Shown: positions 1 through 64,000, numbered from the stretch's first letter. The stretch: DNA of 64,000 nt from Lepidodermella squamata (GCA_047495785.1 JBLDXI010000049.1:1-64000); one strand, 5' to 3'. Translations and numbers: made by a program. Notes: generated by a model from the letters alone, not told the origin.

Positions 1-1
1 C

Positions 2-2291
2 AAAGTTATATTTTAAGGTGGATCTTTTATTTTTTTTATTTCTCAAGTATTTTTATTTTCCGTTTTTTTTCAAATTCAGCTCATCGAAACCGGCAATAAC
101 TTGGCTCATCATCGCGTCGTTGCTTTCATCATGAAATCAGCAATGTTAGGCCTCTATTATTGCTATCCAAAAATCAGCGAAAACAAAAAATCCAGCAATA
201 GATGTTTTGTTCCAGTTCGATGTCCAAGTTGCAGCAAAACATATCTATCTATGTTGAGTGTTTATTGTCTCATGTCATGGGGGAGCTTAAACGAAGACAG
301 GTGTTTCTTGATACAATTTATTCAGAAAATCAGCTGAAATCACAATGAGCCTTAAATATCACTCAAATTGCGCGGTTTTTGCACTCAATGAAGCTGAAAA
401 TGAGCGCGGTTAATCCCGAATCCATATTCCGGATGTCCGTAACGAAGTCACACTTTTAAAGTCCGATGAATAAGCTCGTTTCCTTGGCTGTGCGCTTTCA
501 AATATAATAGCGTGACCGAGACGGGCTATATTTGGCCGTTTTTCCGCACTCAATGACCCCCTCTTGAGCTTTTCAATATATTCGCACTCCAATCCAGGAC
601 AATAAATTTCCTTGAAATTTCCCAATAATTTCCAAAGCGCATTTTATGACTGAAAAATGTATTCTAATGTGACTGAAATATACTATTGTTATTAATTCTT
701 TTGAGTATTGATACTCAAGAAAATTGATACTGTTTAAACAATTGGTTGATTGTTTATTTTAATCACCCAACTACCACAGCCAGTATAATCGTCACGGTAA
801 AAAACGGACATGGGGCTAATTTATCAACTTGAACAATGAGATATGAGAGCGCAAAATTGTAAGCCGACCCGCTTATTTTTCGCGATAAATAATATAAATT
901 TGCTAGAAGAAAATCCGAATACGACAACAACAATTTACGGGCACGGATATTTTATTATTTTTTTTTAATGGAGCATGCATACTATTTTTTCCCGATGAGT
1001 TTGCCAAAGATTGCTTGCAAATTTTTTAATTTTCTATAGCTTTTTATGAGGTAAAATTAAGATGAAAGTTATCGACGATTCAATTTCTAATTCGTCGAAA
1101 AATCTCAGCCTTGGGTGCATGACATAGCCGAAAATGATAATGGTCGATGTTGAGTCGTCACGTGACAATGTCATGCACCCAAGGCTGAGATTTTTCGACG
1201 AATTAGAAATTGAATCGTCGATAACTTTCATCTTAATTTTACCTCATAAAAAGCTATAGAAAATTAAAAAATTTGCAAGCAATCTTTGGCAAACTCATCG
1301 GGAAAAAATAGTATGCATGCTCCATTAAAAAAAAATAATAAAATATCCGTGCCCGTAAATTGTTGTTGTCGTATTCGGATTTTCTTCTAGCAAATTTATA
1401 TTATTTATCGCGAAAAATAAGCGGGTCGGCTTACAATTTTGCGCTCTCATATCTCATTGTTCAAGTTGATAAATTAGCCCCATGTCCGTTTTTTACCGTG
1501 ACGATTATACTGGCTGTGGTAGTTGGGTGATTAAAATAAACAATCAACCAATTGTTTAAACAGTATCAATTTTCTTGAGTATCAATACTCAAAAGAATTA
1601 ATAACAATAGTATATTTCAGTCACATTAGAATACATTTTTCAGTCATAAAATGCGCTTTGGAAATTATTGGGAAATTTCAAGGAAATTTATTGTCCTGGA
1701 TTGGAGTGCGAATATATTGAAAAGCTCAAGAGGGGGTCATTGAGTGCGGAAAAACGGCCAAATATAGCCCGTCTCGGTCACGCTATTATATTTGAAAGCG
1801 CACAGCCAAGGAAACGAGCTTATTCATCGGACTTTAAAAGTGTGACTTCGTTACGGACATCCGGAATATGGATTCGGGATTAACCGCGCTCATTTTCAGC
1901 TTCATTGAGTGCAAAAACCGCGCAATTTGAGTGATATTTAAGGCTCATTGTGATTTCAGCTGATTTTCTGAATAAATTGTATCAAGAAACACCTGTCTTC
2001 GTTTAAGCTCCCCCATGACATGAGACAATAAACACTCAACATAGATAGATATGTTTTGCTGCAACTTGGACATCGAACTGGAACAAAACATCTATTGCTG
2101 GATTTTTTGTTTTCGCTGATTTTTGGATAGCAATAATAGAGGCCTAACATTGCTGATTTCATGATGAAAGCAACGACGCGATGATGAGCCAAGTTATTGC
2201 CGGTTTCGATGAGCTGAATTTGAAAAAAAACGGAAAATAAAAATACTTGAGAAATAAAAAAAATAAAAGATCCACCTTAAAATATAACTTT
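2..2291. repeat. Giant inverted repeat (palindrome): arms 2-1125 and 1168-2291, 42-bp spacer
   Basis: Paired positions sum to 2293. Identical mirror ORFs 101..337/1956..2192 and 410..625/1668..1883. Left arm ends ...GGGTGCATGACAT and right arm starts ATGTCATGCACCC. Confidence 0.97.
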
Positions 2292-2398
2292 ATTGCAATT
2301 TTTTATTTCGCAGTTTCTTCGACTTTGCTTTTGCTGCTCAAATCTCACGCTCACGTTGCCGTCGTATTTTGCGTTTTCAATCATTTCTGCCCGTCAAT

Positions 2399-3823
2399 AT
2401 GCAAAACTCGGTTAATGTAACTGCTGAAAACAGCACTGCGACTACGACGGTGACCTCGGCACCGGCGGCTGTTGAGGACCGCGACGACTTTGAGCCGAAA
2501 ACCGACCTCAACACGATGCTCTTCACCGAGGTCTACCGCCCGCCGGCGCAGTTTGTGCGCGGTGAGAACTTTTACGCGCAGCACACCTTCTCGAGCCCGG
2601 ACGTCGAGCGTTTCGTCCGTCGCCACATCAAACTCACAAACGCCTATTCGAAAGGTAAAAAATGACGATTTTCCTACATTTCGAACCTGTAATTAAGATT
2701 GGAACTAGCAGGCTCGTTGGGTTCTCTGATCATTTTCCTGAAATTACCGGGAGAAATAAGACATTTTCAATCAGATACTATGGGTTCTCATTAGGGAAAA
2801 TCGATAATTTTTTAATTAATTGGGGACTTGACCGATGAGTAAACAGCGCTAATTTCTGTTTCTGTCAATTTATTTCCAATTTTTTTCTAACTTTGATAAT
2901 AATTATGGCATGCAAGCTCAATTTTCCGTTTCGGGACCAAAGCCATACATAATTTTTCAAACTGGTGCTGTTTTTTTTAATTAATTCTAAATTCGATTAA
3001 ATCCCCGATAACTAATCGTAGATTAGACGGATAATTCAATGCGGGGAATACGAATCATTCATATAAAGTAATATTTTTCAGAAATTGGTAAATGGGATTT
3101 GGAGACAATTGAGACGCAAATTTTCCGCTACGGTTCGGCGATGGTCAACAGCGAGCAGGGTGGTGCGATTGTCTTCGGCGTTTCGGAAGAACGAGATGGC
3201 GATAAAGGTGGCACGGTTAAGGGCTGTCGAATCAGCAAAGAGGAAAAACTTCGAGCATGGAACGAATACATCAATGACGCTCTGGCTGAACTCGAGGCCT
3301 TTGACAGCACTGAAACTGGTCAGGTCAACAAAAACGTCGAGGTAAATAATACGAAAACGCGCTTGAATTCGGAAACACTTTTTATTTATTATTTCAGGTT
3401 CAAATTAAAATGTTCGATATTGTCAACGCTCCGGAGGATCAGGATCAAATCGAAGACGCGCGAATGGTGTTGGTTTTCGTGTTTTTCATCCCGAAGAAGC
3501 CTGAGAGCTCTAGTGAGATCAACTTCGTCGGCGCCCCGCATCCTGATGGATCGCTTCACGTTTACCTGCCATTGGATGATTACAAGAAGTACGAGGCAGG
3601 TGAGAAATCGACGCAAGGGCGTGGATTTGAAACGAAGGGACCGTTGACAACTGGCCAGATTCGTCGCATTCTCCACGAGAAGAAAAACCGATTTGATGAT
3701 GAGAATTTGTCAGCGATTCAGAAGAGCATGAAGTGCTGGTATTGCACGCCGCGATCTTACAAGCCAGGTCAAGATGAAGATAGCTTGCCTCGCAACTCAG
3801 GCAAACAGCGAAAGTCTGCTTAA
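2399..3823 (+). CDS. Schlafen/AlbA_2-domain protein; exons 2399-2654, 3082-3341, 3398-3823
   Basis: GT-AG introns (phases 1 and 0) join three ORF-track fragments in frame. Motif IFRYGSAMVNSEQGGAIVFGVSEE...GTVKG resembles the AlbA_2 core (SAFxNxxGGxlxxGVxD...G). AATAAA near 3887. Confidence 0.75.
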
Positions 3824-4180
3824 ATAATTGAGAGAAAGCTTGAAGAAACCGATAAAACAAACCTCGACTAAAATTCGTTTTCATCCAATAAATTACATGT
3901 TACGTAAAAACGAGTTCTCAGTTCTCCGATTTGAAACAAAAAATAAGGTCTCGTCATATTCATAAGATTTATTGCGGATGAGCGATAGATAAATTAAACT
4001 GAATGAAAGCTCGATAAGTTTTTCAATGACGACAATTTCACTTGAAGAGATTGTGTTGAGAGCATACTTCGTAGTTAGCTTTTGGTTCTCGTAAACAGCT
4101 CAGCCGCGGAGATCTGGAGAACGGAAAAAGTAAAATCAGCAATGCTCTATTAAAAGCAATATGTAGCTCAGTCAAGAGCA

Positions 4181-4243
4181 CAATCAGTAAGACTAATCTG
4201 CTAATCAAAGTAATCATAATCGTCGCAGAAGTTCATCATGAAA
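4181..4243 (-). ncRNA. Box C/D snoRNA, copy 1 (28S rRNA guide)
   Basis: ATGATGA-acttCTGCGACGATT-ATGA(D')-...TGATTA(C')-gcaGATTAGTCTTA-CTGA. The D-guide is complementary to the conserved LSU sequence AAGACUAAUC. Confidence 0.8.
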
Positions 4244-4485
4244 TCATCACAGAGGAGCGCAAAATATTAAATCTTACCATAGAGATCCATTTTTCATCCT
4301 TGATTGATTGACTGTTATCGTCTGCCGATAAGCTTCCAAATCAGAAGATGAGATTCGCAAAGTATAGTTCGCGCATATGTCAGGACTGCGTTTTCCTGGC
4401 AGAGATTCCAAATCTGAAATAAATGCAATCAATTATTCAGAGATCGATGCTGAGCCAATAGTGGGATATCGAGAAACAAAGATGT

Positions 4486-4551
4486 AAATCAGAAAGACTA
4501 ATCATACTAATCATTAAGATCATAATCGTCGCAGCAGTTTTCATCATCAAA
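4486..4551 (-). ncRNA. Box C/D snoRNA, copy 2 (28S rRNA guide)
   Basis: ATGATGA-aaactgCTGCGACGATT-ATGA-...ATGATTA-gtatGATTAGTCTTT-CTGA. The 11-nt guide is complementary to LSU AAAGACUAAUC. Confidence 0.85.
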
Positions 4552-4763
4552 AGCAGTAGGAGCAAGAGCGGCATACAGCCAATCATTCAGACGCTTGGAA
4601 GGGGTAAAAACTTACTCGGCAAGACGTGAACAAATAAACAACTCGAGAACGTGTTCGTGGATCAAAGAGGCAGCATCCAAACCTGAAAAATATACATCAG
4701 CATCATAAACGGGAATGAAAAATGAAGCAGTCTTAAACTCTGAAAACTAGTTCTAAACAAGTG

Positions 4764-4830
4764 TATTCAGAAAGACTAATCAACTATTAATCATAAGTTT
4801 TCATTGTCGCAGCTGTGTTTCATCATTTGA
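4764..4830 (-). ncRNA. Box C/D snoRNA, copy 3 (28S rRNA guide)
   Basis: ATGATGA-aacacagCTGCGACA-ATGA-...ATGATTA-atagttGATTAGTCTTT-CTGA. Confidence 0.85.
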
Positions 4831-5524
4831 GTTTAAATCAAGAAGAAAAAGAACATGATAATATGTATTACCTTCCATTTATGATTGCCTCGTAGATTTC
4901 AGGTAGTGAATTGAAAATATCGCATGGTTTCTCGCGATTCAGGGATGCAGTCACTACTATTCTTAGTAGAAAGTGGACACAATCACTCACTGAGAGAAGC
5001 GAAAGCCCCCACGGAATTAGCCCAAAATCATGGCTGAGTGTGATAGTCAATCGATAACATCCAGCCCAGCAGAATATAAATGTGGGATAAGGCTCAGATA
5101 AAAAAACTACGAAACTTGAGTTGTGATGTTCAAAGCGTGGTGGAGAAAACAAGCCTGCTCAAGCTTCAGAACACGTGGGGGAGCAAGGAGCGCGCGCAGA
5201 CCTCACGTCAAGAACGTCGGGGCATTTATTTTTATTACAAAAACATTACTAATAACAAAGTTTAATAATTTTTATATGGCGAAACAAAGTTCTGAAATCA
5301 GTTATAACCGTGGTAAATTTATTCGGTGACGACATGTTTTTTTTGGCGACGAACAAGCTCTTGACAACGTTTCTACATGGCCTCCTGACATAAAAAAATT
5401 GCGTTAGAGCAATGTGGCTCAGAGTTAATCGATGGGATTGATAAACCAGCTCAGGATTACATTACATGAATTACAGGCGATGCTATAGACTCTGCATCCT
5501 CGTCATTCTCCTATCCAAACTTGT

Positions 5525-8028
5525 TTACTGGTCGCATGGAACAAGGTGGGTTTTCACACTCTTTGCTAGCGGGAACAAGTGCATAGTCAGAAAAACCATA
5601 CCCGTGATGACCAGAGACGTTGCTGCCGAGGCTATCGTGATATGCGCAGGGTTTACCGAGAAAAATGTCCAAGTTATTCCAGCGCTGGCGTAAATAATAA
5701 GGCCGATTCCGTAGCCAAGGAATCTCAATGGCTGAATCGCTAAATCACCTTGCTCATCAAAATTCTTCAGCCGAAAGCTATAGAATGCTGAACGGAGAAA
5801 TACCAGGGTATAAATTGAAATTAATGCAATCGGTATGCCGAAACGAGCATCATTTGAACCTGTGAATTTACAACTGCTCGCATAAAACTGATACTGCAAG
5901 CTGCGGTCATAATTAGGTTGCAAGAACCGAGTGTAGAACGGACTCAATTCAAGTGGTGAAAGAGCCAGCATTAAGCCAACTAGCAATGCTTGAGATGCTG
6001 TATAGATAGCAACACACAGAAAAGCCAGCTTTTGTTTCCTAAGCAATTTGTTTGTATCAACCTTGACTCGAGAGATTGATCGTCCAAGCCCGGACTGGGA
6101 TGACGATAGATTGAGGCGCACGAAACGAGTGGATGTTGATTTTCTGCTCACTGATTTAGATGCCTTCTGTTCCCAGAGAGCGGAGGAATATAAAACGTGT
6201 AATTTCGCCAAAATTGAAGAGGCAAGAAATGTAAAACCAGTTACCAGGAACACAGATGCCGCGTAGCAATATACTGATGCGAAATATCCCGAAGCTGGTA
6301 ACAGCAATACACCTATCAACATTAGGCATCGCCCAGCCGTCATGGAGAAGCCCAGATAGTCGGATTTCTTCGCTTTCAACAAATAGATTGTTACGCTGAA
6401 TTCGGCAGCTAAGAGCGGGCCGGCTAATACCTTTAGCACAACCTCCGTTTCGAAATTGATAATTGGTTCAGCGACATAAATTATCTGCAATGAATCTGGG
6501 GGCCGTTGAGAGTTCCAAGTTCTCCAAATTATTGGATTCAGACCAAACTTGAGTTTACTTTGGGCGGATTTCAAAGAGCTGTCGTAAACGGCGATAGGCA
6601 CAGGTGCGAAATCAGAGCATGCTTTGCATTTCAACTGATTTTGGAAAAAGCCAGTTTTCCCAACTCGAGAGTTCAAGCCATGACCAATTAGATCTGAGCC
6701 TATCGATTTGAAGCGAATTTTCTCCAACACGCCTATAAGAATAGACCTAACATAAGCCCCATTGTTGCGGAAATTTGGAGAGTCAGTAGTCCAATTGCTT
6801 AACGACTGCCCTGACGACCTCAAAATTTTATCGACCCGGTCTAGAGCAAGCATTGCCGTGACTTGTTGTGTGTAGCAAGCCCCGCGGATGGCGTACCACG
6901 TAAGTCCTAGCGACTCCGGATTATCTATGCTGGATGTCAAATATGCATCATAATCCCTGCCAGAAATTCCAAACTCGTCTTTGAAATCTGGATCCAGTCT
7001 GTAAGGTGCACCATAATAAAAATAGATGACGCTAGCCTGAATTTCACGCAACATCTGATCGGTACAATTATCGAGACGAAACCATGTATCTGCTGGAAAA
7101 TAAGCCGCTCCAAACATTATAAACACGTATTCTGGACCAACAACACCTTGATGATGCAATGCACATGCTAAACAAGATCCGAAATTAGTGTTCATCATGA
7201 TGATCCGCGCTTGGCTCTTAGCAATTTCACTGGCTACTTCCTCGTAATATTCCGGTAGGGGCAAATTCGGCCGGTCGGGCATTTTTAATTTGGTCCGGCC
7301 AATTAAGCTGATGTTTTGCTGCGCGAGATGGAAGAGGAGAGTTGTCTCATACTGAAATACAAACCTATCTTATCGAGTAGTTGTAGATCTTAAAATTCTA
7401 CCTCTGACCACCATTCCGCTCCATCTGTCATTAAGAACAGCTTGCTCCAACCCTGACTGCTAATGAAATGCGGTACAGCTTCCATAACAGATTCTAGAGA
7501 CGGTAACAGTGAGAAGAAAGAATTGAACAGCTTTCGATTCGTGTAATGGGCCATTGTGTCACTCAATTCCGAAATGGATACGAAGTTGTAAAGCGGCAAA
7601 TAAGCGGCTGTGAACGCATTTCCGTCGCACATGGGCCCAGTCATCAGAGGCACGGTCTTCGTTAGATTTTCTGCCCTTTGATTCCGCCGCCCCGTAGAGC
7701 TTGAAACAAGGCTGTTTAGCACTCCAGTCGTAAGCCTAACAGAAGTCTCGTAGTCGCACTCGTCGTCATACATCGCAACTGACATATCATAATCTGTCAA
7801 GATCGAGAGATTTCTTGCCCGTTCAAGAGCTAATTTGACGCCCTCTGTGCAAACGGGCCCAAGTCCGAGAAAGCCACTGTAAACTTGAACGCTTGTCATT
7901 GTCAACTCTGTCAGGTTTCTGGATGGATCTTTCGGTAATCTTACGATTTCGGGCATCGGAAGATTCAGCGGTAACTTCGCACCAGCTGACATCACCCAGA
8001 CCGCAGATATAAGGGTTAATAGTTTCAT
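5525..8028 (-). CDS. Class C GPCR, GABA-B-receptor-like (Venus flytrap + 7TM); exons 8028-7402, 7351-5525
   Basis: Signal peptide; ANF-receptor-like N-terminus (ILTDYDMSVAMYDDECD, LMTGPMC); C-terminal hydrophobic 7TM with no cysteine-rich domain. A 50-nt GT-AG intron joins the two ORFs in frame. Confidence 0.85.
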
Positions 8029-8275
8029 GCTTCAAAATACGAGTTTTGATCGAACTTTCGAGATTAAAAGAGCAATTTTCTTGCTGCCTTTGGCTGTTTG
8101 AGACAGGTAATCAAGATCGCGAAAATTGCTTCTTACAAATTGACGTAGACTATATTCCAATTAGAAAATTGGCTTGAAACTTGATCTAGGTTGTCTTTAT
8201 CACGCACAAACAAAAATTACGAATGATGGACTTTTTTTATTTCAAATGACAGAAACTGAAGACATTTCGAAGCCA

Positions 8276-10258
8276 TTAATGAGTGGAATAATCATGGTAG
8301 CTTCTGGTCGGAGCTGATTTCCTCTTTTGAAGCGCATCATCTCTTCGACTACGACAGCAAGGAAAGAGACGACAGAAAGCGAGCCGCAAATCGGCGCTGA
8401 ATAGCGTGTACAAAATAGGATTTAAGGCGCTGTTGCAAAATCCAAGCCAAGAAAACGCCCGTGATGCATCCTGCGAAACTTGGCACGATGCCAAATCGTC
8501 GCTTGATGCGACGTATAAGCACATCCAATTGATAAGATGGGCACAAAACGACGGGCAGCGGCACATGAAATACAACATTAGAATCGTGATGAGGATTATC
8601 GACGATTTTCGATCTTTCAGCATGGCTGAGGATGATTTTATCTTGCTTCTCACAACAGATGTTATCGTGACAGATCGGCGCAGTTTCGAAGTCGCAGATT
8701 CAAACTCTTGCCCGATCAGCTCAATGTCGATTTCAGAGTTATTTCGGGATGAGTACAAGCTTTTTGTCACAGAATCTTCTAGTGTTTGTGACATTGTCGT
8801 TGAATTACTATAAGTTTTCGTCGTCGCTCTATTCGGTTTGGAAATGAGCTGTTTTTGGAAGGAGCCAGTTCGAACTGCCTCATTATTCTTTAAATGAAAG
8901 TTGGTTGATTGCGTTGTTGTGTCTGATTCGGTTCGGCTCAAGTTATTTTTCCCGGTGTTTATCAAACCAGCCGCTATCATGGTTTTGCAGATGACGGAAG
9001 CTGAATTTTCACCCTCATCCAGCTCGCTTCGACGCTTTCTGAACGTCGACGAATGTCTGCGACGTATCGATTTTCGGTTGGCGACTTTTCGCAACGTCAT
9101 CAAAATGGACACGTACAGATATATTACGAATGCACTGGGCAAGAAGAAGGAAAACGCAGAAGAGTAGAACAAGTAGGGCAGATTCGTAATCTGGCATGTC
9201 CCAACTGGTTGGCTGACGTCATTCACTGGAAAATCATACAATTTGATCAAAGGATTAATATGTGTCGCTCTAATTTATTGACTTGTACATTTAAATAAAA
9301 AGTCAACGGGTCACTGATTTTGGCATTTTGGGACTGTCTGGCGCAATATCCGAAAAGGAAAAATCCAGCTTAAAAATGTGAATTTTCATTCCCGTGCATT
9401 TTTGCGCCCTAAAAACTTGAAGCAGCCCAGAAGAGAAGAAAGTGATGATTCATATACTAATCACATCGGTGTGTGATGTCTCCGCGTAATCCCTACTAAA
9501 AGCGGAGTTCCTGCCCGTGGAAAAATGTGTGGCTGAAATGAGGATTAACTTCAGAAGATGATCAATGAAGATTCACTGCCTACTGAAACGTAGGGGCTCA
9601 GAACAAATTTTAGAAAGCTTGGAATCCTAAGTGAAATTTAAAATGTTAGAAGCTCACCCAAAAGTATAGGAATAGAAAGCGCAATCGAAAATATCCAAAC
9701 ACAGCTTATCGGCAGACCGATTGCTAGCCAGGGTCGATTCATCGTGTTGATATTTGAGAATTCGAACGGCTTTCGAACCGCGAGGTATCTGATGTAAGCT
9801 ATTGCCGCGGAGCCTAAAATCGAGGCTATCGACGCAATTTGCCCGATGACGAGCCAGGCGTAGCACAGCTCACGGTCCAGCATCCAAGGTCGGCCGTAAA
9901 TTTCGATGTAAGCTTCGAGTGGGATTATCAAAACGCCGACTATCAGATCGGCAAATGCGAGGGATGCGAGGAAGCAGTTGGCTGCTGTTTTCAAGGATCT
10001 GTCGAAGGATACTACTAGAACGACAAGGCAATTGCCAGCTACGGTAACTGAGCCGAAAATTCCGAGTACGACGAACAGCACGATTTGTATCATAGTTAAT
10101 TCTAATGAGTTATGTGGACGATTGCTGCCAGCAGTTGTATTGTGTGAAATTGAAGTTCGCAATGTGAAGAGGTCTGAGGAACTGATCATGCCGTTATCAG
10201 GCGAGTTTTGGCTCGTGAACGGCGCGTAGTGAAACTTAATGAATTCAATATCGGGCAT
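8276..10258 (-). CDS. Divergent aminergic-type class A GPCR; 2 exons (10258-9658, ~9267-8276)
   Basis: GNCLVV (TM1), FLASLAFADLIVG (TM2), NSALNPILY (TM7) and a long ICL3. Key motifs are altered: IRY, Gly at 3.32, CRCP. The in-frame acceptor is a weak GAG, so that boundary is uncertain. Confidence 0.85.
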
Positions 10259-10751
10259 TTGTTCTAAATTCAATTAAAAAAATCGGGTAAAATGGGCAAT
10301 GTTCATGTCAGTAACCGAAATAAAACACGTGAATTTAAATGACCTGTCTGTTTTGTTTAAAAATTAATCAAGCGTGACGCAAACTTAGGCTAATGAGTAT
10401 TCGGGACTGAAAGTGCGCTATACTTTTCGGGTTAGCCCGAAGCCCTACCGCATTCGCGTAGCTTAAGGGTGCGGAAGTAATCCTCTTAAACTTGCAATCA
10501 AACGGGATTTTTGCGATGTATCACCGAAATCTGTCGTTTTATTCGATAAAATTTGTTAGAAACACAGACAAGAATAAAATTACTGTCGCATCGAGTTCGC
10601 GAGATCAAGAAAAAATATAATATAACAAGAAGAAAATGATTCTATTTTTGTAAGCACAAGAATGTTTTAATCAGCAAAGAAGTTTATTTATATTGCAAGC
10701 GTAGAAGAAGCGAGTAGGAGGAGCTTGGAATCCAGGTTTTTGTATGATTCA

Positions 10752-13700
10752 TCACGAATCTTTTCCGAAGATAATTCGACGCAGCGTTCGCCGAAACTCA
10801 AGATTGAAAACGGCGTACTGTGAAAAGGAAATATAATATTTCAAAAATGTCAGAAAGCTTAGTATTTTTGATCGAGAATTTGCCCTTCAAGGACTTGATT
10901 TCCGGCTAAATTACGCCGCAACGGAAATCACGTCGGTTGCTAAGCCGGATCTATAAAATGTCTTTTCCTCCCACACCTCTTCAAAGTGGTCAAGTTGACC
11001 TATTTGAAAACCAAGTATGAGATTATAACTTACCACGACAGGATTCATCGTGCTGTTGCCGTAGCCTGTAAATTGGCGAAGAAAATCAAAACAAAAATAA
11101 TTAAAGTCACGTTTTAGCACATTTGAATAGGATTAGTGGGATGTATTTTTGGCTAGCGCTGTAAGACATTTTGCTAGGCTGAATCCCCTCAAATTTTAAC
11201 GATAATTACGCATTACGCATAAATTGGTTCATCTGGAAGAGGGGAAAACGTTTCATCCGGCAATTAAAATTAAAATTATATTATCCGGACCGTGGTTAAG
11301 CATTTCCGCGATTTTAGCGAGGAAATTTGAAATTTCCTGAATAAAACCCGGACAAATCTGATCATAACTGGTTCACCCGCTCAGCCCCTTTACTAGGATT
11401 TTTCACTCATGTTGACAAATTTCACGATCAACTGTCATTGCCCTGACATTTTGTCTGGCCTAATTAGGACATCGCCACTCATTTTCTGGATCTTTTTCGT
11501 CGAATATTCTTCGGTTACTAAATGGACACTTAGGAATTTTTTGCGAAATCGATTCTTAGGTATAAGTAGAAATAAATAAAGCTTACCGAACCATACGAAG
11601 ACTTTGATCCATGCATCTGGTACGAAACAGCTCATTGTAGCTTCAGTGCTGAATGTAACACAGATTGCGTTGATAACGTTCGACGTGAAGAAAGGGCACC
11701 AGCATACAAAAAATAACACGAGCACGATCACCTGGAGAAATTGAGCAAAATAAATACTTTTAGCTGAAATATTAAAGGAAAGGAAAAGGAAATCTGCCAC
11801 TTGAGTGTTGAAATAAGGAATTTTTTGCAAATAATTCGAAATTGACATTGAAATCAAGATATTTGGAGATTGGAGCAATATAACCGATTTTGACAAAAAT
11901 ATGTTTTCGAACATCCTAATAACTTGCATGAATTTGCAGCGATTAAAAATTGTTGCACGAAATTTGTTACTCGTTAATCAGAATATCTTGTAGCGGAATC
12001 AAATTTACAGTGAGCGGAACCAAATTAGCTGTATCGGAACCAAAGTTAGATATAAGGATGCAAAGAATCATTTTTTGAAAAATTCTACGAATTTTAGGCG
12101 AAGCATGAAGTCTGAGCACCACGTCTTATAGTGAATTTTGCGCTGAATTGACTGGTGATTTTTCTAGAATTATTGTGGCTTGTGGCCAATCTTGACCCGC
12201 AAGAAAATCCGAAAAGCGATTTCAGGCCGCAAGAAAATTCCACAATTTTGTTCCACTAAAAGGAGGACCCCTCGTTAATCTCGAAGAAATCGGAGGGAAA
12301 ACTAAACGTTGACCGTGAGATGAGCTGGGCAATCTATGAGAAGATCAGTATTTTTGGATTGCAAAAATATTGCGACCAAGAATAATTTCTTGAATCAACT
12401 TCAACAAGAAATGTTTCCTAAATTTTCTAGAAAATTTTACCAAAATCAAGGACGAATTTCGAAACTCACGAGGCCTTTGCAAATTACTTGTCCCAAGTCG
12501 GGCCAGCGCGTTTTAAATTGCCAAAAGTTGAGATAAAATCAGGTGGGTGTTCAAAGTTTACATGAAAATCGTAAATCACTTTGCCCATTTTTTGGTATAA
12601 GAAGTATAAGGAAAGGAAAGGAAAGGTAAGGAAAGGAAAGGAATTCACGGGGAATTTGAAAGTATTTTATTTGAAATTTGTAGAGTCAATCGTGAAATTC
12701 TAAAAAATTCCAAAAAAATCAGTTTTAGGCGGCTAAATAATTATCTTAAATATGTCCTGCTTCTAGTGAAATTTTGCTCCACAACAGATAATTTCCGCTA
12801 TAATCAAGACCTTTAAAAAATTGAACTGAAGCAGAGGAAATAATAAATATTTTCATTACTCCAACTTACAAGCATTGTTGTAGCTTTGCGCTCCTTGGAA
12901 ATCGTCGCCCGAGTAGTTAGGCGATCAAGCCGGCCTGCTCGCCTTGAACTAACTTTCCGAACAGACAGTATGCGACTATTGCCCAGCGCCGGGCCAGTCA
13001 GCGTTGTCGAGTTGCCGCAGCTGGGCAGGTCGGGGTCAGTTGCGGCCGATTTCATCGCCGCATTCTTGTTGCGGCTCATCGACCGCGAGCTGCCCGTGCG
13101 CATCGCCGCCGGCCGGTCGTCATCCTGCACAGCAGCTGATTGATTCGGAGGCAATCCAGCCGAGTTCGATCGACTTGTCGCGTTACTAAAAATTATTTTG
13201 AATTCAAAAAAATGAAATGAACCCAAATAAAGTTCCAAATAAATAATAGAGAAGACTATACAAAATAAAGCATCCACCTTAATATTTTAATGGTGCGTTG
13301 GTACTTCCGCACATGGAAATTTCCGATGAAGCATTGAAGCCTTACTAATCGATTGCCATCTTTAGCAAATATTCCTCAAAAAATCATTAAAAATCATTGA
13401 AATTCAATAAAAATTATCCCAGTGATAAAGATCCTACTACCGTATTTGCTCCAATAGTATAGCCCATTCACCAATAATCGCCCATTCCTAATAGTAGCCC
13501 AGGGTTGAGGGGTCAAGTTGGCTCGAAAACATCAAAAATGAACGATTCACCAAAAATTATTTTCTGAATTTTCCAAAATTTCGAGGTTGAAATTTTAGTA
13601 GCTCGGGCTGCTATAGGAACAAAAACGGTAATAACTTCATCGAAGAATGGTAAAATTACCAAAATTTACAGATAAATAAATAGGCAATCACTTTACTAAG

Positions 13701-16700
13701 GCGTGTACCAAAAATCATCCACTTCTCAAAGAAGGCAGATTTTTAATCCTCGAAAATACGTGATTTTGTCCAAAATTATCCTTTTCCATTATTATCCAAA
13801 ATTATGTGGCTTTGCACATGGCGACCTTTGCACCCTAAATTTTTGACACTATGGTAGGATCGTAAGCTACCGATCCTTATTATTATCTATGTAGCAACCA
13901 ATCGTCCGCAATCATCCCACTTGGCTTAGCTCTCGAATAAGGAAAAGTAGTGTGTATATTGTGGGACATTTGGAAGGAATAATTCCAACGTTAAAGCGGA
14001 AGAAAAAATAATTTTAGTCGAGTTATTGAAGAGTCGAAACCTGGTTAGATGAAAAAAGATATTTTCCAAATTAAACGAAAATTTCAAAAATTATCAATTT
14101 TCAGGACAAAATTATGGTTAGATGAGAAAAGATTTTGGCAAGATGAAAAAAAGACACAGCCATATTTTCGTTAAATTTTTTCATCTTCGATTTTCATCGT
14201 TTCAGAAGACATGCAAAGAGAAGATACTAGCAATAAATAATAAGTCGCATATGGCCAATGATTGTGTTTTTTTTTTGTTCCATTTTACCGTATCATCGAT
14301 CAAATTAAAAATCTAAACCCTCATTTTTTGAAAAATAAAAATAAAAATTCCTTCGAAAATACCTATCTTATGTTATCATAGCCTATTCATTCTCATGAAC
14401 AAAACAGGAATCAAATTTCGATAATGCTATTGAGTCATGACTTCCGATTAAGCTCCACATATTCCGTGGGACATTAAAACATCTGAAATTTGAGAAAAAA
14501 ATTGGAAAAAAAACAATTACCTTTGGGAGGTGTTAGTATTCCGTTGCTGCTCCGGGGAGGTGAGCTGTGGCGAATCCAGTACGCTACTCCCCAGCTCGCT
14601 ACTGCCCCTCACCGTCGAATTGTCACCAGCCGATGGCAGCTGAGGCGAGGCCGTGACGAGCAGAGTCGGCAAAGACGTCGCAACTTCACCCAGGTACACG
14701 CCGCTCGCGTCGTCGTACATACACCGCTTGCCATTCGCCTGAACCGGCAGCCGGTCAGCAGTTTTCGGGCAGTTTTTCCCGCTATTTTTTGCTTGCTTTT
14801 TAGTTTTCGGCTGTGGAAACGAGTCCTGTTTTTTCATTAACGGCGTCGACGAATTTCCGCCCGAATTTCTAGGGTCATGTTCGGTTTCTTTACCCGAACT
14901 GCAGCGGTGGTGATGCCGCCCGCCGTCTTCGACCGTGCTTTGGCTTCGTTGGCGTTTTTCGTGGGCGATTTTCGCCAGGTGCCGGAAGTAGCCGGACGAG
15001 CGGTAGCGGCGGGCGAATGACCGTTTTGCGCGTTGAGCCAGAACGCGGAAAATAGCGACGTATAGCACGACCATGACGCCGCTGGGGATGAAGAACGAGA
15101 ATATGGACGAGTAGAACAGGTAGTTGAGATTGCCCAGCGCACACACGCCGTCGAAATCGTCGTGGTTATGATTCACACCTATATCATAGATTCATAGTCA
15201 AATTCAATGGTATTTGCCAGCGCGTTTCAAAAAAATTCCAAGAAAACAGGAAAATAATTATTTAGGTAAGAGGCGAAATCGGCCAACGGTTAAAAACGGG
15301 CGAAACAAATCGCCAATGAAAGCTAGCAGTCTCAAGTTTCAGGTCAAAAAGTGCAATTTGTCATTTTTGACTCAAATCTGGACAATTTGCAGAAAGATTT
15401 TAGTGTCAGTCCATCCACGAACCTACGAAATTTTGACATCAATCGATGCGAATTAATAATGAACAATAAATCGAAATCCGTCAAGGAAATGTAGGTTCGG
15501 CGGCGGCAAAATATTTAGAGCATCGCGCCCTAAATTCGGCCACTTTTTGGGTTTTTCCTACTTTGCCAGCCAGGTGAGTTTTTAAAAAATATTCGGAAAA
15601 TACGGAATTATCGAGGAGTTCTCGGGCTATCAAATGCCGGTTTCTGCAAGTCTGGACGACTTTACCTTGATTTGTGGCTAATTTTGCAGTCACCTAGACT
15701 CCTGGCCGGAATTAGGGAACCGGGTTCCCTAATTTCGGCCACCTCATCCAGTATAATGCCTCAAGTTTGATACCGTTAAAACAGTTTTGAATTGCGCGCG
15801 ATCTTGTGAACCAGGATATCTCCACGCGGCGGCTTGTTTAGAGTCACATAGTATCAACTTATTGAAATTTTCACGAAACACCTGCGCATGCTGACGCATC
15901 GGGATTTTTGTTATATGTATATGAAGTAATCGCAGGTCATTTCTTAATTACTAAAATTATTTTCAAGTCATTTGCACCAGTATTATACTGGATTTCACCT
16001 GCAAACCTGCCCTTACAGGAATTACTCCACCTACTTGGTTCAGATAGCGGAGCTTTTAGAACAAACGCTGGTTTTTAACCTTGAAATGGGTTAAAAAAGG
16101 TCTAAAATTAACCCTGTTCACATTACTATAGCTGAGCCGGGGACATAGCAAGAAAATCCGACGTTTTTCATCGTCAAGATGAAAAAAGTTTAATTTGGAC
16201 AAAAACATGTATTCAGAAAATCAGGGAAAAATTATAAAAAAATTAAAATTTCTTGGCTTAAGTGGGTGCAATTTCAAATGGCTGTAAAAATGTTGGAATT
16301 TGTTTACTTTTCACCTTAATTTTATAAAAAAAAATGGCCAATGGAATGGGTTAATTTGGAGACCAGGGTGTTCATTTTTGACACCTCATTAGCATATTTA
16401 CTTTTGCATTATTTTTGTAAATATCAAAAATATTTCAAGCCTTTCTTGATGAGCGCAAGAAAGGTGAATAGGCGGATAGTCCAAATTTAACCAGCGCTAC
16501 AATATATCTCTTTAAGCTCGAAAACTTGAATTTATTTCAATTTCCCGCTCAATTATTCCATTTTTTACAAACAATTTCCTGAACTGCTTGAACCGATTAC
16601 CGAATTACTCATCAAAATTATGGAAAAAATGCATAAGGGAGGCATATGCGAAAACACGAGAAAATGAAGGCAGCACTTACCGAAAACAATAGGCGACGCA

Positions 16701-19700
16701 ATACCGCCAGATATGGTCCATATTGCTAGCATCGGAAGCCAAAATGAAAGATAAGGATTGCGCTGAATCGTCCCATAAGTAAAAGGCTTGACGATTGCAA
16801 TGTATCTGAAACAAAAATAAAAAATAAAAATAAAAAAAACGCAAAAAAAAAGAATCCGCCGAGACCCGGGATCGAACCAGGGACCTTTAGATCTTCAGTC
16901 TAACGCTCTCCCAACTGAGCTATCTCGGCTTGTATGAAGTAAGGAAGCGTGGTGGCATGGTGACTAATACTCTCTTTCACGTGTATTACCCTCTTTTACA
17001 CAGCTGTTAGCATACTTATATCAGCATAATTAGTGTATCCTAACATGCACACACATAGGTCAAATTTTTATCGCTTTTTTGCCGTTTTGACTCGCTGCGC
17101 TGAGTGGCGTCATTTGATGCCGAGCAACAAAAAATGTCGTGATGTAGGATGTAAGGGATCTAGCTATGATGTTTACCGTGTTCCTGATCACGAATGATTG
17201 TCTAATCCTGCACCCAGGGTAACAGGCCGAATCATCCTGGGCTGAACCCCAGACACTCAAGGTCAAGTAATTCAAGACATCTAGCGCAAATTGACAATTA
17301 AAATTCGCTAAAATCAGAACATCCTAAACGATTTTGCCACCGGCTATCCAATAATTCACAGACGTCTATAAAAAATACGCTCACAGCATTTGGCTTATAT
17401 CGGGATTAGAGAGTAGCCAGTAATTGTATGCAAACCTGTTGTAAGCTATCGCTGCTAGGCCTAAAATTGAAGCGGTTGAGGCAGTTACGTCGGCTGCTAG
17501 CCAAATATTGCACAATGTCGGGCCAAAAGGCCATCTGCTGTCGAATATCTGAAATAAATAAAAAATTATTATAAAATTGACCTAAACCCGATAAGTTTCT
17601 CTTTTTCAAGTTGCAAAGAGGTAAAAATAAAAACAGAATTGGCTATCGGGGTGCATCTGAACGGTTTTGGATAATGGAATTTCATTACTCAAATTGATGG
17701 CGAAAAGGGAAATTTTCCGATTATATAACCAGCAAAAGAATTAATTTTTCCATAATTATTGACAAATTGAGTGAGCCTTTTTAAAAAAATGGAGATTTCA
17801 AAATGCGAACCGATAAACCTCATACACCGATTGACCGATAGAGTAGAAAGCCCTAATCGCCGCCGCTTCCAAAATTCGACCTAACTTCGGCGACCGGCCG
17901 AAATTTTGACAACAAATAATGCTGTGAAGCAGTTTTTTTGCACGCAACTCAAGAAATTCGCATTGTTGAGCCAATCTGTTTCATGATTTTTCAAGCACGT
18001 GATCACAAAAAATAGTTCTAAATGCGGGCGAGGTGGGTCATGTCGCTTCTCGAGTGCTTTGTTACCATAAACACCAGAGTTTCAGGCATCACATCGTCAA
18101 GGAAAAGCTCCCAGGTAAAGCAACAAAGGCGATTTCCACGCTAAGCTCGCCGAGATGAATTTAATGGTATCAAACTTAAGGTATTGGCGTTAACTGGATG
18201 GGGTGGCCGAAATTAAAGCACCCGGTTCCCTAATTCCGGCCAGGAGTCTAGGTGACCACAAAATTAGCCATAAATCAAGGTAAAATAGTCCAGATTTGCG
18301 GAAACCGGCATTCGATAGCCCAAGAACTCCTTCACAATTCTGTATTTGCCGAATATTTTCTAAAAATTCACCTGGCTGGCAAAGTAGGAAAATCCCAAAA
18401 AGCGGCCGAATTTAGGGCTGCATGCTCTATTACACAAGTCAGATAAACAGTTTTCACCGATGAAGCAGTCAGAGTGGATTTCAAAATGGAAAAATACTTT
18501 TTTGAACAGCAAATTTCGATACGTTCAATCTTATGTGCTGAACCGGTAAAAAGCTGTGATACTGATAAAGTATCAAAAATAGCAAAAAAACCGGCATTGG
18601 CTGTAGTTTATTCAACCCGTTCAAAATATTGAACGGGTATTGAACGGTTGATCTTGAATATTGAGTGAGCGGAAAATTTGGAAAGTTAAGAACACAATTT
18701 CAGAAATTTCAGAAAAAATAATGTTAAAATTCTAAAAGATTTAAAATTTAAAATTTAATTTCTCCGAGCTCCTCTTCAGAGCCGGCGGATTGTTGTCCGC
18801 TTCTGCGCCTTAACGAACCCAACGAATCCCGGTCGTCAGCACTATGTCCCTATGGAAATGGACAACCCAGACACGTCTTGTCCTAGCGCATTGTCTTTCT
18901 GCATTGGTGACACTTGATTGATGACACCGGGGCAGCCGCTGCAGATCTTAAAAGCTTCAAAGCCTTCACAACTCCGCGGAAATATATTTCATGTCCTAAA
19001 ACTCAATTTTCTAATTTTTGCTGTTGAAAAAGCCCATGGTGACAATATGACTGTGACACGTGGCACCATGAATTTCGGGCTCCAGCACTTAATTTGCGGA
19101 TCTGGCACGGCGAGTTTGCCTTTTCTAGAAACTCAATTTTGTATTAACCAACCGATTGCTGCCCAAATTAGTTAATTTGGCCGATGGCCGATAGATCTCT
19201 TTATTACTTAATTACGGGTATTTTGAGGTTTAAACGGTCTCAGTTCCAGAGGCCTCCAGAGCCGATATCGACTTTAAGTATCGATTTCACAAATCAGTTA
19301 TTTTTTTCCAATATTGGCTGCCACGAAAGTAACGTCGGTCGTTTCTATACGTACCTTTTAGGGCACCATGTAGCTAAAATAAAAAAGATTCCCACATTCT
19401 TGGAGGGCAACAAACGACAAATCCGAAATTGACCACAATCGGAACAATTTGGTGCCGGAGCACCTAATTTTAGAGTTGGAACTTCAGTTTTGGCGGTGCA
19501 AATATTTTTAGACCCATTTCCTGAGTAATTTTTTAAGCAAAAGCATCCAGGTATCAACTTCGCCATCAATATCTCAAAATAATTGCTGGTTCTGATGATC
19601 AACACATTATTACGTTATTACACTACGTTAATTAGCGAGAATCCGTTCCTATTTTGCTTGTTTAAAATTTCTCGAAATTCCAGAAAAACTGGTTAAATAT

Positions 19701-20453
19701 TATGTTTTTCAATCATTCAAATTAAAATGAACGTTCTATTCGATTTTCGGATGAAATTATTGCCAACTAAAAGAATGATACATAAATTTATCATCCCGCA
19801 CTACAGATAAGGAGATCACATTTCGATAACATATCCGGGCTGCGAGTTTCAATTTTCTACCCTATCGAATTCGATGAAATGTTAGGTTTGAAAGATCTTG
19901 AAAAATATTTCGAACAAACCGCAAAAATTATGATTGAATGAAAAATTCGGTTTAAAAAGGGGCGAAAAGGGAGATTTTGTGAACAATTCTTCAGATAAGA
20001 CGCTCTGAATTTTTCGAAAAAAATCTGCAATTTACTCACCTCTAAATAGGCTGCTAGTGGCATCATAAAAACGCCGACGATGAGATCGGCAACAGAAAGC
20101 GAGGCGAGGAAATAATTCGATACAGTGCGAAGTGACCGCTCAAGCGTGACGCACAAAACAACGAGAACATTGCCGCCGATCGTCAACAAACCAGCGAGAC
20201 ACAGCACGGTCAGCAGTAGAATCTGTTCGGTTAGCGTCCACGGGTGGTCGTGCGTGTGGCCGCCGCCGAAGCCTCGCATCGGCGCCGGCGTTTGGTGCTG
20301 TTGCTGCGTGGCTAGGAGGGCTGTCACTTCTTCGCTGCTCAACGGCCGGCCCTGTTCCTGCACCATATAGTGCACCTGTGAGTTGATGAACTTGATATCG
20401 TTGACCATCTTATCGAAGAATTCGACCAGCGAAACAATCACCGTGAAATTCAT
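10752..20453 (-). CDS. Aminergic (dopamine/octopamine/serotonin-like) class A GPCR; exons 20453-20040, 17548-17436, 16805-16681, 15178-14521, 13185-12870, 11731-11587, 11065-11034, 10817-10752
   Basis: All seven GT-AG introns are phase-compatible. Motifs GNVLVV, SLSVADL, WLAADVTASTASI (Asp3.32 kept), NRY, KERKATTML, CWCPFF, NSTMNPVVYAVFN. Confidence 0.9.
12611..12642 (+). repeat. (GGAAA)n microsatellite
   Basis: ggaaaggaaaggaaaggtaaggaaaggaaagg. Confidence 0.8.
15517..15774 (-). repeat. Dispersed repeat (MITE-like), inverted copy of 18166-18428
   Basis: The reverse complement aligns with 18166-18428; homologous ORF translations MTAKLATNQGK / MTTKLAINQGK. Confidence 0.85.
16857..16929 (-). 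tRNA. tRNA-Phe: tRNA-Phe (GAA), intronic
   Basis: GCCGAGATAGCTCAGTTGGGAGAGCGTTAGACTGAAGATCTAAAGGTCCCTGGTTCGATCCCGGGTCTCGGCG. Full cloverleaf, A and B boxes, downstream T-run terminator. Confidence 0.97.
18166..18428 (+). repeat. Dispersed repeat (MITE-like), inverted copy of 15517-15774
   Basis: Visual alignment to the reverse complement of 15517-15774. Confidence 0.85.
19185..19510 (+). mobile_element. Partial copy of the MITE family at 38396 and 42882
   Basis: Shared blocks AGAGCCGATATCGA..AAGTATCGATTT, TTAGGGCACCAT and TTTGGTGCxGGA. Confidence 0.6.
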
Positions 20454-21162
20454 TTTTTTCAGCCCAGGTGATTTTAATTATAGAAAAAAACAAAATTCGA
20501 ACATGAAATGATATAGGCGAGAGTAAGAGCTGCGAGCACTAGACTGTCTGTTAGAAGATAGAAAGCGTTAAATATCACGGAGTTTTGATCTAATGCACGA
20601 AGGCCGGAAGTCAGGCAAGTGTTGATGGCGCCACGCGTTGATCGACCAGCTTCACAAAAGCTTTCACAGAATCATAGCTCAGCGCCTCTTCCCGGTTTGT
20701 TGTGATGTCACTTGAAAGCGATTCTATTTACCTGTTGTCTTACAAGAGCTATCATGTTATTTTTATCGAAAGATCGGACACCGCCTACAATATGCTATAA
20801 AAGATGATCAAGATGGTTGTAAGCAATACAGCCGCAATTACCAACGAAAAATTTCACTTAAGTTGGGAAACGAAATTTAAGTAAGCCGAAACGATTTTTG
20901 AGCATAAATTCTTGCGTCCGTCTTGAATTTCACGTTGTAAATTTCTTTTTCTTACAAGAAATTCTCAATAAGCTAAATAATATAAATTTCTGTGTTAAAT
21001 GTTGCATGTGTGCACAAATTAATTTTGACGATCGATTTTTGTTAAAATTTCTGGAAAAATAGACGATACCTAATACGAAAAATCAAAATTTAAGAATAAA
21101 TAATTAAAGAGGGATTTTTATAATGAATTTGAGACCAGTACCATTGTCGCGTGTGTGAATAT

Positions 21163-21626
21163 AATAAGAAGACATTCCTCAACCTTTTCGGACTGCCGCG
21201 ACACTTGTTACCTAACAGTTTATTAGCCGACATTCCACGACAAAACCGAGCAGAAATGAGCCACTTTTCACATGAAAGATCATTTGGAAATTTAGATCTC
21301 TCATAGATGTATAGGAGCTGCTGAATCTATTTTCATCAGAGATAAACAACCAGCGATAAACAGACAATTAAACCGGAAGAAACAAGAAGACGAGAAGAAG
21401 AAAAAGATGGAAAGCAAACAGAAAGAAAAATCTAAAGTCCAACTTAATATAATAATTAACTTAATTGCATTGTTGTAGAAATTATTTAAGCCAAGCACTG
21501 AACTGAACTGATCGATTGCTTATGCCTTGATGAAGGTTGTGCTTAAACAACCGAAACGTCGGCTAATAAACTTTTTGGTAACAATAGTCGCGGTAGTCCG
21601 AAAAGGGTGAGGAATGTCTTCTTATT
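21163..21626. mobile_element. Inverted-repeat remnant with a hammerhead-like motif (possible Penelope-like element terminal repeat)
   Basis: ~70-bp inverted arms at 21163-21231 and 21558-21626. Motif GCC-TTGATGA-A-GGTTG..CAACC-GAAA-CG-TC-GGC at 21524-21563. Confidence 0.55.
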
Positions 21627-23963
21627 AAGAAATTTTTATTTTCTAACGGGAAGTATGAAATTTGACTTTTCCGTTCATGAGTACTAAGAATACTTGAAAC
21701 TGAAAATCAGACCAACTCATGACAGGTCTTTATAGTGACAGGCAACATCGTAAACAAATAACTCAGCAGTTCAAAGAAGCTAATATCAGACATTCAACAA
21801 AGCTAAAGGTATAAAATCGAAATTGTTCGCAGTCGAACCGAAATTGAATTCCGGCGATTTGACGTGTGTTATTAAAGCAATAAAACTGCACAACTGCAGT
21901 ACAAGCTAAAAGTCATGATTCATGATGTACACTTTTACGTGTAATAATTACGAGCTCAATCAAAATGTAGGTTACGACATGACCTGAGAGCGCGGACCTT
22001 GTCGTAATAATGACAGCTAGCGCCGTCTATAGTAATTGGAAGAGACGGGGCAAAGAGGAACGCACCTTAGCAACAGTTTTAATCGCCAACTTGATAATAT
22101 AAGATATAAGACGGGTAATTCTAATGCGAATAAAAGAAGAATAAAAGAGCGAATAAATATTTTTTAACTCAGCCTGACTCCTTAAACCTGCAAAATTCGT
22201 ATTCTGAGGAGGATGAGCCACGTAAACTGAATATTAATGGGGCCAGGTGACAACTTCAAGACAATAGCAAACAAGATGTATAAAGTAATGACAGGAGACG
22301 GCAGCTGTCATGATTGGTTGTACTGAAGGGATAATAATAATTGCTCTCAGACATTTTCAGGACAAAGATTTCCTGGTTAAATGCCAAAAAACTTCAACAT
22401 TTTTTTTATATTGATTTGAAAATATCAAAATTTTACCATGCCGAAACCCGCTGAGCAAATTTCAAGTATTTGATTTAGTCAAAAAGCCTTGGGGTCATGA
22501 CGACAACGCTATAAATCGGGCAATAAGCTCAAATTTTAAAGTCGTAGAGGTCCTCGGGCGAATAGACATGGCGCGTTAATCTTCACTAACTTAGCTCACC
22601 TACTTCTCGATCTTTCATTCCGTAAAAAGGAGTCACGGGTGTGTAAAAAAACGCGCATCTGTCAGTTATGATCATCGATTCTATAGCCGCACATCAATTT
22701 GTCTGGCTACCTCCGACTGACATCGCTATATCTTTGTCTATGACTACATTTAAAATTCAAAGAGATAATACAATTGCCTAGCACCAAAGTATCAATCGTC
22801 TGATGCATGAATCAGATTCGCGGCTATAAATAAATACTAGCAAAATGAGACACATGCATTTTTAATGAGGAAATCACGAAATGAATAATTTTAAATTTTG
22901 GTTTTTTGAAACAAAATTAACAGAATTTTGAATTTTTTTATATCATACTTATCTAATATCAAATGATGCCCAGTTCATAAAGGAATGATGAGGCATAACA
23001 CAGAAAATTTAAATCATTTTTTTAATATTCTTAATCCCTTCTGAAATGCATTTTTTTATCTAAACCCTGTTCAGCTAAAAATAAGTATTTTGCCAACATT
23101 TTCCAGTCATATAGTTCTGAGGCTTTGCTGCGACGAAAGATGCCTATTATCGATAGCTGAAAATTAAAATGGGCAATGAGATGAGCAATTTTTGTTTATA
23201 AACCAAATTTTTATATGAAGTGTAAAATATAAAAAAAATATCATAAAAAAGGTGAATTTTCGAATTGTGATCGAATAATCGCGTCTGAAAGAGTATAAAT
23301 TTTGAACAAACGAGGTTTTGAACGGACATATGGCGGCTGCGTGGATTTTACTTGCAAAAAATGACCATCAATGAACCCGCCAACTTTAACGAGACACTCG
23401 CGCGGCGGCAATATTCACACCATTATAGTTGATTATATTGCGAGAATTCGCAGTGATAAGTGCGACTAAAACTCATCGCTCTAATGTGAATTATTTTCAT
23501 CACGTAGTTATGGATTTTTCAATGAAGGTGTGGTCTTCAAGTCATCTTCAAGTTTCCCCGATCATTTTGAATTCTACTTTATACTGATTTTTTGCTATTT
23601 TTTTCTCCTTTGGAAAAATATTATAGAATTTTCTAGCGCTGCATTCCTGAAATGGAAAGTCTAGTGATTCCCGTGGGGCAGCTTTTGGGACTCGGATTCC
23701 AGAAAAAACCGGCTCTTAACAAAATTGGCTGGTAGAAATGGACGAAAATCATGCACCAAAAATTGAATAAAAACTTCCATTTTATTACAATAAATAAGAC
23801 ATTGTTGTTTCGTACAGTGTACAGCAGAAAATATTTTGTTTACCAAGGTGGAAAGGCTCAGTGAATTAAGTTTGAAGAACCTAATAACACGCTTGTGATG
23901 ATGAGATAAGCTCACAAATAATATTTTGAAAAATTTTCAGCTGATATGCAAGGTGGATTTTTC

Positions 23964-24368
23964 TTATTTCCCGCTGAATTTCTGGTCGTTTTGGTTGAAT
24001 GCTCGCAGGCTGTCCATTAGCGCCAGGGCGGTGAGTCGCTTTTCCATACGATCGGAAACATCGTCACTTTCATCGCCGTCGAAGCTGTCGAAATTAGTTT
24101 CGTAGGAGCGCTTGCGACGCGTTTCGAGGCTAGAATCGTCCGAATCTAGGTCAGCTGAGCGTTTTCGCGATTCACCGCTGAAATCATCCGAGCTGAACCG
24201 CTTTTCCCTGTATAGAAAGAAATATTAATTTTTTTTACATTGCACGAAATTTAAAACTTACGCGTCCTCGTCATCAACGGATTCTTCTTCAAAAATCGGA
24301 GCAGCGGCGGCGAAAACAGCAAGAGCTATAACGCCGAGGAGCAGAATTGCGATCTTTTTGCATGCCAT
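23964..24368 (-). CDS. Neuropeptide-type precursor; exons 24368-24262, 24207-23964
   Basis: MACKKIAILLLGVIALAVFAAAA signal; acidic spacers cut by KR/RKR/RRKR; C-terminal KR-LTALALMDSLRAFNQNDQKFS-GK-stop (amidation signal); phase-2 intron. Confidence 0.85.
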
Positions 24369-24435
24369 TTCAAGTAAAAATCAGTAAAAATTCGTAAACT
24401 TCTAGTAAAATTTTGCAATGTTCTGAATAAAGCGA

Positions 24436-24443
24436 TGACGTCA
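24436..24443. promoter_or_regulatory. Perfect CRE palindrome (TGACGTCA) ~70 bp upstream of the peptide precursor ATG
   Basis: Exact 8-mer match; function is inferred. Confidence 0.4.
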
Positions 24444-26806
24444 AGAGGCGTTAAAATCACAACTGACCTATAGCTACGCGAGATAAAACTACGAAAACAG
24501 CGCAAAATATTTGGTATAGCGATGAATATTTATATTTGCGAGTGATGCGCCATGGCACTAGCCGACGAGATTAAAAAGCGTCGAGTAGGCGGCGGTGCGC
24601 GCGTCGGCTGGTGGTCGGTGGTGGTGGTGGTGCGGATGACGAAAAAAGCGCCGTACTCTTGTTATTATTAATGTTTGGCGAAATTGCGCACAATTTCTTG
24701 ATTAATCCACCGCAATAAAAAAGTGCGCGCGATTTATTACCTGTGAGCGCGCGCAATAAAAAAAAAGCGCCGAAGAAGCGACCGGAAAAAACAATGAGTC
24801 AGTTTCATATTATCAGAAAGTATTGCGGACAAAAAGTCAAGAGAAAAATGATACCGGTAAGACTTCGGTCCCCCTTCATTCTTGACTTGCCTAAATGAAG
24901 TGCTAAATGATGCCTAATGGATTTAAATTCTTTGAAAAAACATAGAGAACGTATGATCAAGATACTTTTTTTTACTATTAAAATAGTTGCACCCTGCAGA
25001 CAGGCGGTTCGTAATTTTCATCGCCACCAGCTATTGGTGTCTGTTATTCCTATTTTAGAAGAAATGCTCAACTATTGTCACCTCGCAAATATGGAAAGTG
25101 GGAGACCACATTGTTTGTGAGCTCTCGCGATACTGATGATGTGTTGATGGTTGCCGTGCATCACAAGTGGGAGGACCCTCTAAAACGTTCGCGTCGCTTC
25201 CCCTCACACCTCACGCGGAACCCCGCAGCCCGCAGTCTCTATCGCGAAATTTCGCGTATTTATTATTCCCGATATTTACCTCGATTTTCGAATTTTGTTT
25301 GAAATTCTCAAAATGTCTGCGTCTTAGCTGCAATTATGCAAACATGCGTAATAAGTGTAATAAATTTTTCATTGCGAAAAATCTCATACGTCCCAACTTT
25401 CATCTTTGGCTAGATGACAGCAATGAGGAAAAGTTCACAGGGTATGCGCCTCTTGTACGTTGGCAATATCGCGCGATGTTGCCGCAGTTGACCCACATTT
25501 TTAAGAATTTTTTGCACGCGCCAGATGAATATATTTTATTTTATTGGCAATAAAATACATATCTCTTGGCACTACGTCTAGGCATTAGGAAGATTCACCA
25601 GCTGATGGGAAGAGTTCGAATAAGGGGGCTGAAGGCGTGGCGGATTTGAAAAATTACAAAATTATTGGGTGATGACTCGTCTTATAGCCAAGCTTTTACG
25701 AAACATTTCTTATACTACCCTCAAGATAGGGGCGGTAGCAATCATATAATTAGATTTAAATCATGAAAGTACGCTAAAAAAAACGTGGAATTCAAGAAGA
25801 GACAATTTTAATTTTGAAAATTGTTGGCACGTGCGATGAAACTTGACATCATAGGAGACATGGCGATTATGGTGAATTTGATTTATTTTAGGTAAAATTA
25901 ATCTGAGTAGGAGCACCGCCTACGTTCAAGGTTATACGCGATTTTATTTAATTTAAGAAAAATCCTGGGGATAACAACTCATATTGGACGTAAGAACGAA
26001 GGAAAGTTGGGAAAAGTCTCGTCGTTACGCTCGAACACTCGGTACCAAAATGTTTAAAATTGTCGAAAAATTGGGAAAAAATTCGCAATGTTCAGAATTA
26101 AGGCGGGTTTTAATTCATGAAAAACATCGATTTCCAAAGTTTTGGCACTATATTCGAAATTTCGCCTGCGTGCAATAAATAAAGGATGACTGTAGTCGCT
26201 AATCACAAAAATCATCGCATGATAAATAATTTATTGTAAATTTGAGATGATTCACAAAAAATGTGAAATTATTACTCCTCAGTTGTTTTGAAAAAAAATC
26301 GTCGGCGTTTAGCTTGAGGCGCTACTTACAGGCTTTATACATAAGGCTACGGACATTTCTTAATTATGAGATCGTAAAACCTAGATTAATCTGTGTCACA
26401 TGAATCCGGTTTACGGAAAGTCGGGGCACGTAACATTTTACTAGCGACTTGGAACCGCTAACGGAAATTGTTAGAAAACAGCCTGAATTTCCCGTTGATT
26501 CGGATTTCCCGGCAGGAGTTTCGCTGCACCGCAGATGGAGGGCGTTTCACTGAATTAAAAAAAATTAGCCAGTTGACTGATAAATTTCATTAACAAAAAT
26601 TTAATATTAAATTGTATGATCTTAGTTTATAGAAGAGTACCGAGACCTTGTCGTCTTCAAAGCGAACATTAATAAAAAGCAAGTGACGCAGATCTACGTC
26701 ACATGGCCCAAGGGCTTAGAGGGTATTTTCATCCGGCACTTTTGAAAAATAACTGTTACTTAGCAAAGTCAATACTAATAATCGAGTTTATTTTAAAAAC
26801 AGTATA

Positions 26807-26986
26807 CAGGGTGGCCGAAAAATTCCGCAAAGCGGGAATTCGTTGCGCATCAATTTAATGAGGAGTTTTAAGAAGTCGAAGAATTTCAAGCATTCTTTTG
26901 CCAATGGAACTCCTAAATTTCTTGAAAATCCTCATTAAAATGATGCGCATCGAATTCCCGCTTTGTGGAATTTTTTGGCCACCCTG
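26807..26986. mobile_element. Tc1/mariner-type MITE with TA target-site duplication
   Basis: TA|CAGGGTGGCCGAAAAATTCCGCAAAGCGGGAATTCG ... CGAATTCCCGCTTTGTGGAATTTTTTGGCCACCCTG|TA. Confidence 0.9.
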
Positions 26987-27718
26987 TAGGTTCAATTTAG
27001 CTGCTTCGAATCTATATAATAGGGCATCCAACAACAAAGCAAAACCAATGCTACGCGATAAGCTAAAAATTGAAGAAATCACGATTTTTTTCAAATTCGC
27101 GTGCTCTTTTTTTGGATTTTTTTGCCGGTGACAGACACTTTTGAGTCACGAAGAAAATCGGAGGACTGGAAAATCCATAATTTTTTAATTAGCTCATATA
27201 TTCAGAACAGTGTTTACTATGTGAAATTTCAACTTGTGTCCTATGGGAATCAGATGACAGGATTCAGACTCCAGACTAATAGAGATCCAGAATATTAAGA
27301 TACAAGGCATTTTTGGACCATAGTCGAGCTATAGATCACTCTTAATTGGAAGCATCTAATTTTTGCTCAACATCCCCAACTGAATTTTAGTACGGTGTCT
27401 TACGCGGCATGATTATAATAGGACACTACTGTGTCATACAAGTCAGAAGGTTTGGGAACGAATGCATCTGTTGAAAAGTGTAATCGTGAGAGAAAAAAAC
27501 AATTTTGCGCCTATCAATCAGGTTTCAAACCTTCATCCGACTAAAATCTGTGATGTAAAAAGGTTGCGCAACTCATGGGTCATGGGGCACGCTTCAGATT
27601 CGGCTAAAAATCAACACTTTCAGTTGACTCTATCTCAGCTGAATTGAGGCGTTCTCTGGAAAATGAACATTCAACCGGTTGAGCTTTATTTCTAATATAG
27701 CGAATAGCTTTATTGAAA

Positions 27719-28117
27719 TCAAAGTTTTCGGTTTAAAATGTCCTGCTGCCTGTCTAATTTCAATTTGTGCTGAATCTTTAATTTGACGATGTCATTATTC
27801 AGAAGCCTGTTCCTACCAATGATGGCTCCCGGAACTGGCCTCGGATCTTGGATAACTGCGATCGGTTGATTGTTGATAGTACCATTAGTAGTGATAGTCG
27901 AATTGTTAGAATTTTCGAGAAATTTTGTGAATTTCGCCCGATTGCGCCACCAAGGATACATCACAACTTGCGTTATATACCTCCTTTTCCTGAAAAATTA
28001 TAAAAAATTGTAATTTATAGGTTTGTTTACAGAAAAAACTTACTCGATTTGATGCGACGGCTCGCAAAATATTGACGAGGCGATTAAGAAGAGCAAACAA
28101 ATCGTATGAATTTTCAT
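27719..28117 (-). CDS. Secreted prepropeptide, YITQxVMYPW family member A1; exons 28117-28044, 27989-27719
   Basis: MKIHTICLLFLIASSIFCEPSHQIE|KRRYITQVVMYPWWRNRAKF...; phase-2 intron. Confidence 0.8.
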
Positions 28118-28180
28118 TTTTTAAATATATCTACAAAATTATAAATCAAATTTTTAATTTTTGTCAAAACTGTTACTTTA

Positions 28181-28687
28181 TTATATTTTTTGCAGCTGTT
28201 TAATTTTAAGCAATTCAAACGCCCGAAGAAGAGCTGCTTTACTTTTGAGCCCTGTCTTGGCTACATTTTCAGCCGAGTTGTTCGGCCGAAGTAAGTTCAG
28301 CTTTACAGCGATTTTCCGAGGCTTGCCTCCACTGATCGATTGCACGAATTGGCTAGCATCGCCGGTTTTGGCTAGACTCGACAGATCCACGGCTTGATCG
28401 CTCGACCAGCGATGTGGAACCGCCCGGTATTTCCTCTTCCTTAAAATTCAAATGCTATTCATTTCAAAAATGTTGAGAAAAATCACTTACTCCAAGGCTA
28501 AACTTTCGCCCGAATAATCAGCGCTGAAATCGTTATTACTATGCTGGAAATTATTTTCGCCCGGTTTCACGATGCCATAATTTGAATATGCATAGTTATT
28601 CGGCCGAAATATATTTCCAAGACCGGCAGTCTTCAAAAAGCCGGCGCTTGGCTCGACTAAAGTGAAAATCAATATAAATGCCAGCAT
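28181..28687 (-). CDS. Secreted prepropeptide, VPHRW family member B1; exons 28687-28491, 28439-28181
   Basis: MLAFILIFTLVEPSAG...SLALE|KRKYRAVPHRWSSDQAVDL...LNLLRP; phase-2 intron. Confidence 0.85.
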
Positions 28688-28939
28688 CACTTTGATTTCT
28701 CGAAAAAACTGAAAAGCTGAAATTTTGTTTGTCGCCGGTCAGCCTGAAGCTAGGGCGTTTTTATAGGCGGATGACACTAATAGGTGCACCGTATTTTTTG
28801 CGATTAAATTATCATGATGATGTGACCTGGAAATTTTTCTCCCTCTGTGTGTGATTTTAATCGATAAAAAAAGCAGTTGTTTATAGGTCCGGGCAATTTT
28901 TACTACAACAGATATCATCAACATAAGATTTTAGACAGG

Positions 28940-29306
28940 TCAACTATGATGATTAATAATATTTTTTTTCATCGGCCGCTTTTTCGCTAAAACGATAGAT
29001 TGCTGGAAGGTGCTGGGCGAACCGACGCGTAGGCGGCCTTGTACCAAAGAAGCTCCTTTATTTTTCATCACCAGCTGGCTTAAATTAGCCTGAAATTTCG
29101 ACGACTCGGGTTGATCACCGGCGCCTCGCCACGGATACATTACAGCTTGAGTAATATAACGCCGTTTTCTATAATAATTATATAATTTTTTCAGATTTCC
29201 CGAAATTTTTCAAAATTTCTCACACAAAAGTTGGAATATGCGCCGACGAGTCGATGACCATTGCCGAGGCGAGAAAAGCAAAACAAAAATATTTGATCAA
29301 ATCCAT
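28940..29306 (-). CDS. Secreted prepropeptide, YITQxVMYPW family member A2; exons 29306-29224, 29168-28940
   Basis: MDLIKYFCFAFLASAMVIDSSAHIPTFV|KRRYITQAVMYPWRGAG...; phase-2 intron. Confidence 0.8.
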
Positions 29307-29359
29307 CGGTTAATTTTAAAATTATTCTAAAAATAAATCATAAAACGTAAATTATTTTT

Positions 29360-29983
29360 TTATTTGACTCGAACACTTGGAAAATATTGTCCCTTATTAG
29401 TGCGTGATGGATAGCGGCTATTCGGAGCTACCCAAATGGTTCTAGCCGAGTTCCGAGGACGAAGCAAGTTCAAGTCAGATTTCTCCTTCTGATTTATCCG
29501 ATGCTTCAAGCCGCCGCTGGGTGAAGCCGGGCGCTGCGAGGCATGCGAACCCAAAAATCGGTTTGAATTGCTTTTCTTGTTGTAATTGGCCAGGTCCATG
29601 CCTTGATCGCTCATCCAACGATGCGGGACATATTTTCGCTTCCTTAAATTTTCTTTCGAAGATCAATATATTGAAAAATTTACCTCATAATACGGTCTCC
29701 GGCCGGGACCGGTTTACTATGAAATAACAAGATTTCGGAATTTTTCGAGCATTATTTTCCAGATATTATCTTACTAGAACTGAGCGAATTCATTGCTGTG
29801 GAAATGCTCGTTAGATTCCTCACCCACCATTGATTGGAAGCTATTTTCACCCGGTTTAACGATGCCATAATTCGAGAATAAATATTTATTCGGGCCGAAT
29901 ATACTGTTAAAATTGCCGGCCTGCAAAAAACCGGCACTTTGCCCGGCTAAAGCGATTAACAATAAAATAGTAATTACGCTCAT
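29360..29983 (-). CDS. Secreted prepropeptide, VPHRW family member B2; exons 29983-29775, 29716-29684, 29642-29360
   Basis: MSVITILLLIALAGQSAG...FAQFY|KPVPAGDRIMR|KRKYVPHRWMSDQGMDL...LNLLRP; two phase-2 introns. Confidence 0.8.
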
Positions 29984-30822
29984 ATTCGACGCTTTTTTTA
30001 CAATGGCCAATACAATATTTAGAGGTCATAATTGAGATAATAATTAAAATGATTAATTTTTGAAAATAATTTCCCACGGGGATGATAGTTTGCATTTTAT
30101 TACCCTAGTGTATTCGACGCGACGCAATTTCACGCATTTCAGGTCAGTAAAGCCCGCGATATAATATAATATTGAGTGCTGAAAAATCGTGACTATTTTT
30201 CAGAGAGATAATTAGTGCACAATTATTTAATTGACCAGTTGACGGAACGTGGGCTTGCAAAAAATCATATTTGACATTTCGGAGGAAGCGTATATCAATA
30301 ATGGGAATAAATATCGTCTCATTAGTTGTTGTTTTAATATAAATTTCATCTACCTGGGATCGCCTATGTAAATTGTCCGCGCTATTTGTCCGCATTGCGT
30401 ATTTTCCCCTTGCCAAAACTGTTACGCCCGGCCGGTCCGGTGGCACTTGAAAAGTTTCACTGAATCACATCCGGTTGGGATAGCACGCTATTTGCTATTT
30501 TTAAAACCGCAGCCACTTTTTGCCGGATATTTTGCGACGCTTGATGACCTCATTAAATTTATGAATCACAAAAAAAATTGGAATAAAAATTGCGTGGAGG
30601 GCAGTGAAAAAATTTCCCACCAATGCGGACTTTTCTTATAATTCAGACCAATTTCAGCGGCTCGAACGGTTTTATCAGGTTGAACACCAGACTTCAACCA
30701 GGCTGTTGTCAATTTCGATAGATTATCAACATTAGGGTTCTGAAAAATTGAATTCAAAGAAAAAATATGCGAATTTTAAAAGAAAACGCTCAGCAATTAT
30801 TTGCTATTTTTTCGTCGGTTTA

Positions 30823-31325
30823 TTACATTTTACGTGGTTGCCTAATTCTAAGCAGTTCGAATGCTCTAAGAACCGCTTTATTTTTACACGGCGTATTACG
30901 TCCTGTTGTAGCTACGTTTTCAACCGAGTTCTTCGGTCGAAGTAAGTTCAGCATAACAGGTACTCCTATTCTTCGAGGATTGCCACCATTGCTGGTTGAA
31001 GATGATATCGAATGCACGAATTGGTTCGCATCGCCGGACTTGGCTTGCCTCGACAGATCAACCGCTTGATCGCTAGACCAGCGATGCGGAACCGCTCGAT
31101 ATTTTCTTTTCCTTAAAAATCAAATGCGATTAATTTCTGAAAAATTTCGAGGAAAATCACTTACTTTAAGACATAGCTTTCGGGCGACTGATCAACGCTG
31201 GGTTGGAATTCTATGAGAAAACTTTCACCCGATTTAATGATGTCGTAACTGCCAGGAAAATCGCCAGTCTTTGAAAGACCGGCGCTTCGCTCGGCAAAAG
31301 CGAAGATTAAAATGAACGCTAGCAT
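30823..31325 (-). CDS. Secreted prepropeptide, VPHRW family member B3; exons 31325-31165, 31111-30823
   Basis: MLAFILIFAFAERSAG...SYVLK|KRKYRAVPHRWSSDQAVDL; phase-2 intron. Confidence 0.85.
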
Positions 31326-31954
31326 AATTTTGATTTCTCGAAATACCAAGCTGAACATATTTCAGGATCGTTGACGGCGGTCAGCGAGGCCGGGCGTTTA
31401 TATCGGCTAGCAGCGGATGACACTCATAAGTGCACAAATACTTTGCTGCAAAATTGAGTGCAAAAAAAATTAATTAAAACCGATGCTATTTTAAATTAAT
31501 GCATATTTAATTAATTGACCAGTTGAGGGGAGGTGGGTTATTGGACGAAATTATGTTTTACATTTGGTAAAAGCGTAGGAATAATAATGTTTTTTTCTGT
31601 TTAAATGCCTTGCCACTGTAAAAAGAAACATGCTTTTTGACCCGTTTTATAGGTATTCCCTCGATATTATGGTGGCATAATAAATGATTTGCATTGTAAT
31701 TTAATTAAGGTAACCCGTCACCTGAACGGGGTCATAGTCTCATGCCTTTGTAAACAGATAATAAGCGCGATAATTAGCATCATAATTGATACAAAATCAA
31801 ACTGTTGCTATGGTGGGGATGATTAACTATCTCGGTAGGAATCTTCAAGAAACGATAAAAACAAGTTGATTAGAGAAATAACCGCTTCGGAGACACCCGC
31901 TTTTAACGCAAGTGAGCGCGCGCGAGGCCGTTCGTAGTTCCGTCATGTTGAACT

Positions 31955-32170
31955 TCCTTACTAAGGGTGCCTTAGTAAGCAATCGGGACGTTCATCCTTG
32001 CTACGCTTAGTAAGGATTGCCCATACTTACTGCCGCCGCATGCTTACTAAGGAAACCCTTACTAAGGATAGCCTTTACTTCATTAAGGTGACCCTTACTA
32101 AGGGTAGCTTACTAAAGAAGCCCTTACTAAGGATAGCTGGCTTAGTAAGGAGACCATTACTAAGGATGAA
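31955..32170. repeat. Minisatellite/foldback array of CTTACTAAGG in both orientations
   Basis: About 10 degenerate copies of (C)CTTACTAAGG or CTTAGTAAG with short variable spacers. Confidence 0.8.
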
Positions 32171-32186
32171 GGAGAGTTAAGCAATA

Positions 32187-33205
32187 TCATTCGCGCGCGC
32201 GTTCGATCGATTTGCGTCGACAGAGAATTGAGCGATCCATATGCTCGCAATTGAGCTGTTCCAACGTTGGCAACTCGACCAGTGTCGCTTCGCAACAGTT
32301 CAGAAAAGATTCAGGTTTCGAAGTGATTTCAAACCTGTCCGTCCTATGAAGTCCCCAGGGCCTGCCGCTCAGATCAAGGCTCAAAGCTTCTTCGGCCGAG
32401 TGTTCGGGTAACAATTCTTGACGTAGTGATCATTGGCCGTTAGCGATCTATAGACCGCATTGAACCTGGTCATGGGACGCATCCTACCTGCTCAGGTATA
32501 AGCCTCTTTACCTGTTTTTTTCGATCCACACCTGTCCAGGTGATGCCGATGGAAAAATAAAAGGCACCATCGCAATCAGCGCCATTTGTTACGTTATATA
32601 ACAAATCTTCACAGCTGTCAGATATAACAAATGGGGTCCCAAATCCATGCACCCTTTTTACATGGTAAAAACTGAAATTAGCAGCAAAAGTTGGCAGCAC
32701 GCCAACGGAAGGTGATGCAAATGTAATTTTTGTTTCTATCAACTAGCATTGGTCCATAACAAATAATGAGACTTCTCGGAGTATTGGAAGTTAGTGCTGA
32801 TGAAAACCCGCTGCTAGGTTCCGTTAGGTATCTATAGCTGCCATTGTCCATTTTCCATGCAAGTAACCCTTGTTTTCAGTAACATGTTTGGGTTTCGGAT
32901 AAAATAAGACATTGATCAGATTGGCCAGCCACGCCTTTATTTTCGATAACAACTTTATCTATCTTTATCAAGTCTTGTAATGCTTTGGCGAATATTGACT
33001 CATCCAATTGAGAGTGATTGTTTGATACCAACATTGTGAATCGTTCGTGGCGCGGAAGAAACAGCACTTCAAGTGCTAATGATAGGATATTTTTTTGCTT
33101 GAAGTGCTGCGGTTCTTCCGCGCCACGAACGTGATGATATTCGTAAAATTCAATTTTACATGAAAATTCTGGAGATGAACCCCAACATAACGACGATGCA
33201 TCCAT
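32187..33205 (-). pseudogene. Possible decayed coding sequence of unknown family
   Basis: Successive protein-like ORF fragments (32876-33205, 32470-32742, 32187-32414) broken by stops and frameshifts, with no clear splice sites. Confidence 0.3.
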
Positions 33206-33926
33206 TTATGTATTTGGCGATGTTTACGAACACACGTGTTCCTGCCTTGGGCCTATAGTGGGCCCCAAGGCCTACCATGGGCCCAAGGACTTTTGACTGG
33301 GACGTATCGAATATCGCTCTGCACCTTCGCCTGTACTTTGCGTGTCGTGGTTGCGCGCTTTTAATTTAGCTGGACATTTTTTTGAACTCATGCTATAAAC
33401 CGCGGACTTTTATTTATCCTAGACATTGCGAAACGTACGAGAGATGAAATATTACCTTTGATTGGCTGGCGACATGCGTAGATCAGATTATCAGCGTGAA
33501 AAGCCTAGAACGGTCATTTGCACTATCTACATCGTAGTAGACACGAGGTCGAAGTGCTGGTATTAATGATGGTCGATTTGGGCTGACAATTCAGTAAAGT
33601 AAGCCTGTATAATTGAGCATTTATCAGTGGCAATGGATCGATAATATGCGCGTTCTAGTTGCTGAGCTGTCGGGGATCTACGTTAATGGGACGTCTGGCT
33701 AGCTGTCGCGGTGCTAAAAACAGCGGTACAACTAGTATTTATTTATAGACATAATCCCGTACACCGTACAGGTGTACTTATTTCAAAGTGTTATGAAATT
33801 TTACACTTCGGCGACTGCATGCACAAAGAGGAAGTTTAACAAAATTCGTCCAAAATTATTTGGATATAAAAACAGCACTTCCCAGATCATTTTTGGTAGC
33901 ATTTCTTCTCTCTCAGTCGAAAAAGA

Positions 33927-35264
33927 ATGTCCTCAGAAACAGTTTGCAAGGTGTGCTATTCACGTGTTCCGCGGCGTAATAATTACCAACCAACATGCTG
34001 CGAAGCTTGCCAAAAGTTTTTCAGGAGGAACTGCCATCGTTATCAGCAACTTCACTGCAGACACCCGTCCAGCCGTCTCGGTATCTTCGGCCTACCCACT
34101 AAACAACGAGTTTACGTTTCACGTAAAATGTGCGGTAAATGCCGATTCGACCGCTGCGTAGCCGCGGGCATGCAAAGTTTGACTCAATTTAGTGCACAGG
34201 GTGAATAACCAATGTGTTCCATTTCTATAGGTAAATTTCTTCCGGACCATTGCGAAGAAAGTCCAGAGCCATTTAAGGAGGAAGAGGCCAAATCAGAACC
34301 TGCTGGTCCAGTCGTATCACCTCCCATTACCCCGGGAACGATTGCCACCAGCCCATTGAGTAAGCTTCTTCGCAAATCCATCCAAGCATACACGCTTCTA
34401 CACGGTCTTGAATTCGTAAGTATAGTAGCCATCCGTCCTTCGCGTTTGTCTCAAAAGTATACCCGCCCAGGTTCCGTTGAAAGACTCCTCCATCAAGCAA
34501 CCGTCGGAATTTTTCGAGCGGATCCTAAGCCAGGTTGTTTACGCTGTTGACCATTTAAAGGCCTACAACTCGTACTTCCTCAGTGAGTTTTAATTCAGCC
34601 CTATTACATTCAACTGATTAAGGTTATGGTTGTATTTCAGGTTCCGATGTCGGGCTGTCTGAGGAGGATTTGATTCAAATACAAGCATCATCCACAATTC
34701 ACATGTCTGCAGTTTTCCACAATCTGCCCGGCGGAAGTGGGCCGTCTTGGTTCGGTATGTCGGACTCTTTGATCCCTCTTATGGACCGAGTTTACCCTCA
34801 ACTATCGGTAAGTCATTCCTTACTAACAATGAACGTTTACTTACAAAATATAACCAGGCTGTGAAAGAAAACGTAAAGCGTTTAAAGGATGAAATCGATG
34901 CACTGTCACCGTCTTTTATCGAAGCTGCACTACTGCTTAGCATCGTCATTTTTCACGGTAAGTCTTTACTATATTGAGTCTTCTTCAATTGGCATTTTGT
35001 CTGGCAGATACCACAGGGAAAAACGATCGTTTGAGAAGCTTACGGCGGAAGTTACTTGCGACTCTCAAGTTATCAATGATGACCACTCTGGGAGGTAATA
35101 AAAGCTTGGTAGCCGTTCGGCTTCACAAATTCAACGACTGCGTGAGAGCGACGTATAATTTGCAGAATAGTGCTCTGGAACAGCTCGCCGGAACGAAAGA
35201 CTCGTCGAAAGGATTTGCATTTTTCGAGAAGACGCTCAACTTCAGCCCAGACTTGCTTCGCTAA
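33927..35264 (+). CDS. Divergent nuclear hormone receptor; approximate exons 33927-34200, 34231-34415, 34471-34582, 34641-34807, 34858-34957, 35008-35264
   Basis: C4 DBD CKVC...CCEACQKFFRR...CGKCRFDRCVAAGM; LBD-like LSEEDLIQI and EAALLLSIVIF; phase-compatible introns of 30-60 nt. Confidence 0.85.
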
Positions 35265-35752
35265 CAATTAACTCGTCGAAGGGTCCCTTTTCCGAAACCG
35301 GCTTTACTTTTTAGAGACAGCAACACGTTTTGCGTGCTGAATCGAGGAATCAGTACATTCCCGTGTCTATTGTCTATTTCCATTAATTTGGCGTTCTTAA
35401 TAAAGTTTAACCATACGATAATGAAACGAGATTGATTTGCATGGAAAACTATCGTTAGATTCTGGGAAGGGAGAAGGGAGAGTACCCTGCGAGGTCTGAA
35501 ATTTGGAAATTTAAATTCGTCAAGAAAGAAAATCCAGAAATCTGAGAATCGTCCTTCTTCATGTCAACACCCGTTTTGCGATTAGCTGGAAAATACAGAA
35601 AATTCGCCAATTCCCACTCTTCACTTGCTAATGCTCAAATGTATCGATTTTCCCATATCTCCGATTGGCCTTAGCTATTTATTACATCGTCGTTCAGTGA
35701 TTTTGAAAGCGACGTCAGAATCTAAACATTACATTCAGCTTCATATGCAAAT

Positions 35753-36266
35753 TTATTCGATTTTTTGCGGCTGTTTAATTCTAAGCAGTTCAAATGCTCG
35801 ATGGAGAACTGCTTTACTTTTACACGGCGTATTCAGCCCTGTCGTCGCCACGTTTTCAACTGAGTTCTTCGGCCGAAGTAGGTTCAGCATTACAGGCAAT
35901 GCGATTTTCCGAGGCTTGCCACCGTTGCTGGTTGAAGATGATATCGAATGCACGAATAGGCTTGCATCGCCGGTTTTGGCTTGACTCGACAGATCCACAG
36001 CTTGATCGCTCGACCAGCGATGCGGAACCGCTCGATATTTTCTTTTCCTTGAAATTCAAATTCAAATTAATTTCCGAATAATTCGAGTATTAAATGACTT
36101 ACTCTAAGACATAGCTTTCGGGGAATAAATCGTTGAGACTATTTTCACCCCATTTCATGATGTCGTAATTTGAGTTTGAATTTTGATACTTATTCCGAAG
36201 AAATGTACTGCTTGAAATTCCGGCGCTCTGCTCGGCAAGAGCGAGGATCAAAAGAAATGCCAGCAT
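35753..36266 (-). CDS. Secreted prepropeptide, VPHRW family member B4; exons 36266-36103, 36047-35753
   Basis: MLAFLLILALAEQSAG...SYVLE|KRKYRAVPHRWSSDQAVDL; phase-2 intron; close paralog of B3, including the upstream flank. Confidence 0.85.
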
Positions 36267-38032
36267 AACTTTGATTTTTCGACAAACTGAACAGAAAATA
36301 TTTCAGAATTTTTTTTGCCGGTGGTCAGCGAAGCCTGGGCGTTTTTATAGGCTAACAGCGGATGACACTCATAAGTGCACCAATTTTTTTCCCGCGATCA
36401 ATTAATTCAAATTTGAGTGCAGAAAACATGGAAAATATTTTTTAGAGGTTGAAAATTGATGCATATACGGAAGGTGGGTTATACGACATGTTTGACATTG
36501 GTGAAAGCATATGAATAATAATGTTTTTGATCATTCCGTTTCATTGTCTCTTACGTCCACTGTGAAAAGAAAAACATGTTTTTGACCCGTTTTTTATTCC
36601 CTCGATATTATGGTGGCATAATAAATGAATTGCATTGCCGTTTAATTAAGGTGACAATAAACGGGGTCAAACTGGCGGCGGGCATTTATGGCGTACAGAC
36701 AATAAAAAACAGGCTGATTGGAAGCAATAATCGATTTTCAGAGAAAGGTTAAAAACAGGATTTCTCTTTGGGATCCCATCTTATTAATCTTAAAATATAA
36801 ACGAATGAATGTGGGCATTTTGTACGTCCTGAAATCGAAGAAATTAGTCGGCAGGGTATCTACCTGATTATTAGGTGAAATATCGGGTAATTTTTGAAAG
36901 TATAAATATGCCACTTTAATTATAAGAGGAATTTCAATTCGCGGTTCATTAAAAAATGACTTGCATACATAGGCGAATGACTTGCAGGGCAAAACTACTA
37001 AAAATTGCCAAATTTGCAATTAAATACAAATTAAATTTGCAAATACTACCAGAAATCCGATGCTTACTTTCGTTATTCGAATCGTGCAGTCCAAATTTCG
37101 CGATTCAATCGTGATTAACAACAATTCGTGCGCATCAAAATGCCGCATTGGACACAGAAACCACGGTTAAACAATACCGTGGGGTAAATTGGCCGTAAAA
37201 GTCGCCGTCAGGTCGATTGCACATCGACAAAAACCTTTTTCACGAACTTTTTTCCGAACTTCCTTGCCACCTGAGCTGCACATAAGACTAAATCGCCATA
37301 CAAAACTCGCTCAATCACCGAGCCAAAAATCGGGCAGACGTGATTCATATTTTGAAACTCAAATTCGGCTAGCTGCCTGTTATCAAGTTGAGCTAAAAAT
37401 TAAAAACGTCTTGATGTTCAAGGAAGTGGTGTTTTTCGCTATTATTTGAAAACGATCAAAACCATGCCTGAAAACTGAATTTAGACTCATGCAATCGAAT
37501 CAGCGCACTAAAATACCTCTAGAGCTAGTCGTAGATGATAGCATTATATAGACAGTTATCGATTATCGATTATCGTGATTGAATTCTTCGATTCGCGTGA
37601 TGATTGGTAAAACTTCATGGTGATTTTTGAGTTCCTCGCATTAAGCAAACGTATTCCACCTGAAATCGGCAAAATTATCGCAATATTATTGATTATCGAT
37701 TATCGATCAAAATCAATATCGTCTGATTGACACTAAAATTATATCGATGGAACTGATCCAGGGGATCTCGAAAATCAAACATCATTAGTTGTCTGATTTT
37801 ATTTGAGTGAGTTGCGGCCATTTCAATATTTTTAGCCCGAGATGACATTTTCGTAGCCGCGAAATCTAATCAACTCAAATTGAAATTATTTCGAGATTTT
37901 CCATTACATACTAGGTTCTCCTTAAACATTGCAAGTTGAACATTCAAGCCGAGTCGTCTCAATCAAGTTAAAAGGCGCTATCAATTTCCGAAGACAACGT
38001 CAGACCTATAACAATTTTGCATTTGAAACAAA

Positions 38033-41000
38033 ATGTTCCGATGTTCGATTTTGTTAATTTTTCTGGCGATTGGAGCTTCGGCAAAACCCTTCACCCTGGA
38101 AATGTTGAGTTTAATGCCGTTAACAGGCCAAGAACCGTCGGATGCTAGAGCTTGTAAAGCTGCCTCTCAAGTCGTCATCGACGCAGTCAATTCAAAGGCC
38201 GAATTCCTGCCCGATTATCACATCGAATTGAAGGTGAAAGACGAAGGCAAAAGTGCGCACAAAGCGCCTCAAAGCTTCGTTGAATTTCTACGAGATTTTG
38301 AAAATTTCGGACCTAGAAATCGAACCTACATAGCCCCGGTTGTAGTCGGCACATCGATCGCATGTCAAAGTGAGCTGATTTTGTTCAATTTTTAATGGGT
38401 GTGCGCACCCTTAATTTAGGGTTCCAGCATTAATGTGAGAATCCAGCGCTAGATTTCTCCTAAAATATGGTTTTTTTGAATTTCTAGTCTTCACAAGGAT
38501 CTCAAATTTTTTGTTATCATGCCTAATCGATAGACCTTCATATTACGCGTCTTTCGCGCTATGAGCGATCAGTTTAAGAAGTATACTTCGCCCAATAGAG
38601 CCGATATCGATTCCAAGTATCGATTTTAAAATCAGTGATTTTCCCGATATCAGCCATCCTATAATCGATAGTGTTTCTACGTAGCTTAGGGCACCATTTA
38701 GCTAAAATCCTAGGATCAGGGAGGGCATCATTAACGATAAAAAAAACGAAAACGCAAAAATCGCAAAGAATCTCACAAATTTAATGCTGGAACCTCATTT
38801 TTAGTGACCCATTTGTAATTTTTTAATTTTTTTCAGGTGTTGCCTTCACTGTTCGAATGAATAAATTTGTTCAATTCGCCGAGGGCTGTACCGGGCCGTT
38901 TTTGATAGGCCGCCGCTATCTTTATTCAACCTTGTACCGAGTTCAAATGCCCTACGAAAATCTCGCCGTTGCCACCGTTCTCTTCATACAAAATATCGGA
39001 AAATGGCGCCAGGCCGGAATTTTCACATTTTCACCCAACGCAAACGACTACTTGCTAGCCCAAACTACGCAGCGATTGATGATCGAAAATCAGATCGATG
39101 TGTTGTACTACACCAGCGAGGACGATGTGACTGAAGCAACGATGACGGCTATAAAGGAGAGCGGCGCGAGATGCGTTGTTTTGGCTCACGGCCAAGTTTC
39201 ACTTCTCGTCAAATTTCTCTGCCTGAGTTTTCAGGCGGAAATGCGGGCGCCCAACTACGCGTTCTTGGCTAACTTTTACACATATTTTTCGGCAGATAGC
39301 TCTACGTTATCTCTACCGCCTGGTTGCAGTCGAGAAATCGTGATTGAGCAGTTGAAAATCACGTTTTACATCGGCAGTTGGCTAGGCGCGACGAGAAATT
39401 TCGGCAAATCGTGGCTCGGTTACGATTTGCCGTGGTTTGAGAGTCGTGTTTTAGGTATTTTAAATAACACGCGGGTGCCCGACTATCCTCAACGCCATTT
39501 ATGCCACGATGCGACTATGGCAGCTGTTTATACGCTTCATAATACAGATTTGGTGCTCAAATCTCGATTTAATGCGTCGATTCGGGATTTTGGAACGGAT
39601 CCCGATTTGGTACAAGCCATTACCAACCAATCAGCGGCTTCAATGGATTTTCAAGGTTTGGAATTTGACTCAGGAATTTCAAATACATAATTTTTCGATT
39701 AGAATTAAAATTAAAATTTTGAAATTTCAAATTTCAAATTTTTAATCGAATTTTAAATTATAAATTTTAATTTTTGAACGAAGTTTTGAAATTTTTCAAA
39801 TTTTGAAATTTCAAATTAAATTATTTTTAATGTCAGGCCTTCGTATCGGCCATCTTAAATATTCCGAACGGCTCGAACTTGACAGTGAAGAAATGTGGAT
39901 AATTCAGTGGTTGAATGGCACCGTTCGATACGCCTACAAAGTCGAGCGAAAATCTTCCGACTACCGAACCGTCCTGAACGCTACGACCTATAGCCTAATC
40001 AAATCAGAGGGCGCTGTTTGGTTCACAAAATCAGGCCACCCACCCAAAGATTTGACAGAAATTACTGTGATCGAGAAACGTTTTCCACTTCTTTTCGTCG
40101 CCATTGTTATCGCAATCGCAGTTTTGGTGACTGTAATTCAAATTTTCACGGCGCTTAACACATTTGCAAATAGCGATTTAGTGAATTTCTTGTATTTTTT
40201 CGACGTGCCCACTAATTTGACGGCTTTTTTCGGGTATTTCACGCTAAATATCGGCGCAGTTGTCTTCGCCCTGGAGGCGTCAATATTCCGTGATAAATTA
40301 TGCATAATTCAGCCGATTTTTCTCGCCATCGGAATTTCTGCATGCAACGGCGTGTTGTTGTCGAGAATAACCGCCCTTCATCACATGTCGAAAGCCATAG
40401 CTAAGCGCTACCTGGCAAATAGAACAGTTATCAATTTGATTGCAATCGAATTAGCTATTTCTGAAAAATTGGCTCGTTACCGGCCTTTCATGCACATTTT
40501 TTCGCTAGCTTTCCCACTAGCAATTGCGACACTCGCATCAATCTGGTTGATTACCGATCCTTTCACCGTGATTTCCAATTTATCGGCAACATTTTCATCT
40601 GAAGCTATGGAAGGTTATTTTGCGTACAAAACAAGTTACTGCGCTTCTGATAATCAGTTGAAATGGATCGGCGCAATAGGCGCTGCTAACGCATTTCTCC
40701 TTTTCATGTCATGTTTCTCGGCTTACGAGGTACGCAACAAATTGGCGATTTCCACTTTCATTAATTACGAGTGCTACCTCACGCGGATTGCTGTCATTAG
40801 CGCAACAATAATTTTTATTGCGACAACCATCCTCGTGCTGGCTATTGATAGGTCAGCGTTTGATTATCAGCTGATTGCGTTAGCCGTTGGAATGCTGGCC
40901 TATTCTGCGATGACCTGTGCCGCGTTTTATTACCCCGCGCTGACTAGACGATGGCCTACTGAGGAAGAGGTCGATGGCGTGGTCGATTTCTCGGCGACAG

Positions 41001-41041
41001 ATTTTAAACACCAAATAAAACCGTCGCACAAATCGCAATAA
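38033..41041 (+). CDS. Class C GPCR, GABA-B-receptor-like; exons 38033-38369, 38837-39655, 39837-41041
   Basis: Signal peptide; flytrap motif VNSKAEFLPDYHIELKVKD; GHPPKD linker; 7TM with WLITDP, YCASDNQLKW and NYEC. Phase-1 introns keep the frame. Confidence 0.85.
38396..38812. mobile_element. MITE in intron 1 of the class C GPCR
   Basis: Sub-terminal inverted repeats GGTTCCAGCATTAA..TGTGAGA / TCTCACA..TTAATGCTGGAACC; homologous to 42882-43262. Confidence 0.75.
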
Positions 41042-41049
41042 AATTACCG

Positions 41050-41235
41050 TGTACCGACAACTCAGAACTTTTGCTCTGAGTTGTCGCGTAATTTGAGAAA
41101 CCGACAACTCAGAAAAATATTTTGCTATTTTTCTGAGCGACAATTCAGGATTAGCTGCGACAACTGAGAACACGACCGCTTAGAAAATTATTTTAATATT
41201 TTTCTGAGCGACAACTCAGAAAATGAATTCTCAGA
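41050..41235. repeat. Foldback/tandem array of GACAACTCAGAA
   Basis: Repeated CGACAACTCAGAA and inverted TCTGAGTTGTCG. Confidence 0.7.
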
Positions 41236-41371
41236 AAATTATGGGGCGATTCTTGGAATCCTATGGGGATTCGTCTAAAAAACCGCGTATTTATTGAAAC
41301 TTTTCACTCTTTTCCAAGCTGAACGAATTGGTACATTTCACTAAAATATAAGTGTATCTTAATATTGCACT

Positions 41372-41745
41372 CACCCAGTTTCTCTTGCGCGAGACATTAT
41401 GCACAAGGGTGACATTCAATAGACCGAGTTTTCGTTCGATCTTTATAGGACAGAATCGATCAACCTCGAGGGAAAATAAAACAAGAGCAGACAATTTTAT
41501 TGTCCAAGCGACTGAAACTTTCGATCTATTAACGTCTGTCATTGATCTTCAAAATAGCTTACGTGCAATTTTTGAACAATTGAATTTGAACTTGGGCTAT
41601 GCGACACTTTGGGCTATTCGACACGGAAGCGGAGGGAAATTGAATTCCTCGGAAAAAATCCTCACATGCTCGCTGTGCACCGAGCAGTGGGACTCAAAGT
41701 GGGACTCTCTCGGAAGGATACGTAATTGAGAGGAGTTCACAAGCA
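41372..41745 (+). repeat. Left arm of a ~370-bp inverted repeat; the right arm is 44820-45098 plus 49961-50047
   Basis: CACCCAGTTTCTCTTGCGCG mirrors CGCGCAAGAGAAACTGGGTG near 50047. Internal blocks mirror 44820-45098. Confidence 0.75.
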
Positions 41746-41908
41746 AAAAACCCACCTCAATTAGTCTGATTTTTTTCCGGTGAGCTAAAGCCGAGGTTTA
41801 ACCTTCGAATAAACAGGTTACTAAATACCTCATAAATGTCAATTTATTTCAATAAGTTTAATCGATAGTATCAAATAATATAGCTAAATACACGAATTGT
41901 CCACGCTA

Positions 41909-42358
41909 TCAATAATATCCAGATTGCTTTTTACTCTTGTTCTTATCGCCGAATCTGAAAGTCCGGCCTGGTAGTACTACTCTTGACCTGGGCGTCGAAG
42001 TCGATGGAATGGGGGTGAATAGGACGTAAGCCGTCTGTTTAGGGTTCGGGACACGGTTTCCGGCTCTCATAAGGCGGCTTTTGACATCGACGAACTTCAT
42101 TTTAACCTCGGCCGATTCAGAGCCGCCTGCGGGGATAACGCGCCATTCGTTAGTTTTAGAACCGCGGCCAATTTTTGCGGAAATCCCGCGACGCTTGATG
42201 ACCGTATCAAATCTATAAATAATCATGATAATAAAATATAATCTCTCGAAAAAATTATAGGATTTTTACCGATTTTCCACCGATATTCGACCCATGACTT
42301 CGGGGAAAAGAGAGCCGGCGAGCGCGATAAGGCATAATACCAAATTCAAGCCCTGCAT
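41909..42358 (-). CDS. Secreted basic prepropeptide; exons 42358-42270, 42212-41909
   Basis: MQGLNLVLCLIALAGSLFPEVMGRISVENR|FDTVIKRRGISAKIGRG...; phase-2 intron. Confidence 0.75.
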
Positions 42359-42881
42359 TTTTAAGGCTGTTTATTTGAGTTTTCAGTTTCAATAAAACGG
42401 AGACTTTAAAGTTTTTTTTACGAATTTATTACCGGTAATTTGTAGCAAAATACTTCCGGGTCCGCGCAGTCCGCCTCGCTATCGGCTTTTTCCGCGTGTT
42501 TTTTCGGCCTTCGTAGTAGCCATTCACGTATAGTCGTAAATTGATGAGGTCATGCCTGACGTCAATAAAATCTCGAAACAGGAATCAATAAAAAACTCAG
42601 ATCAAATAATGAAACTGTTATTCATGCACGTGGCCTCATTTCGAGCAAAGCAGAGTTTTTGGGCTTTTTTGGGCTTTAAAAACGCACATTGCCCCAGTAA
42701 CCTATTATTAATTAAGGGTAAATATATCCTTTCCCTATGCACGCGTTGTTGATTTGGCTAATTTCGGACAATCCGGTGTGAATAATCAAATCGGGGTCAA
42801 AGTTCGCATAGTACCAGTAATAAATCGGTGGGAAGAATATAAGGGGAACATTTTGATGCTGTCCAAAATGGGTGTGCTAAG

Positions 42882-43262
42882 CGCGCACCCTAAATTTAGG
42901 GTTCCAGCACTAGATTTCCCCTATACATATGATTTTTCGAATTTCAAGTCTTCTCTGGAATCTCAATTTTTTTATCATGCCTAACCGATAGATCTTCATA
43001 TTCAGTTTAGGTACGAGTTATAATTCAGCCTGCAGAGCCGATATCGATTCCAAGTATCGATTTTAAAAATCAGTGATTTTTCCGATATCAGCCGTCTTGG
43101 AACCCAACATTGAAAAATTTTCTACGTATCTTAGGGCACCATGTTGCTATAGTAAAAATTCTAGGTTCGGGGAAGACATCAGTATCGATCAAATAGCGAA
43201 AGCGTCGTTATCGCAAAGATTCTGAAAAAAATTTGGTGCTGGAACCTCATTTTTAGTGGTGC
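42882..43262. mobile_element. MITE, same family as 38396-38812
   Basis: GCGCACCCTAAATTTAGGGTTCCAGCA ... TGCTGGAACCTCATTTTTAGTGGTGC. Confidence 0.75.
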
Positions 43263-43540
43263 AAATATTTGGACCCGTCCGAAATTACGCATCGTGGCTA
43301 AAACGCACAAAAATGGCAGACACTTTCCCAATACAAATCTGTAAAAAAATAATACATAAAACATAACAATAGCCGTATAAATTTTGCTCTTTCTTTTGCG
43401 CTTATTTTCAGCAAAATTTTCAGCAAGAAATTCAGGGCTGTTGTTTTCTTCCTGGACGTTGTTTCTACCTACCAGGATCAAGTAGGAAATAGTTCGAAAA
43501 GAGTCCATTTTACTGAATAATATTTTGTTTTATTAAAAAT

Positions 43541-43882
43541 TCAATTCCCAGCGTTATCCGTCATGTAGCTTAGGGTTCGGATCGGATTTCGCCTCGGTGT
43601 AGGCCGAATAGCCTGCCTTGATTTAGCGAATTGGTTCTTCTTCAAAGAATCACGAATCATCTCCCGCCAAGCTGACACCGCAACGTCATCGTCATCGCTA
43701 TTAGCAAATCGATTTGAAGAACCTGCTGATGTGGACCTATACGAACCTCTTAAAATCGGTGTAATTTTAAGAAAAAATGGTGTAAAAATAAGTGCTTCTT
43801 ACCTTGACAACGGAACGTCGGCTACAGCGTCAGCAATTTGCACCGAAATTAACGAAAAACAAACCACTGCTGCAATCAACAT
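43541..43882 (-). CDS. Small secreted peptide precursor; exons 43882-43803, 43748-43541
   Basis: MLIAAVVCFSLISVQIADA signal; phase-2 intron; ...DDDDVAVSAWREMIRDSLKKNQFAKSRQAIRPTPRRNPIRTLSYMTDNAGN. Confidence 0.65.
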
Positions 43883-45332
43883 ATTGATTAATTTAAATTT
43901 ATATGTCCCTCTAAAATCTAAAATAGGTAAATGAAAACATTTGTGGTTTAGCTTTTACCTTGTCCCAATCAATCAAACGCATCTCTTGGGATTTACCTAA
44001 AAATGCGATGAATATTGAGAACCTGAATATAAATGACTGCTAGTATTGATATTATCGAAACAATTCTACAACAATTTACATTAATTTATTTAGCCTCCCG
44101 CAACTCGATGACTAATAACCGCAGCAGGAAGCGAACTTTCATTCCGCATAATTGATTCCGCAATTATTGAGTTCACGAACATCGCACCCAATAAAAGAAA
44201 TTTAATGAAAGGAAAAAAGATATCCTGTTTGCTCATGCTGACTGGGGTAATATCCCGAAAGAATTTTCGGAATTTTCGATTCGAGTTATTTTTATACTCC
44301 CTTATACAGGAAATCCAACTGCTTCATTTAAGGATTAAGGAAGCTCATTTGAAAATTTGCCGTCGAAAATAGGGCACGCTGCCAATCTGCGGAAAATACA
44401 AAAGAATAGAAGAAGAAGAAGATCGTATTTATTTTTCATACTCAACAATGAACGGCTCATCTCTCAATTGTTCTTCTTATTTTAGATAATATAGGCATCC
44501 ATTTCCGGTTGATTACAGCGCACGTTTTGCCGTGCATAGATTATTACTCTTAATCAAGTGATTTTTCCGGCGCGCATTCATAAAAATCGATAAAAAATCG
44601 AGATGAATCATCTCGGCACACGTGTCACTCTCACATATATCTATGAATATTATAATGACTTTTATCGCTTATTTATCGCAAAAAGAGCGAAAGACGAACA
44701 CTATTGATTATAATTATAGTCCGTTATTTAAAACGTCCGCTTGCGTTCAAAGTCCAGCGCAGTCCGTGGATACCCACATTCGTACGATTTTTTCGAATTT
44801 TAACTCTGTTTTACACCGTACATGAGGCTATTCTCAATTATCGGACATGTCCCATATGAACTGCGGTGCACAGCGATCATGTGAGGAGGACTGGGAATTT
44901 AATTTCTCTTCGCTGCCATGATAAAAAGGCGCGGAAGAAATCTTTGAAAAATCGGACAAAACTGCAAATTATTGTTCAAAAATTGTCAAAGGATCAATGG
45001 CAGACGTTCATTGATCGAGACGTTTAGTCGCTTAGACAATAAAATTGTCTGTTCAAGTTTTGCTTTCACTAACAATGCGAGTTTGATCGATTCTGTCCGA
45101 AATCGCGAAATCGCGAAATCGGGAGCACTTTTTCGTTTTAAAGAGCACGAGCTATTTTTTCCTCTTTTCAACTTAACTTTTATTCTTTTCTAACACTATT
45201 CAATAAAATAACATACTGGCACTAAGCCAACTAAATTAACATAGCATTACCTGCTACTCCCAAACAGTTTCTAAACCTAGGAAGCCGGGCCTAACCTAGC
45301 TTCTTCCCCCCTATTTTATTCTAGAAGCCCTG

Positions 45333-46856
45333 ATGAGTCATTTCGAAGGCTCACAGGAAGCGGATGGTTGGGATTTCCCGAACCAGACTTTCATGGATCA
45401 GTCTGTGGAAGAAGCCAGGACGCAATCTTCACCGATTTTCACCAGAACAGGTGCGACGGGTTCGACAGCGCCGCCCGAGACTGGTTCGAAGACCCGCGGT
45501 GGCGTGAAGAGAGCAGGCGCTCAGAATGCTGGACCGACGAACTCGCCGCCCGCAATGAAGGCCGATTCGAGGCGGGAAGAGAGGCAGCGAGCCATTGAGC
45601 GAGCCACCATTGTGTTAGACGACGCCGATCCTTCTTATAAGGACGATGAAAGTGTTGAATTAGAGCTTAAGCGAGCTGGAAAAGGTTTGCTGAGAATTCT
45701 AAAAATCAAATTTCTGGGCAAAGGTGGCATACGGGTAACTTTTATCACGCCGGAAATGGCCGAGATGGCGATGAAACGCGACGGCTGGCCGAAAGACGCA
45801 TTTGGAGGAAAAGTCCGAGTTCACAGGTCAGGGCTCTTCTACAAGCTCTTTCCTGAGCTAGGACCGCCGCCGGTTGACGCGCAGCAGGTATCTACAAACC
45901 CGCAACAGCGAGCAATAGCCGAAGGAAGAGCAGTTTTCTGCCACAACTTTCCGCAATCCATCACCGCCGAGCAAATCAAGCTACATTGGGCCGAACACGT
46001 GGAGGAAGTTACCGTAATTAGAAAAGACCAGAGATTGACTGTAATGTGCTTCATGAAGACGACGGAATTAGCTGCAAAAATAGTCAGTGGAGGCGGCCTG
46101 GATTGGAAGGGCATTCGAGCCATCGTTGGGAATGAAGTCAAGCTAAAGCTCAACCCTGATCGCTGCAGCAACTGCCAAAGCTTTGATCACACAACAACTG
46201 CTTGCAACGCGGAAACAAAGTGTGGCTGGTGTGCTGAGGATCATTTTACCGCCAAATGCCCAAATCGAAACAAGCTTGAGACCCGACACTGTGCTAACTG
46301 TGACGAACCACATGCGGCTGGTTACCACGGCTGCAAGCACGTCAAAGCAGCTTGGTCAAAAATGGCCAACAAAACTCGTACCGCTATTCACAACATTCTA
46401 GGAGAAGCTTCTCAATCGACTATCGAAGGTCCCAAGAAGCTGCGAGCTGCCCCGCCGCCAACGAGCAACGTCTGGCTCACATTGCAGCATCAGCAGTTGG
46501 CCTCTTCTGCACCAAAACCGCCGCCCGGAGCGAAGCCGCCGCTAGCTGCGGCGTCGCTTACCGATGATCAGTTCCAAGAGCTGATAGACCGCTTGGTGCC
46601 GAAAATTGTCCAGCGAGTCCAAACACAGCTGGCCGACCAAATTCACGCGCTTGTCGAGGCGCAAAACGCGCAAATACGCCAACTCAACGAACGGTTTGAT
46701 AGGTTTTTCGCTCAATTGTCTGTTAAGTTTGAAGAGCGAAATACGCTCTTGAACGGCGACTACTTTGTCAACGTCGCCAACAAGCAGAGCTCAGGGGTAG
46801 GTCATACAGCCGCTGAAAGCAACCAGGGTATGCGACTTTCTACCTCTAAAACATGA
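45333..46856 (+). CDS. LINE ORF1, gag-like nucleic-acid-binding protein
   Basis: Three CCHC knuckles: CSNCQSFDHTTTAC, CGWCAEDHFTAKC, CANCDEPHAAGYHGC. Confidence 0.92.
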   Translation: MSHFEGSQEADGWDFPNQTFMDQSVEEARTQSSPIFTRTGATGSTAPPETGSKTRGGVKRAGAQNAGPTNSPPAMKADSRREERQRAIERATIVLDDADPSYKDDESVELELKRAGKGLLRILKIKFLGKGGIRVTFITPEMAEMAMKRDGWPKDAFGGKVRVHRSGLFYKLFPELGPPPVDAQQVSTNPQQRAIAEGRAVFCHNFPQSITAEQIKLHWAEHVEEVTVIRKDQRLTVMCFMKTTELAAKIVSGGGLDWKGIRAIVGNEVKLKLNPDRCSNCQSFDHTTTACNAETKCGWCAEDHFTAKCPNRNKLETRHCANCDEPHAAGYHGCKHVKAAWSKMANKTRTAIHNILGEASQSTIEGPKKLRAAPPPTSNVWLTLQHQQLASSAPKPPPGAKPPLAAASLTDDQFQELIDRLVPKIVQRVQTQLADQIHALVEAQNAQIRQLNERFDRFFAQLSVKFEERNTLLNGDYFVNVANKQSSGVGHTAAESNQGMRLSTSKT

Positions 46857-49759
46857 CCATTATAGGGCAGTGGAACAGCGGGCATGGTCAGATTTTCAAC
46901 CGATTAGCTGAACTCATCTTTATGATTCAAACATTATTTCTCGATATTGTATTAATTAACGAAATTTGGCTAGATAACAACCAAATTCTAGAAATTCCAG
47001 GTTTTACAGTGTTTCAGGTCGTCAGAGAAAGCCGCTCATCTAATGATGCCAATTACGGAGGCGTCGCAATAGCTGTTAAAAATAACATTAGGATAATTGA
47101 TCAATTCTCTTACCGAACTCAGTACAGCGAGTGGTGCGCCGTTAGGGTAGCTGGCAAAAATGGCAAGACACTGTTAGTATCAACAGGCTACTGCTCACCG
47201 AAAGAGAAGCTTGACACGTCCTTTCTCCAATTGTGTCTGGGCGGAGTTACGGATGCCAATGAGCCCTGTCTCTTTGCAGGCGACCTAAATTGCTGGCACC
47301 CTCTGCTTTCGGCCCCGGACGACCGGGAAAATCCCTCTGGCACCCGGTTAATCGAATGGTTGGCTTGTGAGGGTCACACTCTCATCAGCTCGGGCGAGCC
47401 AACTCATTTCTCACATACAGGTCGAGGTCGCCAAATCGACATTTGGCTCGCAAATCAAGCCGCTCTTCCGATGGTCGTGGACGCACCGGCGGTCGAAGAC
47501 AAATTTGGTAGCGACCATTGCTGCACTCGATTAAATGTGAAATTTTCTAGCTCACCCGACATTCCACGCCCTACCACCTCCGAACCTCGGTTTAACTACT
47601 ATAAAGCGAGCTGGACACAATTTGAAGCTCGGCTCAAATTCTACCTCGAGATTCTTGCTGCACCGCTGAAACCGAAACCGGGCGACCCTGTCAGCTCTTT
47701 GGACGACTATGTCAATGCGATTTTGGACTCCCTGACAAGGGCAGCTAAGGAGACGATTCCCATGTGCACCGAGGCGACACTGCCGTCGTGGAAACTAACT
47801 CCAGAGATTGCAGGCAAGCTGGAACAGCGGAATAGGCTACAGAGGCTTCGAGATCACGCAGCGAATTCGGCCGACAGAGAACTGCTCAAAGCCGAAATCA
47901 ATACGCTGAGCAATATCATCAGGCGCCTAGTGCTGAATCAAAAAATCGCCGAGTGCGAAAAATTTCTCAGGAAAATCGCGAAGCTTTTTAATGAAAGTAA
48001 AAGCAGGTCAGCATGGCAGGCCGTCAATTCGAAGCTGTCACGTCGACGCCGCCAGAGGAAAATTGCCACTCTTCGCAATGCACAAGGTACGAATATTTTA
48101 GAAGACAGGGGTAAGGCCGAGCTCTTAGCGGAAACGTTCGGCAAAGTCGCCGAAGGACCGCCTGTCACTTCAAACAGGGCAGAAGATGTTAAATTCTGGC
48201 AGCAGGTCAGCTCTGAGGTGGCGAACGACGACAGCCTGAAGCCGCTCGAGACGATACCGACGGACCAGTCAGTTGATGTGCCCAAATGGGCGGTGCGTCA
48301 AATGCTCAAAGGTTTGAAGTGGAAGGCCCCTGGGCATGATAACGTTTCAAACGTGCTTCTAAAGCGCGGGGGCTCGCCTCTGGTTAAACACCTGCGATGT
48401 CTCTATAAGTTGAGTTTGAACAGCGGCTACGTACCGTTAGTTTGGAAAATTGCTATTATTGTACCTATTTTGAAAGAAGGGAAAGATTCGCGTCTCCCAG
48501 AGTCATATAGGCCCGTGTCGCTCCTGCCAACGCTGGCCAAAGGTTTGGAAATTATTGTTGCTAAATTTCTATACTATTTTATCGAAAAACACAAACTTCT
48601 GCCTGCCCACCAATTCGGTTTTCGCTCACTTAGGTCCACCATCGATGCAATTTTCCTTTTCATCAGTGATATTGGTATAGCCCTGTCTAAAAAATATAAA
48701 TTAGTTGCTCTTCTGTTGGATTTCAAAGCCGCTTTCGACTGCATCTGGCACGATGGTCTTAGGTACAAACTAAAACAGTCTGGTGTTCCTACTTCAATTG
48801 TTAGATGGATTTCCGACTTCTTAAAAGACAGGTCATTCCGGGTAAGAGTAGGATCCGAACTCAGCGATAGTAAAAATATTTTTTGCGGCGTACCACAGGG
48901 GTCGCCTTTGTCTCCTCTACTTTTTATTTTTTACGCGGCAGAAATGCAGCCAAAGTCTTTCGCCCCGGACGACGGCATGCGCCGAGTTGGGAAGGCGACC
49001 TTCGCCGACGACGCGATTAATTGGGCATACGGGAAAGACTACGCCTCATGTGTCAAGCGGCTCCAGCGACGCCTCACGGCGACTGAAAAATGGTGCAATC
49101 GTTGGCGCTTGAAACTTAACCCTTGCAAATGTGAGGCGATGATCTTTGGACATTACGGTGGAACACCGCCAACTGTGCTACTTCAGCTCTATGGGCAACC
49201 CATTCCACAAGTGACTAAGGTGCGATATTTGGGCCTTAACTTAACGCCACAACTGTCGTGGAACTATCATGTTAATTGTATCGCGGCTAAACTTAAGCCC
49301 CGCGTCGGTGCCTTGTATGGCCTGGCGCGGCGCCATGTCCTCGAAAAGCGGCTGTGTTTGTCTTTTTATAGGACGCTTTTAGAATCTGTTATTATTTACG
49401 CGGCGCCCGCGTTTTACTGCCAGCCTCCCTCGACAAAACAGCACCTTCTTGATCTACAGGCCCACGCCCTTCGAGCCCTCCTTGACTTGCCCTATGAGAC
49501 CGACCCTATCGACGTCATTGCCTATGCCCGCGTCGAAGCTATTGATGATGTTTTTGAAAACGCCCTTAAGAACTATGGCTCTCGCTCCATGGCATGCGGC
49601 CTTGAGGTGGCTGAATACCTGAAGTTCGTCGCGGAAATACAGCCTGCCAATGAAACAGCGCGACAAGTGCTTGAAAGCAAATGCCCTGCGTGGCACCTTC
49701 GAAACGCAGTAGCTTCCTCAGCCGCGACAATTGATAGCCGCCAATGGATTTTAATATAA
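46853..49759 (+). CDS. LINE ORF2, APE endonuclease + reverse transcriptase
   Basis: QWN, INEIW, GGVAIAVK, GDLN, SDH (APE); KAPGHD, YRPVSLL, QFGFR, AFD, GVPQGS, FADD, YLG (RT). Overlaps ORF1 through ATGA. Confidence 0.96.
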   Translation: MTIIGQWNSGHGQIFNRLAELIFMIQTLFLDIVLINEIWLDNNQILEIPGFTVFQVVRESRSSNDANYGGVAIAVKNNIRIIDQFSYRTQYSEWCAVRVAGKNGKTLLVSTGYCSPKEKLDTSFLQLCLGGVTDANEPCLFAGDLNCWHPLLSAPDDRENPSGTRLIEWLACEGHTLISSGEPTHFSHTGRGRQIDIWLANQAALPMVVDAPAVEDKFGSDHCCTRLNVKFSSSPDIPRPTTSEPRFNYYKASWTQFEARLKFYLEILAAPLKPKPGDPVSSLDDYVNAILDSLTRAAKETIPMCTEATLPSWKLTPEIAGKLEQRNRLQRLRDHAANSADRELLKAEINTLSNIIRRLVLNQKIAECEKFLRKIAKLFNESKSRSAWQAVNSKLSRRRRQRKIATLRNAQGTNILEDRGKAELLAETFGKVAEGPPVTSNRAEDVKFWQQVSSEVANDDSLKPLETIPTDQSVDVPKWAVRQMLKGLKWKAPGHDNVSNVLLKRGGSPLVKHLRCLYKLSLNSGYVPLVWKIAIIVPILKEGKDSRLPESYRPVSLLPTLAKGLEIIVAKFLYYFIEKHKLLPAHQFGFRSLRSTIDAIFLFISDIGIALSKKYKLVALLLDFKAAFDCIWHDGLRYKLKQSGVPTSIVRWISDFLKDRSFRVRVGSELSDSKNIFCGVPQGSPLSPLLFIFYAAEMQPKSFAPDDGMRRVGKATFADDAINWAYGKDYASCVKRLQRRLTATEKWCNRWRLKLNPCKCEAMIFGHYGGTPPTVLLQLYGQPIPQVTKVRYLGLNLTPQLSWNYHVNCIAAKLKPRVGALYGLARRHVLEKRLCLSFYRTLLESVIIYAAPAFYCQPPSTKQHLLDLQAHALRALLDLPYETDPIDVIAYARVEAIDDVFENALKNYGSRSMACGLEVAEYLKFVAEIQPANETARQVLESKCPAWHLRNAVASSAATIDSRQWILI

Positions 49760-50446
49760 CGCTCCAACTACATTGAACGTTTTTACATTGCGAATTCTAA
49801 TAGACAGCAACGAATGGCATGATACCACTTCTACCCTCATTTTATATATTTTTACACTACATACATGATTGTTTTGATACATTTTACTCGTTATGAGGCT
49901 CGAGTCAACGCGCCGAGAGCGTCTATGACGGATGGTGGTACAAATAAAATCCTTCACATGCCAAAGATCGGTCGAAAACGTATGGTCTCAGGCTTTTTAT
50001 TGAGTGTCACCCTTATGCATAATTTGTCGCGCAAGAGAAACTGGGTGATGGGTGCTATGCAATTGACATATTGGATAGGTATATGGGCGGTTTTTGCGAC
50101 GAAGTTTAACACGACTGATCTGAAAATAGAAAATGAACTAAGTATACGTTGCGGTGACTCCGAGCATGTCTCCCAATTAGGGTCAGGTAAAGGACTTCAG
50201 TGGTGCTGCGGAAGTTCGTGATTTCCCAAATTTTTCCTCGGATCTTTAAAAGCAGATTCAATTTACTGCAAGCTGAATTGACCGAGTTTTCAATAATTAT
50301 AAAATCGTGAGAAATTTTTGAGAAAAATGCAAATCAATTATCATAAAAAATTATGAATTATTTTCAGTATGTTATGAGGTCATAGAAATTAAAAAATTAC
50401 ACTTTATTTTCCATGAATTTTCGTCACACTTAAAATCACTACCAGG

Positions 50447-50761
50447 CTAAACTGGCCATGAGCCCATGCGATTGAAATCCAACCGAAGTTTCAAGCCTAT
50501 TGGCTGTTTGGATTCAACGAGAGGACTAATTGATTCGATCGATGGTTCTGCAATCGATTTCGGCTTATTAGAACGGCCATATGATTTGAACAGAGACCAA
50601 TACCGGCTCGACCCATCGTTGTAAATCGGCTCGACCGATGACATTGCCGCCTTCTTTCGACTTGGCGGTATGTCGAAAGCCGGGCCGAATCTGAGAGGTG
50701 ATGCGGAAATTTCGGCTAATAAAATTGCAAAAATCAAGAATATGACAGTAGTGAATTTCAT
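50447..50761 (-). CDS. Intronless secreted peptide precursor (candidate YWSLFKSY-amide)
   Basis: MKFTTVIFLIFAILLAEISA signal; RKK site and R-YWSLFKSY-GR; TATA-like element upstream. Confidence 0.75.
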   Translation of the reverse strand: MKFTTVIFLIFAILLAEISASPLRFGPAFDIPPSRKKAAMSSVEPIYNDGSSRYWSLFKSYGRSNKPKSIAEPSIESISPLVESKQPIGLKLRLDFNRMGSWPV

Positions 50762-51061
50762 GTTCCAGCACGAGTTTTGAATTTATTCGATTTTAACTGG
50801 CAAAGTTTTGCTGATTTATATAGTAACTAACGGCTCGCATGGAATGTTCTCTCGTGGGTGAACATTAATAAACTAGGCATCAAATTTCGATAAGGAGGTC
50901 TGCCAATATCATTCTGATTAATTAAATTGCTTCAAGGATTTCGTTTTTCATATAAAATTACCGGTGAAAAATTTGGCGTGGAAATATTTAATTTATTTAA
51001 TGGCGAAAAAATTAATCGTGTGGACATCGCAATATGGCAAGGATTTCGAATTGTTGTCCGT

Positions 51062-51415
51062 TCAGCCTAGCACGCGCGAGACTCGATATCGATTAGGATT
51101 TCTGTTTTTCGGCCGGCGCTTTTCAACTGATTTTCGACTGATCGCCGATTTTTCGCGCATTTTGTCACGAAAATATCGCATCAAAGCCGTTCGCTCGGCT
51201 TTACTCCACACCAGCGATCTTTTGCTAGAAAATTATTAAAAAGTTAACAAAAAATTACTGATTATTTTTGCTCACTAAAGCCGACGGTATAAGTAAGGCT
51301 GGTTTTCATCGTCGAGTTGAAACGGCCATGAACGGTGAAAGCCCATCAAAATGCATTCAATCAGGCCTAACTGAGCCACAAAAACTACGGCGAGAAGGAT
51401 TAAACCCGTCTTCAT
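51062..51415 (-). CDS. Secreted prepropeptide; exons 51415-51276, 51224-51062
   Basis: MKTGLILLAVVFVAQLGLIEC...RRLY|KR-SLVWSKAERTALMRYFRDKMREKSAISRKSVE-KR-RPKNRNPNRYRVSRVL-G-stop; phase-2 intron. Confidence 0.8.
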
Positions 51416-51616
51416 TTTATTTTTAAATAAAAAATTATGAAAATCACGTGCATCGTGGTGTCGCAAAAGAGACACGCAAGCCGAAATTAGCAAAAACATA
51501 TGCGAGCTAATTACTAGTTGGCGAGACAATTCTGGGTCATGCAAAGTGTGAAAGGATGAAAATAGCTGAAGAAGAATCATTTTCGATTTTTTTCGCAATT
51601 TTCGAAAAACGCAAAT

Positions 51617-51917
51617 ATGCGTTTCTTTGTTGCTCTCAATTTTTTTATGCTTTTCCTGACTTTGATCAATGTTGCCGCTGGAGATCCGATAGCAAACGCC
51701 GATGACTACGACTACTTCGATGTTGGAATAAAGTAATTCGTTTTTCATCAGCGAATTTCGTGTTATTTTTAGTAATTTTTTTCTCAGTTCGAATGATATG
51801 AAAGAATTGGACCCGAACACACAGACGTTTGCTGTCGATTGCAATGACGAATCGCCGGATGAGGTGAAAGAAGTCCGTCCTTACCTGCCGGCAATGCGCG
51901 GTGAAACGGCTGTGTAA
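51617..51917 (+). CDS. Small secreted acidic peptide; exons 51617-51732, 51788-51917
   Basis: MRFFVALNFFMLFLTLINVAAG signal, then DPIANADDYDYFDVGIN|SNDMKE...RPYLPAMRGETAV; phase-2 intron; AATAAA downstream. Confidence 0.7.
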
Positions 51918-52537
51918 TATGATCATCGGAACACGCTGTATGTACTAAAAGTTCTGACAAAAATAATGAGCAATCAAATAAACGCGAAACGCACTTTCTG
52001 ACCTTCGGTAATTTCCGGGTTTCATGTATCAATGTCACCTGAGGTTTGGCTTGGACCTAAATTGACAGATTTAGACTAAACAGCCTCGTGGTTCCGTTCG
52101 AGACATATACGTGGACCTATTTGCGACACAAATTTGAGGAAAAATGAAAGGAATTTCCTCTATAATCCTTAATATCATTTGCTAAATCATCTCAGCGTTT
52201 TTGTCACATTGTCTAACTGGATCAAACGGACAGAAAATTGTCCTGAAATATGTCAAAAACAAGTGAATTTTATTCTCAACTTGGGATTTTTGCTCAAAAC
52301 ATTACAATAATAATAATTAATAATATTACACGAGTTTCAGAAAAATAATTCGTGACATTTAAAGAACAATTCATTTTATCATATTCGGTCATCATTATTT
52401 TGAGCGACAAGAAACAATCAGCACATTTTATACATTAAATTTCAGAAAAATATCTCGTTTTCACAACAGGACATTTGAGAAGTTAGCCACTTTCGGGTTA
52501 ATAACCGGTACGTATAATGTTGTTTTTTTTGTTATTT

Positions 52538-54841
52538 TTAATTTACTTTTGAACTCGCGACGAAACCGGTGTTGCCGCTGTTGTTCGCAAGCATTGAAGC
52601 GATGAGATGCGGCTCAGCTTTGCGTTGAGCTTCGACGATTTTGAAAGAAAGGTCCAGACACAGCATGAGCATGCGCCACGATTCAACGGCTGGTCGTTTC
52701 GATTCGTCGGCCGAGCAAAAACTGTACGCGGTTAGAAACAGGTGCCTCAACAGACTCAGCCGCTCGTTTCCATGCACAGATTCAGCTAATTAGGAGAAGA
52801 AATAATTAATGAATAAAATTGCAAAAATCGTAGGATAATTTTGGACAGCATAGAAATAGCTGTACAAAAATTAGGTAAAAACTCAAATTAAAACAAATTA
52901 ATTTCCCGTTAATTATGCAAAATTATGCAACATCAGGTGAAATTTAAAAAATCGGAAATCAGCTTCGAAATTTTTCAGAAAATTCTTAACCGGCAAAAAC
53001 ATGACTTTCCAAAAGCTAATAGCCCCCGTTTTGGTCGCTTATTGATTAATTATTGATTTTTACTCACTCTCCTGATTTTCCCGTACGCTCGGTGCATGAA
53101 AAATGCAATAATTATGAAATTTCTCCACCTCATTATTTCCATGTGTCCCAAATTATTTTAACGAAAGAAAAACACGTAAGGTGAATGTTTTTTCAATTAA
53201 TTTGCACCCCATATACGTCATCACAGCCACGTTACAAAAAGACAAAAAAACGGCGTAATAAATAATAATATTAGCGATAATATAACGAAACCACAATGTC
53301 TCTTACCATTAAATAAGAGAAGACTGAAAAATAGTGATAGTTCGACGAGGGATGGATTCCAGGCTTCGAAAAGCGCAGACAATTCAGAGGCAGAGCTGAT
53401 TGAGTTCTGAACAAAAAATTAAAATTAAAAATAAATATTTTGTCCGTTAATTACAAACTCGAAGTTCTGGATTGAGATGCATGCAGGTTGTCAGCAGATT
53501 TTTGTCCGAGCCAAACTTCGACAACGCATTACCGGGTAGACAGGCATAGGCGGCACTAATCGCCTGCCAGCTTTTCATCAGCATAGTATTCGTCTCATCG
53601 AGGGTCAACTTAAAAATATCTGTTATATTCGAAAATTCAATTAGAGTCATTCTGTCTCATGATATTTTGTACTCACCCCCGAAATGTGTGGCGTAGGCTA
53701 TGCCAACCTCGAGACTGTCGTGAACTTGTTTGATAGCCGCGTGATCACTCGCTTTGCTGCTCGGCAGCGAGAGCTAGACAAAAAATCAATCATCAGCAGA
53801 CATTGAAATAAGTAGCAACCGACACTCGAGCTACAAGTGCGAAATTGCAAATTTTGTCCCAGACGCGCAACTAATGTCGTGCATAGACATAAGACATTGA
53901 AGCGCAACGCCTGCGCTCGCGGACAATATTTGTCGAGAACATAATTAGACACATTTTTAGATTTAATTACACGAGGATGGAGAGCGGGAAAAAAGTACCA
54001 CGTTATTTTCTTATGTTGAAAAAATTAAAAAAAATGGAAAATTTGAGCAACAGCTTTCACAACAAATTTAATTTAAAATTTAAATTAAATCTGCTAACCA
54101 TTTCCAAGCCGTTGAGAATTGCGAAAGCGTTGAATGAATTTCGAACAGCGTTATCGAGCGTTGCAGCGTCGAACATGAGGGGAACATTGACGAAAATCGG
54201 AGCATCGCTAGACACTCTAGCCGGGGGTGTTTGGGTGCTGTGAATAGCAGTAGGCATTGAATCGTAGTCTTCGACGTGTTTCGCCGGCGCTTTTGCCAAC
54301 ATTGGCGCATCTTCAGTGGCAGAGCTTGACGAGTTTGAATCGCTCGATCTTGGCTCGTCTTTCAACAATTTCGAATCATCGCTCCGAGCAATCTGCTGCT
54401 TGGCTGGAGAAAATGTTAAAAATCATTTAAAACAATTTTTCAAAATGTTAAACAATTTTTTTATAAATTAAGAAAAATTCTTCGAATTCGAATTCGAACT
54501 ATTTCTGTTAATTTTTTTATACTTACAATGCATTCCCATTGCGACGCATTTTTCGAATCGGCACTTCGGGCAGCATCGGCGATTGCCAACATCGACCGGG
54601 CAGTTGAATTTGCCGCTCGAGCACAACAATTCGGAACGGCGCGAAAAATTTCGCGTGAAAAACTTCTGGCACGCCTCGCAAGTTTTCGGGTGATAACGCT
54701 TACGCCGTGGCACAATAGCGGCGCAAATCTAGGTTAAGCAAAAAATGATAATTTGAAAATTGTTAATAAAATGTTTTTTTCACTCACCCTGCAATGCATT
54801 ATGCGAGTTTCTTTCTCTTCCTTGGAAAAACTTCTCGGCAT
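52538..54841 (-). CDS. Divergent nuclear hormone receptor, multi-exon (internal LBD exon boundaries approximate)
   Basis: MPRSF...HCR|ICAAIVPRRKRYHPKTCEACQKFFTR...CPVDVGNRRCCPKCRFEKCVAMGM. LBD-like exons at 54057-54400, 53447-53650, 53310-53407 and 52538-52790. Confidence 0.8.
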
Positions 54842-57800
54842 TTTTCCCGCCAACAGGTTTGAAATATAGGAATAAATATTCTAGTTATCAAGACAAAGAA
54901 ATAAAGAGAGAATAGCAGTTGGCTATTGCCAAGAATTTTGCGCGTTTACACTGCGGGGCTATAAATAAAAAAATTCAATATAACTTGAAAAAAAGAGACA
55001 GCACCGTGCATTTTATAGCGGTTTTCCCGCGCCTATTCTATCGATTGCCGATACATGCGAGACAGACAAGGGCTAGAATTTTTCACGGACAAGGTCTATG
55101 CTATTGAAATCACGTACAACGCGAGCTGTTGAGCTTATTCATTCGTTTTATTTTCGGTGATAGCGTACGGGAGATTCACCTGCAGTCTCGCCTGCGCGGC
55201 AAGGAAGCACGTCATTGAGAGCGAGCAGACAGTCTGTGCTCGGGTTATACTTATACTATCGTATCCGAGGATGAAGTGCGCAAATTATCACATTACACAT
55301 CCCACATCATCAAAAATCAGCCAGACATTCGATATCAAGTTGCTAAAAACCGCAGACATTCGAGAAATGATCGCATGATTAGGATTATGAAATCGTGACC
55401 ATATAATTCAAATCGCGTGAACTAAGGCCCTCAGACACTTTTTGTCCGTTATATAAATAAAATCGCGTCTGTTGAATTCGAACTCGCACATTATGAGGAC
55501 TAATTATTAGCGAAGAACATTTCGGAACAAAACGAGGTCATCCGCAATGTGTCAGTTTAGACAAGAAAACCAGCCGGCTAATTGCCATGTTATTTTATTA
55601 CAAAAAGCCCACCTTAAAAAAATAGTCACGCACGTGTTGAGCTATTGAAAATTCACCGACTTTGATCTTGATCGAAAAATGATTAGAAAAAATTGAGAGA
55701 AGCCTTAGCGTGAACCGCGTGGAGAGATCAAAGGTGAACAAATCAATGTCACCAAACACACGAAAAAATATCTCCGAGGCCCGACGAACTACAACGAAAA
55801 TTATGGCACTATTAAAAAGACACTGATGAAAAAAAAATTATGGTAAATTAAACCATGATGAGTATACTCGAAAGCAAGCAAAGACGTCGACAGCGTTCTA
55901 GAAAAGATATAATTAGAGAACCGCGACGAGAAACAGATATGTAACATGTAAGCTATAATCTTATTCGACGGCTGATTATTAATGCGGCTATAAATAGAAG
56001 ATGTTGTGTAGGGGACATCGATATATTACAGACATATTAGCGGAACGCACGCCGTTCGTAATAATCCTCGAAAAATAACTAGGTCAAAATAAAGCCAGAT
56101 CAATATAAGTGAAATTAAATTTTTTTAGGTGTATTTCTCGGTATTATACCTGTCTAACCATCGGCCTGGACACCCAACACATACACAGCCATGCAGCTGA
56201 ATTATAACAAAAATAATAGCACGGCGTATTGTAGTGGTCGTTACAAGGACGCTGTATATGCACGTACGCAAGTAGAATGTGACGAGAATGATGAGCTTTT
56301 TGTTGTTTTATTATACCCACAACCCACAAGCACGATAATTAACCGGCTGCTGCTTCGGCGTGGTGAGTACTTGATGTGCAGCTATTTTCATGCAGGTATA
56401 TATAATAAAAACAGTTCTACTAATACTATCTTGTTTTTAGAGAAAGCTTGAGTAGACAATAAAGTTATGAACGGTTTTTCAAATAAACTTTTGCTATAGA
56501 AATTTGAACTAGAAAAAATCACAAATTTTCCTGCAAATATTGATGGGCTTTTCTATGAAGTAACCTGGAAAATGAGAACGCTGATTTTCTTTTAAGTTTT
56601 ACTGTTCGTCTTTGAGAATTGGGTCAAATTTGACAGAAAAAAGCGAAGTATCGAATTAATCGAGAACGGCAGAAAAATGATTAACAAGCGATTACATGGT
56701 AGACTAGAGGTAATTATTTTCTGCAATCCAAAAATCAAAAGAACCGGCTTTCTGCTGAACGTGTAGGATGTAGGAAATCATTTTCGACCTGGAGACAAAG
56801 TAGTCACGGGACGAAACGAGACAAATCATTAGGCTAAAATCGTCAGACATTTATCGAGAAGTCCAAAATGGGTCTATGATGGGTCGCTAAAAAATCACGT
56901 GAAGCCACGTAAAAAAGGCATATAGGAGAGACAGATGTCTCTTACCGTATTCAAAGCAGAGCAATCTTCGCGGTTATATTACGAGTAGCGCTTTTCAATA
57001 TGATTTTCGCATGAATCAGTCAGTATTGGATTGATGTCCTGAAATGGGAGCAAACCTCACGTTCGCTATGGTGATGATAAAAAATTCAATAAATAAGAGA
57101 GAAAATTCAAGTGGAAGGGAAAGAAGGAGAGATGTCTGTAATGAGCGTTATTTTTTAACAATTCGATGACCAAACATTTTCCTGTAATGCTGTGGACATG
57201 AACCTCGAATAAAAGTCATGGCACGCGCTCAAATAATAATTTTGAATAAAATATGATAAATTGCCGAAAATTATTTAACCTTTAAATGTCCCCTAATAAC
57301 GTTTCATATTTTGCTTGCAGGATGAAAAATACTGTTATGGTTGTTGCGCCCAAAAATCTTGGCCATTTTAAAATTTCTTGTTATTTACTCGAAAATAATT
57401 GAATATGGGTAATTAGTCCGCGTAAGGTAATTTGACGGGCTAAATGTAGGAGGTTAATGGGGGTCATTACCCGAACAACTACATATGTGTTCGAGTGGTT
57501 TATTACCGGCTGTAAAGTGTAAGTGATTGAAGGACTGAGAAATAATATGAAGAGTAGAGCAATCAAATGATTTTTCAGCTAAAAAATGTGGCTTTAAAAC
57601 GCTCATCGCTATTGTTGTTTATCTGACAGTGTGTCCTGTATTGCGAGGACACGTGGGCCTGGTAAGCTTTGAACTGGAATAACATCATCAGTTGATCATC
57701 AGCCAAAAGTGTCCGTGAAACACGCGCCACATGTCCGCGTTCAATGGTGCACGAGCCTAGACAGGCCCTCAGCTTTCGCGTCTATGTTTATAAGTTTAAA

Positions 57801-59618
57801 AATAAACACAACTCTTTGAGATTTACCACGGACCCGCGCCATCGCTTTTTCCAGCATGCGCTCGTGGAATATTTGCTAGCATGAAAAAAATCGATTTTTT
57901 GTGTGTGATACTTTTAAAAAAAATTAATGAAATTTCAAATGGTGATTGTGGACACGGTAACTTTGGACACTTTCGGCTTTGCAGGTGTTTAGCTTTTCAG
58001 GGTTGAACGTTTAAATCATGGGGGTTTTGCATAAATTCTCCGTCTCTTCAGCTTTCGTTTGACATAAAAATCAAGACGCTTGGAGCTGAAATCGGATTTC
58101 AGAAAAAGTTGCAAGCAGTTAGACTTTGGGTGCTGTTTAGGGACCCCCCTTCTATCTTTCTAAAAATCGAACAGTTTTCAATAAAAGTAGGCAAGAGTAT
58201 TCTCCTATCTTTACTCTCCCTATAATTGAAGGAAAAATGGCAATCGGCGCGTTTTAGCAGGGCACTTACCTGAAAAACAGGTGAAAATTGGGGTAATTTT
58301 GGACACTTTTCGACGGTTTGTTTGCGGGTGCGCAGAAACGAATTTTTATTGAACTTTCGATTCAAGAATTCAAGAATCACCGTCCCCACTTTTGGTGATA
58401 ATTTCAGAAATTTAGGAGTAAAGGCTGATTTTTAATGTTCGAAAAACACGTTTTGTTCAAAGATACCACTCGTTACGGTAATTGAAAGAATTTGAAATTT
58501 AATCAATTATACGAAGTGTTTATTTGTACATAATTATGTGGTATATTTTAACTATTTTTCAACTGTTTTTATACAGAATTTTTTAAATTGAACGCTGTTT
58601 TTTTAATTCTGGCGGGGCTTTTTGAAAATACTTTTCTGTACAAATAGGGAGTCTAGTGAGACCCGCTAAGGGTTTTAATAGAATATTGCAATATTATAAA
58701 TAATTGGGCGTTATTAATTTTAATACAGCGATAGTTTTGTTAGACGTCCAGTCTTCTAAGAACCGGAATTTCTGTAAAATCTTACGGCTTCCCTAGTTGC
58801 TCTCTTTCGCAGAAAAAGTGTGGACATTTCACGGTTAAAACGTACTTTTCTAGCTCTGGGAAGGCTCGCAAGTCCGGTTCCGGCTGTTTACAACCTTCGT
58901 TTCGATCGCTTCCGAGCAATAGGGGAGAGGTTGCGGGGGTGAAATTTGATAAAACTTGAGAATAACAAAAATTCATCACTCAAATTTTGACTTGAAATCA
59001 AGCGTTCACGTCAGAAAACATGCTTATACTGAACATCGAGTACACTGCCTATAACCCGACTAGTCTGGACGTTTTTAGCCTGGACATTATGGCACTATCT
59101 TATAGTCCGGTTGACACAATTTTGACTATAATAAAAGCTACCGCGAAAATATCCGGAAATTCCTGTAGGGAGACTAATCGTCTCAGCTCAGAGACAGCGG
59201 ACAGCGGACAGCTGAGAGCGCTGATCGTAAGACAATCAGGGTGTCTCATCATCGTAGGCTTGGCGATGAGCCATGACTTTTTGTCCCACCAAATTAAGTG
59301 TCATCAAAATGATCGATTTTGCAAAAAAAAACAATCATTCGTCAACAAAGGCTGAATGCATAACTATAGGTAGATCTCGTGTCGTTGATGACATTTTTCT
59401 TTGAGAGCGGCTTCTTAACCATCAGCGTTTTTGAGATAGATGACTTTTACTAAGAAAATTAATAATTACGGATTAAATTGCCATTTTTTATTCGACATTC
59501 TTAGTTAAATTAGCAAAAATTAGAGAAAATTCCTTTTTGATAAAAAAAATCGACAATTACTATGAAAAAATGCGTTATAGTTCATTCTTTTACATTGAAA
59601 TAGGAAGAACAATTTATT

Positions 59619-60196
59619 TTAGTTTCCGACCAGAGCGTCGCGCATAGCTTTGTTATTTGTCGCAAACCACTGCCGTTTGCCGACGCTTGACGACGTTTGC
59701 CGACGTTTGCCGACGTCTGCAACGGCTCCAGCTCTCGGGTCGTAGTAGCTCATTGGCAGGAACCTTTTATGGAACTTTTCGCCGAAAAATTCCGGATCCC
59801 TGTTAACGAGAAAATTCGAGAAAATTTGATATTTATTTTAGTCAAAATGGAAAGCAAGGCATCAAGTGATAAAAATATTTTATTAATTAGGAGTTATTTT
59901 TCAAAACTTTTTAAATCTTTCATTTGACACGGTCTGAATAAATCGAAGAAATCAGCTGCACTGGCTTGGCAAAATCAATAAAAAATCAATTAATCTCCTT
60001 GAGATACATTTTGCAATATCAAATTTTTGGCCAAGCTTCTCTAATTTTTCTGGCAATTCTCACATTTTTTAAATATTTTAGGGAGTGATCTTTAATCTCA
60101 CCTTTCCTCGAGTTCATCCAGCATGTCGAAAGCTTGAATAATCTGGCTAGGCAAGAGAATGGCAACGACGAATAGGCAAAATATAGCTGATTTCAT
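59619..60196 (-). CDS. Neuropeptide-type precursor with GKR sites; exons 60196-60102, 59799-59619
   Basis: MKSAIFCLFVVAILLPSQIIQA-FDMLDELEER|DPEFFGEKFH-KR-FLPMSYYDPRAGAVADV-GKR-RQTSSSV-GKR-QWFATNNKAMRDALVGN; phase-2 intron. Confidence 0.85.
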
Positions 60197-61451
60197 CTTG
60201 GAGAAAAAATTTCCTACGATATGTGGTGATACAAGTGATAAAGAAAGCAAAAATTGTGGGCGGTTATTTAGCAAGATGCTTCTATATTTATACTAGGGCT
60301 ATTTTTATAAGGAGCTTACAATTGCATGTTGCATTATTGTAATTACAATTCGCAAGTAGAGTGTCGCATATGCCAATTTTCACGCGAATTTAATTGGTGA
60401 AAATCGAAACCCGCAATTCAACGCCGCAGCTCCGGGGCACATGCACGAAATAACCTTATGCCGCAGGGGATAGACGATAGGCTGGTTGGTACAAGGTACT
60501 AGGACACATTAGCTCAACATATTAGCCTAAAATCTAGAACTTGACGTCACAGCCGCTCATGACCGTTAACAAGTGAAAAATGGGGTTTGGCGAAATTTTA
60601 GACAACGGGAGATTTTGATGCCACTGTCGAGATCAATTATCGAGAAGTCGAACAATATAAAAAATTGATTGATAGCTATTGAGGTTGAAGAGAAAATGGT
60701 CTTCAAAGCTTACTATATTAGCAAAAAATGCGACTTTTGATGAATGCGCGCTTAAAAACAAATTGAGGTTTTTATTGCATCAACTGATAATCCCCCACGC
60801 AATAATTCCGATGTCATTTACTTTTCGCGACATATTTTAGGGTAATCTGAGATGAGGAATTTCGCTGGATATTCGAAAAGTAGGAGGAAGCAAGCTATTC
60901 GGAAGCGAAACTGTGGTGTTTCCAGTCTTCTAAAAGGAGAATGAGAGCAGAGCCGAGGTCTGAAATTTTAAATTTTTAAAATCCCCACCAAGACAAACTG
61001 AGTGAGAACCACTTTTCATTTGTTAACACGGTCATATATAAATATTTTGTAGGTCACGCCCATTCAAATTTTTGAGATCGTAAGAAAATTGAGGTTGAAG
61101 GACAAAAATCAGTTTTTGCCCGAAATTACCATCAGAGAGTCATTACAGAGATATTAGGGGTTCCCAAAACGAAGCCCGAAGTCGCGCTGCATTCAACTTT
61201 TTCCGAAAATCGATTTTCGATCCAAAAAGGCTATATAATGAGACAGAGAATTTTATGCAAAATGTGTCCCAGATCATGTCCTCATTACGGAGATGATAAA
61301 AAAAAATAATAAATGTCTCAATCTGTAATTTTATTTATGATAAAAAGTATAATTTGCTAATTAGTTTATTAAAGTTAATTATAATTTTATAAGCAAGACT
61401 TTTTAAGTGTTAAAGTTGCGACTGTAGACATTAGCATTAGATGTCCCATTT

Positions 61452-61753
61452 TCAATCAAATTGCTTATGAAGAGATGCGGCCAGTCCAGGTGACCAACGT
61501 CGCTTGGCCGTGCCGATATGGGGTCTACTGCCGTAAAGAGCAGCTGGGTAAAACCGTTTAAAAGTCTCGCCAAAGAGCTCAGGTGTACTGTAGTGGTAAA
61601 ATAATGTATTATTTCCTTCCAAATGAGTGAATTTTTTCAATATGAAGTTTCTTACCGTTCATTGAGTTCGTTCTCAACAAAATCGAAGCCATATACCAAA
61701 TTAGCCGGCAGAAGGGCCGCAATGAAAAGGACGCAAAATAAGGTGGATTTCAT
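61452..61753 (-). CDS. Neuropeptide-type precursor, paralog of 59619-60196; exons 61753-61656, 61587-61452
   Basis: MKSTLFCVLFIAALLPANLVYG-FDFVENELNER|TPELFGETF-KR-FYPAALYGSRPHIGTA-KR-RWSPGLAASLHKQFD; phase-2 intron. Confidence 0.85.
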
Positions 61754-61953
61754 GTTTTTTTCGATGATTTTTTAAATTTTATGGCGGAAATAACTCGGGC
61801 TCGAGGATGACACTCTTTGCGTGATTCCAAAAAAGGTTTTTCCAAGTTAAAACAAGCGAAGCATAATTTTATTCTCATAAACTGTCAAAGACATAATTCA
61901 ATTGAAAATCATGATTTTTTCGCCGCGTGATGATTAATTAATATAGACAAATT

Positions 61954-62304
61954 TTAGCCGATTTTCTGCCGAAAGCCGACCGGCTGCACGCGAACTTGGT
62001 ACGGGTTGTAGCGTTTTTGGACGAGCCAAAGTGGTGCCGGAATTTCCTCATCATCGTCACCGTCGTCACTGATATCATTAGTATTCGCCTCATCGTCTTC
62101 GAAACTGAAATTTTTTGAAAATAAATAATTTTTTTTCTAAAGTTTTTGAATTACTAACATTGCTGGTCGATCTCTAACTATTTGCAGATTTTCATCGTCA
62201 GACTCGTCCGTATCGCCGAACGCAACGTTCCAAGCCAGGGTGATTTCGATGGCGCAAAACAGTGCCAGGAGAAAAATCGAAAGATACAGAGAAAATCTAG
62301 CCAT
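61954..62304 (-). CDS. Prepropeptide with an acidic propiece and an amidated C-terminal peptide; exons 62304-62159, 62104-61954
   Basis: MARFSLYLSIFLLALFCAIEITLA signal; D/E-rich pro region; KR-YNPYQVRVQPVGFRQKI-G-stop; phase-2 intron. Confidence 0.85.
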
Positions 62305-64000
62305 GATAATTCCTAAAAAATAAGAAAATAATTATGATTTTTCCTGTTTATCGCACGCAAATTTCGGAAGTAGGACATGCTATTATAAAGTGACTTTAGT
62401 ACCCCCAATAAAATGTTACCAAGCAGCGGGTCCTGGTCAAGAAATCAGCATATAAAAATATTTGTCGACAGCAAAATAATAATAAAGCAAATCACAGAGA
62501 GGGCCGTGACAGGAATCTAGGAGAAATAATTTGATAATCATAAATATCAGAAATATTCTTTGCATTTTTCCGATAATAATGAAATAAAATCTGACCAAAC
62601 GCCGTCAAATCTGACCCGTCTATGAGAGTGAATTTTGATTCTTCATATATTATAGACATCGATTAGCACTCGATTGAAATTCCTTCATAGAAAAGCGAGG
62701 CAGACGGGCTTCGTATAAGAGATCAATTTTCAAAAAATAGTAGCCCACAAAAAAAATCGTCCGCTTAGCATGATAGGCAGACGACGATGGGGGAAATGAA
62801 TTGCATTGCATTGCTCAGTTTGGTTTTCACAGCTACACCTGTCGAAAACAACTGTCCGAGAACCGAGAACTAATGCATTAAGAGGAAATACATTATTCGG
62901 TGTTCGCAATATTCTCAGGCGTGGATGCTGGCAATCTTTCAGTTCCGATCGATGAAATTCATCATCAACTTGCGTTTTTACATGATAATAATATTCGCAA
63001 CGGCATTTGTTGAATTGCTCCGTGAGCAAACACCGATTTTTAATTTCTTCTATTTCAAGGAATGTTGTTTGCGTGGATTGCGGATTAAAAATTTATTGCG
63101 GCCCGCGCACTGACCCGATTGGCACTGAATTATGACCGATTTTTTTCATGACCAGCTTTGCACTTGCATAAATGAGATTTCTGAAATTTCAAAAAAATGA
63201 TAAAAACGTGAGATGATTTGCAACTAAGCATTGAAGCATTGTTACACAGAATGTTAAGGAAGATTTTAGTCGGATTGTCATAAAAAGCGTTCAGCAACCC
63301 GTAAGAAGAATCTAGAAAATTCAGAACTTAAAAGAGTCGACCCCATCAGAAAGCTTAGGAAATTTTTTAGGAAATCTACAATAGCTCCGTGTTTACCCTA
63401 ATAGATGCTCCTGATGATCTTTTCGAAAGTTTGTAGGATTCTCCACAGGCAAAAAGTAGCTTCGTACCCAGAAATTCGCACCGTGGTCATTTCGTAATAA
63501 GATGGTAAAATTCTCATGTAAAAAAATAAAATTTAAAACTTTAATTTAAACGGCAATTTCGTGATTTTCATAACAATTAAAGATGAAGTAGCGACCATTT
63601 CGTCTCGTGTTTATTTAACGCTTTATAATTCATTTATCACTCGTCATCACCGTCATCTCCCTGATCATCGAGATCACTTTCACCATCATCAATAATTACA
63701 ATGGAATATACAAAAACTGCATAAATCCTATAGTCGCCCCCAGCTAGACACGTTTAGGCACTGATAAACACGAGGGACGCGTTTTCCAAGCAATGTGCTA
63801 ACTTTTAAAGCGCACAGTCCAACATAAGCGCAGACCTACTGTGTAATCTGCGACGCGGCGATTTTGAACTTCCACGCCGGTTAAAAGTCGATAAAAATTC
63901 TACGAAAAATTAATTTCAGAATTTTTAGACTTTCTTTCGATGATCTCACCCTACCCTAATACACGCACATAATTGTAGAAATTAGCAACAAGCATATTAG

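What the first reader, a model, noticed from the sequence alone, without database searches (positions are those of the whole stretch)
23964..62304. Hidden cluster of ~15 small prepropeptide genes sharing a phase-2 intron: a candidate new secreted-peptide superfamily
Seen in sequence: manual splicing gives 15 short genes with signal peptides (ATGs at 24368, 28117, 28687, 29306, 29983, 31325, 36266, 42358, 43882, 50761, 51415, 51617, 60196, 61753, 62304), 14 of them on the minus strand. Most carry KR/GKR sites and several end in an amidation Gly. All 14 intron-containing genes have only phase-2 coding introns, and in 8 the intron lies within one residue of a KR. Established: dibasic sites and a C-terminal Gly are prohormone convertase and PAM signals, and phase 2 is generally the least common intron phase in animals. 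Inference: uniform phase across sequence-divergent groups points to one ancestral gene that diversified in situ, as in pheromone, toxin, antimicrobial or lineage-specific neuropeptide arrays. I recognise none of the mature peptides. Divergent orphan GPCRs in the same window could be cognate receptors, but that is speculative.
Basis: partly seen in the sequence, partly recalled or inferred. Interest (0 to 1): 0.9.

Follow-up and report, generated by a model that had tools for sequence, protein, structure and literature searches.

The report
Cluster of fifteen orphan secreted-peptide genes
A 38-kb stretch of an unidentified small-intron animal genome holds 15 real, unannotated genes for short secreted peptide precursors that look like neuropeptide or hormone genes, match nothing in public protein collections, and all carry the same unusual intron phase, which hints at, but does not prove, a common origin.

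Summary
All 15 ATGs exist. Each opens a signal-peptide-like N-terminus. Fourteen genes have short phase-2 introns (41-68 nt, one of 302 nt) and one gene is intronless.

The genes are real. A second, mirrored copy of the region on contig C26 is about 5% diverged. It keeps all 15 reading frames and every GT..AG pair. Intron lengths drift by non-multiples of three, while the coding exons carry a single in-frame indel. Pooled dN/dS is 0.135. One run that appears to be RNA covers only exons of three genes and contains one exact predicted splice junction.

By sequence the 15 genes form three small families plus seven singletons. They have no Pfam match and no relative among 5.8 billion (word-indexed search) or 1.84 billion (profile search) proteins.

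The peptide exon is twice as conserved as the signal/pro exon. That favours signalling ligands over toxins or antimicrobial peptides.

A single ancestral gene is plausible but unproven, because no cross-group sequence homology was found. The scan has noted similar clusters elsewhere in this genome, some with other intron phases. A genome-wide phase background could not be measured.

The parts
23964..24368 (-). g24368. Exons 24368-24262 and 24207-23964, with a 54-nt phase-2 intron. The 116-aa precursor has acidic spacers, KR/RKR/RRKR sites, and a C-terminal 21-mer followed by GK (amidation signal).
   Evidence: Identical protein in the C26 copy. A CRE palindrome (TGACGTCA) 66 nt upstream is conserved in C26. 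Only two copies in the genome.
27719..28117 (-). g28117 (family B). Exons 28117-28044 and 27989-27719, with a 54-nt phase-2 intron. The junction reads E|KRRYITQVVMYPW.
   Evidence: Paralogues on C26:950k and C42 keep the same phase-2 junction. No cover in run X1.
28181..28687 (-). g28687 (family A). Exons 28687-28491 and 28439-28181, with a 51-nt phase-2 intron. The junction reads E|KRKYRAVPHRW.
   Evidence: X1 contigs lie on its exons and one piece ends exactly at 28491. The peptide exon is identical in C26, against 7 changes in exon 1.
28940..29306 (-). g29306 (family B). Exons 29306-29224 and 29168-28940, with a 55-nt phase-2 intron. The junction reads V|KRRYITQAVMYPW.
29360..29983 (-). g29983 (family A, three exons). 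Exons 29983-29775, 29716-29684 (a 33-nt micro-exon) and 29642-29360. Two phase-2 introns of 58 and 41 nt.
   Evidence: The X1 loose end at 29683 carries 16 nt identical to 29626-29641, so the 41-nt intron is spliced out. Another X1 piece ends exactly at 29775.
30823..31325 (-). g31325 (family A). Exons 31325-31165 and 31111-30823, with a 53-nt phase-2 intron.
   Evidence: the one in-frame 3-nt indel relative to C26. X1 cover at 30886-31251.
35753..36266 (-). g36266 (family A). Exons 36266-36103 and 36047-35753, with a 55-nt phase-2 intron.
41909..42358 (-). g42358 (singleton). Exons 42358-42270 and 42212-41909, with a 57-nt phase-2 intron. 130 aa, with a KRR site six residues after the junction.
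   Evidence: Relative to C26 it has 14 synonymous and 6 non-synonymous changes; 5 of the 6 amino-acid changes lie in exon 1. Only two copies in the genome.
43541..43882 (-). g43882 (singleton). Exons 43882-43803 and 43748-43541, with a 54-nt phase-2 intron. 95 aa, with no KR.
   Evidence: Relative to C26 it has 12 synonymous changes and 1 non-synonymous change.
50447..50761 (-). g50761 (singleton). Intronless, 104 aa, with a signal peptide and an RKK site.
   Evidence: Relative to C26 it has 6 synonymous changes and 1 non-synonymous change. Its nearest language-model clusters are assorted neuropeptide preprohormones at 0.83-0.89, a lead only.
51062..51415 (-). g51415 (singleton). Exons 51415-51276 and 51224-51062, with a 51-nt phase-2 intron. 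The junction reads Y|KR, and the C-terminal 16-mer ends in Gly (amidation signal).
   Evidence: Relative to C26 it has 10 synonymous changes and 1 non-synonymous change. Only two copies in the genome.
51617..51917 (+). g51617 (singleton, the only plus-strand gene). Exons 51617-51732 and 51788-51917, with a 55-nt phase-2 intron. 81 aa, acidic, with no dibasic site. It is the weakest candidate for a processed peptide.
   Evidence: Relative to C26 it has 5 synonymous changes and 1 non-synonymous change.
59619..60196 (-). g60196 (family C). Exons 60196-60102 and 59799-59619, with a 302-nt phase-2 intron. It has KR, GKRR and GKR sites that would yield two amidated peptides.
   Evidence: The intron is 277 nt in C26 with the frame kept. 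An upstream CRE is conserved. Only two copies in the genome.
61452..61753 (-). g61753 (family C). Exons 61753-61656 and 61587-61452, with a 68-nt phase-2 intron. It has KR and KRR sites.
   Evidence: BLASTP against g60196 gives E 1.5e-15.
61954..62304 (-). g62304 (singleton). Exons 62304-62159 and 62104-61954, with a 54-nt phase-2 intron. It has an acidic spacer, then KR, then a 17-mer ending in Gly (amidation signal).
   Evidence: Relative to C26 it has 12 synonymous and 4 non-synonymous changes, none in the final peptide. Only two copies in the genome.

Best explanation
The region is a tandem cluster of 15 genuine, selectively constrained, lineage-restricted genes. Each encodes a small secreted precursor of 77-174 aa.

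The usual gene has two exons. The first encodes the signal peptide and a variable pro-region. A very short phase-2 intron follows. The second exon encodes the conserved peptide part, often starting right at a KR cleavage site.

Proposed mechanism (inferred):
- The precursors enter the secretory pathway.
- Furin/prohormone-convertase-type enzymes cut them at dibasic sites.
- In at least four genes a copper monooxygenase amidates the C-terminus.
- The products act as intercellular signalling peptides of the neuropeptide or hormone type.

Proposed origin (inferred): the cluster grew by tandem duplication of a two-exon gene with a phase-2 intron, followed by fast divergence. This left only three recognisable small families (A, B, C) and seven singletons.

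Shown here: the genes are real and under purifying selection, the splice architecture holds, they are orphans, and the processing enzymes are present in the genome. Inferred: the processing itself, the signalling function and the common ancestry.
For: Reality of the genes:
- All 15 open reading frames and all GT..AG pairs are preserved in the roughly 5%-diverged C26 copy.
- Intron lengths change by non-multiples of three (41 to 49, 54 to 58, 302 to 277), while the coding exons carry one in-frame indel, against 477 gap columns in 7.2 kb of flanks.
- Pooled dN is 0.014, dS is 0.10 and dN/dS is 0.135.

Expression:
- Contigs of run X1 lie only on exons of g28687, g29983 and g31325.
- Two pieces end exactly at predicted exon ends.
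- One contig carries the exact g29983 exon-exon junction.

Precursor features: signal-like N-termini, dibasic sites, acidic spacers and C-terminal Gly or GKR.

Processing machinery in the genome: about 10 proprotein-convertase P-domains and 39 PHM/DBH-type monooxygenase domains, the best at E 2e-39. There are also more than 166 Cys-loop receptor exons, which indicates an animal with neurons.

Ligand-like selection: the peptide exon differs at 2.5% of residues between the two copies and the signal/pro exon at 5.4%, p = 0.003.

Class-level lead: g50761 sits nearest to assorted neuropeptide preprohormone clusters.

Tandem origin:
- 14 of 15 genes are co-oriented.
- The intron is phase 2 in all nine sequence-independent groups. 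If phase 2 has a background of 0.25-0.33 (my assumed background range for animal introns, not measured in this genome), the chance is about 4e-6 to 5e-5.
- The phase-agnostic scan finds no phase-0 or phase-1 members.
- Dispersed paralogues of A and B keep the same junction.
Against: - No peptide has been detected and no tissue of expression is known.
- Run X1 is only guessed to be RNA, is stored as short contigs with odd strand-switch joints, and covers 3 of the 5 genes tested.
- No significant sequence similarity links the groups.
- Exon 1 length (74-209 nt) and the position of the intron relative to cleavage sites both vary.
- g43882 and g51617 lack dibasic sites.
- The conserved parts of families A and B are 75-100 aa long, which is long for classical neuropeptides.
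- The genome-wide phase background for small secreted genes was not measured.
- Scan notes report the same architecture elsewhere in the genome. The shared phase may therefore reflect a genome-wide gene class rather than local descent.
Confidence: 0.6

Rival explanations
1. The genes are real secreted-peptide precursors but are not one family. In this reading several unrelated precursor lineages share the signal/pro exon, phase-2 intron and peptide exon layout because that layout is a genome-wide cassette class. It could have spread by exon shuffling, or be favoured because same-phase cassettes stay in frame when recombined. The genes then merely accumulated in this region.
For: There is no cross-group sequence homology. 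Unchecked scan notes describe the same phase-2 pro/mature boundary at other places in this genome (s1-410381, s1-407789). Because every intron is phase 2, any exon 1 joined to any downstream exon 2 stays in frame; one search shows examples such as exon 1 of 28687 joined to exon 2 of 28117. The singletons have no paralogues anywhere.
Against: The genes are tightly clustered and 14 of 15 are co-oriented. The A-B adjacency was duplicated as a unit to two other loci, which shows that local tandem duplication operates here. No chimeric gene sharing an exon 1 with one family and an exon 2 with another was seen.
Confidence: 0.3
2. The peptides are not neuro-endocrine signals. They are defensive, antimicrobial, pheromonal or secreted gland products.
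For: Tandem arrays of small orphan secreted genes are typical of immune and venom effectors (general knowledge). The conserved parts of families A and B are long, basic and end in amphipathic-looking stretches. The model shows no confident fold. No expression site is known.
Against: The mature part is more conserved than the signal/pro part, and dN/dS is low. That is the opposite of the conserved-signal, hypervariable-mature pattern of toxin and antimicrobial superfamilies. There is no cysteine framework. Most genes are single-copy rather than expanded. Amidation signals, acidic spacers and conserved CRE elements fit neuropeptide genes.
Confidence: 0.2
3. The models are chance open reading frames or decayed pseudogenes, an artefact of manual splicing.
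For: No annotation or public gene call supports them. Only one splice junction is directly seen.
Against: All frames and splice sites are preserved across 5% divergence, with dN/dS of 0.135 and indels excluded from the coding sequence. The scanner gives 0 models on reversed controls. X1 cover is restricted to exons.
Confidence: 0.02

Closest known systems
Animal neuropeptide and peptide-hormone precursors processed by prohormone convertases and PAM (generic class)
   Same: Signal peptide, dibasic KR/RKR/GKR sites, acidic spacers, a C-terminal Gly as amide donor, small precursors, and bioactive parts that are more conserved than the pro-regions. Convertase and PHM-type domains are present in the genome.
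   Different: No sequence match to any curated family, or to any protein in the collections searched. Most precursors would give one peptide, or a few different peptides, rather than repeated copies. The conserved parts of families A and B are 75-100 aa.
Tandem arrays of small secreted-peptide genes in compact genomes, such as nematode nlp/cnc clusters (from general knowledge, not tested here)
   Same: Co-oriented arrays of tiny signal-peptide genes with very short introns, produced by local duplication.
   Different: As far as I know, those clusters contain recognisably similar Gly/Tyr-rich antimicrobial-type peptides. Here the neighbours are mostly unalignable, and they carry cleavage and amidation signals.
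Secretory-cassette superfamilies: frog preprodermaseptins and cone-snail toxin superfamilies (from general knowledge)
   Same: A two- or three-exon layout with the signal/pro part on one exon and the KR plus active peptide on the next, with intron phase conserved across very different mature peptides.
   Different: In those superfamilies the signal/pro cassette is the conserved part and the mature peptide is hypervariable. Here the reverse holds, signal peptides are not alignable between groups, and there are no Cys frameworks.
Use of intron phase and position as evidence for neuropeptide-precursor homology (for example phoenixin; PMC9004410)
   Same: A shared intron phase at a comparable position is taken as support for common descent.
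   Different: In that work, gene structure supports homology together with clear sequence conservation. Here the sequence support across groups is missing.
Melanocortin core (HFRW), raised by another first-reader note on family A
   Same: Family A peptides begin KYRAVPHRW, which contains an HRW triplet.
   Different: Only three residues are shared. There is no POMC-like architecture and no Pfam hit. I treat the resemblance as coincidental.

Membership tests
Convertase/PAM-processed secreted peptide precursors (functional class) | N-terminal signal peptide | tested here: met
   All 15 have an uncharged hydrophobic core (9-residue Kyte-Doolittle mean 2.4-3.7) within the first 20 residues. This is a heuristic test; SignalP was not available.
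Convertase/PAM-processed secreted peptide precursors (functional class) | Dibasic (KR/RR/RKR) cleavage sites flanking the conserved peptide | tested here: met
   Present in 12-13 of 15 genes and absent in g43882 and g51617. The sites are conserved in the C26 copy.
Convertase/PAM-processed secreted peptide precursors (functional class) | C-terminal Gly, or G-K/R, as amidation signal | tested here: met
   Present in g24368 (..SGK), g51415 (..LG), g62304 (..IG) and g60196 (two GKR sites), that is four genes only.
Convertase/PAM-processed secreted peptide precursors (functional class) | Processing enzymes encoded in the same genome | tested here: met
   P_proprotein domain: 10 matches, best E 2.7e-27. 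Cu2_monooxygen (PHM/DBH) domain: 39 matches, best E 2.2e-39. Which copy is the true PAM was not resolved.
Convertase/PAM-processed secreted peptide precursors (functional class) | Transcription and correct splicing | tested here: inconclusive
   One exact junction (g29983 intron 2) and exon-only cover of three family-A genes, in a run only guessed to be RNA.
Convertase/PAM-processed secreted peptide precursors (functional class) | Mature peptides detectable, expression in neurons or endocrine cells, receptor activation | not testable with these tools
   Needs peptidomics, in situ or single-cell data, and receptor assays.
Any curated neuropeptide or hormone family (Pfam) | Significant profile match | tested here: not met
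   There are no meaningful Pfam matches for the 14 peptide exons and the intronless protein at E up to 1; the single listed hit is a chance match to Glyco_transf_49 at E 0.22. The language-model neighbours of g50761 are mixed neuropeptide families, all below 0.9.
One gene superfamily (common descent of all 15) | Detectable sequence homology between the groups | tested here: not met
   BLASTP links only members within A, within B and within C. hhalign of A against B gives E 0.023 and probability 2%, although it aligns the junction motif. Between-group scores are 25.4 against 24.4 for shuffles, which composition may explain.
One gene superfamily (common descent of all 15) | Shared intron phase | tested here: met
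   All 15 introns in the 14 intron-bearing genes are phase 2. The phase-agnostic scan finds no other phase.
One gene superfamily (common descent of all 15) | Homologous intron position | tested here: inconclusive
   The intron lies at a KR in eight genes, which make up only 3-4 independent groups. It lies elsewhere in the other groups, and exon 1 is 74-209 nt long.
One gene superfamily (common descent of all 15) | Phase bias exceeds the genome background for small secreted genes | not tested
Only unchecked notes of phase-0 and phase-1 clusters elsewhere are available.
Toxin or antimicrobial-peptide type superfamily | Conserved signal/pro region with a hypervariable, often Cys-rich, mature peptide | tested here: not met
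   The reverse pattern holds: 5.4% differences in signal/pro exons against 2.5% in peptide exons. There is no Cys framework, and dN/dS is 0.135.

The most novel reading that the evidence does not exclude
The uniform phase 2 may be functional as well as historical. It would make every signal/pro exon and every peptide exon of this cluster, and of the similar clusters noted elsewhere in the genome, interchangeable in frame. The locus could then work as a cassette system. New precursors would arise by intron-level recombination. Read-through or alternative splicing between neighbouring co-oriented genes could also produce combinatorial precursors. On this reading, hundreds of sequence-unrelated peptide genes in this animal descend from one two-exon ancestor. 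That would give a direct view of how neuropeptide diversity is generated.
Probability: 0.12. Interest if true: 0.8.

Novelty: new member of a known kind. Interest (0 to 1): 0.55.

Why it matters
Lineage-specific neuropeptides are hard to find because they are short, fast-evolving and split by introns. Here 15 unannotated genes are validated purely by comparing two diverged haplotypes, and the validation yields concrete peptide predictions for mass spectrometry and receptor de-orphanisation.

If the shared phase-2 intron does mark common descent, the cluster would show a peptide-precursor family diverging beyond recognition while keeping its gene architecture. That bears on why no neuropeptide family shows deep homology across animal lineages. 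It would also support using intron phase as a marker of homology where sequence has been lost.

The practical lesson is that ORF-based or homology-based annotation misses this whole gene class in this genome.

Tried and rejected
- Exact look-up of the intronless g50761 product in public gene calls: nothing on record.
- Full-text paper search for six of the peptide strings: 0 papers.
- Word-indexed homology searches of 5.8 billion proteins for family A, g24368 and g42358 peptide exons: blank. A blank says nothing about much shorter or longer relatives.
- Exhaustive profile search of family A against 1.84 billion representatives: 0 hits.
- Pfam on all 15: nothing meaningful.
- AlphaFold2 on the family A peptide exon: pLDDT 54.5, no fold, so no fold search was run.
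- An ad hoc joiner for the neighbouring GPCR introns, meant to give a local phase background: too noisy, discarded.
- The shared promoter 10-mer AGTGTCATCC as a link between families A and C: there are four exact hits, all upstream of peptide-gene ATGs. The g61753 copy is not conserved in C26, so I rejected it as evidence.
- My first IUPAC pattern for that motif was mis-designed and missed it.
- Identifying the animal: the innexin and connexin searches were both blank, but the tool warns that this is uninformative. The organism stays unidentified.
- Suspected pseudogene status of g29983: rejected, because a three-exon model restores the frame, is kept in C26, and has a junction seen in X1.

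Full report
**Observation**

Translating from each gives a hydrophobic, signal-like N-terminus. In 13 cases the first in-frame stop is immediately preceded by a strong GT donor in phase 2.

I enumerated acceptors to obtain coherent models:
- Eleven genes have a single intron of 51-58 nt.
- g61753 has a 68-nt intron and g60196 a 302-nt intron. These two are clear paralogues with the junction at the same place.
- g62304 uses a GTTAGT donor 146 nt into its coding sequence, with a 54-nt intron.
- g50761 is intronless.
- g29983 looked frameshifted at first. It resolves into three exons, with a 33-nt micro-exon flanked by two phase-2 introns of 58 and 41 nt.

Every one of the 15 introns is phase 2. 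Four genes carry Gly amidation signals.

**Are the genes real?**

The window is the first 64 kb of contig C49 of a 121-Mb assembly. A mirrored, colinear copy lies on contig C26 at 92-97% identity. Six of the single-copy gene families I searched for occur exactly twice in the genome, once in each copy. The DNA run X2 shows two variant classes at about half depth each. C49 and C26 are therefore most likely the two haplotypes.

Across this roughly 5% divergence:
- All 15 reading frames are intact.
- All GT..AG pairs are kept.
- Intron lengths differ by non-multiples of three (41/49, 54/58, 51/50, 55/53, 302/277).
- The coding sequence has one in-frame 3-nt indel, against 477 gapped columns in 7.2 kb of flanks.
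- There are 108.5 synonymous and 50.5 non-synonymous differences. This gives dN 0.014, dS 0.10 and dN/dS 0.135.

This is strong evidence for purifying selection on exactly these frames and splice sites, including the weaker-looking candidates g43882 (12 synonymous, 1 non-synonymous), g50761 (6 and 1) and g51617 (5 and 1).

**Expression**

One sequencing-run search and one read-laying run were available. I used both on the five-gene stretch 26.6-32.4 kb.

Run X1 dates from 2015, is only guessed to be RNA, and is held as short Logan contigs. Apart from a high-copy repeat, it covers only the exons of g28687, g29983 and g31325. Two of its pieces end exactly at predicted exon ends, 28491 and 29775. 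A loose end at 29683 carries 16 nt identical to 29626-29641, which is the 41-nt intron of g29983 removed precisely as modelled.

g28117 and g29306 have no cover. Several X1 contigs show unexplained strand-switch joints. Transcription and splicing are therefore directly supported for family A only.

I wrote a scanner that accepts any phase. It requires a signal-like start, an open exon 1, a generic GTxA-type donor, an intron of 40-75 nt, a non-GAG acceptor and at least 20 further codons.

On the window it returns 12 of the 14 intron-bearing genes, all in phase 2. The extra hits are few. The only convincing one is the signal exon of the class-C receptor at 38033. Reversed sequence gives zero models. 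Extending the scan to long introns and intronless ORFs adds no convincing member. The uniformity is real for this window.

**One family or many?**

BLASTP gives three families:
- Family A: 28687, 29983, 31325 and 36266.
- Family B: 28117 and 29306.
- Family C: 60196 and 61753.

The other seven genes are singletons.

Families A and B share a junction motif, E|KR[KR]Y...[HY][RP]W. They sit next to each other, with the B start codon only 53-63 nt after the A stop codon. The A-B pair recurs at C26:948.6-950.7 kb and at C42:4.930 Mb with the same phase-2 junction. The profile comparison is nevertheless weak, at E 0.023 and probability 2%.

Between-group local alignment scores exceed composition-preserving shuffles only marginally, 25.4 against 24.4 with 1 of 200 shuffles reaching the observed value. 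Acidic spacers and KR motifs could explain that excess.

There are thus about nine sequence-independent groups, all in phase 2, or eight if A and B are one group. With a phase-2 background of 0.25-0.33 this has a probability of about 4e-6 to 1e-4. That argues for shared descent or a shared constraint.

The decisive control is the phase distribution of small secreted genes across this genome. Unchecked notes from the scan describe clusters elsewhere in the genome with phase-1 and phase-0 signal exons. They also describe other places with a phase-2 intron at the pro/mature boundary. If these notes hold, phase 2 is not universal in this genome.

**What do the genes do?**

No Pfam family matches any of the 15. 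Three word-indexed searches of 5.8 billion proteins were blank, as was a profile search of 1.84 billion representatives. No paper contains the peptide strings.

Several lines point to signalling peptides:
- The genome encodes about 10 convertase P-domains and 39 PHM/DBH-type monooxygenase domains.
- It has a very large Cys-loop receptor repertoire, so the animal has neurons and the full processing toolkit.
- Between the haplotypes the peptide exon is twice as conserved as the signal/pro exon, 2.5% against 5.4% of residues, p = 0.003. In g62304, g51415, g24368 and g60196 the predicted C-terminal or amidated peptide is invariant.
- This pattern, together with low dN/dS, the lack of Cys frameworks and single-copy status, is what is expected of receptor ligands. 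It is the reverse of toxin and antimicrobial superfamilies.
- A protein language-model search places g50761 nearest to a mixture of neuropeptide preprohormone clusters, all below the 0.9 threshold, so this is a class-level lead only.
- Palindromic CRE elements upstream of g24368 and g60196 are conserved in both copies.
- The family A peptide exon has no confident fold, with pLDDT 54.5.

I therefore favour neuropeptide- or hormone-like signalling peptides at about 0.6. A defensive or pheromonal role is the main functional rival.

**Comparison with known systems**

The genes work like classical convertase/PAM-processed precursors, but they belong to no known family. In architecture they resemble secretory-cassette superfamilies such as preprodermaseptins and conotoxins, with the conservation pattern inverted.

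Intron phase is accepted supporting evidence for precursor homology. In the literature it is used alongside sequence conservation (PMC9004410), and that conservation is lacking here between groups.

The neighbouring receptors are class-A and class-C GPCRs. The class-A receptor I tested is generic, with peptide receptors among its nearest clusters. That is compatible with the cognate-receptor idea but does not test it.

**Verdict**

- The genes are real, constrained and orphan.
- The superfamily interpretation is only partly supported.
- In kind, these are new members of a known class. Similar clusters are frequent in this genome according to the scan's own notes.
- The uniform phase 2 across unalignable neighbours is the unusual and testable element.

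Noticed in passing
window 45333-49759 (+): A LINE-type retrotransposon with two long open frames: ORF1 of 507 aa, and ORF2 of 968 aa carrying endonuclease and reverse-transcriptase domains. It is absent from the C26 copy: window 45102-50255 corresponds to about 320 nt there. It therefore looks like a recent, polymorphic insertion inside the peptide cluster.
   Followed up: partly
window 1-64000 versus G000:C26:775400-832800: Contig C49 mirrors part of C26 at 92-97% identity, with many indels. Six of the single-copy gene families searched occur exactly twice in the genome. C49 is probably an unpurged second haplotype of a very heterozygous individual, with about 5% divergence.
   Followed up: yes
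window 28117-28183 and 29306-29362; upstream of most of the ATGs: Family B genes start only 53-63 nt after the stop codon of the preceding family A gene. Many genes also have a strong acceptor-like site (TTTTTAG or TTTTCAG) 8-30 nt upstream of the ATG. This resembles operon-like spacing with trans-spliced or 5'-UTR-intron starts. X1 covers the A genes but not the B genes.
   Followed up: no
window 28769-28778, 31415-31424, 36360-36369, 61805-61814 (-): The exact 10-mer AGTGTCATCC occurs four times in the window, always 52-103 nt upstream of a peptide-gene ATG. In family A it lies about 25 nt before a TATA box. The copy upstream of g61753 is not conserved in C26, so this is probably a family-A promoter element plus one coincidence.
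   Followed up: yes
window 24436-24443, 60542-60549, 42557-42564, 9214-9221: There are four perfect CRE palindromes (TGACGTCA) where 0.7 are expected. Three lie upstream of peptide genes. Those at g24368 and g60196 are conserved in the C26 copy.
   Followed up: partly
G000:C13:1.99-2.36 Mb and elsewhere: The copper monooxygenase (PHM/DBH-type) domain is greatly expanded: 39 exon matches, most of them in one tandem region of C13 and several with internal stops.
   Followed up: no
L005 (G000:C42:4929212-4932487) and L006 (G000:C26:947129-950407): The dispersed family-A paralogues are decaying or changing. The C42 copy has ACG in place of the start ATG. The C26:948k copy has lost the dibasic site (EKNILVAHRW) while keeping the phase-2 intron.
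   Followed up: partly
window 26794-26987: A short high-copy repeat. Summed contig depth in the DNA run X2 is about 28,600 here, against about 100 elsewhere. X1 contigs also lie on it.
   Followed up: no
window 26600-32400 (run X1): Several X1 contigs join the sense and antisense strands of the same exon ('opposite strands' joints, for example 28491/28578 and 29775/29828). I could not explain this. It may be a library or assembly artefact.
   Followed up: no
window 5525-20453 (-) and 38033-41729 (+): The peptide genes are flanked by, and interleaved with, class-C receptor genes (ANF_receptor plus a weak 7tm_3 match) and several class-A GPCR genes. A tRNA-Phe lies at 16857-16929 (-).
   Followed up: partly
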